A DNA stretch of 64,000 bases. Source: an uncultured beta proteobacterium (lineage in GTDB: Bacteria; Pseudomonadota; Gammaproteobacteria; Burkholderiales; JACQAP01). The translations under genes were made by a program, and so were the position numbers. The stretch covers positions 213,542-277,541 of the forward strand of contig CAWBMN010000018.1 of the NCBI GenBank assembly GCA_963789945.1, written 5' to 3'. Under the pieces are notes generated by a model, which made no database searches, was not told the DNA's origin, and was given only the letters and a program-made list of their open reading frames with translations. Positions 1 to 64,000 of this stretch are shown here, piece after piece; position 1 is the stretch's first letter, and each line of letters opens with the position of its first letter.

Positions 1-934
1 CTCCTTCGGTCCCGCCATCCCGAGAAGTCACGCTGGGCGCAAGGAACAGATGGTGCTGGTAGGCTTCCCTGAGCATGCTTGCATGCGGCTGATAGCCCAA
101 CATTCTCACTTGCCGGGACAATCCATGCTTGTCGACGGCGGCAAGAATCCTTGCCTTCTCGGCGCGGCTTTCATCATTTTCCTGTGCATCGCCGATGATG
201 GTGATATCGAGGTCGGCATGACCTCGTAATTGCCCCAGCGCCTCCAGGGCATAAGGAATGCCCTTCTTCTCCGTGAAAGTTGCCGCAATCAGCACGCGGA
301 GCGGCTCATCGGGGCGCCATTGCCTCGGTCGGAAAGGGAGCCTGTCGAGGCGCACTCCGAGATGATGAACGCGAATCTTGTGCTCCGGGCAGCCGATATC
401 CACGATGCAACGCGCCATGTGGGGCCCTTCGCAGAGGACCAGGTCCACATTCCCGAACAGCTCTTCAAACCGGTCACGCCAGAGCCGTTGCCTCGGAAGA
501 AAGCTCATGTCGTACCCATAGAAAGTCACGACGTGCCACGTATCCGCCGCTGCGGCGGCACTGCTGTCCGCCCAGCCCACATCGCCGAAATGCGAATGAA
601 TCACGCCTGCGCCCACTTGGCGCGCCACTCGAGCCAGGTAACCGAGATGCCGCCGCAGACCAAGCCTCCTCAGACTGCGGTCATACAGGCGTTCCAGAGT
701 CGGTGCCTCGGCGAACCGATGAAGATGTTGTACGGGGAATTGGTCGAGATTGATCACTCTCTCGCATACCACGTGGCTCTCGATTCGGTTCGATGGCGTG
801 CAGTCGACCTGAGTGTGAATCCACGTCTGGGTCTGGCGCAGCCAGACCGGCGTACTGTGGACCACTTTGGTGATTGCAGCCATTGCTTCCCTGTGGTCGG
901 CAGTCACAGGCGAACCGCGTTGCAGGGGCGTCAT
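1..934 (-). CDS. glycosyltransferase, GT4-like (3' end of gene lies beyond window start)
   Basis: Absent from the ORF track because it has no stop in the window. My minus-strand translation from ATG 934-932 gives MTPLQRGSPVTADH...RVLIAATFTEKKGIPYALEALGQLRGH..ITIIGDAQ..RMLGYQPH..LFLAPSVTSRDGGTEG, typical of the C-terminal half of group-1 glycosyltransferases. The ATG overlaps the flippase stop (ATGA). Confidence 0.7.
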   Translation of the reverse strand, partial: MTPLQRGSPVTADHREAMAAITKVVHSTPVWLRQTQTWIHTQVDCTPSNRIESHVVCERVINLDQFPVQHLHRFAEAPTLERLYDRSLRRLGLRRHLGYLARVARQVGAGVIHSHFGDVGWADSSAAAAADTWHVVTFYGYDMSFLPRQRLWRDRFEELFGNVDLVLCEGPHMARCIVDIGCPEHKIRVHHLGVRLDRLPFRPRQWRPDEPLRVLIAATFTEKKGIPYALEALGQLRGHADLDITIIGDAQENDESRAEKARILAAVDKHGLSRQVRMLGYQPHASMLREAYQHHLFLAPSVTSRDGGTEG

Positions 935-2409
935 CGGAAAGCGTTTCTAAGCCGGAGGAAGAACGGGCGCTGCCAGGGAAGGATAATCGCAAGGTAAACG
1001 ACAGCCCCGGCTACGGTCAGCACCACCAGCTCGACAACGCGGTTGTTGAATTCGGGCCCGTAACTCCGGATCAGCAGCAGAGACATGCACATGACCATCG
1101 CCGTTGCGAGCATCGGCCAGAATGCAGACACGTATTCCAACGGACGCATCCCGACAAGCAGCCTGCGGATCCAGAATCCGACAGGGAACATGCCAAAGGC
1201 GGTCGCGAGTACCAGCGCGGCGGCGACACCCTCTACGCCCCAGCGGACTCCCATCCAGATTGCAGCGGCAAACAATACGACGCGCCAGATGTTGAAGTAG
1301 AAGCCTATTTCGACCCTCCCCTTGGCCAGCAGCAGCGAGCCGAGCGGGTTGCCCAGGCTGTAGAACATCGCCAATACCCCGAGAATCTGCACGGTGGTAA
1401 CCGCCGAATTCCAACCCTGACCGAGCACTAGCAGGGTGAGCGGCTCAGCCAGCAGGATCATCCAGACGTATACGGGAAACAGTACCAGCGCGATGACCCG
1501 AATCGCATCGAGGTATCCTGCACGAAGACGTGCATCGTCGGTCTGCACCATTGCGAACAGCGGGAAGGCGACGCGAGTGATGATTGGATTGAACAGCTGC
1601 ATCGGTTTCATCACCAGTTGATAGGCGACGTTGTAGATTCCCAGTCCGTGTACACCGACCAGCGAACCAATCAGGATCTTGTCCAGATTGGCTCCCAGGA
1701 AGTTGATTGTTTTCTCCCCCATCTGAAAGGCACCGAAACGCAAGTAGCCGGCGAGATCGCCTACGCGAAAGCGCAGTTCGGGCCGCCAATCCCGGATGCC
1801 CAGTCTCAAGAGCATCAGCGACCTGGTCGCGGCGTTTGCAAGCTGCCCCCAGACCAGCGAGTAGACGCCCTGGTCATTGAATGCCAGCACCACCGAAGTG
1901 GCAAAGCCCACCGCCGTGGACGACACATCGATCACCGCGAGCGCATCGAAACGCAGTGCCTTCTGTATCAGCATGGAAAACTGTTGGCCCGCAGGCGTGA
2001 TCAGGAACACCGCGGCCGTCAATGCGATCAACCCGGCCAGACGGGGTTCTTCGTAAAGATCTGCCAACAGGGGAGCAACCGCCAGCATTACGACGAATAC
2101 GCCCACTCCGACCAGTGTATTCAGCCAGAACAACGAGGAAAGTTGCTGACCGGTCGCATCCTGCCGGTGGACGATTGCGCTGCTCACTCCCATGTCTGCA
2201 TAGGCTTGAGCAAAGCCGATCACGATCATCGTCAGGGCCATCAGGCCAAAGTCTTCCGGAACCAACAAGCGCGCCAATAGCGCGATCTGTATGAACTGCA
2301 GACTGGCCGTAATCGCCGTTGCCCCGCTTATCCATTTCGCCCCGGAAAGGGCCTGCTTGCGTAGTCCCACTATGGTCAGGCGTTCCGGGGTTCGTGCCCT
2401 AGCCGGCAC
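931..2409 (-). CDS. polysaccharide/O-antigen flippase, MOP (Wzx-type) family
   Basis: 492-aa ORF that is hydrophobic throughout. The N-terminal LRKQALSGAKWISGATAITASLQFIQIALLARLLVPEDFGL is typical of Wzx-like polysaccharide biosynthesis proteins. It sits in a sugar-nucleotide gene cluster. Confidence 0.8.
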   Translation of the reverse strand: MPARARTPERLTIVGLRKQALSGAKWISGATAITASLQFIQIALLARLLVPEDFGLMALTMIVIGFAQAYADMGVSSAIVHRQDATGQQLSSLFWLNTLVGVGVFVVMLAVAPLLADLYEEPRLAGLIALTAAVFLITPAGQQFSMLIQKALRFDALAVIDVSSTAVGFATSVVLAFNDQGVYSLVWGQLANAATRSLMLLRLGIRDWRPELRFRVGDLAGYLRFGAFQMGEKTINFLGANLDKILIGSLVGVHGLGIYNVAYQLVMKPMQLFNPIITRVAFPLFAMVQTDDARLRAGYLDAIRVIALVLFPVYVWMILLAEPLTLLVLGQGWNSAVTTVQILGVLAMFYSLGNPLGSLLLAKGRVEIGFYFNIWRVVLFAAAIWMGVRWGVEGVAAALVLATAFGMFPVGFWIRRLLVGMRPLEYVSAFWPMLATAMVMCMSLLLIRSYGPEFNNRVVELVVLTVAGAVVYLAIILPWQRPFFLRLRNAFR

Positions 2410-2428
2410 CGCACTCGATGAACGTCAA

Positions 2429-3130
2429 TCACACAGGCCTCCTCGAAACCACGAGATACATCCAGGTAAATTTCTCGGTAGCCGGATTGAACCTGCGGTC
2501 GAGTCCGTCCAACCAGGGAAAGACGATATTGTTGACGGCGATCAGCAACTGGACCACGCGCCTGAGCGGAAAGCGGGCAAGCGTGCGAAGGTAATAGCTC
2601 CACTCGCTGCCGAACGTGATCCAGAAGCCCGATGCGGGCTTCATCTCAACCACCTCGTAACCCGCGGACTCGAACAGATACCGCAGTCCGTGCTTGGTGT
2701 AGCGGTAGAAATCGCGCGGCTCTTCGTGCAGGTGCCAGTACAGCGGGACGGTGAAGATCGCCAGCCCACCGCGCTTGAGCACCCGCAGCGACTCGACAAG
2801 CGCCGCTTTGGGTTCCTCAAGGTGCTCGAGGACTGCGGTGCAAACGATGCCGTCGAACGACTCGTCTGACTCCGGAATTCGATACGCAGTGCCTATCAGA
2901 TCTGCATGCGATTTGTCGTGCAGGGTGTCCTCGTGATCAAGTCCGACGTACTCGGTAACTTGCTCGTTCACCAGCAGGCGCTTTGCCTTTTCACCGCAAC
3001 CGATGTCAAGAACGCGTCCATGGAGGTAGCTGTCCATCGCCCGAACCAGAAGAGCCGCGCCTCGTCTGACCACCATCCGCGCAGGATTGGTGATTCCATA
3101 GGGCCTGAGATAGGCCTGAAGGTCGCGCAC
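2429..3130 (-). CDS. class I SAM-dependent methyltransferase
   Basis: VLDIGCGEKA (motif I), followed by FDGIVCTAVLEHLEEP and LKRGGLAIFTVP. The ORF-track version (to 3364) overlaps the upstream gene. I place the start at GTG 3130 just after the upstream stop; ATG 3076 is the alternative. Confidence 0.7.
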   Translation of the reverse strand: MRDLQAYLRPYGITNPARMVVRRGAALLVRAMDSYLHGRVLDIGCGEKAKRLLVNEQVTEYVGLDHEDTLHDKSHADLIGTAYRIPESDESFDGIVCTAVLEHLEEPKAALVESLRVLKRGGLAIFTVPLYWHLHEEPRDFYRYTKHGLRYLFESAGYEVVEMKPASGFWITFGSEWSYYLRTLARFPLRRVVQLLIAVNNIVFPWLDGLDRRFNPATEKFTWMYLVVSRRPV

Positions 3131-3132
3131 GG

Positions 3133-3849
3133 TCAGGATTTTCTGTCCGGTCGTGCCGTCGCCACCGACGAATAGCGCCGCCGGAACACGGTCGCGGCCG
3201 GGTCGCCCTTTACGATCACGTCGTCGTCGATGAATCCGCCCAAGCGAACTACGCTGTTCGGAGCCACCCATGCGTCCCTGCCTATCGTCGCCCCGGGCAG
3301 CACCAGCACGTTCGACGCCACTCCTGATCCGTCCTTCATCTCGACGTACCCCCGCAGCACACACTGCTCTTCAGGGGCGGCGCCTTGCGAGTACTTGTAG
3401 ATCCGGCCGGGGACCTTGCCCTGATGATGGAAGCTCTCCGACAGCAGGACAGAGTACGGCCCGATACCGCATTTCTCGCCAATCGTGACACCACCGTAAC
3501 CGAGGATGACAGCACCGAAAGCGATCCGCGCCCGGTCGCGGATCAGCACCACACCCCGCTGCCTGCCTGCGTAACTACCGAGTTCCAGGACCTCTCGTTT
3601 CTCTTCCGACGGAACGCCCGCGCGCAACACGACGTTCTCGCGAATCATTACGTCATCGCCAATCTCTATGAACTTCTCGCCGTCCAGATGTACGCCCGGC
3701 ATGACGGTGAGGTTCCTGCCGCAACGACGCAGCCGACGCCCGTAGTACCAGCGACGCAAAAGTATGCCCGCCTCGCCCGGAAGATAAATCACCGCGCCCA
3801 GCAACAGGCTGCGAGGCAAAACCCGCAGGAAGCGCAGTAGATTCCGCAT
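3133..3849 (-). CDS. hexapeptide-repeat (LbH) acyl/acetyltransferase
   Basis: 238-aa ORF with left-handed beta-helix type repeats (IGDDVMIRENVVL, IAFGAVILGYGGVTIGEKCGIGPYSVLL, VLVLPGATIGRDAWVAPNSVV). Confidence 0.75.
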   Translation of the reverse strand: MRNLLRFLRVLPRSLLLGAVIYLPGEAGILLRRWYYGRRLRRCGRNLTVMPGVHLDGEKFIEIGDDVMIRENVVLRAGVPSEEKREVLELGSYAGRQRGVVLIRDRARIAFGAVILGYGGVTIGEKCGIGPYSVLLSESFHHQGKVPGRIYKYSQGAAPEEQCVLRGYVEMKDGSGVASNVLVLPGATIGRDAWVAPNSVVRLGGFIDDDVIVKGDPAATVFRRRYSSVATARPDRKS

Positions 3850-3858
3850 CGTCGCCGG

Positions 3859-4092
3859 CTAACGCTTTCCGTCCATGTAGGCGGCGATGAGACGCACGGT
3901 ATTGAGCTGGTCGATCTCGTTGTCCGGCACCCTCACCCCGAGTTTTTCGTAGATGGCAAGGAAAATTCCCGCCACATCCAGCGAGTCCACGCCGAGGTCC
4001 TTGAGCGGCGTGTCATAGTCACCTTCGCCGACTTTAACGTTGCTGCTCACGTCGGCTACCATCGCCGCGATCCGGTTCTCGGTATCACTCAA
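3859..4092 (-). CDS. acyl carrier protein
   Basis: LGVDSLDVAGIFLAIYEKLG contains the DSL phosphopantetheine-attachment motif. I chose the TTG start at 4092, which lies 7 nt after GGAGGAGG. The track ORF (to 4152) is probably too long. Confidence 0.75.
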   Translation of the reverse strand: MSDTENRIAAMVADVSSNVKVGEGDYDTPLKDLGVDSLDVAGIFLAIYEKLGVRVPDNEIDQLNTVRLIAAYMDGKR

Positions 4093-4127
4093 TTCACGAC
4101 CTCCTCCAATTGTTTGCGCGGGCAACT

Positions 4128-5066
4128 CTAACGGCGTCGCTCGACCAGGCAACTTGCCCAGGACAGCCCGACACCAAACCCGGACATTAGCACCCGGTTG
4201 ATCGCCGGGTTGTCGAGAAAACCCTCGAAAAGCAGCGGAATCGAAGACGACACCGTGTTGCCCTGCTTGGCGAGATTGCCCGGCACCTTATGCGCAGGCA
4301 AATCCAGGCGCTTGGCAAGAGTGTCCACGATGTAACGGCTGCCTTGGTGAAACAGGAAAAGGTCCACGGCGTCCGCACCGATACCGGATGCCGCAAGAAG
4401 TTCCGTGATCTGCTTGGGAACGACGGTCGCTGAAAAATTGAAGACCGCCCGTCCGTTCATCGCCAGGCGCCCGGAATCGTTGTTGAGCGCCTTGCCTTCC
4501 TGGCCGCGGGTCGAGAACAGAAATCGCGTCGGAATCCAGAAAGAACCGTCACCATCCGCGGACTCGAGCAGCGTCACGGTCGCCGCATCGCCAAACAGCA
4601 GAATCGTGTTCTTGTCCGAGGGATCGAGAATTTTCGAGTAAGGATCAGCAGTGAACAACAGACCGCGCCGCAACCCGTTCGCCTCCATGAAGCTCTTGAT
4701 AATGGAAAGCGCATAGACGTAACCGGAGCATCCCAGCGAGACATCGAAGGCGGCGCAGCGATCGGAAGCGCCGATGGCGCCATGAACTACCGCGGAGGTG
4801 TGGGGAATACCATGACCATCGGGGTTCTGCGTACATACGATCAAGCAGTCTATGCCCGCCGGCTCGACCGCGGCCTTACTCTGCAACGCCTCGAATGCCC
4901 TGACACACAAGGTGGACGTTTCCTCGTCCGCCGCTTTCCTCGACACTTGCTCGACGCCGAGTTTGCCGACGATGAAATCGTCGGTCAGCTCGAAATCTGC
5001 GCGCCGGTCGTAATTCGACAGCACTCCAGCCGGTACGTGACTTGCGACGGAACGGATCCCGATCAT
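4128..5066 (-). CDS. 3-oxoacyl-ACP synthase III-like (FabH family)
   Basis: MIGIRSVASHVP..., AFDVSLGCSGYVYAL (active-site Cys), FLFHQGSRYI, QGNTVSSSIPL and SGFGVGLSWAS. The ATG at 5066 overlaps the upstream stop (ATGA). The long N-terminal extension in the track is a high-GC artefact. Confidence 0.85.
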   Translation of the reverse strand: MIGIRSVASHVPAGVLSNYDRRADFELTDDFIVGKLGVEQVSRKAADEETSTLCVRAFEALQSKAAVEPAGIDCLIVCTQNPDGHGIPHTSAVVHGAIGASDRCAAFDVSLGCSGYVYALSIIKSFMEANGLRRGLLFTADPYSKILDPSDKNTILLFGDAATVTLLESADGDGSFWIPTRFLFSTRGQEGKALNNDSGRLAMNGRAVFNFSATVVPKQITELLAASGIGADAVDLFLFHQGSRYIVDTLAKRLDLPAHKVPGNLAKQGNTVSSSIPLLFEGFLDNPAINRVLMSGFGVGLSWASCLVERRR

Positions 5067-5677
5067 CGTCGCACCAGCGAAAAATAGATGAAGCCCAGAG
5101 ACCTGCCATGCACATTGACCTCCGACTTGGTCAATCGGCCGTGGAGGTTCTGCTTGAGAGTGATCGTCAGTGCCGAGGCATCCCCGGCAACCAGGCATCG
5201 GGACAGGTCGAGCTTGGTGAAAATCCAGCGGGCGGACGAGGCGGGCAGCAATCTGTTGTGCAATAGTTTGGTCATCGACACCACGACCTCGATCGGAAGA
5301 TAGCCCGAATCCGCCAGGATCGAGACCGACTCGCCGCCAAAGCTGCAGTGCCGGGCAATCCGCTCTTCGTCGAAGGGGATGCGGCAATCCACCTCCCGAT
5401 CGGTTTCGATCAGCCAGCCGCTTGCCTTGCCCAGAGAGCCACTGACTGAGAACTCGGCCGCGACGTTCTCCGGCCTGGACGATGGCTTATCACCTTCCAG
5501 CCAGACCATGTCAGGCTGCTTTGCGATGAAGCGATGAAAAGCCAGCTGGAAACGGACCGCCTCGCCGACAGAGGATCCACCTACCGCCTCCATGACGGCA
5601 TTACACAGATCGCCGCCCTGGAGATAGTTTCGCTCGCCTTTGAAACACAGCTTCAGCGGCGTGATCTTTGGGATCAT
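5063..5677 (-). CDS. hypothetical protein (204 aa), co-operonic with KAS-III/ACP
   Basis: Clean ORF whose stop overlaps the fabH-like start. I recognise no motif. Confidence 0.5.
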   Translation of the reverse strand: MIPKITPLKLCFKGERNYLQGGDLCNAVMEAVGGSSVGEAVRFQLAFHRFIAKQPDMVWLEGDKPSSRPENVAAEFSVSGSLGKASGWLIETDREVDCRIPFDEERIARHCSFGGESVSILADSGYLPIEVVVSMTKLLHNRLLPASSARWIFTKLDLSRCLVAGDASALTITLKQNLHGRLTKSEVNVHGRSLGFIYFSLVRR

Positions 5678-5708
5678 GCTCGTACTCTGTTGTTGTCCAG
5701 GCCGGAAA

Positions 5709-6863
5709 TCATGCGCCGCGAACGATCGACCTCACGGCGGCGATTACATCCTCAACGTCCGAGTTGCTCAGCCTGGCAGACAACGGGATGCTGACGGTCT
5801 GTCTGCCGATGCGCATCGCATTCGGGAAATTCTCGGGCCGCCAGCCGAAAGCCTCCTGATAGTAGGGATGTTCGGGAATGCTCAGGTAGTGCACACCGAC
5901 CCCGATATTCCGCCTGGTCATGCCGTCGAGAAAATGATCGCGGCTGGTGCGGGCCGTGCGCTCGTCGATCAGGAGGGTATAGAGATGATAAGCGTGCCGG
6001 GTATCGGGTTCGGGTGCGGCCGGCCGCGTGATCGGCAGACCGGCGAACGCCTGATCGTAGCGCTGCCAGATCTCCTGTCGGCGCTGCCAGTTGGCCTCGA
6101 CACGTTCGAGCTGATGGATGCCGATGGCCGCCTGGATATCCATCATGTTGTACTTGAAACCCGCGTCCACGACCTGATAGTGCTTGTAACCTTCGTCGCT
6201 GAAGCGTTTCCACGCATCCTTGCTCATCCCGTGCAACGCCAGAACCTTGATGCGCGCCAGGTCCTCTTCGCGCCTGGTGAGCACCATTCCGCCCTCGCCG
6301 GTGACAACGTTCTTGGTTACGTAGAAGCTGAAGCACCCGAAGTCGCCGAAGGTACCCGCCTTGCGACCGCGATACACGGTCTCGATAGCGTGCGCGCAGT
6401 CTTCGATCATTTTCATGCCATGCCGCTGGGCGAGCCCGCACAAGGAATTCATGTCGCAGGGCCTGCCGGCGAAGTGCACCGGGACCAGCGCTTTGGTACG
6501 GCCGGTGAGCTTCCTCGTCACGTCTGCCGGGTCGATGTTCATGGTGACCGGGTCCACGTCGGCGAGAACCGGTGTGGCACCCGCGTGGATGATGGCGTTG
6601 ACGGTGGCGCAGAAAGTCAGCGCGGTGGTAATGACTTCGTCTCCGGGCTTCACACCCGAGGCAAGAAGCGCCAGATGCAATGCGGCGGTACAGGAGTTGA
6701 CCGCCGCGGCATGCTCCGCGCCCTTGTAGGCGGCGAACTCGCGCTCGAACCGCGCCACCCGGGGGCCGGTGCCGAGCCAGCCGGATCGCATGGTAGCCAC
6801 GACTTCCTGGATCTCGGCGTCTTCGATGGCTGGCGCGCCGAAAACCAGAAATTGTTCACGCAT
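5709..6863 (-). CDS. DegT/DnrJ/EryC1/StrS-family sugar aminotransferase
   Basis: 384 aa with AVNSCTAALHLAL, the PLP-lysine region SFYVTKNVVTGEGG, and HLYTLLID. Confidence 0.9.
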   Translation of the reverse strand: MREQFLVFGAPAIEDAEIQEVVATMRSGWLGTGPRVARFEREFAAYKGAEHAAAVNSCTAALHLALLASGVKPGDEVITTALTFCATVNAIIHAGATPVLADVDPVTMNIDPADVTRKLTGRTKALVPVHFAGRPCDMNSLCGLAQRHGMKMIEDCAHAIETVYRGRKAGTFGDFGCFSFYVTKNVVTGEGGMVLTRREEDLARIKVLALHGMSKDAWKRFSDEGYKHYQVVDAGFKYNMMDIQAAIGIHQLERVEANWQRRQEIWQRYDQAFAGLPITRPAAPEPDTRHAYHLYTLLIDERTARTSRDHFLDGMTRRNIGVGVHYLSIPEHPYYQEAFGWRPENFPNAMRIGRQTVSIPLSARLSNSDVEDVIAAVRSIVRGA

Positions 6864-7055
6864 TCTCGCCGGATACCAGGCTGCCTAAGTGCGACAAAAG
6901 TCGCCGTTTTGTGAGATTGTTTCTGCCCGGGTTTAGCGCGTGGTGCTTCTGCTTCGGTGCGGCAAAGTCGCGCCGCATTTGGCCTCCACGCCGCGGACGT
7001 GATCCGCCGCGCGCCGGGCACGAACAGAGCAGGCAGAAATCGTGCCCAGAATGCC

Positions 7056-8087
7056 CTAGGCTCGAGAATACGCCTTGTTCCGCGTGGATTCCCATCGGAA
7101 TGCTGTTTCGCAGATCACGTCCAGGTCGTCATGCTTCGGCTTCCAGCCCAGCACATTCCTGATTCTCGACGATTCGGCCACCAATTCGGGCGGATCGCCG
7201 GCACGGCGCGGTCCATCCTCGATCGGAAGCTTGGCCCCGGCCGCCTTCTGCACAGCCTGCAATACCTGGCGCACGCTGAAGCCTCGACCATATCCACAGT
7301 TGAACGTGTCCGATGTCCCGCCCGTGCCCAGGTAAGCAAGCGCGTCGAGATGCGCGCGCGCCAGATCTTCCACATGGATGTAGTCGCGTATGCAGGTCCC
7401 ATCCGGCGTCGGATAGTCGGTGCCGAACACGGTGACCTTGTCGCGCACCCCGCAAGCCGCTTCGCAGGCCACTTTGATCAGGTGTGTCGCGGCGGGCGTG
7501 GCCTGTCCAAGAGTGCCGTCGAGGCTGGCGCCCGCCACATTGAAGTAGCGCAAGGCGGCATAACGAAAACCCGCATCCTTCACGGCGTCCCGCTGCTCAA
7601 GGCTCGCAACCACGTCCCGGAGCACCCATTCTGTTATGAGCTTGGTGGTGCCGTACGGATTGATCGGCCGCAGCGGCGCCGACTCGGGAACCGGTTGCCG
7701 GTCGGGAATTCCGTAAACCGCAGCGGAAGAGGAAAAGACGAATCTCTCCACCCCTTTTTCGACGCAAACCTCGATCAGGTTTCGCGAAGCGCCGGCATTG
7801 TTCCGATAATACTTGAGAGGGTCGCGCACCGACTCGGGAACGACGATGCTGCCGGCAAAGTGAACCACGGCGCCAACCGCATGCTGCTCGATCAGCACGC
7901 CGACCAGCGCCTGGTCACCGGCGTCACCGGCCACCACAACCGCTTGCGGTGCTATGGCCCAACGATGGCCGGTGGAAAAATCGTCAAGCACAACGACCCT
8001 GTGGCCAGCGGCAATCAGCCGCCGGACGGTGTGGGAGCCGATGTAGCCGGCCCCCCCGGTCACCAGCACTGCGTCAGCCACGGTCAC
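7056..8087 (-). CDS. galE: UDP-glucose 4-epimerase
   Basis: [15 protein letters not shown] Rossmann motif, [15 protein letters not shown], and RYFNVAG. I propose GTG 8087 as the start, overlapping the fcl stop (GTGA). Confidence 0.85.
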
Positions 8088-9061
8088 GCTGTCGCCACCG
8101 CATACCGGCTCTTGAGAAAGTCGGCATAGACGAGCTTCAGGCCGTCTTCGAAGCGCGTCTTGTATCGCCAACCCAGGCCCGCCAGCCGCGAAACGTCCAG
8201 CAACTTGCGCGGCGTACCATCGGGTTTGGAAGCGTCGAACACCAGCCTGCCTTCGAAACCGACGACCCTGGCAATGATCTGTGCAAGTTCACGGATGCTG
8301 AGTTCCTCGCCCGAGCCGATGTTGACAAGCGGCGGACGGGACCTGCTTTCGCACAGGTGCCGATACCCTTCCTCCGCCATGTCGAGGAGATACAAACAGG
8401 CGTCCGCCGCGTCTTCCGAGTACAGGAACTCGCGCTTCGGCGAACCCGTGCCCCAGACCACGACTTCGCCGGCACCCTTGGTCCGCGCTTCGTGCATCTT
8501 GCGAATCAGCGCGGGGATCACGTGCGAGGCGTTGAGATCGTAGTTGTCTCCCGGCCCGTACAGGTTGGTCGGCATGGCGGCAAGGTAACGGCAGCCGTGC
8601 TGTCGGTTGTAACTCCAGCACATTTCCACGCCGGCGATCTTGGCGATCGCGTACGCGCGATTGGTCGCCTCGAGCGGCCCGGTGAGGAGGTATTCCTCCT
8701 TGATCGGTTGCGGACAATCGCGCGGATAGATGCACGACGAGCCCAGGAACAGCAGGCGCTTGACCCCGGTGCGCCAGGCTTCGTGAATCACGTTGTCCTG
8801 GATCTCGAGATTTTCGCGGATGAAGTCCGCAGGGTACGTTTCATTGGCGACGATGCCGCCGACCCTGGCCGCGGCCAGAACCACGTGATCGGGCCGCTCG
8901 CGCTCGAAAAACCCGCGCACCGCGGCCTGTTCCGTAAGCTCGAGTTCAGCATGGGTGCGGGTGACGAGATTGCGATATCCAGCGGCCTGCAGACGCCGCA
9001 TGATCGCCGAGCCAACCAGGCCCCGATGGCCCGCAATGTAGATCCGGTCGGTCGGCTGCAT
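8084..9061 (-). CDS. fcl: GDP-L-fucose synthase
   Basis: [30 protein letters not shown], and [11 protein letters not shown]. Confidence 0.9.
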
Positions 9062-9065
9062 GGCC

Positions 9066-10151
9066 TTACTCGTGAAAGTCGTACGGACGATGACCGTGGC
9101 GCTTGACCAGCTCGTCGCGTTCCGCCGCCTTCAGGTCCTCGCTTGCCATTTCTTCGACCAGTTTTTCGAAGCTGACTTTGGCGGACCATCCCAGTTTGCT
9201 TTTCGCCTTCGACGGATCGCCCAACAGCGTCTCGACCTCTGCCGGACGGAAGTAGCGCGGATCGACTGCCACGCGCACGCGGCCAGTGTCATCGATGGCT
9301 TTCTCGTCCAGTCCTTTGCCCGACCACTTCAGTTTTATGCCGAGCTTTTGCGCTGCGAGATCCACGAAATCGCGCACGTTGTTCTGGATGCCGGTGGCAA
9401 TCACAAAATCCTCGGGCTGCGGCTGTTGAAGCATCAGCCACTGGGCCTCGACGTAATCCCGGGCGTGGCCCCAGTCGCGCCTGGCGTCGAGATTGCCAAG
9501 GTAGACGCAGTCCTGCAGGCCCAGCTTGATGCGGGCCAGCGCCCGCGTGATCTTGCGGGTGACGAAGGTCTCCCCGCGGACGGGGCTTTCATGATTGAAA
9601 AGTATGCCGTTGCAGGCGAACATTCCATAGGCTTCGCGGTAGTTGACCGTGATCCAGTAAGCGTAGACCTTGGCCACTCCATATGGCGAGCGAGGATAGA
9701 ACGGCGTGGTTTCGTTTTGCGGGGTCTCACGTACCAGGCCATACATTTCCGATGTCGAAGCCTGGTAGAAGCGGCTCTTCCTTTCCAACCCCAGAATGCG
9801 GATCGCTTCCAGCATGCGCAGCGCACCCAGCGCGTCCGAATTTGCGGTGTACTCGGGTTCTTCGAAGGATACCGCGACGTGGCTCTGCGCCGCGAGGTTG
9901 TAGATTTCGTCCGGCTGCACCTGCTGGATGATCCTCACCAGGCTGCTGGAATCGGTCATGTCCCCATAGTGGAGAATGAAATTGCGATTGCTTACGTGCG
10001 GGTCCTGGTAAAGATGATCTATGCGATCGGTATTGAACAGGGAGGTGCGGCGCTTGATGCCGTGCACCTCGTAGCCCTTGGCAAGCAGGAATTCGGCGAG
10101 GTATGCACCATCCTGCCCGGTAATGCCGGTGACAAGCGCGACTTTACTCAT
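9066..10151 (-). CDS. gmd: GDP-mannose 4,6-dehydratase
   Basis: [51 protein letters not shown], and [18 protein letters not shown]. Confidence 0.95.
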
Positions 10152-10339
10152 TCTGCGGTGACGGGCACATCTGTATACTCATGTGGGTAAACGAAACCGG
10201 TTTTCGGCGGCGACCATGATCCGATCGGTGCAAAGCGAAAGATTGAAGCAGAAATGGTCTCGGCAAATGGTGCGATTCTAAGCGATTTGCACCGCGCCGG
10301 AAAGAAAACCCCCGTTGCGACCACCCCTCACAACCTGAC

Positions 10340-11761
10340 ATGAACATGATTTTCCCCGTCGTTCTCTCCGGCGGATCCGGTACGCGCCTGTGGCCGCTTT
10401 CACGAACGCTGCTGCCCAAGCAGTTCCTGCCTCTGGTGACGCGCAAGACGATGTTGCAGGAAACGCTGTTGCGCCTGGGCGGAATGGCCGGACTGCAGGC
10501 GCCACTGGTGGTGTGCAGCAACGACCATCGCTTCCTCGCCGCGGAGCAGTTGCGCGAAATCGGCGTGACCTCGATGGCGCAGATCCTCGAACCCGCAGGC
10601 CGCAATACCGCACCGGCTGTGGCGGTTGCCGCGCTTTGCGTCGCCGATTCGGACCCGCAGGGGATCATGCTGGTGTTGCCGGCCGACCACCTTATCCGCG
10701 ACGTCGCCGGGTTCCATGAGGCCGCCGGCAAAGCGGCGACGCTCGCCGGCGCAGGCCGCCTGGTCACCTTCGGCATCGTCGCGCGCGAACCGGAAACCGG
10801 TTATGGCTACATCGAGCGCGGAGAAGCCGTCCCCGGCACAAAAAACGCCTACCGGGTTGCGCGGTTCGTGGAAAAACCGGATGAAGCGCATGCGCGCGAG
10901 TTCATTGCCTCGGGGCGCTTCTACTGGAACAGCGGCATGTTCGTTTTCGCCGCCTCGCGCTACCTCGAGGAGCTGGGCAAGTATCGCCCTGACATCCTCA
11001 AGGCCGCAAAGGAGGCGTGGAGCAGCAGCACCCGCGATCTCGACTTCGTCCGCCTGGGCGAGACCGCTTTTCTTGCCTCGCCTGCGGAATCGATCGACTA
11101 CGCTGTGATGGAGAACACCCGCGACGCCGCTGTGGTCGAGGCCGACATCGGCTGGAACGACATCGGCTCGTGGACCGCGCTGTGGCAGGCGGGATTGCCG
11201 GACGCGGCGGGCAACGTCACGCTCGGCGATGTACACGCCGACAATGTGCGCAACTGCTATGTCAGGGCGGAAGACCGGCTGGTTGCGGCGGTCGGGGTCG
11301 AGGACCTGATCATCGTCGAAACCGCGGACGCGGTGCTGGTCACCCACAAGGATTGCTCCCAGGACGTGAAGAAAGTCGTCGAATCGCTCAAATCAAAGCA
11401 GCGCGACGAATATCTGGTGCACAAGCGAGTCTACCGGCCGTGGGGCTATTACGAAGGCCTGGATACCGGCGAGCGCTTCCAGGTCAAGCGCATCATGGTC
11501 AAACCCGGATCGAAGCTCTCCCTGCAGATGCATCATCACCGCGCGGAGCACTGGGTGGTGGTATCCGGGACCGCGAGAATCGTGCGCGGTGAACAAACGC
11601 TGCTGCTTTCCGAGAACGAATCAACTTACATCCCGCTCGGCACAAAACACCGGCTGGAAAACGTGGGCAAGGTGCCGCTGCACCTGATCGAAGTGCAGTC
11701 GGGCAGCTACCTCGGGGAAGACGATATCGTGCGCTTCGAGGACGACTACAAACGATCGTGA
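10340..11761 (+). CDS. manC: mannose-1-phosphate guanylyltransferase / mannose-6-phosphate isomerase
   Basis: VVLSGGSGTRLWPLSR at the N-terminus and a C-terminal cupin region (HHHRAEHWVVVSGTA, ENESTYIPLGTKHRLEN). Confidence 0.9.
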   Translation: MNMIFPVVLSGGSGTRLWPLSRTLLPKQFLPLVTRKTMLQETLLRLGGMAGLQAPLVVCSNDHRFLAAEQLREIGVTSMAQILEPAGRNTAPAVAVAALCVADSDPQGIMLVLPADHLIRDVAGFHEAAGKAATLAGAGRLVTFGIVAREPETGYGYIERGEAVPGTKNAYRVARFVEKPDEAHAREFIASGRFYWNSGMFVFAASRYLEELGKYRPDILKAAKEAWSSSTRDLDFVRLGETAFLASPAESIDYAVMENTRDAAVVEADIGWNDIGSWTALWQAGLPDAAGNVTLGDVHADNVRNCYVRAEDRLVAAVGVEDLIIVETADAVLVTHKDCSQDVKKVVESLKSKQRDEYLVHKRVYRPWGYYEGLDTGERFQVKRIMVKPGSKLSLQMHHHRAEHWVVVSGTARIVRGEQTLLLSENESTYIPLGTKHRLENVGKVPLHLIEVQSGSYLGEDDIVRFEDDYKRS

Positions 11762-11793
11762 CGGCATGAACGACCGTTCCAACCCGTGAACCG

Positions 11794-12795
11794 ATGAGCA
11801 GCGGCCAGCGCCCGCGGAGTATCCTGCTGGTCAAGATGTCCTCGCTGGGCGACGTCGTCCACAACCTCCCGGTTGCCACCGACATTCGCCGCCATCTCCC
11901 CGATGCGACTATCGACTGGGTGGTCGAGGAAGCATTCGCCGCGATCCCGCTCCTGCATCCCGGGGTGCGGCGAGTCATCCCGGTGGCGATTCGCCGCTGG
12001 CGCAAGCGCCCTTTCGCTGAGGACACCCGCAGGGCGTTCGGCGATTTCCGGCAGGCGCTGCGCCAGGACCGCTACGATGCCGTCATCGACACTCAGGGGT
12101 TGCTCAAGAGCGCGATCCTGGCCTGCATGGCGCGCGGCCGCCGTCATGGGCTTGACTGGAAAAGTTCGCGCGAGCCCCTACGGCTGTTTTACGACCGCAC
12201 GTACTCGATTCCCTGGTCCCTGCACGCGGTTGACCGCAACCGGCTGCTCGCCGCTCAGGCGCTGGGCTACCCGCGTTCCGAAAGCTTGCAGTACGGGATC
12301 GCCTCGCGGACCGGGGATGTCGCAACGCTATCAGCGCAACTCCCGGCGGGATCCCTGGATCGACCGTTCGCGGTGCTGCTGCATTCCACCAGCGCACAGA
12401 GCAAGGAGTGGCCGGAACAACGCTGGTCGAAGCTTGGCGCGCAGCTTGCGGACAAGGGCATCGCATCGATATTGCCGTTCGGCAGCGAAGCCGAACGCCT
12501 GCGCAGCACCCGACTCGCGGCACACATTCCGGGGGCAGTGGTTCCGCCCAGGCTGGGCCTGGAATCGCTGGCCGCGTTGCTGTCCCGGACGCATGTGGCG
12601 GTCGGTGTCGACACCGGACTCACTCATCTCGCCGTTGCACTGGGCAGGCCGTCGATCGGCCTTTACTGCGCCACTGATCCGGCTGCAACCGGCCTTTACG
12701 GCTCGCCTGTCGCCGTCAGCCTTGGCGGCGTCGGCCATGCACCTTCAGTGGAGGAAGTATTCGCCGAAGTGGAACGCCTGCGGAGCGTTGCTTGA
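11794..12795 (+). CDS. waaC: LPS heptosyltransferase I
   Basis: ILLVKMSSLGDVVHNLPVATDIR and VGVDTGLTHLAVALGRP, typical of the GT9 family. It is adjacent to waaA. Confidence 0.8.
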   Translation: MSSGQRPRSILLVKMSSLGDVVHNLPVATDIRRHLPDATIDWVVEEAFAAIPLLHPGVRRVIPVAIRRWRKRPFAEDTRRAFGDFRQALRQDRYDAVIDTQGLLKSAILACMARGRRHGLDWKSSREPLRLFYDRTYSIPWSLHAVDRNRLLAAQALGYPRSESLQYGIASRTGDVATLSAQLPAGSLDRPFAVLLHSTSAQSKEWPEQRWSKLGAQLADKGIASILPFGSEAERLRSTRLAAHIPGAVVPPRLGLESLAALLSRTHVAVGVDTGLTHLAVALGRPSIGLYCATDPAATGLYGSPVAVSLGGVGHAPSVEEVFAEVERLRSVA

Positions 12796-14039
12796 ACCGG
12801 CTGCTCTATTCCGCAGCGCTCTACCTATTGTTGCCTTGGGCGCTATTGCACTTGTGGCTGCGTTCACGGCGGCAGCCGGCTTATCTGGAACACATTGCCG
12901 AGCGTTTCGGTTTCTCCGATGAACAGCCGGGGAATCCGCTGATCTGGGTACATGCGGTCTCAGTCGGCGAGACTCAGGCCGCTGAACCGCTGGTCAAGGC
13001 GCTGCGTCGGCGCCACCCTGCGCACCGCATCCTGCTTACGCATACGACGCCCACCGGCCGCCAGACCGGCATCGAGTTGTTCGGCGACGGCGTCAGCCGT
13101 TGTTACCTCCCCTACGATTTTCCGTTCGCAGTGAAGCGCTTCCTGCGCCGTTTCCGCCCACAAGTCGGCATCGTGATGGAAACCGAAATCTGGCCGAACC
13201 TGATCGAACACTGCCATCGCCACAATATCCCTGTCTATCTGGTCAACGCCAGGATGTCGGGCAGATCCGCGCGCGGCTACGCACGTTTTCGCGGGCTGGC
13301 CGCAAGTTCGTTGCGCAAGCTCGCCGGGATCGGCGCGCAGACCGAACGCGATGCCACCCGGTTCAGCGAACTCGGTGCCGAAGCGGTCACGGTCACCGGC
13401 AACATCAAGTTCGATCGTACGGCGCCGCCGGAAATGCTGACTCTGGGAACGCAGCTTCGGGAGTTGTTCGGCATCCGCAAAGTGTTTCTCGCTGCCAGCA
13501 CACGCGAAGGTGAAGAGGCGTTGATCCTTGACGCGCTCGCCTCTCTGGAGATGGCCGAACTGCTCGTCGTCTTCGTGCCGCGACATCCGCAGCGCTTCGA
13601 TGAAGTTGGCGCCCTGCTCAGGCAACGCGGCCACGCCTTCGTGCGCCGCAGCGAAGGCCGGCCCGTCGCAACGGATATTCGTTTCGTGCTCGGCGACTCG
13701 ATGGGGGAGATGTTTGCCTATTACAGCGCGAGCGACGTCGCTTTTGTCGGTGGCAGCCTTCTGCCGCTCGGCGGCCAGAACCTGCTCGAGGCCTGCGCGG
13801 TCGGCCGCCCCGTCATCGTCGGACCGCACACGTTCAATTTCGAAGAGGCCACCGAAAACGCGATCGAGGCCGGCGCGGCGCTGCGGGTTGAGGATGCGCG
13901 AGCGTTGGCCGGGGCCGTCGCTTCACTGTTTCGCGACCCCGCACGTCGCGAAGCGATGGCGGAGGCGGGAAGGCGCTTCACTCAAAGGCATCGCGGCGCG
14001 ACTGAACGGACGATGGCGATGTTGAAGTGGAAAGAGTAG
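12792..14039 (+). CDS. waaA: 3-deoxy-D-manno-octulosonic acid (Kdo) transferase
   Basis: WVHAVSVGE, METEIWPNLI, and GGSL.PLGGQNLLEA. The start overlaps the waaC stop. Confidence 0.9.
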   Translation: MNRLLYSAALYLLLPWALLHLWLRSRRQPAYLEHIAERFGFSDEQPGNPLIWVHAVSVGETQAAEPLVKALRRRHPAHRILLTHTTPTGRQTGIELFGDGVSRCYLPYDFPFAVKRFLRRFRPQVGIVMETEIWPNLIEHCHRHNIPVYLVNARMSGRSARGYARFRGLAASSLRKLAGIGAQTERDATRFSELGAEAVTVTGNIKFDRTAPPEMLTLGTQLRELFGIRKVFLAASTREGEEALILDALASLEMAELLVVFVPRHPQRFDEVGALLRQRGHAFVRRSEGRPVATDIRFVLGDSMGEMFAYYSASDVAFVGGSLLPLGGQNLLEACAVGRPVIVGPHTFNFEEATENAIEAGAALRVEDARALAGAVASLFRDPARREAMAEAGRRFTQRHRGATERTMAMLKWKE

Positions 14040-14042
14040 ACG

Positions 14043-14220
14043 GTGCGAGGTGCGAGGTGCGAGGTGCGAGGTGCGAGGTGCGAGGTGCGAGGTGCGAGGT
14101 GCGAGGTGCGAGGTGGCGAGGTGCGAGGTGCGAGGTGCGAGGTGCGAGGTGCGAGGTGCGAGGTGCGAGGTGCGAGGTGCGAGGTGCGAGGTGCGAGGTG
14201 CGAGGTGCGAGGTGCGAGGT
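14043..14220. repeat. tandem heptamer array (GTGCGAG) x25, left arm of cassette A
   Basis: Counted by hand: 10 perfect units (14043-14112), one 8-nt variant GTGGCGAG (14113-20), and 14 perfect units (14121-14218). The array starts 3 nt after the waaA stop. Confidence 0.95.
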
Positions 14221-14250
14221 AAAAGTGTAGTCCACCGGCTATCGGCCGGT

Positions 14251-14408
14251 CGCCTTTCTCTGAACATCGGGCACTGCGCACTCAGCACTGCTTTTTTTGA
14301 GCAGGCGGCGCACCGAGCACTGTGCACCGCCTTTCTCTGAACATCGGGCACTGCGCACTCAGTCTGCTGAGCACCGCGCACCGAGCACGGAGCACCGCCC
14401 TTTCTCCG
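14251..14408. repeat. degenerate right arm of cassette A with internal direct repeats
   Basis: An exact 35-nt direct repeat, cgcctttctctgaacatcgggcactgcgcactcag, occurs at 14251-14285 and 14328-14362, with a partial third copy at about 14396. It is interspersed with GCACYSM/GAGCACC heptamers, which are degenerate reverse complements of GTGCGAG. Confidence 0.8.
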
Positions 14409-14410
14409 CG

Positions 14411-15022
14411 TCAACGCTTTCCTGGCCGGCCATTGGCCGGCTGCACGACCAGGTGAACGCGTTGATCGCTGGGCCCTGTGGGAATTGATTCGACAACCTG
14501 CAGATCGAACGCCGCGGCAATCCGCGGAGTCTTTGCCTTCAGGCCCGCCAGCAAGCGATCGTAGAACCCGCCACCATACCCCAGGCGTTCGCCCGCAGCG
14601 GTGAACGCGACCCCGGGCACCAGCAGGAAATCGACCGCAGAAGGCGGCACGATGGGGCAGCGCTCCGCCGGCTCGCGGATTCCCCAGACGCCGGCGACAA
14701 GGTCACTGTCCAGGTTGCCGACTTCGCGCAATTCGAGCATGCGCGCCGCGCGGTTGATTCGCGGCAGCAACAGCTGCTTGCCGGAAGCCGCGACATCGGA
14801 ACAGAAAGCAGCGCTGTCGAACTCACTGCCGAACGATGCGTAGGCGCAAACCACTCCGGCTGCGAGATACTGCGGCAGCGCGAGCAGTTTGGCAGTGATG
14901 ATGCGCGAATCGCGGTTCCGCGTTTCCGCGTCCAGCGCATCGCGCCGCGCGATCACGCTTGCGCGCAATGCTTTCTTGGCGGACCGCAGCGCTTCTTCAG
15001 ACCCGGAATCGGCGTTGCGCAT
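14411..15022 (-). CDS. 5-formyltetrahydrofolate cyclo-ligase
   Basis: LVPGVAFTAAGERLGYGGGFYDR is the signature C-terminal motif of the MTHFS family. Confidence 0.8.
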   Translation of the reverse strand: MRNADSGSEEALRSAKKALRASVIARRDALDAETRNRDSRIITAKLLALPQYLAAGVVCAYASFGSEFDSAAFCSDVAASGKQLLLPRINRAARMLELREVGNLDSDLVAGVWGIREPAERCPIVPPSAVDFLLVPGVAFTAAGERLGYGGGFYDRLLAGLKAKTPRIAAAFDLQVVESIPTGPSDQRVHLVVQPANGRPGKR

Positions 15023-15037
15023 GCGCCGGCTCGCCGC

Positions 15038-16378
15038 TCACCTGGTATCGTCCTTGAGCAGCGCGTTGATGTCGGCCAAGTCCGCCTCGGCGAGCTTGCC
15101 CACCGCGGCCTTGAGCCGCAACTGGTTCAGGATGGTGTTGTAGAGCGCCTGCGCCAGGTCGCGCCGCGCGATGCTCAGTTGCTGCTCGGCGTTGAGCACG
15201 TCCACGGCGGTGCGCACCCCCACTTCCTGGCCCAGCTTGGTCGATTCCAGTTGCAGCTGGGTGGAGGCCACCGCTTGCTGCAGGGCCTTGACCTGGCCCA
15301 GCCCCGTGGTCACCCCCAGGTAGGCCTGGCGGGTTTGCAGGGCCGCACTTCGGCGGGCGTTTTCCAGGTCCTGGCGGGCGCGCTCCTGGTTCGCCACCGC
15401 TTCCCTGACCCGGGAGCTCACCGCGCCGCCCTCGTAGAGCGGCACATTCAACTGCACCCCGATCACCAGGGCGCGCACGTCGCTCCCAATGCCCTGCGTC
15501 GAGGAGCTGGCGTAGTTCTGGGTGAGCGAGCCCACCGCATCAAGGGTGGGCCGGTGCCCGGCACGGGCCCGCTCGACGTCGCGGGCGGCCAGTTCCAGAC
15601 TTTGCTGGGCCAGCGCGATCTGCAGGCTGGACTGGTAGGCCTGCTCCACCCAGGCGTTCATCTCGGCGGGCTGCGGGGCGTTGAGCGTGACCGGGGTGAT
15701 CAGGCCCGAGATCTCGCCCACGGGCCGGCCCACGATCTGTTCCAGGGCCCGGTTGCTGACTTCCACGTCGTTTTGCGCCCCCAGTTCCTGGGCCACCACC
15801 AAGTCGTAGCGGGCCTGGGCTTCGCGCGAGTCGGTGATGGTGGCCGTGCCCACCACGAAGTTGCGCTTGGCCTGCTCCAGTTGTTCGCCTACCGCGACCT
15901 TCTGCGATGCGATGGTGCGCAGGTTCGCCCGCGCCAGCAGCACGTCGAAGTAGGCCTGCGCCACCCGGGTGATCAGGTCCTGGGCGGCGGCATTGAGCTG
16001 GGTCTGGGCCTGGCGCACCTGGATCTTGGACTGCTCGTAGATCGCCATGTTCTGGCTGCGGTAGATCGGCTGGCTCACGGTCACGCCGTAGTTGTAGTCG
16101 TAGAAGTCGCGCCGTCCCGAAACAAAAGCGCTGTTCTCGAAAGCGGTGTCGACATCGTTGTAGTTGGTCCCGGCGCCAAAGTTGACGTTGGGCAGCAGCA
16201 GTGCCCGGCCCTGGGGTAGCCGCTCCTGGGCGCCAATGTACTGGGCCTTGGCCGAGGCGTAGGCCGCGTCCTGCAGCGTCGCCTCGCGGTACACCGCAAT
16301 CAGGTCGGCGGCGAACGCGCTCTGACCCGCTGCGACAACCAGCAACAGTGTCAACAACGTGCTTGTGGGTTTCTTCAT
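15038..16378 (-). CDS. tolC: outer membrane channel protein TolC
   Basis: Signal peptide followed by DLIAVYREA..QDAAY, and two repeated OEP halves. 446 aa. Confidence 0.9.
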   Translation of the reverse strand: MKKPTSTLLTLLLVVAAGQSAFAADLIAVYREATLQDAAYASAKAQYIGAQERLPQGRALLLPNVNFGAGTNYNDVDTAFENSAFVSGRRDFYDYNYGVTVSQPIYRSQNMAIYEQSKIQVRQAQTQLNAAAQDLITRVAQAYFDVLLARANLRTIASQKVAVGEQLEQAKRNFVVGTATITDSREAQARYDLVVAQELGAQNDVEVSNRALEQIVGRPVGEISGLITPVTLNAPQPAEMNAWVEQAYQSSLQIALAQQSLELAARDVERARAGHRPTLDAVGSLTQNYASSSTQGIGSDVRALVIGVQLNVPLYEGGAVSSRVREAVANQERARQDLENARRSAALQTRQAYLGVTTGLGQVKALQQAVASTQLQLESTKLGQEVGVRTAVDVLNAEQQLSIARRDLAQALYNTILNQLRLKAAVGKLAEADLADINALLKDDTR

Positions 16379-16485
16379 GTTCCGGATTTCCTGTTTTTCT
16401 GGTTTGTCGGTTTCCGCATTGGTGCAGCACCGGTCCAGGGAAGCGCTGACCGGTGGTCCGTGCGTTTTTCGATCGTTGACCGGAT

Positions 16486-20114
<3,629 letters not shown>

Positions 20115-20193
20115 CGGGACATGTTTGTATTCGGAAGAGGGGACCTAACACGCGCCAGGAAAATATCACTGCATCTTTTGCCAGTGACCAAAG

Positions 20194-20370
20194 GATTCGA
20201 CGCAAAGACGCCAAGACGCAAAGAAAAGCAAAAGTGGCATGTGAAACCAGCCGCCCGTTCAACGGGCCGACGGCATGTGGTCCAAGAAATCGAATGGCGA
20301 CCGATTTGACCTTGCGCAATCCCTCACTGCAATCTTGGGTTTCTTTGCGCCTTTGCGTCTTTGCGTCAAG
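20194..20370. repeat. hairpin cassette B (GACGCAAA-type arms)
   Basis: The left arm, gattcgacgcaaagacgccaagacgcaaagaaaagcaaaag (20194-20234), is inverted relative to the right arm, tttctttgcgcctttgcgtctttgcgtcaag (20340-20370). The core is about 105 nt. Confidence 0.85.
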
Positions 20371-20425
20371 GTTTTTCCGTTTCCAGTAACTCTGGCGCGC
20401 AAGTTCGCCGTGCTAACATCCGCGC

Positions 20426-21250
20426 ATGGACGCGCTAACACCGCTGGCCGCGCTCATCCTCGGTATCGTCGAGGGGCTCACTGAATTCCTTCCGATCTCG
20501 AGCACCGGCCATCTGATCCTTGCCGGAGACTTGCTCGGGGTCAATGGTGAAAAGAGCAGGATTTTCCAGATCGTGATCCAGTGCGGCGCCATTTTCGCCG
20601 TGGTCTGGGAATACCGTGTCAAACTCTGGTCGGTCGCCGTGCAGTTGCCTCACGATCGCGGGGCGCAGCGGTTCGCTGCCAACCTGGTGATCGCCTTCAT
20701 CCCGCTTGCCGTGCTCGGATTGCTGTTCGGAAGCGCGATCAAGGCGAGCTTGTTCAAGCCGGTACCGGTCGCCATCGCATTCATCGCCGGCGGCCTGATC
20801 ATCCTCTGGGCCGAACGACGCACACATACCATCAGGATTCACAGCGTCGAGGACATGCGCTGGACCGACGCGCTCAAGGTTGGCGTCGCACAGGCCTTTG
20901 CGCTGATACCGGGGACGTCCCGCGCCGGTTCGACCATCATCGGCGGACTGTTTTTCGGACTGTCACGCAAGGCGGCGACGGAGTTTTCCTTCTTTCTCGC
21001 CATTCCCGTCCTGTTCGCGGCGTCGGCTTACGAACTGGTCAGGAATCGGCAACTCTTCTTCGTAGAGGATCTCGGGATCTTCGGCATTGGCTTGGCGGCC
21101 GCATTCGGTTCGGCATTCCTGTGCGTGCGCTGGCTGTTGCGCTACATCAGCCGCCACGATTTCACGGTGTTCGCCTGGTATCGGATCTGCTTCGGAATAC
21201 TGGTGCTCGTAACCGCGTATACCGGTGCGGTGAACTGGACGGTCAGTTGA
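20426..21250 (+). CDS. uppP: undecaprenyl-diphosphate phosphatase
   Basis: [18 protein letters not shown] and [10 protein letters not shown], the BacA motifs. Confidence 0.9.
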
Positions 21251-21773
21251 AGGGCAAGGATGAAGGATGAGGGATGAAGGATGAAGGGAAAAGCAGGGGC
21301 ACCATGCCGAGGGGTTCCGCCGAACTATTGGTTCGAACAAAGCGATTTGCCCTGAGCGTTATCAATCTTTACTCGGCGTTACCGGGCAACACGGTCTGTC
21401 AGGTGCTTGGCAAGCAGCTGTTGAGGTCCGCTACATCCGTCGGCGCGCATTACCGGGAAGCGCAGCGCGCAAAGTCAAGGCCGGACTTTATAAGCAAGGT
21501 CGAAGGAAGTCTTCAGGAACTTGACGAAACGCTCTATTGGCTGGAACTGCTGGAAGAATCCGAAACGGCCGATCGCGCATCAGTCACCCCGTTGAAGTCT
21601 GAGGCCGGGGAACTACTTGCGATATTCGTAACCATCGCGAAGTCTGCGAAAAGAACGTTTACGAAGGAGAAGTAGAGATGTGCCGGTTCGCCTTTTTCGT
21701 TTCATCCTTCATCCTTCATCCTTCATCCCTTCATCCTTGCCCCTCATCCTTCATGCTTCCGCCTTCATCCTTG
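21251..21773. mobile_element. hairpin cassette C (AAGGATG-type arms) carrying a four-helix-bundle ORF
   Basis: The left arm has aaggatg x4.7 (21256-21288). The right arm has ttcatcc repeats plus ccttcatccttgcccctcatccttcatgcttccgccttcatccttg (21701-21773). It lies between the uppP stop and the rhodanese stop. Confidence 0.85.
21274..21675 (+). CDS. four-helix-bundle protein (23S rRNA intervening-sequence protein / Avd-like family)
   Basis: QLLRSATSVGAHYREAQRAKSRPDFISKVEGSLQELDETLYWLELL matches the family signature I recall. The first codons, MKDEGK, are encoded by the repeat arm. An alternative start is ATG 21304. Confidence 0.85.
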   Translation: MKDEGKSRGTMPRGSAELLVRTKRFALSVINLYSALPGNTVCQVLGKQLLRSATSVGAHYREAQRAKSRPDFISKVEGSLQELDETLYWLELLEESETADRASVTPLKSEAGELLAIFVTIAKSAKRTFTKEK

Positions 21774-21777
21774 TTTC

Positions 21778-22230
21778 TCAGCTTTGCACCCAGGGCAACC
21801 CCGCCACGCGCCAGCCGCCAACGGCGTTGCGGTGCCCGCTTGCGTCCCTGTCGCCCTCGAATCCTTCCAGTACGTTGTAGCTCTGCGAATAACCCGCCAG
21901 GGCAGCGGCGGCGGCGGCGGCGTGCGATCTTGCGCCGCTGCGACACAGGAACATTACAAGCACCTCCTTATCAGTCTGTGCCTGGAGCTCGTTGAAGAAA
22001 TTTGGGTTCGGCCTCGATCCAGGGTAGGTTTGCCACTGGATCTGGACGCTGCCCGGGATCCGGCCGACATAATCCCACTCGGCCTGCGTGCGTACATCCA
22101 CCAGTTTTGCTCCCGGCACTTTCTGCATCAGTTCAAAGGCTTCGTGCGGAAGCAATGCACCACCATAGGGCAGGCCAAGCTTCTTGCCACGTTCAGCAGC
22201 CTTGTTCAGAATTTCTGAAATAGTGTCCAT
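21778..22230 (-). CDS. rhodanese-like sulfurtransferase domain protein
   Basis: LVDVRTQAEWDYVGRIPGS and the active-site loop CRSGARS. Confidence 0.8.
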   Translation of the reverse strand: MDTISEILNKAAERGKKLGLPYGGALLPHEAFELMQKVPGAKLVDVRTQAEWDYVGRIPGSVQIQWQTYPGSRPNPNFFNELQAQTDKEVLVMFLCRSGARSHAAAAAAALAGYSQSYNVLEGFEGDRDASGHRNAVGGWRVAGLPWVQS

Positions 22231-22465
22231 AATTGTTTCTCCAATAACTACTTAACCCTATCCCGCGGCCCTTGCGCAGGCCTTATCCAGAATCTATGCA
22301 CAAGGCTAGCAGAAAGGCTTGAATGCCCAAAAAGCTCTTGCAAAGCGCAGTGTTGTGCACTATTTTCGAGCGCAAATATCTTTCGCGCTCTTCATTGGTG
22401 CGGAAGTCTGCAAGGACATTCGGTTAACAAGTTGTGAATTAAGGATTTTTCGGGAAATTTTTGGT

Positions 22466-22481
22466 CGGCACGGTTCCTGCT
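22466..22481 (+). promoter_or_regulatory. candidate sigma-54 promoter of glnA
   Basis: cGGCACGgttcCTGCT versus the consensus TGGCACG-N4-TTGCW. The GG and GC elements are correctly spaced, about 55 nt upstream of the glnA ATG. Confidence 0.55.
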
Positions 22482-22536
22482 CAACGTGCTACTCGCTCGA
22501 TTTCCCGTGCTCTACATCCAAAACCAGGAGAAGAAA

Positions 22537-23946
22537 ATGGCGGCAGCCGATGTTTTCAAATTGCTCAAAGATAACGATGTGAAGTTCGTTGACCTGCGGT
22601 TTACCGATACCCGCGGCAAGGAACAGCACGTTACCGTCCCTGTCCGCGCTTTTGGCCCGGAGAAGTTCGAGGACGGCCATGCGTTTGACGGCTCCTCGAT
22701 AGCTGGCTGGAAGGGCATCCAGGCCTCCGACATGCTGCTCATGCCGGACCCCGACTCGGCACGGCTCGACCCGTTTTCCGACGAACCCACGCTGAACATT
22801 ACCTGCGACGTTATCGAGCCCGCAGACGGCAAGGGCTACGACCGCGATCCCCGCACCATCGCCAAGCGCGCCGAGGCGTATCTGAAGTCCACCGGAATTG
22901 GCGACACGGCTTATTTCGGTCCCGAACCCGAGTTCTTCATTTTCGACGGCGTGACCTGGAACATCGACATGTCCGGCTGCTTCGTCAAGATCTCGTCCGA
23001 GGAAGCACCCTGGTCCACGGGCAAGGAGTTCGAAGGTGGCAACATGGCTCACCGCCCGCCGGTCAAGGGGGGCTATTTCCCTGTGCCGCCTGTTGACTCG
23101 CTGCAGGATATCCGCAATGCCATGTGTCTGGCGCTGGAACAGCAGGGTGTGGAAGTGGAAGTGCATCACCACGAGGTGGCAGCCGCCGGCCAGAACGAGA
23201 TCGGCACCAAGTTCAACAGCCTGGTGAAGCGCGCGGACTGGATGCAGATCCTGAAATACACGGTCTGGAATGTCGCCCATTCCTACGGCAAGACTGCCAC
23301 TTTCATGCCGAAGCCGATCGTCGGGGACAACGGCTCCGGCATGCACGTGCACCAGTCGGTGTGGAAGGGCGGACAGAACCTGTTTGCAGGCAACGGCTAC
23401 GCCGGCTTGTCCGAACTGGCGCTTTACTACATCGGCGGCATCATCAAGCACGCCAAAGCGCTCAACGCCATCACCAACCCCGGCACCAACTCCTACAAGC
23501 GCCTGGTGCCCGGATTCGAAGCGCCCATCAACCTGGCCTATTCCGCAAAGAATCGCTCGGCGGCCTGCCGCATCCCCCACGTGGCCAGCCCGAAGGCGCG
23601 GCGCGTGGAGGTGCGCTTTCCCGACCCGACCGCGAACGCGTACCTCGCTTTCGCGGCCATGCTGATGGCGGGCCTGGATGGGATCCAGAACAAGATCCAT
23701 CCCGGCGATCCGATCGACAAGAACCTGTACGACCTGCCACCGGAGGAAGTCAAGAAGGTGCCGCATCCGTGCGCGTCGCTCGACGAGGCCCTGGAAAACC
23801 TCGACAAGGACCGGGCGTTTCTTACCAAGGGCGGCGTATTCTCCAACGACATGATCGACGCTTATATCGATCTCAAGATGGAGGAAGTCACGCGCTTCCG
23901 CATGACCACCCATCCGGTCGAATTCGACATGTACTACAGCGCGTAA
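22537..23946 (+). CDS. glnA: glutamine synthetase, type I
   Basis: [31 protein letters not shown], the adenylylation region NLYDLPPEE, and 469 aa. The ATG at 22537 lies downstream of GGAGAAG. Confidence 0.95.
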
Positions 23947-23967
23947 CACCCATTGCCACGGGAAGAA

Positions 23968-23992
23968 GGGCGGGGCCTCCCGCCCTTTTTTG
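23968..23992 (+). terminator. rho-independent terminator after glnA
   Basis: GGGCGGG-gcct-CCCGCCC stem followed by TTTTTTGTTT. Confidence 0.7.
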
Positions 23993-24122
23993 TTTGTGCC
24001 AGATCAACTCTCTGATGAGATTCGCGGATTGATAATCGAAAACGCCTGTCTTAGACTCCGGCGGGAGGCGCATCACGTGACAGGCGCCCCTCATTTCTTC
24101 GGTGATCTCACGGGTGAAATTC

Positions 24123-24602
24123 ATGCGGCTATGTCATTGGGCGCTATTGCTGGCAATCGCGTCGATCGCGGGACCTGCTCGGGCAGAGACCTGCAAGTAT
24201 GTGGACGAGGAGGGTCGCGTGATCTACTCGAACACGCCGAACAATCCTCCCAAGGGCGCAAAATTGGTGAGATGCTTCAGCGACCCCGTCGCCAAGCCGG
24301 CGCCGGCACCGCAGGAATCCAAGCCGCAGGCCGGCGCCCGGGAGGGCTTTCCCAAGGTGGATGGCGAGACGCAGAAGAAGCGCGACGACGAGCGGCGGCG
24401 CATTCTCGAAACGGAACTCGCCAACGAACAACAGCAGCTCGAGGAAGCCAGGCAGAAACTTACCGAACAGGAAGCAGTACGGACAGGCGACGAGCGCAAC
24501 TATCAGCGCTTTCTCGATCGCGTGCAGCCGTTTCGCGACACCGTAGCGAACCACGAACGCAACATCGAAGCCATCAGGCGCGAGATCTCCAACCTGAAAT
24601 AA
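24123..24602 (+). CDS. DUF4124-like secreted protein
   Basis: Signal peptide, then CKYVDEEGRVIYSNTP (the DUF4124 pattern as I recall it), and a coiled-coil C-terminus. Confidence 0.6.
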   Translation: MRLCHWALLLAIASIAGPARAETCKYVDEEGRVIYSNTPNNPPKGAKLVRCFSDPVAKPAPAPQESKPQAGAREGFPKVDGETQKKRDDERRRILETELANEQQQLEEARQKLTEQEAVRTGDERNYQRFLDRVQPFRDTVANHERNIEAIRREISNLK

Positions 24603-24734
24603 GCGGCCGCCGCCGCTGTAGCGTGCCGTCGCGCGGCATCCGCTTTCGCGTATCGCTTTTCGCGACCCGCCTTTCGACGCAATCCCCGTGGCGCGCTTCT
24701 TGCTCGATCGCAGCTGTCCGCGTGTAGCACTGCG

Positions 24735-25778
24735 ATGAAGGAACTGAGCCTTCAAGGAGTCGACGCGCTGGCGACCGCGGTCATCCTGTTGGACGAGGCA
24801 CAGGTCGTACGTTACATCAACCCGGCGGCAGAGAACCTGCTTGCGATCAGCGCCAAGAACATCGTCGGCATGCCGCTCGAGAGGGTGTTCGCCGAACCCG
24901 GCCTTCTGGTTGCCGCGGTGAACTACGCCGCCGAGAACAATTGCAGCCACACGCAGCATGAGTTGCCGCTGTCCACAACCGGCCGTGCCAGGCTCGAAGT
25001 CTCGTGCACCGTGACGCCGGTGGAGATGGCCGGGGTCGAGGGCTTTCTGATCGAGTTGAGCCCGCTGCACCAGCAACTTCGCATCGCGCGCGAGGAGCGC
25101 CTGATGGACCAGAGTACGCAGACCCGCGAGCTTATCCGCAACCTTGCGCACGAGATCAAGAATCCGCTGGGGGCGCTGCGCGGCGCGGCACAGCTCCTCG
25201 ACCGGGAACTGGAACGCCCGGCCCTTCATGAGTACACGCAGGTGATCATGAAGGAGGCGGACCGGCTGCAGTCGCTTATGGACAGGCTGCTTACGCCGCA
25301 CCGGTTGCCCCAGGTCACGCAGTTCAACGTGCACGAGGCGCTGGAGCGCGTGCGCAGTCTGCTTCTCGCGGAGTTTCCGGACGGAATCGAGGTCCGGCGA
25401 GATTACGATGTCAGCCTGCCGCCGTTGACCGCGGATCGCGAGCAGATCATCCAGTCGCTGCTCAACGTGGCGCGCAATGCCGCACAGGCCATTCAGGGCA
25501 AGGGCACGATCATCCTGCGCACGCGCGTGGCACGCCGGGCGACGCTGGCGAAGAAGATGTATCGACTGGCGTTGCTGGTGCAGATCGTCGACGACGGCCC
25601 GGGCGTGCCATTGGAACTGAAGGACAGGATCTTTTTCCCACTGGTAAGCGGGCGTGAGGGCGGCCATGGGGTTGGACTTACGATTGCACAGACCTTCGTG
25701 ACCCAGCACCACGGCACCATCGAACTGGAAAGCGAGCCGGGCAGGACCTGCTTCAGCATCCTGCTTCCGATTGAATAG
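24735..25778 (+). CDS. ntrB: nitrogen regulation sensor histidine kinase NtrB
   Basis: PAS N-terminus, H-box LAHEIKNPLGALRGAAQLL, and the ATPase motifs DDGPGVP and GHGVGL. Confidence 0.9.
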   Translation: MKELSLQGVDALATAVILLDEAQVVRYINPAAENLLAISAKNIVGMPLERVFAEPGLLVAAVNYAAENNCSHTQHELPLSTTGRARLEVSCTVTPVEMAGVEGFLIELSPLHQQLRIAREERLMDQSTQTRELIRNLAHEIKNPLGALRGAAQLLDRELERPALHEYTQVIMKEADRLQSLMDRLLTPHRLPQVTQFNVHEALERVRSLLLAEFPDGIEVRRDYDVSLPPLTADREQIIQSLLNVARNAAQAIQGKGTIILRTRVARRATLAKKMYRLALLVQIVDDGPGVPLELKDRIFFPLVSGREGGHGVGLTIAQTFVTQHHGTIELESEPGRTCFSILLPIE

Positions 25779-26288
25779 GCAAGAGCAAGGATGAAGGCGG
25801 AAGGATGAAGGATGAAGTAAAGCAGAACGTCAAGCGCGATCTGGTTGGACGCACCAGACGATTCGTGCTTGAAGTGATCATGTTTTACTCGACTCTCCCA
25901 AGCACCACGGTGTGCCAGGTGTTGGGGAGGCAGTTGTTGAGATCAGCGACTTCGGTTGGTGCCCAATACCGTGAGGCCCAACGAGCCAAATCCGGCGCCG
26001 ATTTCGTTAACAAGATTGAAGGCGCACTTCAAGAACTCGATGAAACGGGATATTGGCTGGAGTTACTCGAAGAGTCGGGAAATGCGGATGTAATTGCAGT
26101 TAAACGACTGCAGCTAGAGGACCAGGAATTGCTAAGAATCTTTGTCACAATCGCAAAGTCTTCAAAGAAACAATCGAGAAAGAGGTACCACGTGAAATAT
26201 CACAAGCCTTCATCCTTGCCCCTCATCCTTCATCCTTCCGCCTTCATCCTTGCCCTTCATCCTCCATCCTTCCGCCTTCATCCTTGCC
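25779..26288. mobile_element. hairpin cassette D (AAGGATG-type arms) carrying a four-helix-bundle ORF, inserted between ntrB and ntrC
   Basis: The left arm, gcaagagcaaggatgaaggcggaaggatgaaggatgaag (25779-25817), starts at the first nt after the ntrB stop. The right arm (26207-26288) is a duplicated ccttcatccttgcc...ccttccgccttcatccttgcc block ending 1 nt before the ntrC ATG. Confidence 0.85.
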
Positions 26289-26293
26289 TATGA
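25805..26293 (+). CDS. four-helix-bundle protein (23S-IVS/Avd-like) with an arm-encoded C-terminal tail
   Basis: QLLRSATSVGAQYREAQRAKSGADFVNKIEGALQELDETGYWLELL; I judge it roughly 60 percent identical to the 21274 copy by eye. There is no stop at the position homologous to the 21675 stop. It reads through the right arm ([28 protein letters not shown]), and its TGA overlaps the ntrC ATG (ATGA at 26290-26293). Confidence 0.8.
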   Translation: MKDEVKQNVKRDLVGRTRRFVLEVIMFYSTLPSTTVCQVLGRQLLRSATSVGAQYREAQRAKSGADFVNKIEGALQELDETGYWLELLEESGNADVIAVKRLQLEDQELLRIFVTIAKSSKKQSRKRYHVKYHKPSSLPLILHPSAFILALHPPSFRLHPCL

Positions 26294-27690
26294 AACCTGT
26301 CTGGATCATCGACGACGATCGCTCGATTCGCTGGGTGTTCGAGAAGGCGCTCACGCGGGAGAACATTGCTTTCAAGGTCTTCGCGTCCGCGCAGGAGGCA
26401 CTGGAGGCGCTGTCGGCGTCGACGCCGCAGGTGGTGGTGAGCGACATTCGAATGCCGGGCGGTTCCGGCCTCGAATTGCTGCAGAAGCTGAAGGAGAAGT
26501 TGCCCAACCTGCCTGTCATCATCATGACCGCGTACTCGGACCTCGAGAGTGCGGTGGCGGCATTCCAGGGCGGCGCATTCGAATACCTGCCCAAGCCTTT
26601 CGACGTGGACCAGGCCGTGGACTTGATTCGCCGGGCGATGGAAGAAAGCCTGCGTCAGGGCGATGTCGCCGAGGCGGCGGAGGAAGCACCCGAAATCCTT
26701 GGCCAGGCGCAGTCCATGCAGGAGGTGTTCCGTGCGATCGGACGGCTCACGCAATCGCACGCGACCGTTCTGATCAACGGCGAGTCCGGCACCGGCAAGG
26801 AACTGGTGGCGCGCGCGCTGCACCGTCACAGTCCGCGCGGGCCCAAACCGTTCATCGCCATCAATACGGCGGCAATTCCCAAGGATCTGCTCGAGTCGGA
26901 GTTGTTCGGACACGAACGCGGCGCTTTTACCGGCGCGCAGGCGATGCGGCGAGGCCGGTTCGAACAGGCCGAAGGCGGCACGCTGTTTCTGGACGAGATC
27001 GGCGACATGCCGCCCGACCTTCAGACGCGCCTGTTGAGGGTGCTGTCGGACGGCCAGTTCTACCGTGTCGGGGGGCATCAGCCGATCAAGGCCAATGTGC
27101 GCATCATCGCGGCTACGCACCAGGACCTGGAAAGCCGGGTCAAGCAGGGCATGTTCCGGGAGGATCTTTTCCACCGGTTGAATGTGATCCGCTTGCGCCT
27201 TCCGGCACTGCGCGAACGCCGCGAGGACATTCCGCTGCTTGCCAGATACTTTATGCAGAAAAGCGCGCGCGAACTGGGCGTGGAAACGAAGAAGTTGTCC
27301 GACGGAGCGATGAAATACCTCTCTGCGCTGGACTTCCCGGGCAATGTGCGCCAGCTGGAGAACCTTTGTCACTGGCTGACGGTGATGGCGCCGGGAATGA
27401 ACGTTGATGTGAAGGACCTGCCTCCGGAGTTGCGTGAAGAAGCCCATGTCAGCTCGGCGGAGAACTGGGTTACGGCATTGGAGAGGGAGGCGGAATCGCT
27501 GCTGAAACGCGGCGACAGCGCGATCCTGGACGAACTTTCCCGCCAGTTCGAGCGCGCGTTGATAACCAAGGCGCTTGCGCACACCGGCGGCCGCAGGATC
27601 GAAGCCTCGTTGCTGTTGGGCATGGGCCGCAACACGCTGACACGCAAGATCCAGGAACTCGGTCTGGAAAAGGACGATCGGCCGGATTGA
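26290..27690 (+). CDS. ntrC: sigma-54-dependent response regulator NtrC
   Basis: [10 protein letters not shown] receiver domain, the AAA+ motifs GESGTGKE and GAFTGA, and a C-terminal Fis-type HTH. Confidence 0.95.
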
Positions 27691-27716
27691 AGCCGGGAAT
27701 TTCGCTACGAAATGCA

Positions 27717-27973
27717 ACTCCTCACCACGAAGGCACGAAGCTATCGCACACGAAAGTAAAGTCTTACACAAAGCCACGAAGAAGAGCGACAAGAAAGCGA
27801 CTCGTGTAAGAAGCTCACACTTGGCGAATGTCGGCCATCAAAGTCGAACGTGGGCGGATCAAAGGATCACGCAACTCACCAAGCTTCGATCCCCAATTGG
27901 TTTGAGAATTCGTTCTTCTTCGTGTTTCTTCGTGTCCTTCGTGCCTTCGTGGTGAGCCTTTCGTGAGATAGCG
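27717..27973. repeat. hairpin cassette E (CACGAAG-type arms)
   Basis: Left arm ctcaccacgaaggcacgaag (27721-40) plus degenerate units extending to about 27790. Right arm ttcttcttcgtgtttcttcgtgtccttcgtgccttcgtggtgag (27913-56). It lies between the convergent ntrC and xth ends. Confidence 0.85.
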
Positions 27974-27979
27974 TCGTAT

Positions 27980-28748
27980 TCAGGAAGCAATCTCGGCGAC
28001 CACCGGTGCGTGATCGGAGGGCCGTTCCAGCTTGCGCATGTCCACGTGAATGCTGCTCGAACGGCAGCGCGATGCGGGTTCGGCCGACAGAAGAATGTGA
28101 TCGATGCGCAACCCCAGATTGCGCTTGAAGGCATTCATTCGGTAGTCCCACCAGGAGTATGCCTTCTCGGCCTGGTCGAACAACCTGAAGCTGTCCTTCA
28201 GACCGTGCCCGAGCAGTCGCTGAAACGCGGCACGCTCGGGCGCACTGACCAGTACCTGTCCTTCCCAGACTTTCGGATCGTGGACGTCGCGGTCTTCCGG
28301 CGCGATGTTGAAGTCGCCGAGCACCGCCAGCCTGGGATGCCTCTGCAGTTCCGTGTTTAGCCAGCGGTCGAATGCCGCCAGCCAGTCGAGTTTGTAGCGA
28401 TACTTGTCGGATTCCAGGCTCTGGCCGTTGGGCACGTACGCACATACCAGCCGCATTTCTCCCACGGTGGCAGACAGTACTCGCTTCTGCTGGTCTGGAT
28501 AGCCCCGGGATGCCGGCCTCGACCGCCTGCGGGGCATCACGAGTCAGGATCGCCACGCCGTTGTAGGTCTTTTGCCCGGAGAATACGGCGCGGTAGCCGG
28601 CCTGCGCGATTGCGTCCACCGGGAAGTTCGCATCCTCGACCTTGGTTTCCTGCAGACAAACCGCGTCGGGACGCTCGCGCGCGAGCCACTCGAGGAGATG
28701 CGGAAGGCGGACCTTCAGCGAGTTGACATTCCAGGCGGCAAGCTTCAA
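27980..28748 (-). pseudogene. xth: exodeoxyribonuclease III with a broken reading frame
   Basis: The N-terminal 82 aa (MKLAAWNVNSLKVRLPHLLEWL..CLQETKV) are in the frame of ORF 27876..28748. The rest ([26 protein letters not shown]...[11 protein letters not shown]) is in the frame of ORF 27980..28540. The two join at the C4G3 run 28503-28509, and removing 1 nt restores [11 protein letters not shown]. Confidence 0.8.
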
Positions 28749-28754
28749 GCGTCG

Positions 28755-29330
28755 TCAGTTCTGTTCGGGTACAGGTTCGGCTTCGGTGCCTTCGGGCTCG
28801 CTTTCGCTTTCGGGGGCAGCCGCCTCCGGGGCGGTCGGCTCCGGTTTGGCCTGGACCGGCGTGACCGGCACCAACGCGGTCTTGGGATAGCCTGCATTGT
28901 CGAGCGCGGCATTCCACGCCTCTTCCTCGAAACCGCGCAAGACACGGCGCCCCACCTGCAGCACCGGCGCCACTTCATCTCCACCGGTCACTTTCTTCAG
29001 CTCTTCGCGCATCCCCGGCGCCGTCGGATCCTTGGACGTGTGCGGCACGCCACGCTTGACCAGAAGGTCGAGTGCTTTACTGCAACCTTCCCCACAGTCG
29101 TACACAAATAGCGTCACCGGAAAATTTTTCATCGCCTGCTGGAGGACGTAAGGAATCGGGACGTCTCCGGGCTTGTCTCCGAGTCGCTTGACCTCGCTTT
29201 TCGTGACACCCGGCGGCGGCGGATGATCGCTGTAATGGACCCTGCCGTCGGGGTCCACCCATTTGTAAGTGTCGGCGTGCGCCGCTGCCGCGCTCGAAAT
29301 CAGCATGATCAGAAGAATCCAGCGTTTCAT
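28755..29330 (-). CDS. DUF4124 / glutaredoxin-like domain secreted protein
   Basis: Signal peptide, then TYKWVDPDGRVHYSD, and a thioredoxin-fold-like middle region (VTLFVYDCGEGC). The C-terminus is Pro/Glu-rich. Confidence 0.6.
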   Translation of the reverse strand: MKRWILLIMLISSAAAAHADTYKWVDPDGRVHYSDHPPPPGVTKSEVKRLGDKPGDVPIPYVLQQAMKNFPVTLFVYDCGEGCSKALDLLVKRGVPHTSKDPTAPGMREELKKVTGGDEVAPVLQVGRRVLRGFEEEAWNAALDNAGYPKTALVPVTPVQAKPEPTAPEAAAPESESEPEGTEAEPVPEQN

Positions 29331-29358
29331 CGGGGCCTACTCCTTTTCCGTCCCGGCA

Positions 29359-31389
29359 TCATGCCACGGCCATGCCATTGTGCCGCAGCAACGCATCAAT
29401 TTTCGGCTCGCGGCCGCGAAACGCCACGAAGGATTCCAGCGCCGGACGGCTGCCGCCCGCGGCGAGGATTTCCTCGCGGAAGCGCTCGCCGACCACGGGG
29501 TTCAAGACCCCGATTTCCTCGAACAGACTGTAGGCGTCCGCAGAAAGCACCTCCGCCCATTTGTAGCTGTAATAACCGGCCGCATATCCGCCGCCGAAAA
29601 TATGCGAAAAGCCCTGTGGAAAGCGATGGTACGCGGGCGGAATGATGACGGCAACGCGGCTGCGCACCTCATCGAGCAGATCGAGCGGTGTTTTCGGTCC
29701 TGCCGGGTCGAAGTCATGGTGCAGGTGCATGTCGAACAGCGCGAATTCGAGCTGGCGCACGGTCTGCATGCCACTCTGAAAATTCTTCGCCGCCACCATC
29801 TTGTCGAAAAGCGCGCGCGGCAGACTCTTTCCGCTGTCGACGTGCCGGGTCATGTCCCTGAGCACATCCCATTCCCAGCAGAAGTTCTCCATGAACTGGC
29901 TGGGCAGTTCGACGGCGTCCCACTCGACACCGTTGATTCCCGACACGCCGAGCACGTCCACACGAGTCAACAAATGGTGCAGGCCGTGGCCGAATTCGTG
30001 GAACAGCGTGATCACTTCATCGTGGGTGAACAATGCCGGCCGGCCGCCGACCGGCGCGGAGAAATTGCAGTTCAGATAGGCTACCGGGGTCTGGATGCCG
30101 GTGGCCTTGCGCCGCCGCGTGATCGCATCGTCCATCCACGCTCCGCCGCGCTTGGACGGCCGCGCGTACAGATCGAGATAGAACTGTCCGACCAGCGCGC
30201 CGTCGGCATTGCGAATGGAGAAGAAGCGCACATCCTCATGCCAGCGTGGTGCTTCATCGGCAGCGAAACACAGTCCGTAAAGCGTCTCGACCACACGGAA
30301 CATGCCGGCGAGAACCTGCTGCTCCGGGAAATACTGCTTGACCTCCTGATCCGAGAACGCATAGCGCGCCACCCGCAACTTCTCCGACGCATAAGCCACG
30401 TCCCAGGATTGAAGTTCGGCGAGCTTCAGTTGCCTGGCCGCAAACTCCCTCAGCTCGTCCAGGTCGCGCTCGGCGTAGGGTTTGGCGCGCACGGCCAGTT
30501 CCTCGAGAAATCCGAGCACCTGCTCCGGCGTATCGGCCATTTTCGGCTCCAGCGACAGTTCGGCAAAAGTCTTGAAGCCGAGCAATTGCGCCTGCTCGCG
30601 CCGCAACTTCAGAATCTCGGTGATGAGCGCGGTGTTGTCCCAGGCCGGATTGCCGAATTCGGAGGCGCGGGTGACGTAGGCGTGATGCAGCCGTTGGCGC
30701 AATTCGCGGTTGTCCGCATACTGCATGACCGGGAGGTAAGAGGGCATCTGCAGCGTGAATTTCCAGCCTGCCTTGCCGCTCTCCGCGGCGGCCTTGTGTG
30801 CCGCTTCCAGCACATCCTCGGGGATGCCGGACAGCTGCGCGCGGTCCTGGATGATCAGCTCAAAGGCATTGGTGGCATCGAGCAGGTTGTCGTTGAATGT
30901 GGATGACAACTGGGCGAGCCGCTCGCTCAATTGCCTGAATCGCGCCTTGTGCCCGGCGGAAAGTTCCGCGCCGCCCAGGCGAAAATCGCGCAGCTCATTG
31001 TCGATGACTTTCCTCTGCGCCTGCGTGAACGCGGAGAAGCGGCCCGATGCCCGCAATGCCTTGTACTTCCGGAATAGCGCCTCGTTCTGCGACAAATCGG
31101 TGAAGTACTGGCTGATACGTCCCAGGTTGGCATTGTAGGTCTCGCGCAATGCCGGGCTGTTCATCACCGCGTTCATGTGAGCAACCTGCCCCCAGGCACG
31201 CCGCAGGCGTTCGTTGGCGTCGTCCAGAGGGGCGACGAAATTCTCCCAGGACGGTTCCAGGCCATCGGTCTCCTGCCGGGCGATCAGCTCACGGTTCTCC
31301 GCCAGCAATTGGTCCAGCGCGGGGGTGACTTGGTCCGGCTTGAACTCGGCAAAACGCGGCAGACCGGAAAAATCGAGCAGAGGATTCAT
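29359..31389 (-). CDS. prlC: oligopeptidase A (M3 family)
   Basis: 676 aa with the zinc motif LFHEFGHGLHHLL. Confidence 0.9.
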   Translation of the reverse strand: MNPLLDFSGLPRFAEFKPDQVTPALDQLLAENRELIARQETDGLEPSWENFVAPLDDANERLRRAWGQVAHMNAVMNSPALRETYNANLGRISQYFTDLSQNEALFRKYKALRASGRFSAFTQAQRKVIDNELRDFRLGGAELSAGHKARFRQLSERLAQLSSTFNDNLLDATNAFELIIQDRAQLSGIPEDVLEAAHKAAAESGKAGWKFTLQMPSYLPVMQYADNRELRQRLHHAYVTRASEFGNPAWDNTALITEILKLRREQAQLLGFKTFAELSLEPKMADTPEQVLGFLEELAVRAKPYAERDLDELREFAARQLKLAELQSWDVAYASEKLRVARYAFSDQEVKQYFPEQQVLAGMFRVVETLYGLCFAADEAPRWHEDVRFFSIRNADGALVGQFYLDLYARPSKRGGAWMDDAITRRRKATGIQTPVAYLNCNFSAPVGGRPALFTHDEVITLFHEFGHGLHHLLTRVDVLGVSGINGVEWDAVELPSQFMENFCWEWDVLRDMTRHVDSGKSLPRALFDKMVAAKNFQSGMQTVRQLEFALFDMHLHHDFDPAGPKTPLDLLDEVRSRVAVIIPPAYHRFPQGFSHIFGGGYAAGYYSYKWAEVLSADAYSLFEEIGVLNPVVGERFREEILAAGGSRPALESFVAFRGREPKIDALLRHNGMAVA

Positions 31390-31473
31390 GAGAGCGGCGA
31401 CTCGTGACTGGAAACTGGTGAACGGCGGACTCGTGCCGATTATTCTGTTAGCTGGCGATGCGATGCCCCGATT

Positions 31474-32748
31474 TCAAGCTTCGAAGACGATATGGCCGCT
31501 GACCAGCGTATAGCGCACCCGGCCCTTGACTTCATGGCCGGCAAACGGCGTGTTCTTGCCCTGACTCCTGAGCCTGGCCGGCTCGACCTTCCAGCGCAAT
31601 TGCGGGTCGAAGACGCACAGGTCGGCGTTGGCCCCGGCCACGATCGCCACGGGGCCGATGCCGAGGATTCGCGCCGGCTCGGTGGTCACCTTCGCCATCG
31701 CCTTGGGAAGCGCAATGCGCGACTCCTCCGACCATTTCAGGGTCAGCGCCAGCAGCAGTTCCAGTCCTGTGGCCCCGGCCTCGGATTCGCCGAAGGGCAA
31801 TTGCTTGGCGTCTTCATCCACCGGGGTGTGGTCGGAACAGATTGCATCGATGGTGCCGTCCTCCACCCCGCGGCGCAAGGCATCGCGGTCGCGCAAACTT
31901 CGCAGCGGCGGCACCAGATGGTAATTGGAATCGAAGTAACCGATATCCATCTCGCTGAGGTGCACGTGATTCGCCGATACGTCGCAAGTCACGTTCATGC
32001 TTAGCGCCTTGGCCTGCCGCATCATTTCCACGCCCTGCGCACTCGACAGCCGGCACAGATGCACCCGTGCTCCGGTTTCTCGGGCAAGCAGCAGCATGGT
32101 GGAAAGCGCCACGGTTTCCGCCGCAACCGGGATCGGCGCCAGCCCAAGGCGCGTTGCAACTTGTCCGTCATGGGCGACGCCGCCGCGCGCAAGGCTGCCG
32201 TCGCTCGGACGCAACCACACCGGGTAGCCAAAGGTGGTCGCATACTGCATCGCCCGCAGCATGACCAGGTTGTCGTCAAGCGGCACCTCGGCCTGGGAAA
32301 AAGCCACACATCCGGCGTCGACCAGTTCGGCCATTTCGGTAATGCGCTCACCCTTCAGCCCCAGGGTCAGCGCGCCCAGCGGATAGACGTGCGCCTGGTT
32401 GAGGCTGCGCGCCCGATGTTTGAGCATCTCCACCAGACCCGGCTCGTCCAGGGGCGGGTCGGTATCCGGCGGACACGCCAGAGAAGTCACGCCGCCCGCG
32501 ACAGCGGCCGCCATCTCGCTTTCCAGCGTGGCCTTATGCTCGAAGCCCGGCTCGCGCAGCCGCGCAGATAAATCGACCAATCCCGGACACACTACCAGTC
32601 CCTCAGCGTCGATCACCCGGTTGGCGTGAAAACCGTCGGGAGCCGCACCGACAGCCGCAATTTTTCCGGCGGCCAGATAGAGATCCTGAACCTTCTCGGT
32701 CCCGCTCTGCGGATCGACCACGCGGCCGTTCTTGATGTGTATTCTCAT
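31474..32748 (-). CDS. dihydroorotase-like protein, probably the non-catalytic PyrC' type
   Basis: Amidohydrolase fold. The usual DxHVHLR metal site reads VDLSARLRE (no His-x-His), as I recall for ATCase-associated PyrC'. It lies directly downstream of pyrB. Confidence 0.8.
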   Translation of the reverse strand: MRIHIKNGRVVDPQSGTEKVQDLYLAAGKIAAVGAAPDGFHANRVIDAEGLVVCPGLVDLSARLREPGFEHKATLESEMAAAVAGGVTSLACPPDTDPPLDEPGLVEMLKHRARSLNQAHVYPLGALTLGLKGERITEMAELVDAGCVAFSQAEVPLDDNLVMLRAMQYATTFGYPVWLRPSDGSLARGGVAHDGQVATRLGLAPIPVAAETVALSTMLLLARETGARVHLCRLSSAQGVEMMRQAKALSMNVTCDVSANHVHLSEMDIGYFDSNYHLVPPLRSLRDRDALRRGVEDGTIDAICSDHTPVDEDAKQLPFGESEAGATGLELLLALTLKWSEESRIALPKAMAKVTTEPARILGIGPVAIVAGANADLCVFDPQLRWKVEPARLRSQGKNTPFAGHEVKGRVRYTLVSGHIVFEA

Positions 32749-32774
32749 TTAACAAATGAAATCAAGACCGAAAA

Positions 32775-32973
32775 TCTCACCACGAAGACACGAAGGCACG
32801 AAGAAAAACATTCAAAGTGAATGACTGAACATCGATTCTCGCCAGCACACACTGTCCAAATATATCGGCCGCTTGAGATCAACATCTCCGCATTTGAAGT
32901 TCACTGCACGCCAAAAAGTCAGGTTGGCTAATTTTTTTCGCTCTTCTTCGTGCCTTCGTGTCTTCGTGGTAAG
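32775..32973. repeat. hairpin cassette F (CACGAAG-type arms)
   Basis: Left arm tctcaccacgaagacacgaaggcacgaagaaaaa (32775-32808). Right arm ttcttcgtgccttcgtgtcttcgtggtaag (32944-32973). It sits in the pyrB / pyrC' junction. Confidence 0.9.
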
Positions 32974-33010
32974 CATTCTTGGTTTAAGAACCATTCTGCG
33001 ATAAGCGCTA

Positions 33011-33967
33011 TTAGCCATTGCCGGCCAGGATCGACATCACCGCCATGCGCACGGCGATGCCGAAGGTCACCTGCGGCAGGATCACCGACTGGTTGCCATC
33101 GGCTACACTGGAATCGATTTCGACGCCGCGGTTCATTGGGCCGGGATGCATCACGATTGCGTCCGGCTTTGCGCCGGCGAGTTTCTCCGGGGTGAGACCG
33201 TAGTACTTGAAAAATTCCTGGGCCGACGGCAGTAATGCCCCGTTCATGCGCTCGTTCTGAAGCCGCAGCATGATCACGACGTCCACGTCCTTCAATCCCC
33301 TGGCCATGTCGTGAAAGACGTGCACGCCAAGATCCGAAACATGGGTTGGAAGCAGAGTACGCGGGCCGATCACACGTACCTCAGGCACTCCCAAACTAGT
33401 GAGCGCGTGGATCTGCGAGCGTGCCACGCGCGAGTGCAGAACGTCACCGACGATCGCGACCCGCAGATTGGTGAAATCCCGCTTGTAGTGGCGGATTGTG
33501 AACATGTCGAGCAAACCCTGCGTGGGGTGCGCATGGCGGCCGTCTCCGGCGTTGATCACGTGAATATAGGGTGCGACATGGCGGGCAATCAGGTGCGCGG
33601 CACCGCTTTCGGCATGGCGGACGATGAACATGTCCGCGTGCATGGCCGAGAGGTTGGCGACGGTATCGAGCAGGGTCTCGCCCTTGGATTGTGAAGAGGT
33701 GCCGACGTTGAGATTGATGACGTCGGCGGAAAGCCGTTTCGCCGCGATCTCGAAGGTCGTGCGCGTGCGCGTCGAGGGTTCGAAGAACAGGTTGAATACC
33801 GCCTTGCCGCGCAACAGCGGCACTTTCTTGATCTCGCGCTCGGTCACCGAAAGGAAGGAGTGCGCGGTATCGAGGATGCGCACGATGATGTCGCGCGGAA
33901 GACCCTCGATAGTGAGCAGGTGGTGCAACTCTCCGTTGACGTTGAGTTGCGGGTTATAGGCCATCAC
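33011..33967 (-). CDS. pyrB: aspartate carbamoyltransferase catalytic subunit
   Basis: [17 protein letters not shown], and [12 protein letters not shown]. Confidence 0.95.
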
Positions 33968-34476
33968 TTCCGATCCTGGGCAGGCATGGGAGTCAAGAGC
34001 AGGCTCAATCGGCCATCTTCGCTTTTCTGCAGCTCGATCTGCTCGTTCTCCCCGACCTTGACTTGGGCGCCGAGGAACTGGGGAGCGATCGGCAGTTCGC
34101 GGCCGCCGCGGTCAACCAACGCGGCCAGTCGAATGCGCTGCGGCCGCCCGTAGTCGAACAGTTCGTTGATCGCGGCGCGTATGGTACGGCCGGTGAAAAG
34201 GACGTCGTCGACCAGGATCACGTCGGCATCGGCGACCTCAAAGGGTATGGCGGAAGGCTTTACCCGTGCGTGCAGCCCGCGGCTTTCGTAATCGTCGCGG
34301 TAGAAGGACACGTCGATGGTTCCGAGCGGCTGCTTCAGCCCCAGTTCGCGGTGCAGACGCTCGGCCAGCCACACGCCCCCGGTGTGGATTCCGATCAACG
34401 CGGTGTCCGCGCTGACTTGCGGGCGCATTTGCTCGGCAAGCTGGCTGAGCAGCGCTTCGGCGTCAGGCATTTTCAT
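33964..34476 (-). CDS. pyrR: bifunctional pyrimidine regulatory protein / uracil phosphoribosyltransferase PyrR
   Basis: The PRPP-binding loop [17 protein letters not shown]. The start is taken at ATG 34476 (MKMPDAE...), which overlaps the ruvX end slightly. Confidence 0.85.
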
Positions 34477-34942
34477 TGAAAAAAGCTTCCAGGATGAGTT
34501 TGGCGGCGAGCGGGTCAACATGGCGTTTGCTGTCGCGGGCGCTCATCCCGCTCGCGCGTGCATCGCGCTGCGCCTCCACTGAGGTCAGGCGCTCGTCCAC
34601 CAGACGGGTTTCGATGTCGAAGCGACCTTGCAGCCGCTGCGCAAACTTGCGCGCCAGCCCGGTCACCCGATGCTCGCCTCCGTCCAGCGTCAGCGGCAAT
34701 CCCACCACCAACAGCACCGGCCGCCAGTCCTGCAGAAGCGCGGCAATGCGGGCAAAGCGCGCATCGTTGGCCGCGGCATCGATGGTCTCGAGCGGGTGAG
34801 CGATGCCAAGCTCCAGTTCCCCGACAGCCACACCGATGCGACGTTCGCCAAAGTCGAAGGCAAGTACGGTACCGAAACGAGGGTGTTCAGTGCTGTGTGC
34901 TGCGTACGCAAAAGCCGGCCGCCTGCTCTCCATCGGCCTCAC
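34463..34942 (-). CDS. ruvX: Holliday junction resolvase-like RuvX (YqgF)
   Basis: VLAFDFGERRIGVAVGE and DERLTSVEA. Confidence 0.85.
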   Translation of the reverse strand: MRPMESRRPAFAYAAHSTEHPRFGTVLAFDFGERRIGVAVGELELGIAHPLETIDAAANDARFARIAALLQDWRPVLLVVGLPLTLDGGEHRVTGLARKFAQRLQGRFDIETRLVDERLTSVEAQRDARASGMSARDSKRHVDPLAAKLILEAFFNENA

Positions 34943-34966
34943 TCGGGTGCGCCCGCAAAGTTCATG

Positions 34967-35533
34967 TCACGCATGCCCGGCATCCTCCGAAAGGCTGGCA
35001 GGATCTATCCCCAGCAGTTCCATCGCCGCAGTCAGCCGTTCCGCAGGCGGCCGGTCGAACATGACCGCCGCCTCGGCGCGCACGGTCAGCCAGGCGTTTT
35101 GCCCCAGTTCATGCTCCAGTTGCCCGGGCGCCCATCCGGCATAACCGAGGGACACCAGGATATTGTCCGGGCCGGGCCCATCGCCATGGCTAAGAGCCTG
35201 CAGGATATCCTTGGAGGTGGTCAGCCCGACCTCTCCGTTCACCGACAGCGTGGACTGCCATCCTCCCACCGGCCGATGCAGGACGAATCCGCGATCCACC
35301 TGTACCGGGCCGCCGAAGTACACAGGCAGGCCCCCGAGCGTGCGGTTCTCCAGCGGTATCTCGATCTGTTCGAACAGGGAACCGAGTGTCATGTCGGTGG
35401 GGCGATTGACCACCACCCCCAGGGCGCCCTGATCGTTGTGTTCGCAGATATAGGTCAGCGATCGGGCAAAGTGGGGATCGGCCATGTTGGGCATGGCGAT
35501 CAGGAAGTGATTGGTGAGATTTACGCTTTGCAT
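34967..35533 (-). CDS. yqgE: YqgE/AlgH family protein
   Basis: [31 protein letters not shown]. Confidence 0.85.
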
Positions 35534-35716
35534 GGATTCGCCACCGCCATTTTACCCGTGCTGGCACGGCCGCCACAAACCCGGCTGCGTGGCCCGGTAT
35601 AATCGGATCCGACAGGCGGCCGGCAGAACCAGCGAAATTGGTCGGCTGCGCTGCTTGCCCGCAACGGCCGGCTGCGCATCGGCCGGCGATTCTCCACAAA
35701 GGCCCGAGGGACATTT

Positions 35717-36283
35717 CTGGCTACCCAACAAGAACTGGCCACCTTCCTCGCGGAGGTCGAGCGGCGGGCGTTCAAGCAAGCCGTGTTTGCGGTGCGCGAC
35801 CAGCATGTCGCGCTGGATATCGTCCAGGACGCCATGCTGAAGTTGACCGACAAATACGCGGGAAGACCGGCTGCCGAGCTGCCCCTGCTGTTCCAGCGCA
35901 TCCTGCAAAACACCATCCGCGACTTCTACCGGCGCCAGAAGGTGCGGTCGCTGTGGACCACGCTGTTCTCGTCGTTTCATCCCAGGGACGCTGCCGAGGA
36001 CTACGACCCGCTTGAGACCATGGTGACCGAGGGCCCCGGAGGCCGAGGCGACAGCCCGGCCGACCGCATGGAGCGCACGCAAATCGGCGATCTGATCGGA
36101 CAAGCCCTGGAAAAGTTGCCCCCCCGTCAACGACAGGCTTTTCTATTGCGTTACTGGGAAGAGCTGGACGTAGCGGAAACCGCGGCGGCGATGGGATGCT
36201 CCGAAGGCAGCGTAAAGACGCACTGCTCACGTGCCACCCACGCCCTCGCCGTTTTTCTCAAACAGAAGGGAATCGAACCATGA
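35717..36283 (+). CDS. ECF-type RNA polymerase sigma factor
   Basis: Region 2 (ALDIVQDAMLKL, RILQNTIRDFYRR) and region 4 (LPPRQRQAFLLRYWEELDVAETAAAMGCSEGSVKTHCSRA). The conserved N-terminal helix, ATQQELATFLAEVERRAFKQAV, lies upstream of the track GTG start. The only in-frame start-like codon there is CTG 35717, 6 nt after GAGGG. Confidence 0.7.
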   Translation: MATQQELATFLAEVERRAFKQAVFAVRDQHVALDIVQDAMLKLTDKYAGRPAAELPLLFQRILQNTIRDFYRRQKVRSLWTTLFSSFHPRDAAEDYDPLETMVTEGPGGRGDSPADRMERTQIGDLIGQALEKLPPRQRQAFLLRYWEELDVAETAAAMGCSEGSVKTHCSRATHALAVFLKQKGIEP

Positions 36284-36669
36284 CCGAGAACGATCTTGCC
36301 AGGCGGATCGTTGCTCAACTCGACCGCAGCCTGACCGAGTTGCCGACCACCACTGTGCGAAAGCTGGAAACTGCCCGGGCAACCGCCCTGGCGCGGTATC
36401 GCGCCGGCGGCGCTTCGACCGACCAACTTTGGTTGGGGAGACTGCTCGGCAGCCGGGGTCTGCGGAAAGGACTTGCCATGCGCCTGGTGTTGCCGGTGGC
36501 AATTGTCATTGCCAGCCTGACCGGGATCATTTACTGGCAATCCGCGAGCCACTATGAGGAAGAACTGGATACCGGCCTGCTGGCCGGCGAACTGCCGTTG
36601 CACGCCTATATCGATCCCGGTTTTGACACGTGGCTAACGCATACGTCGCACACACCGCCGCAGCAATAG
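36280..36669 (+). CDS. DUF3619-like membrane protein (putative anti-sigma partner)
   Basis: The ATG overlaps the sigma stop (ATGA). It has one TM helix. By recollection, the position after this ECF sigma is typical. Confidence 0.6.
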   Translation: MTENDLARRIVAQLDRSLTELPTTTVRKLETARATALARYRAGGASTDQLWLGRLLGSRGLRKGLAMRLVLPVAIVIASLTGIIYWQSASHYEEELDTGLLAGELPLHAYIDPGFDTWLTHTSHTPPQQ

Positions 36670-37118
36670 CGCTGATTTCGCTCCTCATCGGGGATCCTGT
36701 GCATGTCGGGGAAGCTCATGCACAGGCCGGCACACAGTCGTGGGCACAGCTTTCGCCCGAGCAACAGAAAATCCTGGCGCCGTTGGAGCAGGAGTGGGAC
36801 CGCCTCGAACCAGACAGGCGCAAGCGCTGGCTCGACCTGGCAGCCCGCTATCCGAATCTGCCGGCGGAGCGCCAGATGCGCATACAACAGCGTATGCACG
36901 AGTGGGCATCGCTGACTCCGGAGCAGCGCGTACAAGCCCGAGAACGCTACAAGCAGCTCAGGAAGCTTCCTCCGGAAAAACGCCACCAACTGCATCAACG
37001 CTGGCAGGAGTACCAGCGTTTGCCCGAGGAAAAGCGCCAAAGCCTGAGGGAGCAGCGCGTACCGGGACCGGCGGACCCCAATCCCCGAAAGCCGGGCGAC
37101 CAGCCTTCGCCGCGTTGA
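36630..37118 (+). CDS. DUF3106-like secreted protein
   Basis: Signal peptide plus repeated W..L.PE.Q/R motifs (WAQLSPEQQ, WASLTPEQR, LPPEKRHQLHQRWQ). Confidence 0.65.
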   Translation: MANAYVAHTAAAIALISLLIGDPVHVGEAHAQAGTQSWAQLSPEQQKILAPLEQEWDRLEPDRRKRWLDLAARYPNLPAERQMRIQQRMHEWASLTPEQRVQARERYKQLRKLPPEKRHQLHQRWQEYQRLPEEKRQSLREQRVPGPADPNPRKPGDQPSPR

Positions 37119-37600
37119 TTTCCGTGCTCCGCGAAATTCCGACGGGTCCGGAGAGCCGGTTGCGGTTGGCGCCTTTGGGAATGCGGTTGTTGAGCCTCGC
37201 GTACGAGGGCGTGCTGCTGTTCGGCATCCTGTTTGTTGCGTCCTACCTGTTCGTCGGCCTTGCACGCGATGCACAGACCGGCATGCCACGTCTGGTGTTC
37301 CAGGTCTACGTGCTCGCGGTGTGCGGCGCCTACTTCGTGTTCTGCTGGGTGCGCAGCGGACAGACCCTGCCGATGAAGACCTGGCGCATTCGACTGGTTA
37401 CGCAGCAGGGCAAGCCGCTGGCGGTCGGCCGGGCCTTCCAGCGTTATCTGCTGGCCGTGCCAAGCGTACTTTCGGGGATCGGCGTGCTCTGGGCCCTGGT
37501 GGATCGCGACCGCCTATTCCTGCACGACCGGCTGGCAAAGACGCGCATCGTGCGCGTTGACGAACCAAGGGCCGAGGGACGAGGGGCGAGGGACGAGTAA
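37115..37600 (+). CDS. RDD family membrane protein
   Basis: LSLAYEGVLLFGILF, GQTLPMKTWRIRLV, and LHDRLAKTRIV. The proposed TTG start at 37115 overlaps the upstream stop (TTGA). The last codons, PRAEGRGARDE, are encoded by cassette P's arm. Confidence 0.7.
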   Translation: MISVLREIPTGPESRLRLAPLGMRLLSLAYEGVLLFGILFVASYLFVGLARDAQTGMPRLVFQVYVLAVCGAYFVFCWVRSGQTLPMKTWRIRLVTQQGKPLAVGRAFQRYLLAVPSVLSGIGVLWALVDRDRLFLHDRLAKTRIVRVDEPRAEGRGARDE

Positions 37601-37659
37601 AAAGCAAGCACGGTTCCGTTTTGGACTTGACTCGAACCTCGTACCTCGGTCCTCGGACC
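37569..37659. repeat. mini hairpin cassette P (GGNNCGA-type arms)
   Basis: Left arm gggccgagggacgaggggcgagggacgag (37569-97), a 33-nt centre, and right arm ctcgaacctcgtacctcggtcctcggacc (37631-59). The CGAG and GG blocks pair, and the middle nt of each unit mismatches. Confidence 0.7.
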
Positions 37660-38735
37660 TATCTCTTCTCCACCTTCCACATCATCACCATCGCAGCAAC
37701 CAGAAACAACAGGGTGGGAAAGATCGCGCTGAAAAGCGGTGGCCATGCATTGAGCAGGCCGAGGTGGCCAAACAGCCGGTTGGCCAGATGGAAGCCCAGA
37801 CCCAGCATGATGCCGGTGAAGATCTTGCCGCTCACCCCGCCCTCGCGCACCTGGAAGTAGGCGAACGGCAGCGCCAGCACCATCATGACCAGGACCGCGA
37901 ACGGGTAGATGATCTTCGACCAAAGCACGATCTCATAGCGCGAGGTTTCCTGCCGGTTCTCGCTCAGGTGTTCAATGTAGGAATACAGGTCCCAGAGCGA
38001 CATCTGTTCCGGCACAACCATCAGCACATTCAGGATCGGAGGACTCAACACCGAACGCCAGTAGGCTTCGGGAATGCGGCTCACCGTTGTCCGGTTCTCC
38101 TCGAAACGGGTTTGCACGACATCCTTGAGCCGCCACAGATTCTCGCGCTGATACTCGCCGGATTTAGCGAGGCTGATCGCGCGCAGCCGGTAGTCGGAAT
38201 CGAACTCGTAGATCTTGACCTCGTGGATCACGGTTTCCGGCATGACGCGTGCGACGTTGATGAAGTTGGTATCGTCCTTCACCCACAGCCCGGACCGGAA
38301 CGCCTGTGCGATCACGCTGCTGCCGGTTGCCTTGAGCCGCAGCTTCTGCGCCGCCTGCTCGCTGGCGGGTGCCACGAACTCGCCGATCAGGAAGGTCATA
38401 AGCGACAGCACCAGGCCGATCTGGACCAGCGTCAGCGCCATGCTCTTTATCGATACGCCCGACACGCGCATCACCGTGTACTCGGAGTGCGCGACCATTT
38501 GCGCAAGCGCGAACAGCGTGCCGATGAGCGCGGCTACCGGCAGAATTTCGTATGCCCGTCCCGGCAGGCTCAACACCACATAGATGGCCGCAAGAGACAG
38601 GCGATATCCGCCCCTCCCGAGATCCCCCAGTTCCTGGATGAAATCGAAAAACCCGAACAGCAACAGCAACGCGCCGAATACCAGCGCGGTGCTCCAGAAA
38701 ATCTGCACGGCGACGTAACGGCGGATGGTTTTCAC
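37659..38735 (-). CDS. lptG: LPS export ABC transporter permease LptG
   Basis: 358 aa with the YjgP/YjgQ family pattern (MKTIRRYVA..IF..T....). Confidence 0.9.
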   Translation of the reverse strand: MKTIRRYVAVQIFWSTALVFGALLLLFGFFDFIQELGDLGRGGYRLSLAAIYVVLSLPGRAYEILPVAALIGTLFALAQMVAHSEYTVMRVSGVSIKSMALTLVQIGLVLSLMTFLIGEFVAPASEQAAQKLRLKATGSSVIAQAFRSGLWVKDDTNFINVARVMPETVIHEVKIYEFDSDYRLRAISLAKSGEYQRENLWRLKDVVQTRFEENRTTVSRIPEAYWRSVLSPPILNVLMVVPEQMSLWDLYSYIEHLSENRQETSRYEIVLWSKIIYPFAVLVMMVLALPFAYFQVREGGVSGKIFTGIMLGLGFHLANRLFGHLGLLNAWPPLFSAIFPTLLFLVAAMVMMWKVEKR

Positions 38736-39821
38736 CGGCGAGGCCTGCGCAATCTTCGCAGCGGCGATACCGAAAGCCGCATGTAGAAAAGGGCAACGGC
38801 CAGCGCCAGCATCACCACATGCACCCCGCTCATCCCGAGCAGCGGGCCGACCCTCTCCTGCGCCACCCAGGCCTGGGTGATCGACAGCATGTTGCTGTAG
38901 AGCATGTACAACATCCCCGCCACCATCAGATTGAGCGAGCGCCCGGCACGCGGATTGACGAAGCTCATCGGAATCGCCAGGAGTGACAGCACCAGCGCGC
39001 TGAGCGGCAACCCCATGCGCCAGGTCAGTTCGGCGAGCGCTTCGGCGGAATTGTCCCCGAACAGCTTGGCAGTCGACCGCGACTTGATCGAGGGCTGATA
39101 GTCCTTGGCTTCATTGGCCTCGATGCGCAGCCCGTACTTCTCGAATTCAATGATCCTGTACTCGGCCGAACCCGGCGGGCCGATGTAACGCCGGCCCTTG
39201 AGAAGCACCAGGAAACGATCCCCGTTGGGCGCGGTCTCCTGGTAACCCTGATTGGCGACCGTGGTGCCGATCTCGCCGTCTTCATCCGAGTGCACGAAGA
39301 TATTGGCCACCGTACTCAGGTTTGCAGCCAGTTTCTCGACGAAGAACACGCGCTCGGTCATTGCGCGATTCCTTGAAAACACCCGGCGATATCGCAGCCA
39401 CATCATCCTGGCTCTCGAGCTGTTGACGGTATTCATCGGTCTTTGCCATCGCCCAGGGCGACAACAGCATGCTCAAGACCCCGATCACGAATACGAGCGG
39501 CACCGCGTAGATCAATACAGGACGTATCCAGGCATTCAATCCCTGACCGGACGTGAACCACACTACCATTTCCGAATCGCGGAAACTGCGCGTCAACGTC
39601 AACAACACAGAAATGTACAAGGTCAGCGACAGCAGAATCGGCACATAGCGCAGGCTGGCAAAACCGAGGAACGTCAGGACCGCATCGGAGGAAATGTTGC
39701 CGCGAGCCGCGTAGCCCAGGAAACGGATGAGCTGCGTAGTGATGGTGATCGCCAGCAACACAATGAAAGTGGCGATGCCGGTGGCGGCAAACTCCCGCAG
39801 AAGGGAGCGTTGAAAAATCAT
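38732..39821 (-). pseudogene. lptF: LPS export permease LptF with a broken reading frame
   Basis: The N-terminal 150 aa (MIFQRSLLREFA...ISPGVFKESRN) are in ORF 39282..39821. The remainder (TERVFFVEKL...) is in ORF 38732..39436. The frames switch at about 39359-39365. Confidence 0.8.
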
Positions 39822-39900
39822 CTGCTACTTTGACTTTTCGGCGAGGTGAAAGAGATAATGCTAAGTTATTGAATGAAAAACGGCATTGGAGGAGTTCGCA

Positions 39901-41391
39901 GTGGAATTTAGCATAAAAGCCGCACCCCCGGAGAAGTTGAAGAGCGACTGCGTCGCGGTGCCGGTTTTTGCATCCGGCAAACTTTCTCCGGCGGCGCACG
40001 AACTGGATCGTGCGGCAAAGGGTCAGCTGTCGCGGATTCTCAAGCAAGGCGACTTCGATCCCAAGCCGGGTTCGACCCTGATGCTCTACGGCGTGACGGG
40101 GGTTTCGGCTGTCCGCGTATTGCTGGTCGGCTTCGGCAAGCAGCAGGAAGTCGGTGCAAAAGAGTATCGGGACGGCGTGCGCGGCGCAGTGCGCGCACTC
40201 GCCGATGCCGGCGTGGAAGAGGCCGCCCTGTACGCGATAGATGTCAGTGTCACGCAACGCGACGCGGTGTGGGCGACGATGCATGCGGCAACCGTCGCAC
40301 TGGAAACCACTTACCGCTTCGACCGCCTGAAAAGCAAGTCCAAAGACGACAAGAAAGGCCTGCAGCGCCTGGTTCTCGGCATCAGCGGGAAGCAGGCAAG
40401 GGGACTTGACGCGGCGCTCGTACGCGGCATCGCCATCGGCGAGGGCGTAAACTTCGCCCGCGATCTGGGCAACCTGCCGCCGAACATCTGCACGCCGGCC
40501 TATCTCGCCGAGCAGGCACGCGCCCTCGGCAGGAGCCACAAGCTCAAGGTCTCGGTGCTGGAGCGCAAAGACATGAAGAAACTCGGCATGGGTTCGCTGC
40601 TGTCGGTATCGGACGGCAGCCGCCAACCGCCGAAGCTGATCACGCTCGAGCACCGCGGCGGGCCGAAGCAGCAAAAGCCGGTGGTACTGGTCGGCAAGGG
40701 CATTACGTTTGACACCGGCGGCATTTCGCTCAAACCTTCAGCCGAAATGGACGAGATGAAATACGACATGTCCGGCGCCGGCAGCGTGCTGGGTACCATG
40801 AGGGCCGTAGCCGCGATGAAACTGCCGCTCAACGTGGTCGGCGTGATCCCCACGACGGAGAACATGCCCGGCGGCAACGCGACCCGTCCGGGCGATATCG
40901 TCAGCAGCATGTCCGGCCAGACCATCGAGATACTGAACACGGATGCCGAAGGCCGGCTGATTCTGTGCGATGCGCTCACCTACTCGGAGCGCTTCCAACC
41001 GGCAGCGGTGATCGACATCGCCACGCTTACCGGCGCCTGCGTGATCGCGCTCGGCCACGTCACTTCGGGGTTGTTCGCCAATGACGACAAGCTTGCGCAC
41101 GAAGTGCTCGCGGCCGGGCAGACCTCCTGGGATCGTGCCTGGCATATGCCCGCGTGGGAGGATTATCAGGAGCAGTTACGCAGCAACTTCGCCGACATGG
41201 CGAACATCGGCGGACGCCCCGCGGGAAGCATTACCGCTGCCTGCTTCCTCGCCCGATTTGCCAAGAACTTCAAGTGGGCGCACCTGGACATCGCCGGCAC
41301 TGCGTGGAAATCGGGTCGCGAGAAGGGCTCGACCGGCCGGCCGGTGCCGTTGTTGACGCAATTCCTCATGACCCGCGCGGGGATTAAGTAA
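39901..41391 (+). CDS. pepA: leucyl aminopeptidase
   Basis: VGKGITFDTGGISLKP and NTDAEGRLILCDAL. I chose the GTG at 39901, 7 nt after GGAGGAG. Confidence 0.9.
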   Translation: MEFSIKAAPPEKLKSDCVAVPVFASGKLSPAAHELDRAAKGQLSRILKQGDFDPKPGSTLMLYGVTGVSAVRVLLVGFGKQQEVGAKEYRDGVRGAVRALADAGVEEAALYAIDVSVTQRDAVWATMHAATVALETTYRFDRLKSKSKDDKKGLQRLVLGISGKQARGLDAALVRGIAIGEGVNFARDLGNLPPNICTPAYLAEQARALGRSHKLKVSVLERKDMKKLGMGSLLSVSDGSRQPPKLITLEHRGGPKQQKPVVLVGKGITFDTGGISLKPSAEMDEMKYDMSGAGSVLGTMRAVAAMKLPLNVVGVIPTTENMPGGNATRPGDIVSSMSGQTIEILNTDAEGRLILCDALTYSERFQPAAVIDIATLTGACVIALGHVTSGLFANDDKLAHEVLAAGQTSWDRAWHMPAWEDYQEQLRSNFADMANIGGRPAGSITAACFLARFAKNFKWAHLDIAGTAWKSGREKGSTGRPVPLLTQFLMTRAGIK

Positions 41392-41401
41392 GAGTCAAAT
41401 G

Positions 41402-41652
41402 CTTACCACGAAGACACGAAGGACACGAAGAAGCACGAAGAAGGGCGAAATGTAAATGACTCGTCAAATGCACAATTGTCGACCTTTGGTTGTTTCGGGT
41501 GTGACGACGACAAACCCAAATATTGGAGGCATGCGATAATCCGGGGTTGGCTGAGAGTACGCTTGCTCATCGTTGACCATCAAATATTCTCTTCGCTTTT
41601 CTTCGTGTCCTTCGTGTCTTCGTGGTGAGCATTCTGGTTTTTTCGTGGTGAG
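41402..41652. repeat. hairpin cassette G (CACGAAG-type arms)
   Basis: Left arm cttaccacgaagacacgaaggacacgaagaagcacgaagaagg (41402-44). Right arm ttctcttcgcttttcttcgtgtccttcgtgtcttcgtggtgag (41587-41629), plus a second terminus ttttttcgtggtgag (41638-52). It sits in the pepA / holC junction. Confidence 0.9.
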
Positions 41653-41670
41653 ATTTTGATTTCTACGGCA

Positions 41671-42102
41671 ATGATGACTGAGGTCCTGTTTTATACGCAC
41701 GTAGACGACAAGCTGCAGACCGCCTGCGCGCTCACTTCCAAGGCGCTCGCGCGCGGAATGCGGGTGATGCTGTTGACACGGGACACCGGCATGACCGACA
41801 GACTCTCGAGAATGCTGTGGAGCACGCCCTCCATCGGTTTCGTGCCGCATTGCCGCTGCGATCACCGGCTTGCACCGCTCACCCCGGTGATCGTCGATCA
41901 CCGGGGTGAACCGCTGATCCACGATCAGGTGCTCGTGAACTTGTGTGATGACACGCCGCCGTTCTTCAGCCGGTTCCAGCGCCTGGCCGAGATCGTCAGC
42001 ACCGAGGACCAGGATCGCGAGGCCGCGCGCAGCCGCTTTCGCTTCTATCGCGATCGGGGTTACGAAATTGTCACCCACCAACTGGGCGGCACCCAGTCCT
42101 GA
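41671..42102 (+). CDS. holC: DNA polymerase III subunit chi
   Basis: MMTEVLFYTHVDDKLQTACAL..KA...G.RV... Confidence 0.85.
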   Translation: MMTEVLFYTHVDDKLQTACALTSKALARGMRVMLLTRDTGMTDRLSRMLWSTPSIGFVPHCRCDHRLAPLTPVIVDHRGEPLIHDQVLVNLCDDTPPFFSRFQRLAEIVSTEDQDREAARSRFRFYRDRGYEIVTHQLGGTQS

Positions 42103-42557
42103 TGACGGAAGACCCCGGGAACTTCCTGCCCCCTGGCGCCGAAGACGAGGACGACGTTTTCGGCAAACTTGACCAGCTTCTGAACAAGCACCGTCCGGGG
42201 ACAGCCGAGCCCGGTGCATTGCCGGTGCCCGAGCTCACCGATTCTCTGCACCGCACCGACGCGCCGGTTCCCGGAAACATTCCCACCCTGGTAGACAAGG
42301 TGAGCGGTCCGGCGCGCGAGCCGTCCCTGCCGCAGCGCACCGGCACAATGCAATCCGAAAACTCCAAGGCAGTACTCGAAGCCGGGATCAATTTGCGCCT
42401 AGCGGTAAGACTCGAGACGGAGCGTGCACGGCTGCTCGAACAGATCGGAAACGACCCGGAGCGCGCGCAGGCATTCGACCAACTGATCACGGCGCTGAAG
42501 CGCTCGCTTCCCGAAATTGTTCGATCCGTTCTCTCCGACGAACCGTCTCGGGACTAG
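42102..42557 (+). CDS. hypothetical protein
   Basis: 151-aa ORF whose ATG overlaps the holC stop. The composition is acidic and low-complexity, and I recognise no motif. Confidence 0.5.
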   Translation: MTEDPGNFLPPGAEDEDDVFGKLDQLLNKHRPGTAEPGALPVPELTDSLHRTDAPVPGNIPTLVDKVSGPAREPSLPQRTGTMQSENSKAVLEAGINLRLAVRLETERARLLEQIGNDPERAQAFDQLITALKRSLPEIVRSVLSDEPSRD

Positions 42558-42566
42558 GGAAGCTCA

Positions 42567-43166
42567 CTACAAGGTCTGCGCCCCTTCGTACACAAAGGCG
42601 TTGAAATTGATGTTTATCCTTGGTGCGTTGTCTTTTGGGGTGTTGCCGGCATGCAAAAGCCCCCCGTCAAACACCACCAACCGTCCTTTTTTTGGCGTCA
42701 CTCGTGTCTTGACCGTCAGCGGAGCGCTTTGCCCAAACCTTTGGTCAAATATCAGGGTATCCCCTGTACTGTCATTGACGTAGTAAATAGCCGAGATCAG
42801 GGGTTCCTTGATCTCCGTAAAGTCCACATGCGGCATTCCATGAGCGTTCGGATTGTCAGTCTGGGCATAGACGCACAGATTCATCTTTATCCGGATCATC
42901 TGTTTGATCGTGTACGGGATGGCTGTCATTACCGGCAGGATAACCCCGAACAACTTCGACACCGGCTGGTTATCTTCCCAGATCGTATGCGTAAATTGCT
43001 GCACATCCAGCGAATCGGGGGTAACCGGGAAAATCTGCCGAGTACCTTCAGCATAAGTTGCCCGTTTTTGTCGAAACCAATTGAACTTGTCGCCAAGTGC
43101 AATGCCCTCCAGCATGTCTTGAATGCTTGTTGGCACAGCCTGATCAATGACTATTACATCTTTCAT
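42567..43166 (-). CDS. 2OG-Fe(II) oxygenase-like protein
   Basis: HGMPHVDF (HxD), a distal LLHAG His, and RININF Arg fit the 2-His-1-carboxylate plus 2OG-binding pattern. The gene is visibly AT-richer than its flanks. Confidence 0.6.
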   Translation of the reverse strand: MKDVIVIDQAVPTSIQDMLEGIALGDKFNWFRQKRATYAEGTRQIFPVTPDSLDVQQFTHTIWEDNQPVSKLFGVILPVMTAIPYTIKQMIRIKMNLCVYAQTDNPNAHGMPHVDFTEIKEPLISAIYYVNDSTGDTLIFDQRFGQSAPLTVKTRVTPKKGRLVVFDGGLLHAGNTPKDNAPRININFNAFVYEGAQTL

Positions 43167-43361
43167 CAGTAGTGTGCCCTTGCCTCTGGCTCAAACGGTG
43201 TATGGCGGATAGGAATTCTGACCATATCACGTGTCTCGGGGGGGCTCAAGGCGAGGCATGAAGTTGGGCTTTGGTGGCGAAGGTGAAGGCGCCTGGTGAT
43301 TTTCCGACAGTCTGAGCTGCTTGCCGCCTGCGCGTGGGCAGGCGAGCAGCCGCTCGGGGTT

Positions 43362-43930
43362 CTAGGGAAGCTCTGATCAAGTTCCGCGACGCGCGTTGCG
43401 CCAGGTGCGGATGACTGCTAGGGACGCCGGAGCGTGGAAGAGGGGCCCCTGGGGATCTGACCGCGTAGGCGTCCCGACGAGTGCACATGATCGGCGTGCG
43501 ATGCGAGCGACTCCGGGTCGCATCCCCGGGCCAAGGCCAGCGGAACCTGCTCCGCCTACGCGCTCGCGCTCCGCAGATGCGGCTGAAGCCCCAGCAAGGA
43601 GCGTAACAACGCAGGCGCCGCACCTGGCGCAACCCAATGACATTTCGACTCTTTAGAGGGACCGGGCGATTCGGGCCGCGTGCCGCAGCGCAGAACAGGG
43701 GCCCCTCCGGGATGTGACCGCGGAGGCACGCACAAGCACGCGCACATTCGGCACGATGCATCACGCTCTGGGTCGCATCCAAGCACACGACGCTTGGAAC
43801 CTGCTCCGCCCTGAGCGGGCGCTCTGCGTCGGCTCCTCCTTATGTAGGCCGGCTACACGGCGTCCTAGCAGTCATCCGCGACCTGGTCGCCTCGATCGCG
43901 CGTCGCGGAACTTGATCAGAGCTTCCCTAG
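43362..43930. mobile_element. non-autonomous element (MITE) with IS5-family-like termini
   Basis: Terminal inverted repeats of about 67-72 nt: 43362-43428 (ctagGGAAGCTCTGATCAAGTTCCGCGACGCGCG...GGATGACTGCTAGG) versus 43859-43930. CTAG is present at both outer ends. No transposase ORF lies inside. There is an internal imperfect direct repeat of about 155 nt. Confidence 0.5.
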
Positions 43931-43996
43931 GTACGTTGCGATATTGCCAGTGGCCGCTACGCTATAATTCGCCGCTCCCGCAATTGCGCTCAGCAA

Positions 43997-46820
43997 ATGG
44001 AACTCGCCAAGAGCTTCGAACCCAGGGACATTGAAGTCCGCTGGTATCCGGTCTGGGAATCACGCGGTTACTTCTCGACCCGCCCGGACCACGATCGCCC
44101 CACCTACTGCATTCAACTGCCGCCGCCGAACGTCACCGGCACGCTGCACATGGGACACGCGTTCCAGCAGACGCTGATGGACGCACTGATCCGCTACCAC
44201 CGCATGCGCGGTCTTAACACCAATTGGGTGGTCGGGACCGATCACGCTGGCATTGCCACCCAGATCGTGGTCGAGCGCCAGTTGGAGTTGGAGGGCAAGA
44301 CCCGCCACGATCTGGGCCGGGAAGAGTTCATGGAACGTGTTTGGGAGTGGAAGAGCCAGTCCGGCGCAACCATCATCCGGCAGATGCGCCGGCTCGGCGC
44401 CTCCGCGAACTGGGACTACGCCGACACGGAAGGCCAGCGCGCCGGCTACTTCACCATGGACGCGAAAATGTCGCACGCGGTGATCGAGGTTTTTGTGCGC
44501 CTGCACGAGCAGGGCTTGATCTATCGGGGAAAGCGGCTGGTGAACTGGGACCCGGTTCTGGGAACGGCGGTCTCCGACCTGGAAGTGGACAGCGAAGAGG
44601 AAGACGGCCGGATCTGGGAGATCCGCTATCCGCTGGCTGATGGATCAGGCAGCCTGGTGGTCGCCACCACCCGTCCGGAAACGATGCTCGGCGACGTGGC
44701 CGTGGCGGTGCACCCGGATGACGAGCGGTACAAGAAACTGGTTGGCAAACAACTGCGGCTGCCGCTCACCGACAGAACCATACCGGTTATCGCGGACGGG
44801 TACGTGGACCCCGAGTTCGGCACAGGCTGCGTCAAGATCACGCCCGCCCATGATTTCAACGACTATGCGATGGGACAGCGACATGGTTTGTCGCCGATTG
44901 GCGTGATGACGCTGGACGCGAGAATGAACGACAACGCTCCGGCACCCTACCGCGGGCTCGACCGCTTCGAAGCGCGCAAGCGCGTGATCGTGGACCTGAA
45001 CAAGCAGGAACTGCTGGTCTCGGAGAAGCCGCACAAACTCAAGGTGCCGCGATCGGGACGCACCAGCGCGATCGTCGAACCGATGCTGACCGACCAGTGG
45101 TTCGTGAAAATGGAAGGGCTGGCCCGGCACGGCCTGGACGCGGTCGCCGAGGGCAGCATCAAGTTTTTTCCTGACCACTGGACCACGACTTATAACCACT
45201 GGCTGGAGAATATCCAGGATTGGTGCATTTCACGCCAGCTCTGGTGGGGCCACCAGATCCCGGCCTGGTACGACGATGCCGGCAACGTATATGTAGGCCG
45301 GAGCGAGGCAGAGATTCGGGAGAAGTACGCCTCTCTCCTCTCTCCTCACTCCTCACTGCGTCGCGACAGCGACGTCCTCGACACCTGGTTCTCCTCGGCG
45401 TTGGTGCCGTTCACGTCGCTCGGCTGGCCGGAGAAAACCAAGGACCTGGACGTCTTTCTTCCCTCCTCGGTGCTGGTCACCGGGTTCGACATCATTTTTT
45501 TCTGGGTCGCGCGCATGGTCATGATGACCCTGCACTTCACCGGCAAAGTGCCGTTTCGACACGTCTATATCAACGCACTCGTGCGCGATGCCGACGGCCA
45601 GAAAATGTCGAAGTCGAAGGGAAACACGCTCGACCCGCTCGACCTGATCGACGGCATCTCGATCGAAGACTTGGTGGCCAAATCGACAGTGGGATTGCTG
45701 CGTGCCGAGCACAGGCAGAAGATCGAAAAGTACGTGCGCAGAAACTATCCGAACGGCATTCCGGCATTCGGCGCCGACGCACTCCGCTTCACCTTTACCT
45801 CGCTCGCCACATTCGCGCGAACGCTCAATTTCGATCTGAGCCGCTGCGAGGGCTACCGCAACTTCTGCAACAAACTGTGGAACGCCAGCCGTTTCGTGCT
45901 GATGAATTGCGAGGGCAAGGACTGCGGGCTCGATGAGCATGCCCCGGAGGATTGCGGCCCCGGGAGTTACCTCGACTTTTCCCAGGCCGACCGCTGGATC
46001 GTCAGCCAGTTGCAGCGCACCGAGGCAGAAGTCGGTAAAGGCTTTGCCGACTACCGCTTCGACAATGTCGCCAGCGCCATCTACAGGTTCGTCTGGGACG
46101 AGTACTGCGACTGGTACCTCGAGATCGCGAAAGTGCAGTTGCTGAATCGGCGCCGAGGCGCAGCAGCGCGCCACGCGGCGCACGCTGCTGCGGGTGCTGG
46201 AAGCCACGTTGCGGCTCGCACACCCGGTCATCCCGTTCATCACCGAGGAACTTTGGCAGAATGTTGCGCCGCTGGCCGGCCGCCATCCGGGCGGCGAGGC
46301 CTCGATCATGGTTCAATCCTATCCGGTATCGCAGCCCGAGCGTATCGACACAAAGGCGGAAGCCTGGGTCGCCCAGCTCAAATCATTGGTCGAGGCCTGC
46401 CGCGCGTTGCGCGGCGAAATGTCGCTTTCCCCGGCGCAGCGGGTGCCGTTGGTCGCCGCCGGGAACGCGGCCATGTTGCGCGAGTTCGCCCCCTGCCTGA
46501 AGGTGCTGGCGAAGCTTTCTGACGTCGAAGTCGTCGACGCGCTGGCACCGACAACGAATGCCGGCGCCGCGCCGGTGCGGATCGTCGGCGACTTTCGTCT
46601 GATGCTGAAGATCGAGGTAGACGTCGCTGCCGAGCGAGAGCGCCTACACAAAGAGATTGCGCGGCTCGAAAGCGAAATCGCCAAAGCTAGCAGCAAGCTC
46701 GCCAACGCCGGTTTCGTGGAGCGCGCACCGGCAAACGTCGTCGCCCAGGAAAAAGAGCGGTTGTCCGGCTTCACCGGCACGCTGGAGAAAATCAGGGCGC
46801 AACTCGCCACGCTTACCTGA
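43997..46820 (+). pseudogene. valS: valine--tRNA ligase with a broken reading frame near the C-terminal domain
   Basis: The HIGH (TGTLHMGHA) and KMSKS motifs are present. After ...[11 protein letters not shown] the track ORF turns into Arg/Ala nonsense. The true continuation, [36 protein letters not shown]...coiled coil, is in ORF 46194..46820. The frames switch at about 46148. Confidence 0.85.
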
Positions 46821-46838
46821 GCCACTCCAAAAACAACA

Positions 46839-47378
46839 CTCACCACGAAGGCACGAAGAACACGAAGAAACACGAAGAAGAACAGGAATCCTTAAATTAG
46901 AGGCCAACCGTTGAACGTGTCTTCACCGCTGTCGAGGGAAATCGAGGAATTGTCTCGAAATCTGGTCGATTCTGCGTTTAAAGTCCACCAGACTCTTGGC
47001 CCAGGCTTGCTTGAATCGGTCTACGAAGCCTGCCTGTGTGTAGAACTTAAGAAACGAGGCATCAGATACAAGTCTCAGGCACCGATACCTCTCGTCTATG
47101 AAGGTGTCTCTATCGAAGCAGGATTGCGTCTCGATCTGCTTGTCGAGGGCAGCATTGTTCTCGAAATCAAATCAGTCGAGAGGCTGTTGCCGGTTCATCA
47201 AAGTCAGTTGTTGACGTACTTGAAACTTGCCGATTTGCACTTGGGCTTGCTCATCAATTTCAATGTTGCCATGTTCAAGCAAGGCGTGCGACGGATCATT
47301 CGCTGAGCAATGCCATCGCTCTTCGTTCTCTTTGCTTTTCTTCGTGTTTCTTCGTGTTCTTCGTGCCTTCGTGGTGAG
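46839..47378. mobile_element. hairpin cassette H (CACGAAG-type arms) carrying an intact GxxExxY ORF
   Basis: The left arm 46839-46880 and right arm 47337-47378 are complementary at 41 of 42 positions by hand count. It lies between the valS stop and the MFS start. Confidence 0.9.
46911..47306 (+). CDS. GxxExxY protein (PD-(D/E)XK nuclease-like)
   Basis: FKVHQTLGPGLLESVYEACL contains GxxExxY. RLDLLVEGSIVLEIKSV fits D...ExK. QLLTYLKLADLHLGLLINF is the family C-terminus. The gene is AT-richer than its surroundings. Confidence 0.85.
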   Translation: MNVSSPLSREIEELSRNLVDSAFKVHQTLGPGLLESVYEACLCVELKKRGIRYKSQAPIPLVYEGVSIEAGLRLDLLVEGSIVLEIKSVERLLPVHQSQLLTYLKLADLHLGLLINFNVAMFKQGVRRIIR

Positions 47379-47395
47379 AATTTTGGTTTTCGCGC

Positions 47396-48640
47396 ATGAA
47401 CCATGCTTTAAGGGCGTTCAGGCACCGGAACTTCCGCCTGTTTTATGTCGGCCAGGCAATTTCGCTGATCGGCACCTGGATCCATCAGATTGCACTCGCC
47501 TGGCTGGTGTACCGCACCACCGGCTCCGGCTTCCTGCTGGGGCTGGTCACTTTCTGCAACCAGGTTCCGCTGCTTGTCGTCATGCCGTTTGCGGGCCTGC
47601 TCAGCGACCGCTACGACCGGCGCAGGATTCTTATCATCGCGCATGCGCTGGCGGCGCTGCAGGCGCTGGCGCTGGGCATCCTCACGCTGTCGGGCGCAAT
47701 CCAGACGTGGCAGATTCTGCTGCTCGGACTCCTGTACGGCGTCATCATGGCTTTCGAAACACCGGCCCGGCAGTCGCTCATCAGCCAGATGGTTGCATCC
47801 AGGGAGGATCTGCCCAATGCCATCGCGCTGAACTCATTCCTGATGAACAGCGGCAGACTGGTCGGCCCGTCGATCGCGGGTCTGCTGCTGGTGTTCGTGA
47901 GCGAAGGCTGGTGCTTTCTCGTCAACGCGGTGAGCTTCTTCGCGGTAATCGTAGCGGCAGTCATGATGAAGCTGGAGCCGAGAAAAGTGGCAACCAGAAC
48001 CGTATCGCTGCTTGCGGGGCTGAGCGAGGCGGCGGGCTATGCGTGGAACGCGCGCCCCATCAGGGTGTTCCTGTTGCTGGTGGCATGGCTGAGCCTGACG
48101 GCGACACCGTATCCGGTGCTGATGCCGATTTTCGCGAAGGACGTGTTCCACGGCGGCGCGCATACCCTGGGTTTTCTGGTCGGCTGCGCAGGTCTCGGTG
48201 CCGTGATCGGCACCGGGTTCCTTGCCACGCGGCCGAACGTGCTGGGATTGAGCAAATTGATCGCGGCGACCTCGGCGACGGCCGGCATAGCGCTGTTCCT
48301 GGTCGGGGTATCGAAGATCTACTGGCTGTCGCTGTTGCTGATGGCCTGCCTGGGATTCGGCATCATCGTCACCGCCGCTTCGGTGAACATGATGCTGCAG
48401 ACCATGGTGGAGGAGGACAAGCGCGGACGGGTCGTCAGTTTCTACGCGATGGCCTTCCTGGGCGTGGCGCCGTTCGGTGGATTGATGGCCGGCGCGCTGG
48501 CCAGCCACATCGGCGCACCGGCGACCGCGATGATCAGCGGCGGTTGCTGCCTGCTGGGCGCGTTACTGCTTTCCCGCCACCTGCCCGCCATTCGCACCGA
48601 CCTGCATCGCGCTCTGATCCGATTGCCAGATGAAACTTGA
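47396..48640 (+). CDS. MFS transporter
   Basis: 414 aa, about 12 hydrophobic segments, and an N-terminal FRHRNFRLFYVGQAISLIGTW motif typical of MFS_3-type exporters. Confidence 0.85.
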   Translation: MNHALRAFRHRNFRLFYVGQAISLIGTWIHQIALAWLVYRTTGSGFLLGLVTFCNQVPLLVVMPFAGLLSDRYDRRRILIIAHALAALQALALGILTLSGAIQTWQILLLGLLYGVIMAFETPARQSLISQMVASREDLPNAIALNSFLMNSGRLVGPSIAGLLLVFVSEGWCFLVNAVSFFAVIVAAVMMKLEPRKVATRTVSLLAGLSEAAGYAWNARPIRVFLLLVAWLSLTATPYPVLMPIFAKDVFHGGAHTLGFLVGCAGLGAVIGTGFLATRPNVLGLSKLIAATSATAGIALFLVGVSKIYWLSLLLMACLGFGIIVTAASVNMMLQTMVEEDKRGRVVSFYAMAFLGVAPFGGLMAGALASHIGAPATAMISGGCCLLGALLLSRHLPAIRTDLHRALIRLPDET

Positions 48641-48651
48641 AAAACGCAAAT

Positions 48652-48856
48652 TTCACCACGAAGGCACGAAGACACGAAGAAAATTCGGAAGAATGATTTC
48701 TGCAGCGGGCCGATGTCGAAATCAGCCGGATAACGGACCTTATCCAACCCCTTCAGATTGTGCCCTTTGCCGCCTTGTCTTTCTTCGTGTCTTCGTGTCT
48801 TCGTGGTGAGACTTTGACTTTTCGTCTTGCGGATGGCTTCGTGCCTTCGTGGTGCG
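48652..48856. repeat. hairpin cassette I (CACGAAG-type arms) with an extra outer terminus
   Basis: Left arm 48652-48683 and right arm 48778-48810. A 46-nt extension (48811-48856) ends in a second cttcgtggtgcg terminus. Confidence 0.85.
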
Positions 48857-48871
48857 CACTTGTTCTTCTGC

Positions 48872-48900
48872 AAAAAAACGGGCGCCCGAAGGCGCCCGTC
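48872..48900 (-). terminator. rho-independent terminator after the porin gene
   Basis: The minus strand reads GACGGGCGCC-ttcg-GGCGCCCGTTTTTTTG. Confidence 0.75.
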
Positions 48901-48938
48901 ATTGCGATTGCTCGATCAGCCTTGCGGCCGCGCGAGAA

Positions 48939-50072
48939 TTAGAACGTGTGCTTCATGCCGACCGTGACGGCCATGTGGTCGGAGCCGTTGAAGCCGGTCG
49001 AGCCGGTGCCTGCGCCGATACCGTAGGCGGCGTTGTCATCGTTGCTGATCTGCGTGCCGACCACGTACAACTGCGATTGCTTGGACAGGTTGTGGAAGTA
49101 GCCCAACCCGATCATCATCGCTTCGGAATTGGGGAGATCCCCGCCCGGGGTCCCAAGCTTACCGGCCATGCCGACTTCGGCACCGAAATAGCCGCCCGGC
49201 AGGGTCCACTTCACGCCGGCCCACATGTGGTCACGCTCGAATTTGCCGGCTCCTGAAGAGAGATCCCACTCGAGCTGCTCCATGCGAGCGGTAATCAGGA
49301 AGGAGCCAAGCGTGATACCGCCACCAAGTGACATCCCAGTCGCATCGTGCTGGCCAAATTGGATGCTTGCCGCGTCCTCGTGAGTCTCATAACCGACGTT
49401 GACGAAGAATATCCCGCCCTCGGGCTTGAACTGCACGCCCGCCGAGGTAACTACCGGGTTCGTCGCTCCGTTGTCAAATGCGCTCAGGGTACGGTCGACC
49501 TCGAAAGTGAAGCCGCCGAAGTTCGGGCTGTTGTACCAGATGGTGTGGCTGGTACGGCGCCAGAAGCTGGCGTTGTCGGAAGCTTGGCCGTTACCGACGT
49601 CGAACCATCCACCGCCATGAACGCCGGTCTGGCCGAGCATCTGGATGTTGCCGCCAATGCCCATTGCGCCGTCGAGCGGATCGGACTCGTAAGCCCAGCG
49701 CTCGTACACGTTTTCGTTGGTGCCCATCTTGAACGAACCCCAGCCGCCTTCGATGCCGAGATAGCTGTTGCGGTTGCTTAACCCGCCGGCACCTGTGTTC
49801 ATGGAACCCACGTCAATCTGAATGTTCAGGATGACCTTGTTGCCGTTGCCGATATCATCGACCGACGATATGTTCACGTTCGAATAGTTGGTCGCCAGGC
49901 TCTGACGGCCGACCCCGGTTACCACAACTGGGAATGTTGCGGTAGGCACCGAGTCATCCGAATCGATATGAGCGATGCCGATATTGACGGCGCCGCTGAT
50001 CGTCACATCGGCCATCGCGGCCGGTGCGACGAACAAGCCCGCCACCGCTGCTGCAATAAGACTCTTCTTCAT
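48939..50072 (-). CDS. outer membrane porin
   Basis: MKKSLIAAAVAGLFVAPAAMA signal peptide, alternating beta-strand pattern, and a C-terminal ...VGMKHTF. The ATG at 50072 lies after AAGGAGA. Confidence 0.85.
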   Translation of the reverse strand: MKKSLIAAAVAGLFVAPAAMADVTISGAVNIGIAHIDSDDSVPTATFPVVVTGVGRQSLATNYSNVNISSVDDIGNGNKVILNIQIDVGSMNTGAGGLSNRNSYLGIEGGWGSFKMGTNENVYERWAYESDPLDGAMGIGGNIQMLGQTGVHGGGWFDVGNGQASDNASFWRRTSHTIWYNSPNFGGFTFEVDRTLSAFDNGATNPVVTSAGVQFKPEGGIFFVNVGYETHEDAASIQFGQHDATGMSLGGGITLGSFLITARMEQLEWDLSSGAGKFERDHMWAGVKWTLPGGYFGAEVGMAGKLGTPGGDLPNSEAMMIGLGYFHNLSKQSQLYVVGTQISNDDNAAYGIGAGTGSTGFNGSDHMAVTVGMKHTF

Positions 50073-50410
50073 GCGATCTCCTTTTCTGATTTGCTTTGAG
50101 CCGGTGAGGCGCGTTAACTCGCCTCCCTGACGGAAGCGCGACTGCGCCCCGCACGATTTAACCTCTCCCGGGAAAGAAGAAGTTGTAGCGATTTTGCCAA
50201 AGTGCAACAGTCTAGAGCAAGCCTTTTCTCTATAAACGACGCGGGTTTCGAGCGTCGTTGTTGCGTGTTTGCAACACCGCAGTGCACAAAAATGGCCTTT
50301 TTGCTCGAAAACGCCTTTTTTAGACAGAACAGGGCGTTATTGAAGATAGCTAATCTATTTTCTGGTGGATGGTTTGAAGGCTGGAATTCCCTCAATCCAT
50401 GAACCGAATT

Positions 50411-50688
50411 TCTCACCACGACGCTACAAAGCCATACGCAAAACGAAAAATCAAAGTCTCACCACGAAGACACGAAGAACACGAAGAAAACCTCAACAAA
50501 AATCCTGAAATTGGGCTTGCGGTGCGGAACACACTATCCACAAGTGTCCAGCAACTGAGAGACCTCGATTGGTGAGCGCTGCGCAATCGGGTTCGCGAGG
50601 GCAGGTAACTCTGTGCATTCCCGCGTTCAATCGATATCGTCTGGCCTTCCTTCGTGTTTCTTCGTGTTCTTCGTGTCTTCGTGGTGAG
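50411..50688. repeat. hairpin cassette J (CACGAAG-type arms) with an extra outer terminus
   Basis: An outer terminus plus 46-nt extension at 50411-50456 is the inverted homologue of 48811-48856. The inner left arm is 50457-50491 and the right arm is 50646-50688. Confidence 0.85.
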
Positions 50689-51503
50689 CTTTATGGTATC
50701 CCCCGTCAGGGTCTTGGCCGAAAAGTTCTGCCAGTGCCACGCCCGGATCGGGCGCGCGCATGAAAGCTTCGCCGACGAGGAACGCATTTACCCCCGCCTC
50801 GCGCATGCGCTTCACATCAGCCGGCGTCACGATCCCGCTTTCGGTAATCACCAGCCGGTCGGAGGGAATGCGCTCGAGCAGCGACAGCGTGGTATCCAAC
50901 CGTGTCTCGAAAGTGCGCAGATTGCGGTTGTTGATGCCGAGCAACGGGGTCTCGAGACGCAACGCGCGATCCAGTTCCGCTGTGTCGTGGACCTCGATCA
51001 GCGTTGACATGCCGAACTCCAATGCCGACTGTTCCAGATCCCTCAGGGTCGCATCGTCGAGAGCGGCCACAATGAGCAGGATGCAGTCGGCGCCCATAGC
51101 CCGCGCTTCGCATACCTGATACGGCTCGACCAGAAAGTCCTTGCGCAGGACCGGCAGACCGCTGGCAGCGCGCGCCTGCACCAGATACTCGGGACTGCCC
51201 ATGAAGAACTGAATGTCGGTGAGCACCGAGAGGCAGGCCGCCCCGTGCTGCGCATACGATCTTCGCAATTGCCACAGGATCGAAGTCGGGCCGCAGCACC
51301 CCCTTGCTCGGGCTGGCCTTCTTGACTTCGGCGATTACGGCCGGAAGTCCGGCAATGATCTTCGTTCGCAGCGCCCCGGTAAAGTCTCGCGTCTTCCCGG
51401 CGCGCTCCGCTTCGGCACGCACCATCGCAAGCGGCCTGCTGCGCTTTGCAGCGGCAACCTCCTCGCGTTTCACCGCAAGAATTTTTTCCAGGATGTCAGA
51501 CAT
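50627..51503 (-). pseudogene. trpC: indole-3-glycerol phosphate synthase with a broken reading frame and an arm-encoded tail
   Basis: The N-terminus ([16 protein letters not shown]...[13 protein letters not shown]) is in ORF 50817..51503. The rest ([15 protein letters not shown]...[10 protein letters not shown]...) is in ORF 50627..51268. The switch is at about 51259-51263. The C-terminus reads into cassette J (..[13 protein letters not shown]..). Confidence 0.85.
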
Positions 51504-51525
51504 TGAGCGGTTACAGAATCACAAA

Positions 51526-51716
51526 TCTCACCACGAAGGCACGAAGACACGAAGAAAAGCGGCAAATGACATTTGTTCAAGGCCTTTGCCCACATGAAAC
51601 TTGAACGTGTCGAAAACAACGAGATGTCCGGAAATATCGATTGTTGTTTGGGTACCGCGAAGTCCATTCTTTCTTCACGTCGAAAGCCTTCTCGTCTTCG
51701 TGTCTTCGTGGTTAAC
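51526..51716. repeat. hairpin cassette K (CACGAAG-type arms)
   Basis: Left arm tctcaccacgaaggcacgaagacacgaagaaaa (51526-58). The right arm, 51667-51716, is partly degenerate and ends in cttcgtggttaac. It sits in the trpD / trpC junction. Confidence 0.85.
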
Positions 51717-51732
51717 GTCATGTTTGCAGATA

Positions 51733-52759
51733 TCACGCCTTCAGTTTCTGGGTGAAGGCGATGAACTGGTCGAGCTTGGCTTTCGCGGCGCCGCTGGAAA
51801 TGACTTCAAGCGCCTTCTGCACGCCGGCTTCGTGGCTGTCCGCAATACCGGCTGCATAGATTGCCGCGCCGGCATTGAGCGCCACGATGTCGCGCGCCGG
51901 GCCGGGCTTGTTCGATAGCGCTGCAACGAGCATGTCCCTGGACTCAGCGCCGTCTTTGACCTGAATCCCGGAAAGATCGCTGGTTTGCATACCGAACTGT
52001 CTTGGGTGAATCGTGTACTCGCGCACTTCATCGTTCTTGAGTTCGCCGACCAGCGTTTCGCCGGCCACCGAGATCTCGTCCAGCCCCTCCGTGCCGTAAA
52101 CCACCAGGACATGGCGGCTGCCCAGCCGCTGCAATACCCGCGCCTGGATACCAACGAGGTCGGGGTGGAACACGCCCATGAGCTGGTTCCGGGCTCCGGC
52201 CGGATTGGTGAGGGGCCCGAGGATGTTGAACAGGGTGCGCACGCCCAACTCGCGCCGAACCGGTGCCGCATGCTTCATCGCGCTGTGATGGTTGGGAGCG
52301 AACATGAATCCCACGCCGATCTGGTCGATGCATTGCGCCACCTGCGCTGGAGTCAGGGCAAGGTTCACGCCCAGCGCCTCGAGCACGTCGGCGCTGCCCG
52401 ATTTGCTGGAAACCGAGCGGCCACCGTGCTTTGCGACCTTTGCGCCGGCCGCTGCCGCGACGAACGCAGCTGCAGTGGAAATATTGAAGGTGTGCGCGCT
52501 GTCGCCACCGGTGCCGCAGGTATCCAGAAGGTGGGCATGGTCGGCCACCTGCACCTTGGTCGAGAACTCGCGCATGACCTGCGCGCGCTGCGGCGATCTC
52601 GCCGATGGTCTCCTTTTTCACCCGCAAACCGATGATGATCGCGGAGATAAGCGTCGGCGACATCTCGCCGTTCATGATCTGGCGCATCAGCGCCAGCATC
52701 TCGTCGTGGAATATCTCGCGATGCTCGATAACCCTTACCAATGCTTCCTGCGGCGTCAT
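51733..52759 (-). pseudogene. trpD: anthranilate phosphoribosyltransferase with a broken reading frame
   Basis: The N-terminal 59 aa ([13 protein letters not shown]...[10 protein letters not shown]) are in ORF 52028..52759. The rest ([18 protein letters not shown]..) is in ORF 51733..52575. The switch lies in the (GC)4 run at 52581-52588. Confidence 0.85.
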
Positions 52760-52827
52760 ACGGTCTCCTGAACACTGTGGCAGATCGCAAAGCGGGGAAA
52801 CTTCATCACAGGACCAAAAGGATATGC

Positions 52828-53041
52828 CTTACCACGAAGGCACGAAGACACGAAGAAGGCGAGTGATCGTATATTCTCGACCCGATACCGCCGTGGCGCT
52901 GATGGGACGTTCGACCCATTTGCGGTCAACTTGGAACGGACCACTCCGAGATCGAAGGTCCCGCGATGCAGACACTGAAATGAGGCATAGCAGTTTAACG
53001 TGCTCATGCATTTCTTCGTGTCTTCGTGCCTTCGTGGTGAG
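52828..53041. repeat. hairpin cassette L (CACGAAG-type arms)
   Basis: The left arm 52828-52858 and right arm 53011-53041 are complementary at 29 of 31 positions by hand count. It sits in the trpG / trpD junction. Confidence 0.9.
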
Positions 53042-53062
53042 ATATCTGATTTTGACCAGCCA

Positions 53063-53629
53063 TTAGCCGCTTCTTAAAAAGTTGGCGAGGAGCTCGTGGC
53101 CCTTTTCGGTCAAAATGGATTCGGGATGGAACTGCACCCCCTCCACCGGCAGGTCCCGGTGCCGGACACCCATGATCTCGCCATCATCGGTCCATGCGGT
53201 CAATTCGAGACAGGCGGGCAGGCTTTTCTTTTCGATGACCAGCGAATGATAGCGCGTGGCAGTCAGCGGGTTGGGCAGTCCGTGGAAAACCCCGGCATCC
53301 TTGTGGCGGATTTCGGAAGTTTTGCCGTGCATCAGTTGTCCCGCATGAACAATCCTTCCGCCAAAAGCCTGCCCGATGCTCTGGTGGCCCAGGCAGACGC
53401 CCAGGATAGGGATCTTGCCCGCAAATCGCTGGATCAGGGCTACAGAGATACCGGCTTCGCTTGGTGTACAAGGCCCGGGAGAAATGACAATACGGTCGGC
53501 ACCGAGCCGGTCCACTTCTTCTAGCGAGATCTCGTCGTTCCGGAACACCTGCACTTCCTGACCCAGCTCTCCGAAATACTGAACGAGGTTGTAAGTAAAA
53601 GAATCGTAGTTATCGATCATCAGGAGCAT
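53063..53629 (-). CDS. trpG: anthranilate synthase component II (glutamine amidotransferase)
   Basis: [18 protein letters not shown] and GVCLGHQ (catalytic Cys). 188 aa. Confidence 0.9.
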
Positions 53630-53823
53630 GAGGTTCTAACCTTCTGAAGGCAGCACCATCGGATGGTAGTCGGTGCGCCGCCGATACGCGGCGGATGAAA
53701 CAGGATCAGGCGGCAGGCTTACGCCAGCGCCAATGCAGAATGGCAAGAACCGGATGCGGAGTGTTCACGGCGCGTGATTATAGGCGCAGAAAGCTGTTTT
53801 CAGGCAACGCCGGAATCCGTCGA

Positions 53824-54414
53824 TCACTTCGCCGCATAGGCTTGTCCATCAGCGGGAAGACGCCGCCGCCATGCAGCCGTCTCGATGATCAGGGGCTCGC
53901 GGCCATAATCATAAGGCCAGCGATCCACCACGATGGCTGTCTGGCTGCGCAGATCAAGGATCTGGGCAGACCAGTGTTGGGCAAAGACAATCAGAAAAGA
54001 GCGATATGCCTGGGGCATTGGTCGGTGAAACTGCAGGAATCCGCGGGCGCCGAGAGCCTGAAGAAAGGAACTGACCGATGTGGCGTGATCGATACAGTCC
54101 ATCTTCCCGGGGCCGTCCGGATCGTGCGGGAAATTTCTCCCACGATCGTTCTCAACAGGCGCCACGTCCGCGGCATACTCGAAAAACTTCTGAACCGCTT
54201 TCCCGATCTTCCGGCGTTCCTCCTCGGGAGTACGTGCATCGACCAGGATGGTTTGAACTTCGGTGAGTTGGTCTTGTGTCAGCCGAAACTGCACCCTGTA
54301 CTTGCAGCCGTAACCGTGGCAAATCGTCAATAGATCCGCATCCGACGCAAAGCCACGGGACATTGCGAGCGATAGGGCTGCGAACCAAAGAACCCGGAAC
54401 ATCGCCACGGACAT
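53824..54414 (-). CDS. hypothetical exported protein
   Basis: 196-aa ORF with a signal-like N-terminus (MFRVLWFAALSLAMSRGFA), located between trpE and trpG. The Cys107/His147/Asp164 spacing resembles a papain/transglutaminase-like triad; this is inference only. Confidence 0.5.
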   Translation of the reverse strand: MSVAMFRVLWFAALSLAMSRGFASDADLLTICHGYGCKYRVQFRLTQDQLTEVQTILVDARTPEEERRKIGKAVQKFFEYAADVAPVENDRGRNFPHDPDGPGKMDCIDHATSVSSFLQALGARGFLQFHRPMPQAYRSFLIVFAQHWSAQILDLRSQTAIVVDRWPYDYGREPLIIETAAWRRRLPADGQAYAAK

Positions 54415-54441
54415 TACAGTTCCTGCCTTCCCCCGACTAAA

Positions 54442-54834
54442 CTCTCACCGCCTTATTCAAGCGCGCTTGCATTCAGGCCCCTTCGCTCCAGGGTCGTTAC
54501 CCGCTTCATCGCTACTACGGGCCTGTCCGACTCCCGGACCGAGTCCACCGGCGGTTTTTTCTTCCCGGGGCTTCACCGGGCGGATCGCTCCACCGCAGTG
54601 TCCGAGTCGCTACCTGCTGAACGGGAAATTCGCAGTGTAAACTCCTTTCAGTTCACAAGATCAGCCAGGCTTGGCCTGGCGCACCTGAGGGCGCGGAGGA
54701 AAGCCAAAAGCAGAGAATTCGAGAGGCCAACCAGGTCGCGCTGCTTCGCTCTGCACCAGGTTTGTTTTCTTGTTCCCTTGGCTCTTGCTATTCTTGCGGT
54801 TCCCCCGCGTCCCCTGCGTCCTCCGCGGTGAGAG
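54442..54834. repeat. degenerate cassette Q (one clear ACGCRGGG-type arm)
   Basis: The right end, ttcttgcggttcccccgcgtcccctgcgtcctccgcggtgagag (54791-54834), has the tandem-unit plus GGTGAG terminus architecture. At the left end only ctctcaccgcc (54442-52) is recognisable. Confidence 0.35.
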
Positions 54835-54839
54835 CTTCC

Positions 54840-56315
54840 TCAATCCAGACGCGCGTTCAAGCCGGCCTGCGCCATTTCGGCTGCACGCAATAACGCCCGC
54901 GCCTTGTTCTGGGTCTCGATCCATTCGTTCTTGGGCACCGAGTCGGCGACGATCCCCGCTCCGGCCTGCACATACAGCGTGCCATCCTTCACCACCGCGG
55001 TGCGGATCGCGATTGCAAGGTCCATGTCGCCGTTGAAGCCGAGGTAACCCACGGCACCGGCATAGATTCCGCGCTTGGACGGCTCCAGTTCGTCGATGAT
55101 CTCCATTGCCCGCACTTTCGGGGCCCCGCTCACGGTACCGGCTGGGAAGGTTGCCTTCAGCACCGCCATCGCATCCAGGCCGGGCTTGAGCCTGCCGTCG
55201 ACGTTGGAGACGATGTGCATCACGTGCGAATAGCGCTCGATGGTCATGTTCTCGGTCACGCGCACGCTGCCGACCTGCGCCACCCGGCCGACGTCGTTGC
55301 GGCCCAGGTCCATCAGCATCACGTGCTCGGCGCGCTCCTTGGGGTCGGCGAGCAGTTCGCTCTCAAGCGCGGCATCCTGCTCCCGGCTGGCGCCGCGCGG
55401 GCGGGTACCGGCAATCGGACGCACCGTGACCATGCCGCTTTCCAGCCGCACCAGGATCTCGGGCGAGGCGCCCACGACGTGAAATCCACCCATGTCGAAA
55501 TAGAACATGTAGGGCGAGGGGTTCAGCGCACGCAAGGCGCGGTACAGCGACAAGGGCGACGCGTGGTAAGGCAGGCTCATGCGCTGCGACAGCACCACCT
55601 GCATGATGTCGCCGTCGAAAATATAGCGCTTGGCGCGCTCCACCGCTTCGATGAAAGCGTCTTCGCTGAACTCCGACTGAGGTGGTGACGGCGCCGCGGG
55701 CGCTTCCGGCGGCACCACCACCGGCTGGCGCAGCATCCACAGCAGTTCCTGCAGGCGCTGCTGGGCACGGGCATAGGCACCGGCCTCGCGTGGATCGGCA
55801 TAAACCACCAGAAACAGCTTGCCGGAAAGATTGTCCAGCACCACCAGCTGTTCGGAGAGCAGCAGCAGGATGTCCGGGGTATGGAGCGTATCGGCCTTTT
55901 GCGTGGCGGCAAGCTTCTTTTCCACGTAGCGCACCGTGTCGTAGCCAAAACAGCCGACCAGCCCGCCGAGAAAGCGCGGCAACTCCGGGCGCGAGGCCGC
56001 CCTGATGCGCGCATGGCAGGCCGATACGAAATCGAGCGGGTTGTCGTTCTGGGCCTGGCTCACCAGCGTGCCGCGCCGGTACTCGGCACAGGTGTGGCCG
56101 CGCACCTCGAAGCGGGTCTCCGCGGGCAAGCCGATGAAGGAGTAGCGGCCGAATCGCTCTCCGCCCTGCACCGATTCCAGCAAGTAAGAATAGGGCTTGT
56201 TGGCGAGCTTGAGATAAACCGACAGCGGGGTGTCGAGGTCGGCGAAGGTTTCGAGCACAACCGGGATGCGGTTGAAACCCTGCGCGGCAAGCTGCTTGAA
56301 TTCCTGCTCAGTCAT
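54840..56315 (-). CDS. trpE: anthranilate synthase component I
   Basis: 491 aa with [30 protein letters not shown], and [10 protein letters not shown]. Confidence 0.95.
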
Positions 56316-56449
56316 GACGAACTCCTGAAACTGCGAAAACGATGAAACGGAAACCGGCGACGCTCAGATGCAGCGCCAGAACGCAGACGGGCGCCACCAG
56401 CGCCAGCCGGCCCCGATTTCCAGCCTCAGGTTTTCGAGTTTCAAAAAGT

Positions 56450-57139
56450 TCATGACCGCGGAATTTCGATCAGTTTCATGGAGTCCAGAAGCGCCGGTAC
56501 TATAGCATCGCAGTCCAGTTCGTGCACCCCGAGCGTGCCCCGGTAGCCGTAAGGCACACAGAATACCGGGCAGCCGGCCGCCCGTGCCGCGCGGGTGTCG
56601 TTGGGAGAATCGCCGATCATCAGCAGGCGCGGCGCGGGCACGCCAAAGACCTGCGCGCAATGTAGCAACGGCAAGGGATCAGGCTTCTTGCGCGGCAGGC
56701 TGTCCCCGCTCAACACCAGATCCAGATACGGCGCGAGCCCGATGTCACGCAGCAGCAGTTCGGTGAAACCCGCCGGCTTGTTGGTAATGCAGGCGAGTCT
56801 GAGCCCGCGGCGGCGCATTTCCTGCAGCCCTTCCACCACGCCGGGGAAGGGCCTTGAGGCGCGCGTCAGCACACTTGCGTAATGACTGCGGAACGCATTT
56901 CCAGCCCGACCAAACAGTGCAGCATCCGGCTCGCCGTCCGGATCGCCGCTTAGCAGGCGTTTGACCAGGCGATCCACCCCGTCCCCCACATACGCCCGCA
57001 CCGCAGATTCGGCTACAACAGGGCGCCCGAGGTCTCCGAGCATCCGGTTGGCGGCTTCATGCAGGTCCGGGAGCGTATCGACCAGCGTGCCGTCCAGGTC
57101 GAATGCCACCGCCGCCACCGGGATCGGGAATTTGGGCAT
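56450..57139 (-). CDS. gph: phosphoglycolate phosphatase
   Basis: The HAD motifs AFDLDGTLVDT, ITNKP, and IGDSPNDTRAARAAG. I chose ATG 57139; the track uses TTG 57154. Confidence 0.85.
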   Translation of the reverse strand: MPKFPIPVAAVAFDLDGTLVDTLPDLHEAANRMLGDLGRPVVAESAVRAYVGDGVDRLVKRLLSGDPDGEPDAALFGRAGNAFRSHYASVLTRASRPFPGVVEGLQEMRRRGLRLACITNKPAGFTELLLRDIGLAPYLDLVLSGDSLPRKKPDPLPLLHCAQVFGVPAPRLLMIGDSPNDTRAARAAGCPVFCVPYGYRGTLGVHELDCDAIVPALLDSMKLIEIPRS

Positions 57140-57172
57140 CAGATATGGCGGCAAATACAGAAAGCCGGAATG

Positions 57173-57336
57173 CTCACCACGAAGACACGAAGAAGACCGG
57201 ATGCTTCAGCAGAGACCAATCGTCAGAGTACGTCGTAGCTGAAACCGGGGTTTCATTGAAAGCTTACCTGCAGGGAATTTCCATGGCCAAAGCGGCTACT
57301 TCGCAGTTCTTCGTGTCTTCGTGCCTTCGTGGTGAG
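57173..57336. repeat. hairpin cassette M (CACGAAG-type arms)
   Basis: The left arm (57173-57196) has 2 units and the right arm (57307-57336) has 3 units. The core is homologous to that of cassette N. Confidence 0.85.
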
Positions 57337-57347
57337 ACGTACAGTTC

Positions 57348-58007
57348 TCAGACTTTCTCAAGCTCGGCGCGCATTGCGGCGATGGTGGCCTTGTAGTCCC
57401 TGGTGCCGAAGATCGCCGAGCCGGCGACGAAAGTGTCCGCTCCGGCGCGGGCAATCTCGGCAATGTTGTCCACCTTAATCCCGCCGTCCACTTCGAGCCA
57501 GACGTCGCGCCCTGTTTTCTCAATGCGTTCGCGAACGGCGCGCAGCTTGGCGAGCGCCGCGGGAATGAATTTCTGCCCGCCGAATCCGGGATTGACCGAC
57601 ATGATCAGCACCAGATCCAGCTCGTCCAGTGTGAAATCGAGCCACGACAACGGCGTCGCCAGATTGAGTACCAGCCCGGGCTTGCAGCCGCATTCCCTGA
57701 TCAGTCCGATGGTGCGGTCGACGTGCTCGGAGGCTTCCGGATGAAAGCTGATGATGTTGGCGCCCGCCTTGGCAAAATCGGGAACGATGCGGTCCACCGG
57801 CCTGACCATCAGGTGCACGTCGATGATCGCCTTGGTGAGCGGCCGGATCGCTTCGCAAACCAGGGGGCCGACGGTCAGGTTGGGCACGTAATGGTTGTCC
57901 ATCACATCGAAGTGCACGATGTCGGCGCCGGCGGTGATCACGGACTGGACTTCTTCGCCGAGTCTGGCGAAGTTGGCGGACAGAATGCTTGGGGCGATTC
58001 GATACAT
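57348..58007 (-). CDS. rpe: ribulose-phosphate 3-epimerase
   Basis: [30 protein letters not shown], and [13 protein letters not shown]. Confidence 0.95.
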
Positions 58008-58134
58008 GGGCGATTCGATCGGCGGCAGTGTCCACGGGCGAAGGAACGCGGCATTGTAGCAAACAGGGCCCGGCCATCTGCCGTTGGAAGACGTGACGTG
58101 GCCGACCTTGCCGCGTTTTCGAGTTTAATGTCCA

Positions 58135-58527
58135 ATGCCGGGCATGGCCGAGCACAAAAAATACGAAATCACCGTCACAGCGCGGACTTCCTATGTCCCC
58201 GACCAGTCCGATGAAGCCGGCGGCCGCTATGTCTTTGCCTACACCATCACCATCGCGAACACCGGCACCGTCGCCGCCCAGCTCGTCAGCCGTCACTGGA
58301 TCATCACCGACGCCGGTGGCAAGGTGCAGGAAGTGCGTGGCCTCGGCGTGGTCGGACAGCAGCCGCTGTTGCGGCCGCAGGAGAAGCACGAGTACACCAG
58401 CGGCACCGCGATCGCCACGCCGGTAGGGACCATGCGCGGCAGTTACCAGATGGTCGCGGAGGACGGCGTCGCTTTCGAAGCACCGATCCCGGAATTTACT
58501 CTAAGCGTGCCCCGCGTTCTGCATTAG
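58135..58527 (+). CDS. apaG: ApaG protein
   Basis: YVFAYTITI.N.G...QL.SRHW.ITD..G....V.G.GVVG.QP.L.P. Confidence 0.9.
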   Translation: MPGMAEHKKYEITVTARTSYVPDQSDEAGGRYVFAYTITIANTGTVAAQLVSRHWIITDAGGKVQEVRGLGVVGQQPLLRPQEKHEYTSGTAIATPVGTMRGSYQMVAEDGVAFEAPIPEFTLSVPRVLH

Positions 58528-58546
58528 TCCTTCAAGAAACCACCAG

Positions 58547-58690
58547 TCTCACCACGAAGGCACGAAGAGACGAAGGAAACCGAATGCCTAAGTGGAGACC
58601 AACCGTCAAACTGCGTCGTAGCTGAAACCGGGGTTTCATTGAATGCTTACCTGCACGGAATTTCCATAGCCAAAGCGGCTACTTCGCGAG
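58547..58690. repeat. hairpin cassette N (CACGAAG-type), right arm missing
   Basis: Left arm tctcaccacgaaggcacgaagagacgaaggaa (58547-78). The core (58579-58690) aligns with the core of M with about 13 mismatches in about 110 nt by hand alignment. No cttcgtg arm follows. Confidence 0.8.
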
Positions 58691-58701
58691 AAGCGCGTGG
58701 A

Positions 58702-58803
58702 CTAGTTTTTCTTGTCGCGGTCGCGCTTGCGCGGCAGCGTCCACCAGACAATGAACACGAACAGCCCCAGCGCCAGAACCCCTTCGAGAATCAGCCAGGA
58801 CAT
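58702..58803 (-). CDS. possible 33-aa membrane peptide
   Basis: My translation is MSWLILEGVLALGLFVFIVWWTLPRKRDRDKKN: one hydrophobic helix followed by a basic tail. It is too short for the ORF track. Confidence 0.3.
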   Translation of the reverse strand: MSWLILEGVLALGLFVFIVWWTLPRKRDRDKKN

Positions 58804-58880
58804 AAGCAGTAATGGCGCAGGGCGCGCGGCGTTGCTTTGTTATACTCGCAACCGAAACAGTACATGCAGAAGATCACCCA

Positions 58881-60116
58881 ATGCAGAGAAGACTATGGCA
58901 GGCACTCACCCTGTGTTTCCTGCTTGCCAGCGGTTGTGCGAGTCTAACCAGGACCATACCGCCAGCGCCACCGGCTCCGTTTGAACCGCTTCCCGAAACG
59001 CCGACGCCCGTCGTCTCCGCGCCTGAATCTGCACCGGCCCCCGCCCCCCAAGCGCCATCTAGTCCACAGGTCTTCCAGATGGCCGATTGGAGCGCGTTGC
59101 CCGAGTGGGGCAGCGACAAACTTGTCGAGGCATTGCCGGCGCTGGTGCTTTCCTGCGGCAGCCTGAAATCCCAGCCCGAATGGCAGTCGGCTTGTGCCGC
59201 GGCGGCGCAAATACCTGGCGAAGATCCGGCGGCTGTGCGGCAGTTCTTCGAGTCCAGCTTCGTTCCCCATGCCGTCCACAATGCCGATGGAAGCTCGGAG
59301 GGCCTGGTCACCGGATACTATGAGCCGCTGCTGCGCGGCAGCCGCACGCCGACCAGGCTGTATCGCTTTCCGGTGTATGGCGTTCCGAACGATCTGCTGG
59401 TCGTGGACCTCACGGAAACCCAACCGAATCTCAAAGGCCTGCGGCTGCGCGGCCGGCTGCATGGAAACAAGGTGGTGCCCTATTACACGCGCGCGGAAAT
59501 CGAGCGCGGCGAAGCCGCGGTGCGTGGCCGCGAGATTCTCTGGGTGGACGACGCGGTTGAGCTTTTCTTCCTGCAAATCCAGGGGTCGGGCCGGGTAAAG
59601 TTGGCTAACGGAGAAATCGTGCGCATCGGCTTCGCCGAGCACAACGGGCACCCCTACAGGTCCATCGGGCGTGTACTGGTCGAACGGGGGGAATTGCCGC
59701 AGGACAAGGCGTCAATGCAGGGAATCAAGCAATGGGGAAAGCAGAACCCGGACTTGCTGCCGCTGCTGCTGCAGCAAAATCCCGCGTTCGTGTTTTTCCG
59801 CGAGATGCCCTCTTCGTCGCCCGGGCCGGTGGGCGCGCTGGGCGTCGCCCTCACCCCCGGCCGCAGCATCGCGGTCGATGCTTCTGTCGTGCCGCTGGGT
59901 GCCCCGGTTTTTCTTTCCAGTACCTGGCCGCTTTCAGCCCGGCCGCTGAACCGCCTGGTACTTGCACAGGACACCGGCAGCGCGATAAAGGGCGCGGTGC
60001 GGGCAGATTTTTTCTGGGGTTTCGGCGACGAGGCCGGGCAGATCGCCGGACGCATGCGGCAAAGCGGCCGGATGTGGGTGCTCTATCCACGCGGCTTCGA
60101 GCCTCGCCTGCCCTAG
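58881..60116 (+). CDS. mltA: membrane-bound lytic murein transglycosylase A
   Basis: Lipobox LLASGC after MQRRLWQALTLCF, then the MltA/3D-domain motifs (VTGYYEP, FFLQIQGSGR, AQDTGSAIKG). Confidence 0.85.
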   Translation: MQRRLWQALTLCFLLASGCASLTRTIPPAPPAPFEPLPETPTPVVSAPESAPAPAPQAPSSPQVFQMADWSALPEWGSDKLVEALPALVLSCGSLKSQPEWQSACAAAAQIPGEDPAAVRQFFESSFVPHAVHNADGSSEGLVTGYYEPLLRGSRTPTRLYRFPVYGVPNDLLVVDLTETQPNLKGLRLRGRLHGNKVVPYYTRAEIERGEAAVRGREILWVDDAVELFFLQIQGSGRVKLANGEIVRIGFAEHNGHPYRSIGRVLVERGELPQDKASMQGIKQWGKQNPDLLPLLLQQNPAFVFFREMPSSSPGPVGALGVALTPGRSIAVDASVVPLGAPVFLSSTWPLSARPLNRLVLAQDTGSAIKGAVRADFFWGFGDEAGQIAGRMRQSGRMWVLYPRGFEPRLP

Positions 60117-60141
60117 CCGGCAACGGGAATAAAGCCAAACT

Positions 60142-60299
60142 TCTCACCACGAAGGCACGAAGACACGAAGAAAACCCCGGAACCAATCAGTAGAGAAAAT
60201 GGGGCCGGCGGAACTAAGGGGACACTACCTGCGAGCGTTGATTGCTTTGGTAGAACTTCGACTCTGCATTTCTTCGTGTCTTCGTGACTTCGTGGTGAG
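60142..60299. repeat. hairpin cassette O (CACGAAG-type arms)
   Basis: The left arm 60142-60174 and right arm 60269-60299 are complementary at 30 of 31 positions by hand count. It lies between the convergent mltA and tonB-like ends. Confidence 0.9.
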
Positions 60300-60335
60300 A
60301 TTTGCGAGTCGTATTCATGGGTGATCGTCCCTATA

Positions 60336-61043
60336 TCACTCCTCAACCGCGCTTGCGGCCGGGTCGTAGTCGAACTTCACGACGATACGGCTGCGCACCG
60401 CGCGGCCGTCCTTTTGCGCCGGAGAGTATGCGCCCGCCGCGACTGCCCGCCGCGCCGATTCTTCGAATACGTCCTGGGGAGACGCATCCACCACCGATAC
60501 ATCGGTGACCCGTCCGGATTCGTCGATCAATATCAGCAGCGTCACCGAGCCGCCGATTTCGCCGGCGAGCGCCGCTTGCGGATAGACGGGTTCGATGCGG
60601 ATCAGTGGTTGCGGATAGACGTCGAGTTCCCTTGCGGCGTAATGAACAGGATCGGGAAGACTTGCGATTGCAGCTTCCGGCTCCGGGGCGAGATCCGCGG
60701 CCGAAAAAGCTTGCACGGCCGGTGCCAGCGTTTCGACCGGTTCCGGCAATGGGGGAACATGCGCCTGCCCGGGAGGGACGCGCTTGAATTGCGGTATCGC
60801 CGGCGCTGCCGATGTTGGCCGTTTCATTGCGGCGGGTTCGAACAACAGCCGGGCGTTGATGATGCTCAGCTGATCCACAGGGCTGCGGGTCGATTGCAGC
60901 GCCAGCCCGTAAATAAGGTACAGGTGCAGTGTCGCTGACAACAACACCGCAACAGACAGGCGCGCGAACGCCGCCTGGGACACGTCTGGGGGAACCTGCC
61001 TGATCCTGCGCATCGCCCGATCCCACTTTGGAAACGCCGACAC
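60336..61043 (-). CDS. TonB-family protein (C-terminal domain)
   Basis: N-terminal TM helix, a Pro-rich linker, and a C-terminal YPQAALAGEIGGSVTLLILIDESGRVTDVSV motif. Confidence 0.7.
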   Translation of the reverse strand: MSAFPKWDRAMRRIRQVPPDVSQAAFARLSVAVLLSATLHLYLIYGLALQSTRSPVDQLSIINARLLFEPAAMKRPTSAAPAIPQFKRVPPGQAHVPPLPEPVETLAPAVQAFSAADLAPEPEAAIASLPDPVHYAARELDVYPQPLIRIEPVYPQAALAGEIGGSVTLLILIDESGRVTDVSVVDASPQDVFEESARRAVAAGAYSPAQKDGRAVRSRIVVKFDYDPAASAVEE

Positions 61044-61081
61044 TCCGATTCTAGAGCGTCAGCGGCAGCGCCGGGCAGATC

Positions 61082-61822
61082 TTACTTGTTCTGCGCCTTG
61101 GCCAGGATATCCTCGATCTGATCGGCTGGAATCGCCCCGGGAACGCGCTTGCCGTCCGCGAAGAATATCGTGGGCGTACCGGTGATCTGTTTGGCCCTGC
61201 CGAATTCCACGAGCTTGTCAACGGGGTTGTTGCAGGTGCCGGCCGCCTTGGGCGCCACGCCCTTGAGCATGTACTCGTCCCAGGCCTTGACGCGATCGCC
61301 GGAACACCAGATGGCACGAGACACCGCCGGCGCCTTCGGGTGCAATTGCTCGATCGGGTAGAGGAACACATAGATCGTGACGTCGGTCACCTTTTCCAGG
61401 TCGCGCTCGAGCCGCTTGCAGAACGGACAATCCGGATCGGAGAACACCGCAAATTTGCGGCTGCCGTCGCCCTTGACCTTCTTGATCGCCAAATCGAGGG
61501 GAAGCTGCTCAAAAGGAAAGGCAAGCTTCTTGAGCTTTAACTCGTCCAGATCCCTCTGCCGCGCCGCCGTCACATTGGTCATGCTATTGGTATCGATGAT
61601 GCTGCCATCGATCAGGTATTTGAAGTCCTCATCGGTGTAGAACATCTGGCCGTCGACAACGACTTCAAATAATCCGAGATGGGGTGTTTTGGTTACGCTG
61701 TCGACGTTGGCCTTGGGAAACTTCTTGGCGATCTCAGAGCGAATGGAGGCCTCATCCGCGCAGGCGACGCCCGAAAGAAGCAGGACAAGAGTTGAAAAAA
61801 CGGTCAGCGCACGAATGGTCAT
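61082..61822 (-). CDS. dsbC: thiol:disulfide interchange protein DsbC
   Basis: Signal peptide (MTIRALTVFSTLVLLLSGVACA) and the thioredoxin motif DPDCPFCK. I chose the ATG at 61822. Confidence 0.85.
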   Translation of the reverse strand: MTIRALTVFSTLVLLLSGVACADEASIRSEIAKKFPKANVDSVTKTPHLGLFEVVVDGQMFYTDEDFKYLIDGSIIDTNSMTNVTAARQRDLDELKLKKLAFPFEQLPLDLAIKKVKGDGSRKFAVFSDPDCPFCKRLERDLEKVTDVTIYVFLYPIEQLHPKAPAVSRAIWCSGDRVKAWDEYMLKGVAPKAAGTCNNPVDKLVEFGRAKQITGTPTIFFADGKRVPGAIPADQIEDILAKAQNK

Positions 61823-61869
61823 AAGGGGGTCGGCTTGGGGGAAGTCGGGATTATTCGTTTGGCACGTAC

Positions 61870-63042
61870 TTAGACCGCTTTCCCGAGGGCTCGTTTCACC
61901 AAGAGTTGCTTGAGCGGCAGGAATTGATTGGTCAGATTCAGCCCCGCGTTGCGAAGCCACGAAACGCCCGGCAGGGAACTGCCGAACAGCTTGTGCAGCC
62001 CATCGGTGACGCACTCCATCGCCAGGATGTCTTCCTTGCGGCTGCGTTCATAACGCCGCAACAGCATCGTTGCCCCGCAGTCGTCCTCCAGCCCGCGGCC
62101 GCCGATAACCTCGGCAAGAGATTCCACATCGGCGATTCCGAGGTTCAACCCCTGCCCGGCAAGCGGGTGCACAGTGTGTGCGGCGTCCCCCAGCAGGGCA
62201 AGGCGCGGTGCGATCAGACGCGTGGCACGCAGGCGCCGCAATGCAAATGCGGCGGCGGCCCCCGTATTTCGCATCGCGCCAAGCCTGTGCGATGCCGCAT
62301 CCCCGACCGCGTGCGCAAGTTCCTCGCCGTTCATTGCCAGAAGTTCCTGCGCATGCGCATCCGCGGTGGACCACACCATGGACACCTGGCTCCGAGGCAG
62401 GGGCAGCAGCGCGAGCACGCCATCTTTGCGGAACCACTGGTACGCCGCGTTGCGATGCGGCTTCTCGACATGGAAGTTGGCGACCACGCCCCTCTGGCCG
62501 TATTCGTGAACCTTGACCTCGATACCTGCCTGCGACCGCGTTCCCGACTCGGCACCGTCGGCCGCGATCACCAGCCGCGCTTGCAGCTCCGCGCCATTTG
62601 AGAGCTCCAGTACGGCTGCCGACTCCGTCCAGTGCGCGCGCAGGCATTCGACGCCGCTCAACAGCGCGAGATCTGCCTGCCCCTCGAGTGATGCGGCCAG
62701 CGCATGCCGTAGATTGGACTCTTCCACAATTGCCGCAAGCTCGAAGACGCCGCTGCGGTAGGCACTGAACTCGAGCTTCGAACTGCCGTCATCGCCGACT
62801 ACCAGCATCTCCTGCACCGGCGCAACGCGCTCCGGCGCGAGCTTCGGCCATATGCCCCAGTCCTCAAGACAGCGCACGCTGCGTGGATTGAGCGCATAGA
62901 CGCGCAAGTCGAATCCCGCAAGAGGCAATGGGCGCGCCGATCTGGGCTCGACCAGTGCGAGGCTCAACCCGCTGCGGCAAAGCGCACGTGCGATGCAGCC
63001 CCCAACCAATCCTCCGCCTACAATGGCGATGTCCACCTTCAT
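61870..63042 (-). CDS. UbiH/UbiF/VisC/COQ6-family FAD-dependent hydroxylase
   Basis: VDIAIVGGGLVGG, LLGDAAHTVHPLAGQG. Confidence 0.85.
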   Translation of the reverse strand: MKVDIAIVGGGLVGGCIARALCRSGLSLALVEPRSARPLPLAGFDLRVYALNPRSVRCLEDWGIWPKLAPERVAPVQEMLVVGDDGSSKLEFSAYRSGVFELAAIVEESNLRHALAASLEGQADLALLSGVECLRAHWTESAAVLELSNGAELQARLVIAADGAESGTRSQAGIEVKVHEYGQRGVVANFHVEKPHRNAAYQWFRKDGVLALLPLPRSQVSMVWSTADAHAQELLAMNGEELAHAVGDAASHRLGAMRNTGAAAAFALRRLRATRLIAPRLALLGDAAHTVHPLAGQGLNLGIADVESLAEVIGGRGLEDDCGATMLLRRYERSRKEDILAMECVTDGLHKLFGSSLPGVSWLRNAGLNLTNQFLPLKQLLVKRALGKAV

Positions 63043-63165
63043 GAGGGCAGTCTACTACGGGGCACGGGGCCACGCGCAGGGGGCGGCTTCCTTGACAATG
63101 CGGGGGGCCGTCAGTAACCTTTCGCTCCCTTTGCGCGGTCACAGCAGATTGAACGAAAGCTTTCC

Positions 63166-63242
63166 GGTGATATAGCTCAGTTGGTTAGAGCACAGCACTC
63201 ATAATGCTGGGGTCGGTGGTTCAAGTCCACCTATCACCACCA
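63166..63242 (+). tRNA. tRNA-Met (CAT), elongator-like
   Basis: The acceptor GGTGATA pairs with TATCACC and is followed by ACCA. The D-arm is AGCTCAGTTGGTTAGAGC, the anticodon loop is CTCATAA, and the T-arm is GGTTCAAGTCC. It closely resembles the E. coli metT sequence as I recall it. A lysidine tRNA-Ile2 cannot be fully excluded. Confidence 0.9.
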
Positions 63243-63520
63243 GGACAATGTGGCACGGGACCGGGGGTTTGCGGCCATGCGAATCCGCAGTCTTGACGCC
63301 AGAACTGTCGTGCGCCAGGGCGCCCCGCCGCTGCGCCGGGCCGGCCCGCTTCCCACAATGTCCCGCAAACACGGTAAACTCTTAACTTCCTGATTTTCTT
63401 ATGGTTGGACGCAACCGAGGTCTGGGGTTCGACATCGGACTGAGTATCGCGATGTCCTCGTCCGGGGTTCATTTTCCGTGACCTGTTGCGTCCGCCGAGC
63501 GACCATTGCCGCGATCAAGA

Positions 63521-63937
63521 ATGCGTAATGTCTGTGCCGCCTGCGCGATTGTCATGCTGTCCCTGATCGCGGCGCCCTCCGCGGCGCTCGATCGTTTGTT
63601 CCCCCCCAACGCCAGTCGGGGTGAACTCAAGGCACACCAGTACCCGCTCTACAAGATCGGCAAGAGAACCTATCGCATGTCGCCAGGCGGTCGGATATTC
63701 AGCCAGCAGAACCTGATCATGATGCCGGCGTCGTTGCAGGGGCAGACCGGGCAGATCATGTATGCGGTCGACATCAACGGCCAGCTGTCGGCGATCTGGA
63801 TACTGACCCCGGAGGAGGCCAAGAAGTACAAGTTGTCTAAGGTGGACGCCGAAGAAAAGAGAAAACTGGAGGAGGAAAAGAAGAAGCGCGAAGAAGAGGA
63901 AAAGAAGAAGAAAGAAGCGGCGGGAAGTAGTAGTTAG
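63521..63937 (+). CDS. hypothetical secreted protein with a Lys/Glu-rich tail
   Basis: Signal-like MRNVCAACAIVMLSLIAAPSAA and a C-terminal EEKRKLEEEKKKREEEEKKKKE. I recognise no family. Confidence 0.45.
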   Translation: MRNVCAACAIVMLSLIAAPSAALDRLFPPNASRGELKAHQYPLYKIGKRTYRMSPGGRIFSQQNLIMMPASLQGQTGQIMYAVDINGQLSAIWILTPEEAKKYKLSKVDAEEKRKLEEEKKKREEEEKKKKEAAGSSS

Positions 63938-63944
63938 ATCGGCA

Positions 63945-64000
63945 ATGAAAAAGCTCTACATCCGAACCTTTGGCTGCCAGATGAACGAGTACGACTCGGA
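63945..64000 (+). CDS. miaB: tRNA-2-methylthio-N6-dimethylallyladenosine synthase, N-terminal fragment (runs off the window)
   Basis: MKKLYIRTFGCQMNEYDS is the canonical MiaB N-terminus. Confidence 0.8.
   Translation, partial: MKKLYIRTFGCQMNEYDS

Follow-up and report, generated by a model that had tools for sequence, protein, structure and literature searches.

Heptamer-armed hairpin cassettes in the intergenic spacers of a beta-proteobacterial genome and their likeness to ORF-bearing rRNA intervening sequences

The window analysed here, a stretch of 64,000 nucleotides from an uncultured beta proteobacterium, contains 17 intergenic loci that the original prediction had assigned to a single architecture. 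At 14 of these the assignment holds: a purine-rich 5' arm of 2-5 tandem units, each 7-10 nt long, is followed by a variable core and a reverse-complement arm. It holds in part at the other three, A and Q being partial and N a one-armed, truncated copy of M. Arms of the main type consist of an A/T-rich tail, CTCAC and a series of CACGAAG units each extended by 1-3 purines, and 11 loci have the same arm of about 30 nt, A/T-rich tail and non-repeated CTCAC terminus included. CACGAAG arms are found in E (27717-27973; left arm interrupted, outer terminus at right degenerate; fold z -6.6), F (32775-32973; between pyrB and a dihydroorotase-like gene; arms 30 nt, 97%), G (41398-41652; pepA/holC spacer, right terminus duplicated; arms 44 nt, 91%), H (46839-47378; flanking a GxxExxY gene; arms 46 nt, 96%; z -9.6, 47 terminal pairs), I (48639-48856; with a second, outer right arm; arms 44 nt, 84%), K (51526-51716; fold z -5.0), L (52815-53054; with an A/T-rich outer extension; arms 43 nt, 86%), M (57173-57336; an inverted repeat) and O (60142-60300; convergent spacer; arms 32 nt, 97%; z -7.2). 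At J (50411-50688) the inner arms (50458-50489 and 50657-50688) match over 32 nt at 100% and the outer left arm is degenerate. Different units make up B (20194-20370; arms of GACGCAAA (CGCAAAG) units, 38 nt, 84%; core 93 nt; z -6.4), the two elements in which AAGGATG arms form inverted repeats around a four-helix-bundle gene, C (21251-21773; z -3.9) and D (25779-26288; between ntrB-like and ntrC-like genes; z -9.6), and P (37569-37659), a small hairpin of GGGNCGA units in a convergent spacer (fold z -4.1). Partial locus A (14043-14408) has a left array of 25.4 copies of GGTGCGA and a weak GAGCACC-type right arm (fold z -2.2); in Q (54442-54834) the right arm is built of CCCCGCGT-type units, its tandem array lying at 54801-54827, and there are CTCTCAC/GTGAGAG termini without a tandem left arm (z -2.1); N (58547-58690) retains the left arm and a core 92% identical to that of M, without a right arm (fold z -0.4). 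At E, G, I and J, leftover outer arms suggest that elements have inserted more than once into sites already taken.

TRF recovers the predicted tandem arrays, including those of A, P and Q, and an inverted-repeat finder recovers the predicted reverse-complement arms, with the values given above for H, O, L and J. A strict detector, which asked for one 7-mer repeated every 7-11 nt and for its reverse-complement array no more than 800 nt away, identified 11 distinct cassettes in the window (C, E, F, G, H, I, J, K, L, M and O), whereas 50 Markov shuffles yielded none; B, D and P are real cassettes with degenerate units and fall outside these 11. On RNA folding the arms form stable stems, with z ≤ -3.9 and a terminal stem of 13-47 bp at 14 of the 17 loci, and the 14 stems together contain 460 Watson-Crick pairs and 39 mismatches. 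For the transcribed strand the mismatches show no bias towards G.U (11 versus 9), and RNA-level selection on the stems is therefore not demonstrated. The cores hold either a small gene or 30-170 nt of non-coding sequence; those without cargo are mutually unrelated, except for the M/N pair, and contain no detectable remnant of cargo, from which we infer that MITE-like copy-and-paste of whole elements is rare. We saw no target-site duplication at the elements, nor any transposase or recombinase belonging to a known class of mobile element.

Three cores carry genes, all on the forward strand: two encode Avd-like four-helix-bundle proteins of PF05635, and one a GxxExxY protein of the PD-(D/E)XK nuclease family. 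The gene in C (21274-21675; PF05635/TIGR02436, E 2e-22 and 1e-16; E 3.5e-20 against PDB 2RLD) starts at an ATG inside the last AAGGATGAAG unit, while the tail of the one in D (25805-26293; E 9e-21 and 3e-15) extends into the right arm. In the product of the H gene (46911-47306; TIGR04256/PF13366, E 1e-42), the catalytic residues E35, D75 and E85-x-K87, together with Q99-x3-Y103, are invariant among 22 homologues; the GxxExxY family comprises 22,253 clusters at 50% identity. Both cargo families had been named in the original prediction and are borne out by these matches.

All 17 loci are intergenic, as anticipated, and all adjoin a stop codon, lying 0-128 nt past it (median about 11): C begins 0 nt and H 18 nt (from that of valS) past the stop codon, and A, in a convergent spacer, is 3 and 2 nt from the flanking stop codons. 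Elements fill 7 of 7 convergent, 10 of 18 co-directional and 0 of 7 divergent spacers in the window; by simple arithmetic, the probability of finding 0 of 7 divergent spacers filled is 0.002.

Relatives show variation in copy number, in presence or absence and by replacement, and the arms are hypervariable. At site D of a 99.5%-identical strain (L202), a 142-nt GGGGAAT-armed hairpin replaces the 510-nt AAGGATG cassette and its four-helix-bundle gene; the swap spans exactly the interval from stop codon to ATG, the flanks are 99.1-99.7% identical, and the D cassette is kept in L207 and L209. Array A has 25 copies in the window and about 15 in strain L121/L202, where its right arm is rearranged; in L202 the B core is identical and the C right arm is re-patterned. 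L122 (~76% identity) has elements of the same type, whose arms differ and whose cores are unrelated, at sites P (a GAACRGT-unit hairpin), G (CGCAGAGGA arms), H/I, K (CGCAGAGGA arms and a GxxExxY gene) and L (a different arm). Its sites F and J have no element, and at F its two flanking genes overlap as ATGA. The full occupancy of convergent spacers and the sites shared between species fit a host function, such as that of a terminator or 3'-end stabiliser, and a selfish element equally well.

The repeats are not confined to the window. A 21-base pattern for the CACGAAG arm matches at least 120 loci in at least 14 phyla, where about 0.3 matches are expected by chance; 56% of these arms have an inverted partner, and 41% of arms in other genomes have none. 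We also observed that cargo type pairs with arm type. GxxExxY genes are flanked by such arms in L042, L104, L111, L115, L119, L203 (three times) and at the K site of L122, and four-helix-bundle genes by SD-like arms (AAGGATG, GAGGGATGA, AGGAGAC) in C, D, L207, L210, L220 and L115. Plasmids gave no matches to the elements, and no arms were found inside rRNA genes in the sampled loci.

The placement of the elements, always just past a stop codon, in every convergent and no divergent spacer, invites the explanation that they are punctuation selected by the host: bidirectional terminators, 3'-end stabilisers that block exonucleases, or RNase III sites uncoupling neighbouring cistrons, with heptamers that bind a host factor and ORFs that are passengers. 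The sequence beyond the stems is T-rich on both strands (3.2 T per 8 nt against a background of 1.5; 9 of 21 tails have at least four T, against 6%), E. coli REP elements occupy the same niche, and all five L122 elements lie at sites occupied here (C(7,5)/C(14,5) ~0.01) with different arms and cores, which looks like structure being kept while sequence turns over. However, a terminator scan calls none of the elements, site I carries a canonical terminator of its own, and termination by the cassettes found within operons (ntrB-ntrC, nuoA-nuoB and pyrB-pyrC') would be polar. Punctuation also fits poorly with the replacement of a cassette of 510 nt by an unrelated one of 142 nt in a near-identical strain, with the absence of elements at F and J in L122, where F splits a gene pair that overlaps there, and with the 80 pepA-syntenic loci of other proteobacteria (1.03 Mb), in which there are almost no cassettes. 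Either horizontal spread or some universal factor would be needed to account for the same arm in so many phyla, and we know of no such factor. We regard host-selected punctuation as rather unlikely.

We consider it improbable that the elements arose in place, by growth of slippage-prone repeats beside existing hairpins or terminators and by copying of one arm onto the other in hairpin-templated repair, so that nothing moves. Unique cores, strain-variable copy number, the many solo arms elsewhere and the general over-representation of heptamer SSRs in bacterial intergenic DNA (cited in PMC4692102 and PMC4679880) would agree with such an origin, but it does not account for the arm with its CTCAC terminus and A/T-rich tail recurring at 11 loci and in distant phyla, for the specific tie of arms to two protein families or for a duplication (M/N) that includes the core. 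Moreover, spacer bases differ between units, and the arrays are thus not simple slippage products.

Arm geometry suggests a further scheme, in which a template-directed, telomerase-like activity extends both 3' ends at a DNA break by CTCAC(CACGAAGR)n and joining with filler or cargo DNA yields X-core-revcomp(X). The purine-rich arm is always 5', whichever strand is read, the irregular unit length (CACGAAG plus 1-3 purines) resembles that of stuttering synthesis, unit number often differs between the two arms of one element, which mirror each other only in part, and the cores are unrelated. A candidate activity would be a reverse transcriptase acting together with the Avd-like four-helix-bundle protein, given that PF05635 has homology to Avd, which partners the DGR reverse transcriptase (PMC10053308). 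No reverse transcriptase is found in or near any examined element, however, and the scheme is drawn from geometry alone. The original prediction that spacers are mirrored within each element holds for 14 of 18 spacers in the window, more than independent synthesis predicts, but is weaker across 52 elements from many genomes (50%, against 33% when permuted). To our knowledge there is no bacterial precedent for telomerase-like arm synthesis, and we judge it very unlikely here. Least probable of all is that these small, multi-copy, intergenic elements with terminal inverted repeats are ordinary MITEs belonging to an insertion sequence of the conventional DDE-transposase kind elsewhere in the genome, since they have no target-site duplication, no core homology between copies and no plasmid matches, their arms are tandem arrays of varying length, and full-length copies carry a PD-(D/E)XK nuclease or four-helix-bundle gene rather than a transposase.

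Every testable architectural feature of the cassettes is shared with the ORF-bearing 23S IVS of Coxiella burnetii, which has a terminal inverted-repeat stem of ~28 bp, a PF05635 ORF and a 5' arm of tandem GACAGAT heptamers whose number varies between strains, and which RNase III cleaves at the first repeat (PMC4990558). The original prediction of IVS-like elements is upheld in part, by this match and by stable folding, variation and wider spread, the three partial loci excepted; its statement that both cargo families occur in 23S IVSs is supported only for PF05635, whose ORFs are present in rRNA insertions and which alone is documented there. The presumed novelty is less than assumed, since inverted pairs of intergenic heptamers were reported as G-quadruplex motifs in Xanthomonas (PMC4692102) and Geobacter heptamer hairpins have also been noted (PMC2700814), although without the link to cargo or IVSs drawn here.

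We hypothesize, with about an even chance of being right, that the cassettes are selfish foldback elements of a pan-bacterial family that occupies a 3'-UTR niche and includes ORF-bearing rRNA IVSs as a special case. The arms close a stem of 20-50 bp around the core; co-transcribed with the upstream gene, an element would fold into a long duplex, which RNase III would cut by analogy with the Coxiella IVS of the same build, so that insertion between cistrons or inside rRNA would be tolerable. ORF-bearing copies would be the autonomous forms, with proteins that recognise the cognate arms, and could mobilise cargo-less copies in trans. We propose that the putative GxxExxY nuclease cleaves arms or extruded hairpins and that repair of the break copies or replaces elements; slippage and inter-arm conversion would keep the arms alike, while cores would drift or be replaced. 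The ORF-bearing rRNA IVSs would then be family members that chanced into rRNA: they may represent the rare event in which an rRNA gene received an intergenic element or, equally, the intergenic elements may reflect colonisation in the reverse direction.

The family of tandem-unit-arm hairpins at gene 3' ends in the window is real, dense and unusual. Its repeat arrays lie where the original prediction of seventeen intergenic hairpin loci (elements A to Q) had placed them, and TRF finds all of them, including 25.4 copies of GGTGCGA in element A. With an inverted-repeat finder, the arms of the elements show a complementarity of 84-100% (for example, 46 nt at 96% in H, 32 nt at 100% in J, 32 nt at 97% in O and 43 nt at 86% in L). 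Using a strict detector, which demands the same 7-mer at a spacing of 7-11 nt together with a reverse-complement array within 800 nt, we found 11 distinct cassettes in the window (C, E, F, G, H, I, J, K, L, M and O) and none in 50 Markov shuffles of it; B, D (25779-26288) and P (37569-37659) are real elements with degenerate units. RNA folding supports the predicted stable stems for 14 of the 17 loci (z <= -3.9, terminal stem of 13-47 bp), which stand in full as hairpins, while A (z -2.2), Q (z -2.1) and N (z -0.4, lacking the right arm) do so only in part. As the cores of M and N are 92% identical, we regard N as a truncated copy of M. Together the 14 stems contain 460 Watson-Crick pairs against 39 mismatches; G.U and A.C mismatches number 11 and 9, which is uninformative as to selection at the RNA or the DNA level. 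In Q, on the minus strand at 54492-54654, there is an Rfam match to group-II-D1D4-4 (21 bits, E 0.015) that falls below the gathering score of 49 and is probably due to chance.

Eleven elements of the CACGAAG type have a common terminus, which reads from the outside inwards as a semi-conserved A/T-rich CAAAnT, then CTCAC, then CACGAAG units, each followed by 1-3 purines, and finally an A run. The A/T-rich part is also inverted inside the single elements H, I and L, and for this reason the outer boundaries are fuzzy; no direct repeat indicative of a target-site duplication was visible at 22 termini or at the F and D junctions. Elements E, G, I and J have degenerate second termini outside the intact arms, as would result from newer elements inserting into older ones. 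The bases between units had been described as mirrored between the two arms, and this is so at 14 of 18 positions in the window, but across 52 elements of many genomes the figure falls to 50%, against 33% in permutations. Comparing the cores of cargo-less elements, we observed no relation among them, or to other loci, other than the match between M and N. We also searched for cores that are decayed cargo genes, using HMMs built from 120 homologues per family on the six-frame translation, and recovered only three intact ORFs.

Several other features of the window stand apart from the cassettes. It contains no rRNA, and Rfam at the gathering threshold matches only a tRNA; a tRNA gene at 63166-63239 and a purine-only, (AAG)n-like repeat (GAGGAAAAGAAGAAGAAAGAAGAA, 1.9 copies, 63872-63917, within the ORF at 63506-63937) have no relation to the elements. 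A perfect 34-nt inverted repeat, CTAGGGAAGCTCTGATCAAGTTCCGCGACGCGCG, at 43362-43395 and 43897-43930 encloses 501 nt of the holC-valS spacer, and we take it to be a different kind of element because it is present as a single copy in the window and has no tandem units. The adjacent valS gene is split, on Pfam evidence, into overlapping ORFs at 43997-46522 and 46194-46820, and two overlapping ORFs likewise make up the gene at 51733-52769, which yet aligns continuously to L122, a syntenic locus in a relative; such split ORFs represent frameshifts or long-read assembly errors, so that exact repeat-unit counts may be affected.

The window is of proteobacterial origin: it shows pepA-holC-valS synteny and a Porin_4 porin, and the homologues of its genes are named Betaproteobacteria or Burkholderiales. 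All 17 elements lie between protein-coding genes, at a distance of 0-128 nt from the preceding stop codon (median about 11). When spacers of at least 60 nt were classed from a curated gene list, elements were found in all seven convergent spacers, in 10 of 18 co-directional spacers and in none of the seven divergent ones (hypergeometric P = 0.002 for the last, by our own arithmetic). Elements A, C (21251-21773) and D each take up exactly the whole spacer between stop codon and start codon. Beyond the stems, on both strands, there are T-enriched tails, with 3.2 T in 8 nt against a background of 1.5. The complete occupancy of convergent spacers and the T-rich tails after the stems favour a host function, in which the elements serve as terminators or 3'-end stabilisers, and we consider this the strongest rival to a mobile origin. 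Intrinsic terminators have a short G+C-rich stem, a loop of 3-8 nt and a U-tract; the elements have cores of 30-460 nt and were not called by a consensus terminator scan of the window, but the tails after their stems are T-enriched.

The arms are hypervariable, and elements are gained, lost and replaced at fixed sites. A metagenome contig (L121/L202) is 99.1-99.7% identical to the window over 8.6-26.7 kb, and the differences are almost confined to the elements. Array A has about 15 units there against 25 in the window, with a rearranged right arm, although exact unit counts need caution given single-base indels in the contig that are typical of long-read assemblies. In C the right arm is re-patterned at the level of units while the left arm is identical. 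At site D, between ntrB and ntrC, the 510-nt cassette of AAGGATG arms and four-helix-bundle gene is replaced by a hairpin of 142 nt that is unrelated to it and whose arms consist of GGGGAAT/GGGAAAC heptamers, and the two sequences differ from inside the stop codon to the ATG. A more distant Burkholderiales MAG (L207/L209) keeps the four-helix-bundle cassette at the ntrB-ntrC site with different unit numbers.

L122, which has about 76% nucleotide identity to the window and synteny over 24 kb, carries like elements at sites P, G (pepA-holC), H/I (after valS), K and L; their arms differ from those in the window and their cores are unrelated, the similarity between cores at orthologous sites being not above that of shuffles. 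Most of its arms read CTCACC-GCAGAGGA-CGCAGAGGA, those at the P site are built of GAACRGT units, and the K-site element bears a GxxExxY gene. Sites F (pyrB/dihydroorotase-like) and J are empty in L122, and the genes at the F site overlap there as ATGA, so that the window element has separated a translationally coupled pair. Array A, the empty F and J sites and the exchange at D bear out the expected variation among relatives in copy number and in presence or absence. All five L122 elements stand at sites occupied in the window (C(7,5)/C(14,5), about 0.01, again our own arithmetic), and this sharing of sites also favours a host function; strain-level swapping, empty orthologous sites, insertions within operons and rarity in most relatives, on the other hand, argue against it.

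Three further observations were made in the comparison with L122. Element H (46839-47378), the MFS_3 transporter gene at 47396-48640 and element I, together 46839-48856, are jointly absent from L122, which has one element only in the interval from valS to the porin terminator; gain or loss as a block may therefore have affected a gene with a cassette on either side. At about 11512-11545 and 15838-15872 of L122, a 29-nt insert, TACCCTCGCG(C/T)AGCGTGGAGTACCCTTTT, splits a CGCAGA|GGA arm unit in two different elements and in opposite orientations, and has the look of a very small secondary insertion directed at heptamer arms. The holC-valS spacer is about 1.3 kb longer in the window.

Three of the cores encode proteins, and no ORFs are found in the remaining elements. 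Those of C and D encode four-helix-bundle proteins (TIGR02436/PF05635; PDB 2RLD at E 3.5e-20), and that of H encodes a GxxExxY protein (TIGR04256/PF13366, E 1e-42; PF13366 at E 2.5e-42). The start codon of the four-helix-bundle ORF is the ATG of the last left-arm AAGGATGAAG (or GGGATGAAG) unit, at 21274 and 25805 in the window and at about 1201 in both L207 and L220, so that both an SD-like sequence and the start codon are provided by the arm and would be buried if the two arms paired. Avd, which serves diversity-generating retroelements as an accessory protein, is a homologue of PF05635 (PMC10053308). The GxxExxY family is very large, with 22,253 clusters at 50% identity (E <= 0.001), and an alignment of 22 sequences sharing 38-83% identity has as invariant residues H26, G30-P31-G32, E35, Y38, R73, D75, E85, K87, Q99 and Y103. 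Judged from these residues, which match the pattern E...D...ExK of a PD-(D/E)XK core, the protein is a predicted nuclease, with a QxxxY motif that we take to be of the RecB/Cas4 kind. No solved structure in the PDB is related to it by sequence, and its AlphaFold2 model, with a pLDDT of 61, is too poor to compare folds and gives nothing significant with Foldseek, so that we make no finer nuclease assignment. Many of the family representatives P0241-P0256 are proteins of 260-295 residues with two tandem copies of the domain, an arrangement which suggests that the protein works as a dimer.

The arms are spread across phyla and, in agreement with the original prediction, extend beyond the window. 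At least 120 loci in a collection of species-representative genomes match the 21-base pattern CACGAAGNCACGAAGNCACGAAG, where about 0.3 would be expected by chance (own arithmetic). The matches listed come from Verrucomicrobiota, Planctomycetota, Acidobacteriota, Nitrospirota, Alpha-, Beta- and Gammaproteobacteria, Bacteroidota, Gemmatimonadota, Chloroflexota, Myxococcota, Thermodesulfobacteriota, Actinomycetota and candidate phyla, and among them 82 of 147 arms of at least three units are matched by an inverted partner no more than 900 nt away. In other genomes the cores are bimodal in length: most fall within 6-125 nt, and a second group spans 410-510 nt. In five loci (L042, L104, L111, L115 and L119) these long cores are GxxExxY genes, and nested elements also occur. 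In 80 pepA-syntenic loci of other proteobacteria (1.03 Mb), we found no strict cassettes, five relaxed ones and a single cargo gene, that of L122, a near-absence which indicates a lineage-specific expansion; we stress that such densities in other genomes are lower bounds, because the strict detector misses degenerate units (as in L122) and the relaxed detector of periodic inverted repeats is insensitive to variable spacing. CACGAAG elements are densely packed in the related contig L203, where a stretch of 4 kb holds three GxxExxY paralogues; one of its arm variants has CACGGAG units on one side and the mirror-image CTCCGTG units opposite. In L105, a Chthoniobacteraceae MAG contig with a complete rrn operon, a solo TTTCACCACGAAGGCACGAAGACACGAAG arm is found at about 290-320, some 75 nt beyond the 5S gene on its downstream side; in this operon, the one sampled that has an arm, no arm lies inside an rRNA gene.

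Cargo and arms go together by type. Other units in loci bearing GxxExxY genes fit CRCRRAK (CACAGAG, CGCGGAG, CGCAGAG, CGCAAAG and CACGGAT). Four-helix-bundle genes found through the protein rather than the arms likewise stand between tandem heptamers in inverted orientation: GAGGGATGA arms around the gene between nuoA and nuoB in L220, AAGGATG arms in L207 and L210, and AGGAGAC arms in the planctomycete locus L115. From these flanking arms, the four-helix bundle goes with SD-like units and GxxExxY with CRCRRAK units; an exception is the Coxiella intervening sequence (IVS), which combines a four-helix bundle with GACAGAT units. Most contigs bearing either cargo are shorter than 2 kb, which suggests that arm repeats break metagenome assemblies, a practical nuisance.

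Of known systems, the elements share several features with the ORF-bearing IVSs of 23S rRNA in Coxiella burnetii and Leptospira (PF05635, 'S23p'): a long terminal inverted-repeat stem (about 28 bp in the IVSs), a PF05635 ORF in the loop (here in C and D only, H being PF13366), a purine-rich SD-like stretch before the ORF, and a sporadic, horizontally scattered distribution. In the C. burnetii IVS the terminal stem measures 28 bp, a PF05635 ORF is present together with an AG-rich SD-like stretch, and GACAGAT heptamers stand in tandem, two or three of them depending on the strain; RNase III cuts it at the start of the first repeat (PMC4990558). Tandem heptamers of strain-variable number in the 5' arm are thus common to this IVS and to the elements (here A and C). 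PF05635 ORFs are also present in rRNA insertions of CPR bacteria. The IVSs, however, sit in helix 9, 25 or 45 of 23S rRNA whereas the elements lie between protein-coding genes, and most copies in the window have no ORF. Excision by RNase III is a feature of IVSs, and the stems in the window are long enough to be putative substrates. GxxExxY had also been put forward as a reported IVS cargo; one window copy encodes it, and we found no such report in the literature searched.

A second likeness is to the GGGAATC heptamers of Xanthomonas, which form 70-75 convergent inverted pairs per genome, are intergenic and transcribed, lie about 28 nt from the upstream ORF and are not conserved in position between sister species (Rehm et al. 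2015, PMC4692102). The arrays have 2-26 units, with a GGGGAYT counterpart in Nostoc, and were read as G-quadruplex motifs (PMC4692102). Intergenic tandem heptamers in inverted pairs near an upstream ORF are common to both systems, but those repeats were described with no link to cargo genes, IVSs or mobility, unlike our reading of the window. Under a G-quadruplex criterion of at least four tracts of at least three G, the CACGAAG, AAGGATG, CGCAAAG and GGTGCGA units have no G3 tract, most units in the window (CACGAAG, AAGGATG) are incapable of forming a G-quadruplex, and G-runs are found only in P (GGGNCGA), the L202 variant at site D (GGGGAAT) and the right arm of Q (reverse complement ACGCRGGG). 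Heptamer hairpins of Geobacter have been described as putative regulator sites (PMC2700814), and intergenic heptamer repeats have been reported from Beggiatoaceae and Nostoc without a mechanism.

Like the REP/REPIN-RAYT system, the elements are small extragenic hairpins at gene 3' ends or between convergent genes, occur in many copies through lineage-specific expansion, and include non-autonomous copies that far exceed the single-gene 'autonomous' partner. REPs are imperfect palindromes of 20-40 nt with a GTAG or CGTC tag and a Y1 (HUH) transposase as partner. The window elements, in contrast, have tandem-unit arms and a PD-(D/E)XK nuclease or four-helix bundle as partner, and do not share their whole sequence as REPIN copies do; their termini read CAAAnT-CTCAC-CACGAAG, and no RAYT family is present among the scanned window proteins. 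A terminus-adjacent GTAG occurs only in L203, whose termini near 8440-8480 and 9225-9245 read GGTGAGATGTAG, the GTAG tag being typical of REPs. The same contig has a PF01797 gene (Y1 transposase, IS200/RAYT-like) at 15648-16487, near a dense cassette cluster, and together these hint at a possible link to RAYT-type mobilisation. Correia/NEMIS and other MITEs resemble the elements in having terminal inverted repeats and in being intergenic and, on our reading, co-transcribed, and Correia hairpins are RNase III substrates. MITEs, however, show homology over their whole length and target-site duplications, while the window elements share arms alone and no duplication was seen at them, and their full-length copies encode PF13366 or PF05635 rather than a MITE-type transposase partner. 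The Foldback (FB) and Galileo elements of Drosophila also have long inverted repeats of short tandem repeats in variable number, with a variable or absent centre; they are eukaryotic, of kilobase scale and use P-like or other transposases, and the likeness is one of design alone, with no evolutionary link. Integron cassettes have in common with ours a small promoter-less ORF, a hairpin-forming site, expression by read-through and exchange at fixed sites. An integron has one attC at the 3' end of the ORF together with IntI and attI, none of which is seen in the window, where no scanned protein is an integrase and two mirrored arms per core are dispersed between housekeeping genes and not arrayed.

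We propose that the elements, transcribed with the upstream gene, would form a long duplex open to RNase III cleavage as in the Coxiella IVS, which would explain their tolerance inside operons and rRNA. The ORF-bearing copies would be the autonomous forms, and the GxxExxY nuclease might act on the arms or on extruded hairpins, with break repair spreading or replacing elements; slippage and conversion would keep the arms alike while the cores drift. The main weakness of this mechanism is that cores are unshared between copies, so that copy-and-paste of whole elements must be rare. Apart from a host function, slippage in place and de novo synthesis of arms at breaks are alternatives to which we give a low probability. 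An origin in plasmids or phages is rejected, as concatenated cores and element H have no plasmid matches, IMG/VR holds only one GxxExxY relative, and arm patterns on viral contigs come without cargo genes. AAGGAUG units resemble the CsrB heptamer, but arrays that titrate CsrA were set aside, since other unit types have no GGA and the arms are base-paired; CRISPR is ruled out by repeats that are inverted rather than direct.

Taken in its widest form, our proposal is that there is one pan-bacterial class of exchangeable hairpin cassettes at gene 3' ends, in which each cargo protein (GxxExxY nuclease or Avd-like four-helix bundle) recognises arms of its own heptamer, that replacement of cassettes at fixed stop-to-start sites takes place on the timescale of strains, through a mechanism (nuclease-driven or arm-synthesising) unlike known transposition, and that 23S IVSs, the 'heptamer repeats' of Xanthomonas and cyanobacteria and many scattered intergenic heptamer SSRs are the same thing; we hold this only tentatively and think it rather more likely to fail than to stand. 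The elements are best filed as IVS-like, REP/MITE-like foldback elements and not as something categorically new, because their parts have been seen separately before. The original prediction that the family has no formal description therefore survives for the unifying picture (intergenic IVS-like cassettes with cognate heptamer arms, an arm sequence of pan-bacterial reach, and the replacement of cassettes among strains that are nearly identical), which appears to be undescribed, and fails for the parts, known separately as the Coxiella IVS and the Xanthomonas and Geobacter heptamers. In the full-text literature, a scope that excludes most subscription journals, we found no paper tying heptamer repeats to cargo genes, IVSs or a dispersed family.

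If true, this picture would tie together the scattered reports of heptamer repeats in Xanthomonas, Nostoc, Geobacter and Beggiatoaceae and would explain the origin of ORF-bearing rRNA intervening sequences. It would identify a frequent cause of differences between strains in their 3' UTRs and operon spacers, among them insertions that separate translationally coupled genes. It would also place two very large families of unknown function, GxxExxY/PDDEXK_3 and the four-helix-bundle/23S_rRNA_IVP proteins, in a concrete genomic setting, with their own arms as a substrate open to testing.

Follow-up and report, generated by a model that had tools for sequence, protein, structure and literature searches.

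Small single-gene cassettes are inherited, relocated and exchanged together with the repeat arrays (arms) that flank them, and it is because arms and cargo behave as one unit that the type of arm tracks the type of cargo. Three of these cassettes, C, D and H, lie in a window of 64 kb, by which we mean the whole stretch of DNA that was analysed. The explanation that we prefer, with a probability of about 0.55 for the whole of it, is that C, D and H are selfish cassettes akin to the ORF-bearing intervening sequences (IVS) of 23S rRNA.

Armed cassettes in the window

Cassettes C and D carry a four-helix-bundle (4HB) protein between AAGGATG-type arms, and cassette H carries a GxxExxY protein between CACGAAG arms:

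21248..21288, + strand: cassette C left arm, an AAGGATG/AGGGATG heptamer array with GGGCAAGG just before it
21274..21675, + strand: cassette C cargo, 4HB protein, by profile matches
21700..21773, + strand: cassette C right arm, a CATCCTT array that includes a 46-nt block (21728-21773)
25781..25816, + strand: cassette D left arm, AAGGATG AAGGCGG AAGGATG AAGGATG
25805..26293, + strand: cassette D cargo, 4HB protein, by profile matches, 65% identical to that of C
26203..26287, + strand: cassette D right arm, with its copy of the 46-nt block at 26207-26252
46829..46879, + strand: cassette H left arm, A-rich at its outer end, then TCAC-CACGAAG-G-CACGAAG-AA-CACGAAG-AAA-CACGAAG-AA
46911..47306, + strand: cassette H cargo, GxxExxY PD-(D/E)XK protein of 131 aa, by profile matches
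47338..47390, + strand: cassette H right arm, the reverse complement of the left arm at 49/53 aligned positions

Both 4HB profiles score above their cut-offs for C and D, PF05635 (cut-off 33.8) with 61.4 bits (E 1e-16) and 56.7 bits (E 3e-15) and TIGR02436 (cut-off 24) with 79.4 bits (E 2e-22) and 74.2 bits (E 9e-21), respectively, and the C protein matches PDB entry 2RLD (E 3e-20). All 10 AAGGATG doublets of the window fall at the borders of C and D, where 0.03 would be expected in the window, and the block common to the two right arms is 46 nt long with one mismatch. A sequence-only reading of this DNA had assigned the family, placed the arms and described a common block of about 45 nt, and is borne out on all three. 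The arms align as inverted repeats at 34/35 (C) and 38/41 (D) positions, giving arm-arm stems of 41-48 bp in the minimum-free-energy fold. The genes beside the two cassettes encode BacA, a rhodanese, a PAS-HisKA kinase (NtrB-like) and a sigma-54 response regulator (NtrC-like). Cassette C has two candidate start codons, ATG 21274 within the arm and ATG 21304. The left arm of D begins 3 nt past the NtrB-like kinase stop codon; the ORF of D starts within that arm and runs on through the right arm, and its stop codon (TGA) shares nucleotides with the start codon (ATG) of the NtrC-like gene, as ATGA at 26290-26293.

The GxxExxY call for H, made in the same reading, is confirmed by PF13366 (144.4 bits, E 2.5e-42, cut-off 22) and TIGR04256 (144.8 bits, E 1.3e-42, cut-off 35). 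The protein carries both the GxxExxY and the D...ExK motif, and eight residues are invariant across 44 GxxExxY homologues (G32, E35, Y38, D75, E85, K87, Q99 and Y103). Its predicted structure (pLDDT 72) gave no significant match in a PDB search, and the PD-(D/E)XK assignment comes from profiles and motifs. The spacers in the left arm of H measure 1, 2 and 3 nt; CACGAAG does not form a heptamer repeat, since successive copies follow at intervals of 8-10 nt and a search for exact 7-nt tandems gave 0 matches. Searches of C, D and H against PADLOC (anti-phage defence) and PHROGs (phage) profiles returned 0 matches.

The CACGAAG motif flanks 10 further short cassettes in the 64-kb window, none with an ORF, and three ORF-less or repeat-bearing regions have other arms:

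27726..27951: G27, ORF-less, CACGAAG arms, the left one degenerate
32781..32968: G32, ORF-less, CACGAAG arms, taking up the whole spacer between amidohydrolase and aspartate carbamoyltransferase genes
41407..41624: G41, ORF-less, CACGAAG arms
48657..48805: G48, ORF-less, CACGAAG arms
50463..50683: G50, ORF-less, CACGAAG arms
51532..51710: G51, ORF-less, CACGAAG arms
52833..53036: G52, ORF-less, CACGAAG arms
57178..57331: G57, ORF-less, CACGAAG arms, interior in common with G58
58553..58700: G58, half cassette with left arm and G57-like interior, lacking the right arm
60148..60294: G60, ORF-less, CACGAAG arms
20199..20367: X20, ORF-less, with the arm variant GACGCAAAG/CTTTGCGTC
37568..37660: X37, ORF-less mini-cassette with heptamer arms AGGGACG / CCTCGGN
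14042..14397: X14, (GGTGCGA)x25 opposite GAGCACC-type units

In every window cassette the left and right arms pair in the minimum-free-energy fold (stems of 23-48 bp, z-scores -2 to -10). The short ORF-less CACGAAG cassettes probably represent the same arm family minus the gene. No GxxExxY or 4HB remnant is recognisable in the 10 of them, and the interiors of the ORF-less cassettes resemble neither those of GxxExxY cassettes (z < 3) nor, generally, each other.

Arm type and cargo type among relatives

From the window, the sequence-only reading had proposed that each arm type goes with one cargo type. This was tabulated for some 100 relatives, non-redundant and drawn from many phyla, with arms scored as F-type (AAGGATG-type) or G-type (CAC-NN-AG). 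Starting from the cargo, 64 4HB genes have F-type arms and none G-type, and 17 GxxExxY genes have G-type arms and none F-type; cross-pairings thus number 0 among 81 cargo-bearing cassettes (Fisher 8e-18, in a sample that is phylogenetically non-independent), and the background for arms is 0.5-1.3% of random positions. The same pairing emerges blind from the arms: F-type arms led to 55 4HB and 0 GxxExxY genes and G-type arms to 9 GxxExxY and 0 4HB genes, so that 0 of 64 are crossed. Three genomes, that of the window, Bernardetia and Treponema, contain both families, each with its own arms. Some GxxExxY loci are exceptions: L015, L018 and L122 have no clear arms, and in L016, L119 and L121 the flanking repeats are direct and not inverted.

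What is conserved differs between the families. A 7-nt period is seen in 147/150 4HB flanks as opposed to 0/45 GxxExxY flanks. The tie of AAGGATG itself to 4HB cargo stands within one 4HB subfamily and fails beyond it, where distant 4HB genes use other heptamers (AATCCCC, AATTCGT, GTCGGAG, TTTTAGA, GGATGAA); with units that differ so widely between subfamilies, there is no single recognition motif for the 4HB family. All nine GxxExxY unit types, on the other hand, match CAC-NN-AG.

Co-inheritance of arms and cargo would by itself also yield perfect tracking. Under this alternative the arms are a generic stem to which the proteins are unrelated, any inverted repeat would do, and tracking arises because each cassette lineage has one ancestor and its arrays are homogenised by slippage. 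The free variation of 4HB units across subfamilies, a sample retrieved entirely by homology, and arm mismatch spectra with neither an RNA-specific nor a protein-specific signature are all as this account would have it. Slippage is nevertheless not expected to produce the spacers of GxxExxY arms, which tend to grow inwards (commonly 1, 2 and 3 nt), and the 7-nt period of the 4HB arms is strict despite very different unit sequences. Moreover, GxxExxY units keep C-A-C and A-G across phyla and down to 31% protein identity, while positions 4-5 take at least six combinations. We regard co-inheritance alone as rather unlikely to be the full account. An arm architecture that is cargo-specific and conserved across phyla suggests the hypothesis that each protein may recognise its own arms, and lends indirect support to the plausible idea, put forward in the sequence-only reading, that each protein would act on its own hairpin.

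Movement, transcription and a proposed mechanism

The cassettes change places as units. L028 contains a cassette 90% identical to C of the window in unrelated flanks. L028 and L029 in turn have flanks that are 97-98% identical, between which lies a C-type cassette in forward orientation in one and a D-type cassette, inverted, in the other, with the breakpoints of homology inside the arms. Indels between compared loci likewise end at arms, and X20 is missing at the syntenic site of L025 and L026. One cassette type at different sites, different cassettes at one site and breakpoints in arms directly support the earlier suggestion that each protein is mobilised or retained with its hairpin. Exchange takes place by recombination inside the arms and can thus join only cassettes with like arms. 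At the polymorphic sites compared, in comparisons that were not clean, no target-site duplication was visible and no clean empty site was resolved.

Both cargo genes are under purifying selection (dN/dS ~0.15 and 0.21), and the cassettes lie in a particular setting. The upstream neighbour is co-oriented with the cargo in 46/48 (4HB) and 12/16 (GxxExxY) cases, and at plasmid loci all annotated flanking genes share the cargo's strand. Operon, tRNA or SRP-RNA spacers are frequent locations, with tRNA and SRP RNA genes of like strand 7-10 nt away from some cassettes of related loci, and both families occur within housekeeping, restriction-modification and CRISPR-associated (cas) operons as well as stable-RNA clusters. 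Placement and orientation bias together point to transcription by host read-through.

In the preferred, IVS-like reading, each cassette is one small ORF with a short-unit array on either side, the second inverted relative to the first, and follows a co-oriented gene in a transcribed spacer, such as an operon gap or a tRNA/SRP-RNA gap, or lies in an rRNA helix in the known relatives. Once transcribed by read-through, the two arms would base-pair as a stem of 25-50 bp. If IVS are a guide, RNase III would cleave it, so that the cargo RNA is released and the host RNAs on either side stay usable, and each protein, alone or in a complex, may also recognise its own arms. Mismatches in the arms are not biased, on the sense strand, to pairs compatible with G:U (17 vs 22; 15 vs 20), so RNA pairing is not distinguishable from a DNA-level inverted repeat by this measure.

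A mobile element acting on DNA has also to be weighed, in which GxxExxY would be a transposase- or homing-like nuclease that cuts CAC-NN-AG arms, and the ORF-less cassettes would be non-autonomous copies or empty targets for gene copying by repair. The invariant D...ExK and QxxxY-type residues of a gene under purifying selection would suit such an enzyme, as would an arm motif conserved across phyla, replacement of cassettes at a fixed site with breakpoints in arms, and the abundance of ORF-less copies with the resident arm variant (10 in the 64 kb of the window, ~15 in 20 kb of L001). However, replacement was observed for 4HB cassettes, which lack a nuclease gene; the polymorphic sites are without target-site duplication; ORF-less interiors are unrelated to H and to each other; no structural relative was found to hint at a substrate; and the orientation bias relative to transcription is not predicted. 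We consider this explanation distinctly unlikely.

It is very improbable that the elements are instead beneficial to the host, with arms that stabilise mRNA in the manner of REPs, terminate transcription or act as insulators, and with small ORFs that are incidental passengers. Cassettes do take up whole intergenic spacers of housekeeping operons, and Xanthomonas has paired convergent heptamer arrays, reported as of unknown function (PMC4692102). Yet the cargo is kept by purifying selection and goes with one particular class of arm, and cassettes show presence/absence and replacement between near-identical genomes and patchy occurrence over syntenic sites.

A more far-reaching proposal, which we put forward tentatively and think rather doubtful, is that minimal mobile cassettes come in two classes not recognised before, in which GxxExxY and 4HB proteins, respectively, would be the factors dedicated to recognising the arms. 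The GxxExxY nuclease would cut graded-spacing CAC-NN-AG arrays so that the cassette is copied into other armed sites, a 4HB oligomer would read 7-nt-periodic arrays, and both the excess of intergenic heptamer repeats in bacteria, which has long lacked an explanation (STRR, Xanthomonas, Geobacter), and ORF-bearing rRNA IVS would be traces of such cassettes.

To our knowledge, the GxxExxY and 4HB families are widespread and multi-copy and have no known function. Conserved, family-specific arms that move with the gene turn two families of 'hypothetical protein' into definable genetic elements, and provide candidate substrates for proteins currently without any. They extend a 30-year-old puzzle, that of rRNA IVS, beyond rRNA, and offer a specific source for some of the heptamer repeats that lie between genes. 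Gene-plus-arm elements would also explain why assemblies of such genomes break at cassette loci.

Comparison with known systems

Avd is a nucleic-acid-binding four-helix-bundle oligomer. As the accessory protein of DGRs it belongs to PF05635, like the C and D proteins, and this common family is the sole basis of the analogy drawn in the sequence-only reading; DGRs, which combine a reverse transcriptase with a template/variable repeat pair, have no counterpart to the cassette arms, and a scan of the immediate neighbours of C and D found nothing DGR-like among them. REP/REPIN-RAYT systems resemble the cassettes in their numerous intergenic inverted doublets, which a single-copy protein is thought to mobilise in trans, but cassette arms are unit arrays and not REP palindromes, and tblastn with the L001 Y1_Tnp protein found no Y1 transposase in the window. 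The L001 Y1_Tnp gene has 27-nt repeats of its own.

The short CACGAAG cassettes (150-250 bp) are like MITEs in being ORF-less, intergenic and of high copy number with terminal inverted repeats. They differ in that each end carries an array of 3-5 short units in place of one terminal inverted repeat, in that their interiors are mutually unrelated and not derived from the GxxExxY cassette, with no target-site duplication found, and in that the candidate partner is a 131-aa PD-(D/E)XK protein and not a known transposase. Intergenic tandem heptamers are known as cyanobacterial STRR/GGGGA(T/C)T, Xanthomonas GGGAATC convergent pairs and Geobacter metallireducens heptanucleotide elements, and often form convergent pairs able to fold into stem-loops; unlike the cassette arms, they are tied to no cargo gene in the accessible parts of these papers (PMC4692102, PMC2700814). 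In Planktothrix, arrays of AATCCCC (= GGGGATT) stand on both sides of the 4HB gene.

The closest known relative of the cassettes is the 23S rRNA IVS (Leptospira, Coxiella burnetii, Brucella, Xanthomonas-type S23p). IVS are inserted in helix 25 or 45 of the 23S rRNA gene, whereas the cassettes lie between protein-coding genes in the window, where an Rfam scan found one tRNA only and no rRNA, and next to tRNA and SRP-RNA genes in related loci. The cassettes also include many ORF-less copies and, in GxxExxY, another cargo family whose arms form a class of their own. Besides an S23p ORF, the IVS of Coxiella has tandem heptamers (GACAGAT) at its 5' end, and its terminal inverted repeats pair in a stem of 28 bp, which RNase III cuts in vitro; excision by RNase III is documented only for the IVS of Coxiella, Leptospira and Salmonella (PMC4990558). 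IVS are regarded as selfish elements, and C and D share with them both the identical cargo family (S23p = PF05635) and an ORF between stem-forming terminal inverted repeats.

Inverted-array cassettes in the window

The G+C content of the window is about 60%, and its genes are ordinary housekeeping ones. At least 16 places carry facing inverted arrays of a short unit (the arms) around 40–500 bp, and only three of these array pairs, those of cassettes C, D and H, enclose a recognisable gene:

21274–21675: C cargo ORF, four-helix bundle (4HB); PF05635 E 1e-16, TIGR02436 E 2e-22
25805–26293: D cargo ORF, 4HB; PF05635 E 3e-15, TIGR02436 E 9e-21
46911–47306: H cargo ORF, GxxExxY protein; PF13366 E 2.5e-42, TIGR04256 E 1.3e-42

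The C and D proteins are 65% identical, and the C protein matches PDB 2RLD. From the sequence alone, AAGGATG arms had been assigned to the 4HB cassettes and CACGAAG arms to the GxxExxY cassette; profile matches and doublet positions agree with this, all ten matches to AAGGATG-type doublets in the window (0.03 expected) lying at the borders of C and D. The right-arm block of about 45 nt described as common to these two was recovered as 46 nt with one mismatch (21728–21773 in C, 26207–26252 in D). CACGAAG motifs do flank H, as well as ten short ORF-less cassettes; as a correction, they do not form a heptamer tandem repeat, the motif recurring every 8–10 nt. All window cassettes have the potential to form a stem, with arm–arm pairing of 23–48 bp in the minimum-free-energy fold (z-scores −2 to −10).

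Two further cassettes carry other arm variants:

14042–14397: X14, (GGTGCGA)x25 against GAGCACC/GCGCACC-type units about 150 bp away
37568–37660: X37, 93-bp mini-cassette, AGGGACG/AGGGGCG heptamers against facing CCTCGGN units

The arms of X14 are of a third type and enclose no recognisable cargo. Its (GGTGCGA)x25 array starts immediately after a 415-aa ORF, and a duplicated CCTTTCTCTGAACATCGGGCACTGCGCACTCAG segment is enclosed between its arrays. X37 sits where two ORFs of a crude ORF list end, and overlaps them in part.

Among the short cassettes, G57 (57178–57331) and G58 (58553–58700, right arm missing) are the unique case of a common interior, of about 100 nt. A derivation of the short CACGAAG cassettes from H-like cassettes by internal deletion was considered and is not supported: in local alignments with four GxxExxY cassettes, their interiors gave scores no higher than those of shuffled sequences, and tblastn found no cargo remnants in them. 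That the ORF-less cassettes cannot be recognised as deletion derivatives of H fits awkwardly with a simple MITE model. Strand orientation was given no meaning for ORF-less cassettes, because an inverted repeat is identical on both strands. CACGAAG-armed cassettes are crowded in one contig of a relative (L001), at about 15 in 20 kb. At 16959–17884 it also has a Y1_Tnp (PF01797) gene adjoining three copies of a 27-nt repeat, resembling a RAYT/REP pair; this repeat is unrelated to the CACGAAG arms of the contig. No RAYT was found in the window, and PADLOC and PHROGs profile searches gave no hits.

Arm type and cargo type among relatives

Following the suggestion of the sequence-only reading, arm unit was tabulated against cargo HMM in collected loci of relatives. 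The H protein as query gave 20 loci from GTDB genomes (31–79% identity, many phyla) and the C protein 80 metagenome loci (58–94% identity); a third set comprised four contigs from a related population of betaproteobacteria, with three GxxExxY genes. Cargo was called with HMMs built from the homologue lists. Two templates were used, G-type (left CAC..AG, right CT..GTG) and F-type (A[AG]GG[AC][TG][AG] and its complement), and a cassette was scored when one of them matched two or more times on each side.

Arm type by cargo family, non-redundant loci
GxxExxY cargo: G-type 17, F-type 0, neither 10
4HB cargo: G-type 0, F-type 64, neither 11

At random positions the background was 0.5% for G-type and 1.3% for F-type. 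A reverse census, starting blind from TRF-detected inverted arrays and then scoring the interior, gave 55 4HB, no GxxExxY and five empty interiors for F-type arms, and nine GxxExxY, no 4HB and 15 empty interiors for G-type arms. Nominal Fisher tests returned 8e-18 (cargo to arms) and 4e-11 (arms to cargo). Both values exaggerate the strength of the evidence, as the cassettes share ancestry and were collected through homology. The cases matching neither template are mostly variant units of the same design (AAGTATG, AACGATG and AAAGATG for 4HB; CATTAAG, ACGCNAAG and CACGGAT for GxxExxY). Three genomes, those of the window, a Bernardetia plasmid and Treponema saccharophilum pTS1, contain both families, and in each of them the arms differ between the two. 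The proposal that arm type tracks cargo type is thus confirmed, with no cross-pairing in either direction of counting, and greatly extended beyond the three cases of the window.

The two arm classes differ in what they conserve. Nine unit types accompany GxxExxY genes (CACGAAG, CACGGAG, CACAAAG, CACCAAG, CACTAAG, CACAGAG, CATTAAG, CACGGAA and AACGAAG), in which C-A-C is kept at positions 1–3 and A-G at 6–7, with positions 4–5 free. Both arms of a GxxExxY cassette always use the same variant. One such cassette (L001, 13027–13640) has CACGGAG outer and CACGAAG inner units mirrored near-exactly in its other arm, so the two arms are kept alike unit by unit. From the outer end inward, successive spacers in GxxExxY arms are mostly 1, 2 and 3 nt long (23/35, 24/35 and 14/15), a pattern present in unrelated lineages and not a prediction of replication slippage. 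The period is 6 or 8–11 nt, mostly 8–10; a 7-nt period was seen in none of 45 GxxExxY flanks against 147 of 150 4HB flanks.

The 4HB unit set AAGGATG/AGGGATG/AAGGCGG is kept down to about 53% protein identity, a Chloroflexota plasmid included. Distant 4HB relatives (34–59% identity) on plasmids of cyanobacteria, Bacteroidota, Bacillota and Spirochaetota have very different units (AATCCCC and AATCGTA, AATTCGT, GTCGGAG, TTTTAGA, AATTAGG, GCTCTCC). Across these differing 4HB units the 7-nt period is the constant feature. An in-frame ATG within an arm unit, found in 31 of 59 4HB cassettes, was discounted as start-codon evidence because a 7-nt period places ATG in every frame. Distant plasmid GxxExxY genes (Bacteroides, Bernardetia, Sphingomonas, Gemmatirosa, Treponema) mostly keep C[AG]C-NN-AG; three others have unclear arms or direct repeats. 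At L016, L119 and L121, the repeats on the two sides of the GxxExxY gene, of right-arm type or other, are in direct instead of inverted orientation, which may stem from adjacent cassettes or from arm–arm recombination.

Exchange of cassettes and their genomic setting

The sequence-only reading had also raised the possibility that cargo is mobilised or retained with its arms, and four comparisons speak for it. From one arm to the other (498 bp), the cassette of one relative (L028) is 90% identical to C, but its flanks are unrelated to those of the C site. The flanks of L028 and of another locus, L029, are 97–98% identical, yet the same site holds a C-type cassette in L028 and a D-type one (87% identical to D) in opposite orientation in L029. 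Flank homology is lost 30–50 nt inside the arms; this is cassette replacement through recombination within the arms, and since each arm is an inverted copy of the other, exchange can yield either orientation. Contig L002 has a short G-type cassette that L001 and L003 lack, delimited by a duplicated right arm, and X20 has no counterpart in the syntenic spacer of L025 and L026. Exchange via arms can join only like-armed cassettes, which by itself would keep arm class and cargo class coupled.

20199–20367: X20, arms GACGCAAAG / CTTTGCGTC; compared with L025 1209–1223 and with L026

The X20 arms are close to those of a Verrucomicrobial GxxExxY gene (L007). In L025 and L026 a 20-nt GC hairpin stands in place of X20 and about 100 nt of additional spacer; the site is too diverged for cassette ends or a target-site duplication to be defined.

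Both cargo families are under purifying selection, with median dN/dS of 0.15 for 4HB (28 pairs with unsaturated dS) and 0.21 for GxxExxY (four such pairs). Eight GxxExxY residues (G32, E35, Y38, D75, E85, K87, Q99 and Y103) are invariant in 44 homologues. Orientation is biased: by a crude ORF-based call the upstream neighbour is co-oriented with the cargo in 46 of 48 4HB and 12 of 16 GxxExxY cases, and at the plasmid loci every annotated flanking gene is on the cargo's strand. Plasmid insertion points include hsdS|hsdR, helicase|methylase, upstream of cas1, RND adaptor|permease, fabD|fabG and radA|downstream gene. Several metagenome 4HB cassettes have a tRNA gene 7–10 nt to one side and an SRP RNA or another tRNA to the other, all on one strand:

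L033, L037, L038, L042, L044, L053, L069, L090, L095, L096, L097: 4HB in tRNA/tRNA or tRNA/SRP RNA spacers, same strand
L033: tRNA end 2908, cassette 2917–3387, SRP RNA start 3395

This stable-RNA-spacer niche parallels that of the intervening sequences (IVS) of rRNA. Given co-orientation and the operon, tRNA and SRP RNA spacers, the cassettes therefore lie in transcribed spacers, and to judge from this placement they appear to depend on host read-through.

D occupies the whole gap between NtrB-like and NtrC-like genes. Its ORF extends across the right arm to a TGA that overlaps the NtrC-like ATG (ATGA; 26280–26293). Because of this overlap, and since no Shine-Dalgarno sequence was found upstream of that ATG, translation of the NtrC-like gene may be coupled to the D ORF. 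In a Sphingomonas locus (L116), the annotated GxxExxY ORF exceeds the usual length by about 15 codons and stops 2 nt before the fabG start.

4HB genes also lie within or beside defence-type operons at L105, L106, L107, L108 and L112 (upstream of cas1; helicase|4HB|N6-methylase; hsdS|4HB|hsdR; DUF1156|4HB|HEPN), in agreement with a survey that noted 23S_rRNA_IVP genes inside cas operons (PMC3936711).

Relation to rRNA intervening sequences and heptamer arrays

By homology with IVS, the arms would pair within a read-through transcript to form an RNase III substrate, and cutting of the stem would make insertion in operon, tRNA or rRNA spacers tolerable. Sense-wobble and antisense-wobble counts among arm–arm mismatches show no asymmetry, and since a sense-strand bias is lacking, RNA-level and DNA-level pairing are not separable; duplex energies of whole flanks are uninformative, as long flanks pair non-specifically. 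Each protein may recognise its own arms, a hypothesis suggested by the conservation across phyla of the CAC-NN-AG motif, the graded spacing and the 7-nt period.

None of the papers searched, drawn from a part of the journals, links arm class to cargo family or describes GxxExxY arms. Intergenic heptamer arrays whose function is not known include the Xanthomonas convergent pairs, the STRR-like GGGGA(T/C)T arrays of Nostocales and the heptanucleotide elements of Geobacter metallireducens; the available portions of their descriptions make no link to a cargo gene (PMC4692102, PMC2700814). Cyanobacterial 4HB genes with inverted heptamer arrays occur on Planktothrix (L106) and Nostoc (L109, L110) plasmids. 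Their arm units include AATCCCC (= GGGGATT), an STRR-like unit whose enrichment in Nostocales has been reported, and some STRR arrays may be arms of 4HB cassettes.

The 23S rRNA IVS of Coxiella burnetii carries an ORF for S23p (PF05635) and is excised by RNase III in vitro; those of Leptospira and others behave similarly (PMC4990558). C and D have the same architecture as the Coxiella IVS but lie outside rRNA. Together with H, they are selfish cassettes of the IVS type located away from rRNA, among which a second cargo family occurs and each arm class goes with its own cargo.

Follow-up and report, generated by a model that had tools for sequence, protein, structure and literature searches.

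In a 64,000-nt stretch of DNA from an uncultured betaproteobacterium (Burkholderiales), hereafter called the window, the gap between the genes ntrB and ntrC is filled by a 511-nt cassette (25779-26289), made of an open reading frame framed by two inverted arms. This cargo ORF reads through the right arm and ends in a TGA which overlaps the ntrC start codon. The locus therefore raises the question whether ntrC translation has come to depend on ribosomes terminating at the end of the cargo ORF, as had been predicted from the window alone, or whether the overlap is an accident occurring in an element which merely resides in the operon. The comparisons described here make the latter answer likely: the cassette would be a selfish hairpin of the intervening sequence (IVS) type, and the overlap an incidental, tolerated frameshift.

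The structural part of the original prediction was borne out by the reanalysis of the junction. The cassette is located exactly between the two genes, the ntrB TAG occupying positions 25776-78 and the ntrC ATG starting at 26290, and cargo stop and ntrC start overlap as ATGA. A purine-rich Shine-Dalgarno (SD) sequence was sought directly 5' of the window ntrC ATG, which is preceded by ...ccttcatccttgcct (also given as ...ccgccttcatccttgcct), and none was found. The ORF does run through the right arm, its tail being made up of 35 codons past a frameshift, about 29 of which fall within the arm; the ORF of the paralogous cassette C stops ahead of its own right arm, as had been noted. The proposed stem of more than 35 bp around the cargo is supported by arms which are 97% complementary, with pairing extending outward past them. 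Neighboring genes, both in the window and at the orthologous loci, are only glnA, DUF4124, ntrB, ntrC and xth. A scan of positions 24400-26600 revealed neither a sigma-70-like promoter nor an intrinsic terminator, and no Rfam family, rRNA included, matched within 19000-29000, the whole window giving only a tRNA. The coordinates of all features are reported in Table 1.

Table 1. Features of the ntrB-ntrC junction and of the paralogous cassette C. Positions refer to the window.
Feature	Position	Strand	Basis and remarks
Cassette C, paralogous PF05635 cassette	21251-21777	+	between uppP stop and rhodanese stop; ORF 21274-21675
ntrB (glnL), sensor kinase	24735-25778	+	ORF; PAS, HisKA, HATPase_c; TAG stop 25776-78
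Left arm	25775-25817	+	inverted repeats I1, I2; MFE fold; conserved in 7 orthologues
Cargo ORF, 162 aa	25805-26293	+	PF05635, TIGR02436, PDB 2RLD matches
1-nt insertion, cargo frame +1	~26182	+	alignment A1 column 459 vs six orthologous cassettes
Ancestral cargo stop TGA, now out of frame	26193-26195	+	alignment A1; frame analysis
Right arm, proximal copy	26204-26257	+	CCTTCAT/CCTTCCG heptamers; stem with left arm -67.8 kcal/mol
Right arm, distal copy	26255-26291	+	ends at ntrC ATG; stem with left arm -64.3 kcal/mol
ATGA, ntrC start and cargo stop overlapping	26290-26293	+	read in sequence
ntrC (glnG), sigma-54 activator	26290-27690	+	ORF; receiver, sigma-54 AAA+, HTH_8

The cargo protein matches the PF05635 family, '23S rRNA-intervening sequence protein', with E=3e-15 and above the curated cutoff of 33.8 bits, residues 16-120 spanning positions 4-108 of the 109 of the profile. 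It also matches TIGR02436, 'four helix bundle protein' (E=9e-21), and a structurally solved relative, PDB 2RLD (E=1e-17). The family-like portion corresponds to residues 1-126, while residues 127-162 constitute a frameshift tail derived from the right arm. This tail is absent from the 16 closest homologues found and from the other full-length members of the 90% cluster of the window protein, all 126-148 aa long and ending in ...KKQSRKG(T/N)K; within the cluster it is found in 1 of 10 members. With dN/dS values of 0.11-0.42 among orthologues, the cargo is, by this measure, a real gene under purifying selection.

The left arm is composed of tandem AAGGATG/AAGGCGG heptamers, which are SD-like, and contains the cargo ATG; its outermost pairs take in the ntrB stop codon. 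It matches two stretches on the right side, since 25781-25815 is complementary to 26223-26257 (35 nt, 97%) and 25785-25817 to 26255-26287 (33 nt, 97%), and the right arm is for this reason a tandem duplicate, a point absent from the original prediction. At the base of the stem ATAGGCAAG (25775-83) pairs with CTTGCCTAT (26283-91), so that both the ntrB stop and the initial AT of the ntrC start codon are paired (ATAG/CTAT). The junction region folds at -209 kcal/mol (z = -7.4), and forcing the right arm to be single-stranded costs about 63 kcal/mol. The stems formed by the left arm with either right copy are nearly isoenergetic, and with the duplication the ntrC leader can therefore be unpaired some of the time. 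In the fold model, the bases beside the ntrC ATG are also freed when the ntrB stop and the following 15 nt are kept single-stranded. With 17 occurrences in the window, against 0.67 expected, the motif GGATGAAGG is present more often than chance would give.

In order to establish how old the insertion and the overlap are, the junction was compared in relatives found among NCBI MAGs and JGI and ENA metagenomes, where loci are designated by L numbers. Seven other alleles (L081/82, L083-85, L086, L162, L167, L168 and L169), from at least seven other lineages, have an orthologous cassette at this junction, and their ntrB is 87% to 98% identical to that of the window at the nucleotide level. Identity among ntrB orthologues is 94-98%, and NtrC proteins are 94-99.8% identical across junction alleles. 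In each allele whose right junction was recovered, the arm on that side ends in CCTTG(C/T)CT, directly followed by ATG, and in these orthologous alleles no SD is found 5' of ntrC. The position of the cargo stop is what sets the window apart. In the five alleles with an intact cargo and a recovered ntrC start, the ORF ends with AAG-TGA or TAG, 52-61 nt upstream of ntrC; L162 shares the stop codon, but its cargo is frameshifted, and L081 was excluded from this measure because its contig ends ahead of ntrC. Testing the overlap itself for conservation gave the same 52-61 nt distance, and no ATGA overlap, in L083, L086, L162, L167, L168 and L169. These sister alleles have a SD-less ntrC ATG, and the stem at whose base it lies has a stability of about -65 kcal/mol. 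None of the seven orthologous alleles shows the overlap: the insertion is old and shared, and the read-through derived.

The stem is retained in all seven orthologous cassettes (7/7), whose pairs are nearly all invariant and hence give no covariation signal. Support for paired arms comes instead from the comparison of different cassettes: over 70 of them, the median arm complementarity is 22 for cognate arms, against 12.5 for non-cognate and 8.5 for shuffled ones. By analogy with the rRNA IVSs, the stem is a likely RNase III substrate.

Alignment A1 traces the read-through to one nucleotide, AGAAAGAGG in the window versus AGAAAAGG in the orthologues, inserted three codons 5' of the ancestral TGA. 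All orthologues have a stop at the ancestral position, either AAG-TGA or, in L086, TAG-TGA. A second change private to the window is a right arm about 36 nt longer than that of the orthologues. This pyrimidine-rich arm is free of stop codons in every sense frame. Translation in the ancestral frame would end at 26195 and in the +1 frame at 26293, within the ATGA, and the third is the open frame of ntrC. A +1 shift consequently leads to the ATGA and a -1 shift to a cargo-NtrC fusion; because the arm is devoid of sense-strand stops, the overlap is the automatic outcome of a +1 shift. As aligned, the read-through is explained by the single inserted base together with the stop-free arm, and the ATGA overlap probably stems from a recent one-base frameshift, with no conserved design behind it.

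The window allele was found a second time. L166 (JGI 3300038383) encodes exactly the same 162-aa protein, duplication included, and shows zero differences from the window over 720 nt (25680-26399), while the ntrB and ntrC flanks differ by 3-6%. Such a pattern suggests that the allele was recently transferred by recombination or that the assembly is strain-chimeric; it could also reflect the spread of a favoured allele, which would argue for an adaptive role.

Other genomes have different sequences at the same place. L170 (ENA ERZ25039602) encodes a NtrB identical to that of the window, and its DNA is 99.7% identical to the window up to 25776 and again from 26290, but the junction is occupied by an unrelated, ORF-less 140-nt hairpin, set in its boundaries as TGA|TCGGGGAATGGGGAAC...GGTAGAACC|ATG, whose strong stem ends about 28 nt ahead of the ATG. 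A 197-nt element of the same type is found in L001, which is nested in the cassette-bearing clade, and hairpins of several unrelated sequence types are located at the junction in other betaproteobacterial lineages (L007, L015, L016, L018, L036). Among 79 relatives, the overlap of ntrB and ntrC is the 4-nt ATGA (gap -4) in 15 and a single nt in a further 3; relatives without an insertion show either of these arrangements or have a short spacer between the genes, and an obvious SD is usually lacking. The absence of a SD in insertion-free relatives, along with the 94-99.8% identity of NtrC across alleles, indicates that SD-less ntrC is the ancestral condition. The ORF-less hairpin of L170, set between nearly identical flanks, indicates that no cargo ORF is needed for ntrC, and, as read from these alleles, ntrC expression would survive every kind of junction occupant.

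The original site may still be recognizable. In L083, L162 and L170 the element is flanked left and right by ATGA, as would fit an insertion into an ancestral overlap; the right-hand TGA would then be a relic of the old ntrB stop, and the window ATGA is probably a relic of the ancestral ntrB/ntrC overlap. Both flanking copies of ATGA are, however, needed by ntrB and ntrC regardless of the insertion history.

The explanation favoured as likely assembles these observations as follows. A selfish, promoter-less hairpin of about 0.5 kb, carrying a PF05635 gene with SD-like motifs and ATG in the left arm, would have entered the ntrB/ntrC junction in the ancestor of an uncultured Burkholderiales clade. 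The target was probably an ATGA stop/start overlap, leaving ATGA on both sides. The cassette would since have segregated alongside at least one other hairpin allele, the alternatives being exchanged by homologous recombination in the genes on either side. A single extra base in the window allele shifts the cargo frame, making the ORF run through the arm to the TGA of the ATGA. Ribosomes that translate the tail would open up the right arm and reach their stop codon at the ntrC ATG, probably raising initiation in this allele; both derived changes, frameshift and arm duplication, could plausibly have such an effect. Coupling is pictured as a plausible, derived state of the window allele and as no requirement across the clade.

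A stronger role for the ORF was considered, in which ntrC needs cargo ribosomes that cross the arm, terminate at the ATGA and reinitiate, frameshift and duplication having both been selected. The SD-less ntrC and the overlap agree with it, as do the pairing of the ntrC ATG at the stem base and the cost of opening the right arm, about 63 kcal/mol, which only a translating ribosome would overcome. Purifying selection on the cargo and the occurrence of an identical allele on two backgrounds otherwise 3-6% diverged also fit, and two of the three other read-through cassettes detected (L113, L146) end a few nt from the ATG of the next gene. The dependence of ntrC on termination-reinitiation from the cargo, which was the functional core of the original prediction, nevertheless found no support in the comparative evidence: sister alleles lack the overlap, L170 lacks any cargo ORF, and insertion-free relatives are SD-less as well. 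The overlap is derived and rare (1/10 of the 90% cluster, 0/7 orthologous junction alleles), the sisters keep a SD-less, stem-embedded ATG without it in front of NtrC proteins 94-99.8% identical, the ATGA outcome is forced by the sequence, and strain chimerism in the assembly could account for the shared 720-nt tract. Adaptive re-coupling is for these reasons considered unlikely. That the read-through is produced by a spurious 1-nt indel is far less probable still: the whole feature hangs on one base, and repeat-built arms are prone to misassembly, but the inserted base lies outside any simple homopolymer run and both the exact 162-aa protein and the 720-nt tract recur in the independently assembled contig of L166. 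A sequencing or assembly artefact was rejected on this ground.

Rather doubtful, although less so than re-coupling, is an effect of the hairpin independent of its cargo, whereby the cassette and not the ORF sets the NtrB:NtrC ratio. It is conceivable that a ribosome terminating on ntrB covers the left arm over its first 12-15 nt or so and then reinitiates on the other side of the stem base; the pairing of ntrB stop with ntrC start (ATAG/CTAT) would suit this route, as would the freeing of the bases beside the ATG when the ntrB stop plus 15 nt are single-stranded, but the L170 stem, ending about 28 nt short of the ATG, indicates that a stem flush with the start is not general. It is also conceivable that the stem is cleaved by RNase III, whose excision of IVS stems from rRNA is documented (PMC4990558), and that a short ntrC leader remains. 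Retention of the stem in 7/7 orthologues and the recurrence of differing hairpins at the junction (L001, L007, L015, L018, L036, L170) would be expected under either route; against them, the argument is a structural one, and the almost complete invariance of the orthologue pairs yields no covariation. The incidental frameshift in a selfish hairpin remains the preferred reading.

The cassette is a member of a larger group. A metagenome scan, combined with look-ups, detected 83 cassette loci, almost all having inverted arms of tandem 7-8-mers of the form AAGGNNN, with units such as AAGGATG, AAGGCGG, AAGGCAG, AAGGAGG, AAGGCGA, AAGGGAC and ATGGCGG, among others. The arm sequence varies between cassettes, while complementarity is kept within each. 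The cargo stop precedes the right arm or falls at it in about 78 of the 83 loci, and the ORF reads into the arm in only 4. The notion that cassettes always follow the stop of a co-oriented gene was discarded: in 31 of 43 cases an ORF of 80 codons or more ends no further than 3 nt, in either direction, from the start of the left arm, a figure compromised by the fact that GGATGAAGG arms hold TGA in all three frames and that high-GC DNA gives long spurious ORFs. Assignment of neighbor orientation from open frames or GC3 was similarly dropped, as known ntrB flanks were mislabelled.

Replacement of one element by another was found at other sites too. In the uppP-rhodanese slot the same two element types alternate, the boundaries always being TGA on the left and TCA on the right. 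The window has a full PF05635 cassette there, L171 a 119-nt version with the same arms and the cargo deleted, L172 a cargo-less array of about 17 CCTTCAT units, and L174 a hairpin of the GGGGAATG/GTGATTAA type. A third slot extends from the ntrC stop to the xth stop, and contains CACGAAG arms in the window and L166, CACGGAG/CTCCGTG arms in L083, with a concerted change in both, and GGACGCCA arms in L086, where the interior is homologous to that of L083. Judging from these alignments, hairpin elements replace one another precisely at gene boundaries, and do so at three loci. At least 12 hairpins of such kind are present in the window, one of them with CACGAAG arms and a GxxExxY/PDDEXK_3 cargo.

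A wider reading, possible but tentative, would combine these data: a family of IVS-type cassettes would swap in stop-bounded slots, the stem would keep the ATGA pair adjacent, so that coupling survives the hairpin, and the 23S IVSs would be the members residing in rRNA. Under this reading, the arms are built of tandem AAGG-type heptamers, the cargo is a PF05635 or GxxExxY/PD-(D/E)XK protein, or none, slots start at a stop and end at the next stop or start, and replacement occurs at identical boundaries even between genomes 99.7% identical; the +1 allele would achieve this coupling by another path.

Whatever the route, the exchange of slot occupants is more interesting than the coupling claim itself. 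An IVS architecture is found here within a conserved regulatory operon, inherited in a clade, under purifying selection, and swapped with other hairpins at gene boundaries. The ntrB-ntrC junction offers a natural series of alleles: the cassette occurs intact, in its frameshifted read-through form and, in L162, with a cargo broken by a frameshift, and an unrelated hairpin can take its place. To these the uppP-rhodanese slot adds a cargo-deleted version of the same arm type. The series could be used to test the effect of hairpins on operon expression, RNase III processing in mRNAs and the movement of the elements. It also suggests caution, as a neat ATGA overlap can arise automatically from a frameshift into a stop-free repeat.

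A literature search of incomplete coverage found no PF05635, TIGR02436 or GxxExxY hairpin cassettes outside rRNA, but only papers on IVSs and on diversity-generating retroelements (DGR). The closest known relatives are the ORF-bearing IVSs of 23S rRNA genes in Coxiella burnetii, Leptospira, Brucella and Xanthomonas, which encode 'S23p', that is PF05635 (PMC4990558), and which for about 30 years have been known only as oddities fragmenting 23S rRNA, their origin and mobility being unexplained (PMC4990558). The Coxiella IVS is 428-444 nt long, with a 28-bp terminal stem cut mid-stem by RNase III, tandem heptamers in variable number before the S23p ATG, and an AG-rich SD within the stem (PMC4990558). 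The ntr cassette and the 23S rRNA IVSs share a size of about 0.43-0.5 kb, a stem of 28 bp or more formed by terminal inverted repeats, tandem heptamers of varying copy number ahead of the PF05635 ORF start, an AG-rich SD in the stem and the lack of a promoter of their own. Heptamer copy number varies among the elements described here as well, the left arm being doubled in L083 and the right arm in the window, with about 17 units in L172. The ntr cassette differs in being located between two protein-coding cistrons rather than in helix 25 or 45, in its heptamers (AAGGATG/AAGGCGG, against GACAGAT in the Coxiella IVS), and in having an ORF under purifying selection, whereas that of the Coxiella IVS is decaying. 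By these shared features, the ntr cassette is an IVS-type element placed in mRNA instead of rRNA.

The cargo also belongs to the same superfamily as Avd of the DGRs, a pentameric, basic four-helix bundle of the PF05635 type. Avd sits with the DGR reverse transcriptase and a TR/VR pair, while the neighbors of the ntr cargo show neither and a hairpin brackets the gene. Correia elements, REP/BIME and MITEs likewise carry inverted repeats into the intergenic parts of transcripts, where they can act as RNase III targets or mRNA stabilisers. The ntr cassette resembles them as an inverted-repeat element within an operon, and cargo-less derivatives exist here too (L171, L172); unlike them, it contains a conserved protein gene, its arms are tandem heptamers with no unique TIR, and elements of its type swap at exact stop/start boundaries. 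A search for target-site duplications detected the ATGA...ATGA of the ntr site, although the genes need both copies, and no consistent direct repeat flanking the elements at the uppP-rhodanese or L087/L088 sites.

With ATGA termination-reinitiation pairs the window allele has in common the stop/start overlap and a SD-less downstream gene. It departs from a canonical coupled pair in having as its upstream ORF a selfish gene that has undergone a frameshift, and in that no orthologous allele shares the overlap; the canonical form, a ntrB/ntrC ATGA overlap, is that of 15 of the 79 relatives. What appears to be new here is the occurrence, at an operon junction, of an IVS-type element whose architecture was previously known from 23S rRNA.

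At the ntrB-ntrC junction, a 140-nt hairpin of the GGGGAATG type, without an ORF, is found in L170 (positions 2545-2684; L-numbers denote related loci from MAGs and metagenomes), where the window has the 511-nt cassette 25779-26289. The two loci are 99.7% identical in ntrB and ntrC, their homology ends exactly at the stop codon and restarts exactly at the ATG, and the hairpin enclosed is unrelated to the window cassette. L001 has an element of the L170 hairpin's type, 197 nt long.

Variable contents were similarly observed in the uppP-rhodanese slot, which holds the full PF05635 cassette in the window, a cargo-less element with the same arms in L171, a version in which CCTTCAT is repeated about 17 times in tandem in L172, and a GGGGAATG/GTGATTAA hairpin in L174; every occupant compared is bounded by TGA on the left and TCA on the right. 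Between the hydrolase gene and uppP, a further hairpin (20199-20367) has GACGCAAAG-repeat arms of 38 nt, 84% complementary, and an interior of 93 nt. In the ntrC-xth slot the interiors of the orthologous hairpins are homologous and the arm repeats differ: L083 has CACGGAG/CTCCGTG, L086 has GGACGCCA and the window has CACGAAG. The change is a concerted one, affecting both arms.

Hairpins and cargo of the slots and of the CACGAAG group (plain coordinates refer to the window).
Feature	Slot or context	Position
Full PF05635 cassette	uppP-rhodanese	21251-21777
Relatives' occupants	uppP-rhodanese	L171:810-928; L172:2275-2464; L174:2254-2347
Orthologous hairpins	ntrC-xth	L083:4853-5075; L086:4344-4600
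Hairpin cassette, CACGAAG-repeat arms of 46 nt, 96% complementary		46839-47378
GxxExxY / PD-(D/E)XK ORF, 131 aa, PF13366, TIGR04256	inside cassette 46839-47378	46911-47306
Seven hairpins without ORF, CACGAAG(N) repeat arms	intergenic	27720-27960; 32776-32973; 41398-41633; 48639-48823; 50458-50688; 52815-53054; 60142-60300

The GxxExxY ORF is a second type of cargo, carried by the same kind of element as the PF05635 cassette, and the seven ORF-less hairpins are likely relatives of its cassette devoid of cargo.

Cargo 88-89% identical to that of the ntr cassette lies at an unrelated locus (L087:652-1120, L088:2469-2943), within cassettes bounded by TAG and CTA; its presence there is evidence for movement of this cassette lineage from site to site. 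Decay is under way in some of the orthologous cargo genes, by a mid-ORF 1-nt deletion in L162 (762-1138) and by an in-frame deletion (VCQ--GRQLL) in L081 (3001-3381). In two further cassettes, L113:425-883 and L146:894-1292, the ORF runs through the right arm and stops a few nt from the next ATG (ATGccTGA and TAAttttATG, respectively); the gene downstream of the L113 cassette retains its own GGAGG SD.

L166, the second assembly carrying the read-through allele, matches the window without a difference over 720 nt (25680-26399 = L166:1284-2003), comprising the cassette with some 100 nt to its left and right; the flanks of the two assemblies differ by 3-6%. Either recombination produced the identical tract or one contig is a chimera of strains. 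Hairpin 27720-27960 contains half of all the differences that separate L166 from the window.

Finally, at 43362-43930, 501 nt containing internal direct repeats lie between terminal inverted repeats of 34 nt that match perfectly (CTAGGGAAGCTCTGATCAAGTTCCGCGACGCGCG); the arms are not of the heptamer type, and the element may be a MITE.

Follow-up and report, generated by a model that had tools for sequence, protein, structure and literature searches.

In Coxiella, the intervening sequence (IVS) of the 23S rRNA has a 28-bp terminal stem and tandem heptameric repeats 5′ of its ORF (GACAGAT, two to three copies), RNase III cuts within the stem, and the GC content is below that of the host (PMC4990558). 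IVS are sporadically distributed, and their origin and mobility are not established (PMC4990558). Correia elements (CREE/NEMIS) are co-transcribed with neighbouring genes, and RNase III both binds and cleaves the hairpin that they form (PMC2649163). Proteins of the GxxExxY or PDDEXK_3 type form one of the largest bacterial families still labelled 'function unknown' (PMC3424549); at E <= 1e-3 we count 22,253 representative clusters (clustered at 50% identity). A literature search on GxxExxY, PDDEXK_3, TIGR04256/PF13366 and the arm sequences described below found no account of function or of heptad arms, and a 2024 review on MITEs holds nothing resembling heptad-arm cassettes.

Here, a GxxExxY gene enclosed by inverted heptad arms, named cassette H, was analysed in a window of 64,000 nt from an uncultured beta proteobacterium. 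We consider it somewhat probable that selfish, IVS-like hairpin cassettes form a widespread class, apparently not described so far, and that H is one of its ordinary members and not a master copy from which its neighbours derive. Such a cassette consists of two inverted heptad arms and a core, which would be either a non-coding segment of about 100-160 nt or a small gene.

Build of cassette H and its nuclease gene

Cassette H fills the spacer between valS and an MFS gene and leaves both reading frames untouched. Its parts are listed below by position in the window.

46827..46838, plus strand: imperfect outer left extension, A-rich (CCAAAA...); CCAAAA pairs with TTTTGG at 47384-47389
46839..46884, plus strand: left arm, made of CTCAC and then four CACGAAG heptads; 46 nt, 96% complementary
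46885..46910, plus strand: leader within the loop; GAGG at 46900-46903, 7 nt 5′ of the TTG start, is Shine-Dalgarno-like
46911..47306, plus strand: GxxExxY / PDDEXK_3 ORF, TTG start, 131 aa
47013-47015, 47133-47135, 47163-47165: codons of E35, D75 and E85
47169-47171, 47205-47207, 47217-47219: codons of K87, Q99 and Y103
47307..47332, plus strand: tail sequence from the stop codon to the right arm
47333..47378, minus strand: right arm, the left arm in reverse complement; CTTCGTG four times on the plus strand, then GTGAG
47379..47395, plus strand: T-rich outer flank, AATTTTGGTTTTCGCGC, reaching the MFS start codon at 47396

The left-arm heptads start at 46844, 46852, 46861 and 46871 and are separated by G, AA and AAA, so that their spacing widens from 8 over 9 to 10 nt between the outermost and the innermost unit; on the plus strand, the CTTCGTG heptads of the right arm are found at 47340, 47350, 47359 and 47367. 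The two arms of 46 nt are complementary at 44/46 positions, including a perfect stretch of 41 nt. When 46822-47395 is folded as RNA, the arms are fully paired in the MFE structure, 46827-46832 pairs with 47384-47389, and the stem reaches -221 kcal/mol (z -6.8). The GC content of the cassette is 0.48 vs 0.61 for the window, and GC3 of the ORF is 0.57 vs 0.74-0.83 for the adjoining genes. A promoter scan around H detected no sigma-70-like site in 46600-47500, and a terminator scan gave two terminator-like matches, both at chance level. At this point we want to note an apparent frameshift in valS, some 650 nt before the stop codon, which is unrelated to cassette H.

The ORF matches PF13366 (PDDEXK_3) over its full length (E 2.5e-42, 144.4 bits vs a cut-off of 22, profile positions 2-117 of 117) and TIGR04256 (GxxExxY; E 1.3e-42, 144.8 bits vs a cut-off of 35). 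In an alignment of 64 sequences, the residues of G32-L-L-E35-S-V-Y38 as well as D75, E85 and K87 of the ExK motif fall into columns that are invariant or at least 90% conserved; the C-terminal LLINF is kept, and a QxxxY motif is present as Q99-L-L-T-Y103, with Y103 invariant and Q99 at least 90% conserved. The AlphaFold2 model has a pLDDT of 94.9 and a pTM of 0.87, and its top Foldseek matches, all below significance (E >= 0.02), are PD-(D/E)XK nucleases throughout: lambda exonuclease, AddAB, Cas4 SSO0001 and I-Bth0305I. The ORF thus probably encodes a RecB/Cas4-like PD-(D/E)XK nuclease, whose action we infer. An identity as Cas4 was rejected on the basis of the best Cas4 HMM match, likewise below significance (E 0.014, over 44 residues), the presence of only two cysteines (C41 and C43) and the valS/MFS neighbourhood. 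None of the PADLOC models was significant for this ORF (best E 0.014), and no PHROG match was obtained. As the sole ORF is PDDEXK_3, none of the known transposase classes (DDE, HUH, serine or tyrosine recombinase) is encoded in H, nor does the cassette contain an antitoxin or immunity gene as a partner.

The ORF is a selected, functional gene under purifying selection: compared with same-site orthologues, dN/dS is 0.148 and 0.152 (the range given being 0.13-0.15), and it is 0.03-0.11 against the paralogues of the related locus L001, whose ATG aligns with the TTG start in H. Against the same-site orthologues, dS amounts to 0.25-0.33, which is similar to, or lower than, the dS of the adjoining MFS gene.

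With these results, the description of H in the first-pass annotation holds: an intact 131-aa nuclease-like ORF with GLLESVY, D...ExK and LLINF, four-unit complementary arms that are the longest and cleanest of the CACGAAG cassettes, a core richer in AT than the host, and a position between two undisrupted genes.

Cassettes of the window and the same sites in relatives

In the window, CACGAAG occurs 81 times vs 11.1 +/- 2.9 expected, a count reached by 0/100 shuffles. The copies group into ten arm pairs (that of H among them), a cassette at 58553 that has just a left arm, and an additional right-arm fragment farther out (48837-48851), in all 11 cassettes in about 33 kb. The ten cassettes besides H, with no strand assigned, are the following.

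27721..27956: ORF-less, between convergent genes; left arm degenerate, right arm with four heptads
32776..32973: ORF-less, 3+3 heptads, core of 142 nt
41402..41629: ORF-less, core type recurring at other sites in relatives
48652..48856: ORF-less, downstream of the MFS gene; nested, as indicated by the extra outer right-arm fragment
50458..50688: ORF-less, downstream of trpC; a non-homologous core is found here in L005
51527..51715: ORF-less, trpD-trpC spacer
52828..53041: ORF-less, trpG-trpD spacer
57173..57336: ORF-less, same core family as the cassette at 58553
58548..58700: right arm lost, core homologous to the cassette at 57178
60143..60299: ORF-less, 3+3 heptads, core of 101 nt

H is the only CACGAAG cassette of the window with a GxxExxY ORF, as had been claimed, and neither tblastn (word size 2) nor the family HMM on six-frame translations detected GxxExxY remnants in the other ten. 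When the leader and tail of H were compared with the short cores, no significant likeness emerged (in 20 tests, the best p was about 0.005-0.03, from 14-nt matches). The short cores form families of their own that move between sites. The cassettes at 58553 and 57178 have 81% mean column identity in the alignment and are near-identical over the shared core. The core type of 41402..41629 was recovered in L005 downstream of the MFS gene, in L007 in the trpG-trpD spacer (inverted) and in L166 beside the right arm of H, and so occupies four different sites in both orientations. The cassettes sit directly 3′ of stop codons, fill operon spacers and have T-rich tails past the stem; outside the first heptad, all of them carry an A-rich flank, e.g. 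CAAA(T/G)NCTCAC. In the flanks of the 11 window cassettes, no direct repeat indicative of a target-site duplication was seen, and these flanks are weakly inverted (A-rich / T-rich), not direct.

The window further contains two genes of the TIGR02436 four helix bundle family, that is the 23S IVS protein family, in arms built of GGATGAA heptads (21274-21675 and 25805 to about 26200). The architecture therefore needs no nuclease ORF, which makes a role of GxxExxY as mobiliser of the arms less probable. The window contains no rRNA (Rfam at gathering thresholds gives only a tRNA), and no rRNA lies beside the GxxExxY genes at 40 metagenomic loci.

Comparison with related loci revealed sites without cassettes. 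At the valS-MFS junction of L012, the stop codon is followed by 16 nt and the next ATG. In L011, the trpD-trpC spacer measures 5 nt, trpG and trpD overlap (ATGA), and no cassette occurs across 20.8 kb. Housekeeping operons (valS-MFS, trpE-G-D-C) have thus received the cassettes as insertions at very tight junctions, which measure 0-16 nt in outgroups. The trpD-trpC spacer, in turn, holds GxxExxY genes in six loci (L008, L009, L010, L013, L039 and L063).

The cassette of H was recovered in independent assemblies (L005 and L166-L169), and at least three related strains have its ORF at the valS-MFS site. There, L007 shares flanks and outer arms with H, has three CACGAAG units compared to four in H, and carries an ORF of only 61% identity; in L004, CACCAAG arms are found with a decayed ORF and, nested, a short cassette. 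All of these are nearer relatives than L012. In L005, with 96.5% nucleotide identity, the cores are non-homologous at 2/3 shared sites. Contents can be exchanged between the arms: related strains with unchanged flanks and outer arms differ in their ORFs or short cores, which occur in both orientations and are sometimes nested. Multiple copies of GxxExxY genes are frequent, as in L001, where three lie within 3.5 kb; L001 also has a five-member family of short cassettes with 83% mean identity. A Y1_Tnp gene of L001 (17045-17884) was considered as mobiliser and rejected, as no CACGAAG arms flank it. Of the suggested mobility of the family, the dynamic part stands, as contents at one site differ between near relatives; H as its mover is not supported.

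Heptad arms across the GxxExxY family

A strict inverted-repeat test was applied to 75 usable metagenomic GxxExxY loci and was passed by 42 of them; many of the remaining 33 visibly have heptads, and some perhaps truly lack arms. Heptad arms accompany 17/19 betaproteobacterial GxxExxY genes and were also found in isolates of Sphingomonas (fabD-fabG, CGCGAAG) and Bacteroides (CACAGAG). In general, a conserved end (T)TCAC is followed by two to four C[A/G]CNNAG heptads, 8-11 nt apart. A large share of the sampled GxxExxY genes hence occurs in one structure, inverted C[A/G]CNNAG arrays ending in TCAC at tight operon junctions. Within one genome, cassettes with and without an ORF have the arms in common. 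Across genomes, the arm type follows the ORF lineage, as seen in an NJ tree: pairs with the same heptad have 54.9% identity vs 49.8% for pairs with different heptads, an association that is significant (reached by 0/2000 permutations) but small, at 5 percentage points.

In many relatives, the innermost heptad, whose end is 5-15 nt 5′ of the ATG, supplies a GGAGG ribosome-binding site, and the upstream neighbour is co-oriented with the GxxExxY gene at 65/80 loci, a crude estimate. Arm mismatches compatible with G.U pairing in the sense strand are not in excess (46 vs 54, p 0.48); the complementarity is therefore not obviously kept for a hairpin in the sense RNA and may reflect a constraint at the DNA level. 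Translated arms appear as N-terminal extensions of database proteins (HEDTK, HQDTK, TEDTE...), and the cassettes explain many such spurious N- and C-terminal extensions (HEDTK..., ...SSRPLR) as well as the hypervariable spacers in housekeeping operons of uncultured Burkholderiales. GxxExxY genes are rarely carried by plasmids (8/72,556, all non-mobilisable) or viruses (five loci), and an origin from phages or plasmids was dropped for this reason.

Origin of the cassettes and comparison with known systems

In the first-pass annotation, H was seen as the candidate for an autonomous or recently arrived master copy. In this scenario the GxxExxY nuclease would be the transposase and the ten short cassettes internally deleted MITEs of H. 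Arms common to H and the short cassettes, of which those of H are the longest and cleanest, and the empty sites in outgroups speak for it, and an internally deleted GxxExxY cassette in L004 indicates that deletion does happen. However, the short cassettes are independent core families without any coding remnant and without significant likeness to the leader and tail of H. H has been at its site since the strains diverged to the dS given above, so a recent arrival is not supported. Autonomy is likewise not borne out by a cassette without a known transposase class, and the non-enzymatic four helix bundle ORF carried by the same kind of cassette argues against the GxxExxY ORF as the enzyme that moves the arms. 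In addition, no PD-(D/E)XK protein is known to transpose DNA unaided, which counts against a nuclease acting as transposase; TnsA needs TnsB. Altogether, the interpretation of H was partly supported, and we regard a master copy as improbable. A chance juxtaposition of inverted repeat and ORF, or an assembly artefact, has next to no probability. The sequence apparently derives from a metagenome-assembled genome in which indel errors are likely (valS and trpD are apparently frameshifted), but the independent assemblies with the same cassette already refute this explanation, and the CACGAAG enrichment and the same design in isolates of other phyla oppose it as well.

It is possible, although rather unlikely, that the arms are host-useful regulatory hairpins of the REP/BIME or Correia type, serving mRNA processing, stabilisation or termination and spread and homogenised by ordinary recombination, with GxxExxY as a passenger caught in the loop whose function in the cell has nothing to do with the arms. 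Their placement right after stop codons and in operon spacers, the T-rich tails, the very high density, an arm length that suffices for RecA recombination and the unrelated four helix bundle cargo in the same design would all agree with this. Chance capture is, however, hard to sustain in view of the association of GxxExxY with heptad arms across phyla and the tracking of ORF lineage by arm type; the foreign composition (GC3 0.57 vs about 0.8) and the close outgroup L011, which lacks any cassette in the same operons, do not fit either. A toxin-like or defence nuclease, whose expression would be controlled by the long dsRNA stem, in that ribosome-binding site or message stay sequestered or are destroyed until RNase III activity or stress changes, appears very unlikely. 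The GGAGG site derived from the innermost heptad would be buried in the stem in many relatives, and there is the weak similarity to Cas4. Against this, the GAGG site of H lies in the loop, defence-system models and PHROGs gave no significant match, H has no antitoxin or immunity gene, and the family is rare on plasmids and viral contigs.

The preferred reading remains a class of selfish hairpin cassettes that has H among its ordinary members. H, apparently promoterless, would be read through from valS, and a stem of 43-46 bp would form in the transcript. By analogy to the 23S IVS and to Correia elements, RNase III probably cuts this stem. The cut would part the host messages, and the ORF with its own GAGG site would stay on the freed loop. 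Both the co-transcription of H and its processing by RNase III are analogies. Cores may be exchanged when arms recombine out of register, and such recombination would account for the variable heptad number as well; with arms of 30-46 bp, ordinary RecA recombination is possible without a dedicated enzyme. More speculatively, and with a clearly lower probability than class membership itself, the nuclease might recognise or process the heptad arms as DNA, by end resection or by cleavage of an extruded structure. It might in this way stimulate recombination and bias it towards copying of its own cassette, in a homing-like manner, which is similarly speculative. The most far-reaching version, in which GxxExxY proteins are heptad-specific nucleases driving homing-like copying or transposition of a whole, so far unrecognised superfamily of hairpin cassettes, with IVS and S23p genes as rRNA-resident or nuclease-less branches, is unlikely. 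If true, it would define a new class of prokaryotic mobile elements built on a minimal RecB-like nuclease and answer the 35-year-old question of IVS origin. The GxxExxY family gains a concrete context and, with the arms, a candidate substrate, and GxxExxY, four helix bundle/S23p proteins and rRNA IVS are joined in one architectural class.

Several known systems share single traits with this class. The ORF resembles Cas4, RecB and lambda exonuclease, its best structural matches, in the motifs E (helix 1), D, ExK and QxxxY, but its domain comprises only about 117 residues and lacks the Fe-S cysteine cluster as well as a helicase or CRISPR context. Like the PD-(D/E)XK homing endonucleases I-Ssp6803I and I-Bth0305I, the latter a weak fold match (E 0.33), H brings a small free-standing nuclease in a selfish, site-polymorphic insertion; unlike those genes it is intergenic and not located in an intron, intein or conserved target gene. 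With MITEs and DNA transposons, the cassettes share terminal inverted repeats, many dispersed copies and empty sites in relatives.

Correia elements are also short, intergenic and very abundant, with terminal inverted repeats, a variable or conserved core and presence or absence differing between strains (PMC2649163). They differ in that they duplicate a TA target, contain IHF sites and have ends that form promoters, whereas the present arms are heptad arrays with no duplication seen. Furthermore, Correia elements never carry an ORF, and no enzyme gene with their ends is known, while some of the present cassettes do carry a gene. In REPIN-RAYT systems, an enzyme gene is bracketed by a repeat of abundant short palindromic intergenic elements, is vertically inherited under purifying selection, and has a lineage that co-varies with the repeat type, all as in H (PMC3116915, PMC5581495). 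However, RAYTs are HUH/Y1 single-strand transposases and not RecB/Cas4-like PD-(D/E)XK nucleases, REPIN spacers are short and conserved whereas the present cores of 100-160 nt are diverse and exchangeable, and GxxExxY genes, unlike RAYTs, are often multi-copy.

The IVS of Coxiella burnetii and Leptospira (S23p, TIGR02436/PF05635) lie in helix 9, 25 or 45 of the 23S rRNA, whereas H lies in the mRNA spacer between valS and the MFS gene. They encode a four helix bundle instead of a PD-(D/E)XK nuclease, and H, unlike them, is part of a dense genome-wide population with one arm sequence. Cleavage by RNase III is described for the Coxiella IVS, and excision from the transcript would apply to H by analogy. 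In both, a loop with one small ORF is closed by a long stem of terminal inverted repeats (28 bp in Coxiella, 43-46 bp in H), and tandem heptameric repeats, varying in number between strains, lie at the border of stem and ORF. IVS and the present cassettes further agree in a GC content lower than that of the host, a sporadic distribution and two size classes, of about 430-750 nt with an ORF and of about 100-150 nt without.

Cassette H and its protein

Cassette H (46839-47378) is a functional and typical example of a widespread hairpin-cassette architecture resembling the intervening sequences (IVSs) of 23S rRNA. Each arm is built of CTCAC and then four CACGAAG heptads, at spacings of 8, 9 and 10 nt counted inwards.

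CACGAAG cassettes and the trpE-trpG spacer in the window
46839-46884 / 47333-47378: arms of H, inverted repeat of 46 nt with 44 matches and a perfect 41-nt stretch
46911..47306, plus strand: GxxExxY ORF of H, TTG start, 131 aa
48837-48851: extra outer arm fragment, CACGAAG
53824-54414, minus strand: 196-aa ORF in the trpE-trpG spacer, signal-peptide-like N-terminus
about 54680-54835: degenerate cassette with CGCGGAG-type arms, immediately after trpE
58553: CACGAAG cassette whose right arm is lost

The first-pass annotation had described an intact nuclease-like ORF within near-perfect CACGAAG arms, and both parts hold: the arms are complementary at 44 of 46 positions and the profile matches are full-length, to Pfam PF13366 PDDEXK_3 (E 2.5e-42, profile 2-117 of 117) and NCBIfam TIGR04256 'GxxExxY protein' (E 1.3e-42). 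Residue conservation was taken from an alignment of 64 sequences, 43-91% identical to H, in which G30, G32, E35, Y38, D75, E85, Y103, N116, F117 and R128 are invariant and K87 and Q99 are conserved to at least 90%. The catalytic residues expected earlier are thereby confirmed, with the full E / D / ExK / QxxxY set present in H; these are the motifs that characterise RecB/Cas4/lambda-exonuclease-type PD-(D/E)XK nucleases. AlphaFold2 gives a high-confidence model (pLDDT 94.9, pTM 0.87). Foldseek gave no match to the PDB at E <= 0.001; the best matches, none reaching this threshold, are all PD-(D/E)XK nucleases, namely LHK and lambda exonucleases, AddAB, Cas4 SSO0001 (TM 0.55) and the I-Bth0305I catalytic domain. 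Sequence searches with the H protein found no match in the PDB or PHROGs, and PADLOC returned only a sub-threshold Cas4. At 50% identity this very large family has 22,253 representative clusters (E <= 1e-3), and its function is unknown according to the one survey naming it (PMC3424549). Many members, such as P0136-P0151 and P0166 (about 265-295 aa), carry two tandem GxxExxY domains; such proteins could represent fused dimers, as would suit a nuclease that works as a dimer.

The window contains 81 copies of the heptad CACGAAG where 11.1 +/- 2.9 are expected, and no shuffle reaches this number. The copies include ten arm pairs, located near 27.7, 32.8, 41.4, 46.8 (H), 48.7, 50.5, 51.5, 52.8, 57.2 and 60.1 kb. 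All cassettes are AT-richer than the window (GC 0.43-0.51 vs 0.61), and GC3 of the H ORF is 0.57 compared to 0.74-0.83 in neighbouring genes. A short ORF-less cassette at 20201-20365 has another arm type (CGCAAAG/CGCCAAG x3 vs CTTTGCG x3), so that at least three arm families exist in this genome. Nesting is frequent, with a complete cassette within or beside an older arm reduced to one or two outer heptads (window 48837-48851; L166 3090-3395 and L004 3714-3794 in relatives); this suggests that arms are preferred targets of insertion or recombination.

Heptad arms across the GxxExxY family

The trp neighbourhoods of other Betaproteobacteria yielded 19 GxxExxY genes, all on the trp strand; 17 of them have inverted arms of three to four heptads or octads, built from CACGAAG, CACGGAG, CACCAAG, CACAGAG, CGCAGAG, CGCAAAG or CGCGAAAG. 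Among metagenomic loci with 46-61% identity to H, 42 of 75 usable ones passed a strict test for flanking inverted repeats, 33 of these with a periodic unit, and the same heptads are visible in many of the 'failures'. The arms also flank GxxExxY genes of Sphingomonas parapaucimobilis (between fabD and fabG, CGCGAAG x3) and Bacteroides finegoldii (between radA and an FAD protein, CACAGAG x3), where both cassettes end in TTCAC. N-terminal extensions of many database proteins are translated arms (HEDTK, HQDTK, TEDTE, AEDAE). Viral contigs (5 loci) and plasmids (8/72,556) rarely carry the gene. Distant genes (37-38% identity) on the large viral contigs L172 and L174 have 9-nt units in inverted arrays on either side (GATGAACCG; AAATGAAAC), so the design persists at a different repeat length. 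Arm type tracks ORF lineage, being concordant with it in an NJ tree. The effect is modest, though real: pairwise identity is 54.9% for the same heptad vs 49.8% for different heptads, a gap reached by 0/2000 permutations.

Origin and exchange of the cassettes

Relatives were found by a TrpD-anchored scan of GTDB genomes, and the syntenic loci belong to MAGs of uncultured Burkholderiales/Betaproteobacteria. The cassettes are insertions. An empty valS-MFS site, sought in relatives, is present in L012 (TrpD 81%), with 16 nt from the valS stop to the MFS start; in L011 (81%) the trp junctions measure 0-5 nt and no cassette lies within 20.8 kb. An H-type ORF with 91-93% aa identity occupies the valS-MFS site in L005, L166/L167 and L168/L169. 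L007 (TrpD 95%) has the flanks and outer arms of H, yet three heptads and a GxxExxY ORF only 61% identical, and L004 combines CACCAAG arms with a GxxExxY gene that has lost internal sequence and with a nested short cassette. From the empty site and these varied contents in nearer relatives it follows that the site, formerly empty, has held a cassette for some time and that its contents are exchangeable between constant arms. H is under selection, with dN/dS of 0.148 and 0.152 against L166 and L168 (dS 0.25 and 0.33; flanking MFS gene 0.35 and 0.87). These values, like the shared occupancy of the site, argue against the proposal that H had recently arrived. One comparison shows greater similarity in H than in its flanks, a hint of exchange.

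It had further been proposed that H may be an autonomous or master copy from which the short, ORF-less cassettes derive. The arms are indeed common to ORF-bearing and ORF-less cassettes. However, neither tblastn nor the family HMM on six-frame translations detected GxxExxY remnants in the other window cassettes, the leader and tail of H show no significant similarity to any short core, and these cores form independent families, so descent of the short cassettes from H is not supported. Cores 57178 and 58553 belong to a single family; the 41407 core recurs in L005 downstream of MFS, in the L007 trpG-trpD spacer (inverted) and in L166 beside the H right arm; and contig L001 has a five-member short-cassette family in both orientations. 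L005 (96.5% nt identity) retains the arms, but at two of the three short-cassette sites that it shares with the window the cores are non-homologous. Cores are exchanged, inverted and nested. Autonomy of H is likewise not supported, since two four helix bundle cassettes in the window show that the same design works without the nuclease:

21255-21770: cassette 1, ORF 21274-21675, tandem GGATGAA/GGATGAG arms, TIGR02436 E 2e-22, GC3 0.63
25785-26290: cassette 2, ORF 25805 to about 26200, tandem GGATGAA/GGATGAG arms, TIGR02436 E 5e-21, GC3 0.55

GGATGAAGG occurs 17 times in the window against 0.67 expected.

Several further arrangements were observed in relatives. In L001, the 5-kb stretch 9600-14600 holds five or more short cassettes together with three paralogous GxxExxY genes (aa identity 71-81%, saturated dS); both arms of one ORF cassette carry CACGGAG as their outer two heptads, and a Y1_Tnp gene (17045-17884) is without flanking arms. 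A small GC hairpin (CCCCCTTTAGGGGG) sits between heptads in the left arm of the L007 trpG-trpD cassette (4170-4215). In the trpD-trpC cassettes of L008 (10840-11290), L009 (2237-2640), L010 (1414-1850) and L013 (2119-2600), the innermost heptad (..CGGAGGAAA) ends 5-15 nt 5' of the ATG and provides a GGAGG ribosome-binding site, which would be hidden inside the stem. An in-frame TAG lies close to the end of the L010 ORF.

Transcript, mechanism and known systems

Cassettes occupy spacers immediately 3' of stop codons and fill every spacer of the minus-strand trpE-G-D-C cluster; no target duplication was found at them. The trpE-trpG spacer (53630-54839) measures 1.2 kb here vs 22 nt in L011. Two genes appear as overlapping ORFs in different frames, valS (43997-46522 / 46194-46820, at about 46150-46200) and trpD (52028-52759 / 51733-52575, at about 52575-52600); since both genes are intact in relatives, this probably reflects indels in the assembly and not pseudogenes.

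No sigma-70-like promoter was detected around H, and the cassette would be transcribed by read-through from valS. In the predicted RNA fold the two arms are fully paired (-221 kcal/mol, z -6.8), with a T-rich tract 3' of the stem; the stem presumably forms in the transcript, where processing by RNase III is probable. G.U-compatible changes are not in excess among the mismatches of the arms (46 vs 54), which favours a constraint on the arms at the DNA level. Cores could be swapped via recombination between arms in shifted registers, and, more speculatively, the GxxExxY nuclease might act on the arms and so promote this recombination.

We found no description of the architecture in a literature search. 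TIGR02436 ('four helix bundle protein') is the protein family originally described from 23S rRNA IVSs, those of Leptospira and Coxiella. The Coxiella IVS forms a 28-bp stem from terminal inverted repeats, carries two or three tandem GACAGAT heptamers 5' of its ORF in strain-dependent number, and has a GC content below its host's; its origin and mobility are unknown (PMC4990558). The window cassettes share this anatomy but occur as a dense population in mRNA spacers. Precedents exist in the Correia elements of Neisseria, intergenic inverted-repeat elements bound and cut by RNase III (PMC2649163), and in REPIN-RAYT, where an enzyme gene is bracketed by its own genome's short palindromic repeat (PMC3116915, PMC5581495). 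Cassette H belongs to none of IVSs, Correia elements and REPIN-RAYT, and resembles them in its working.
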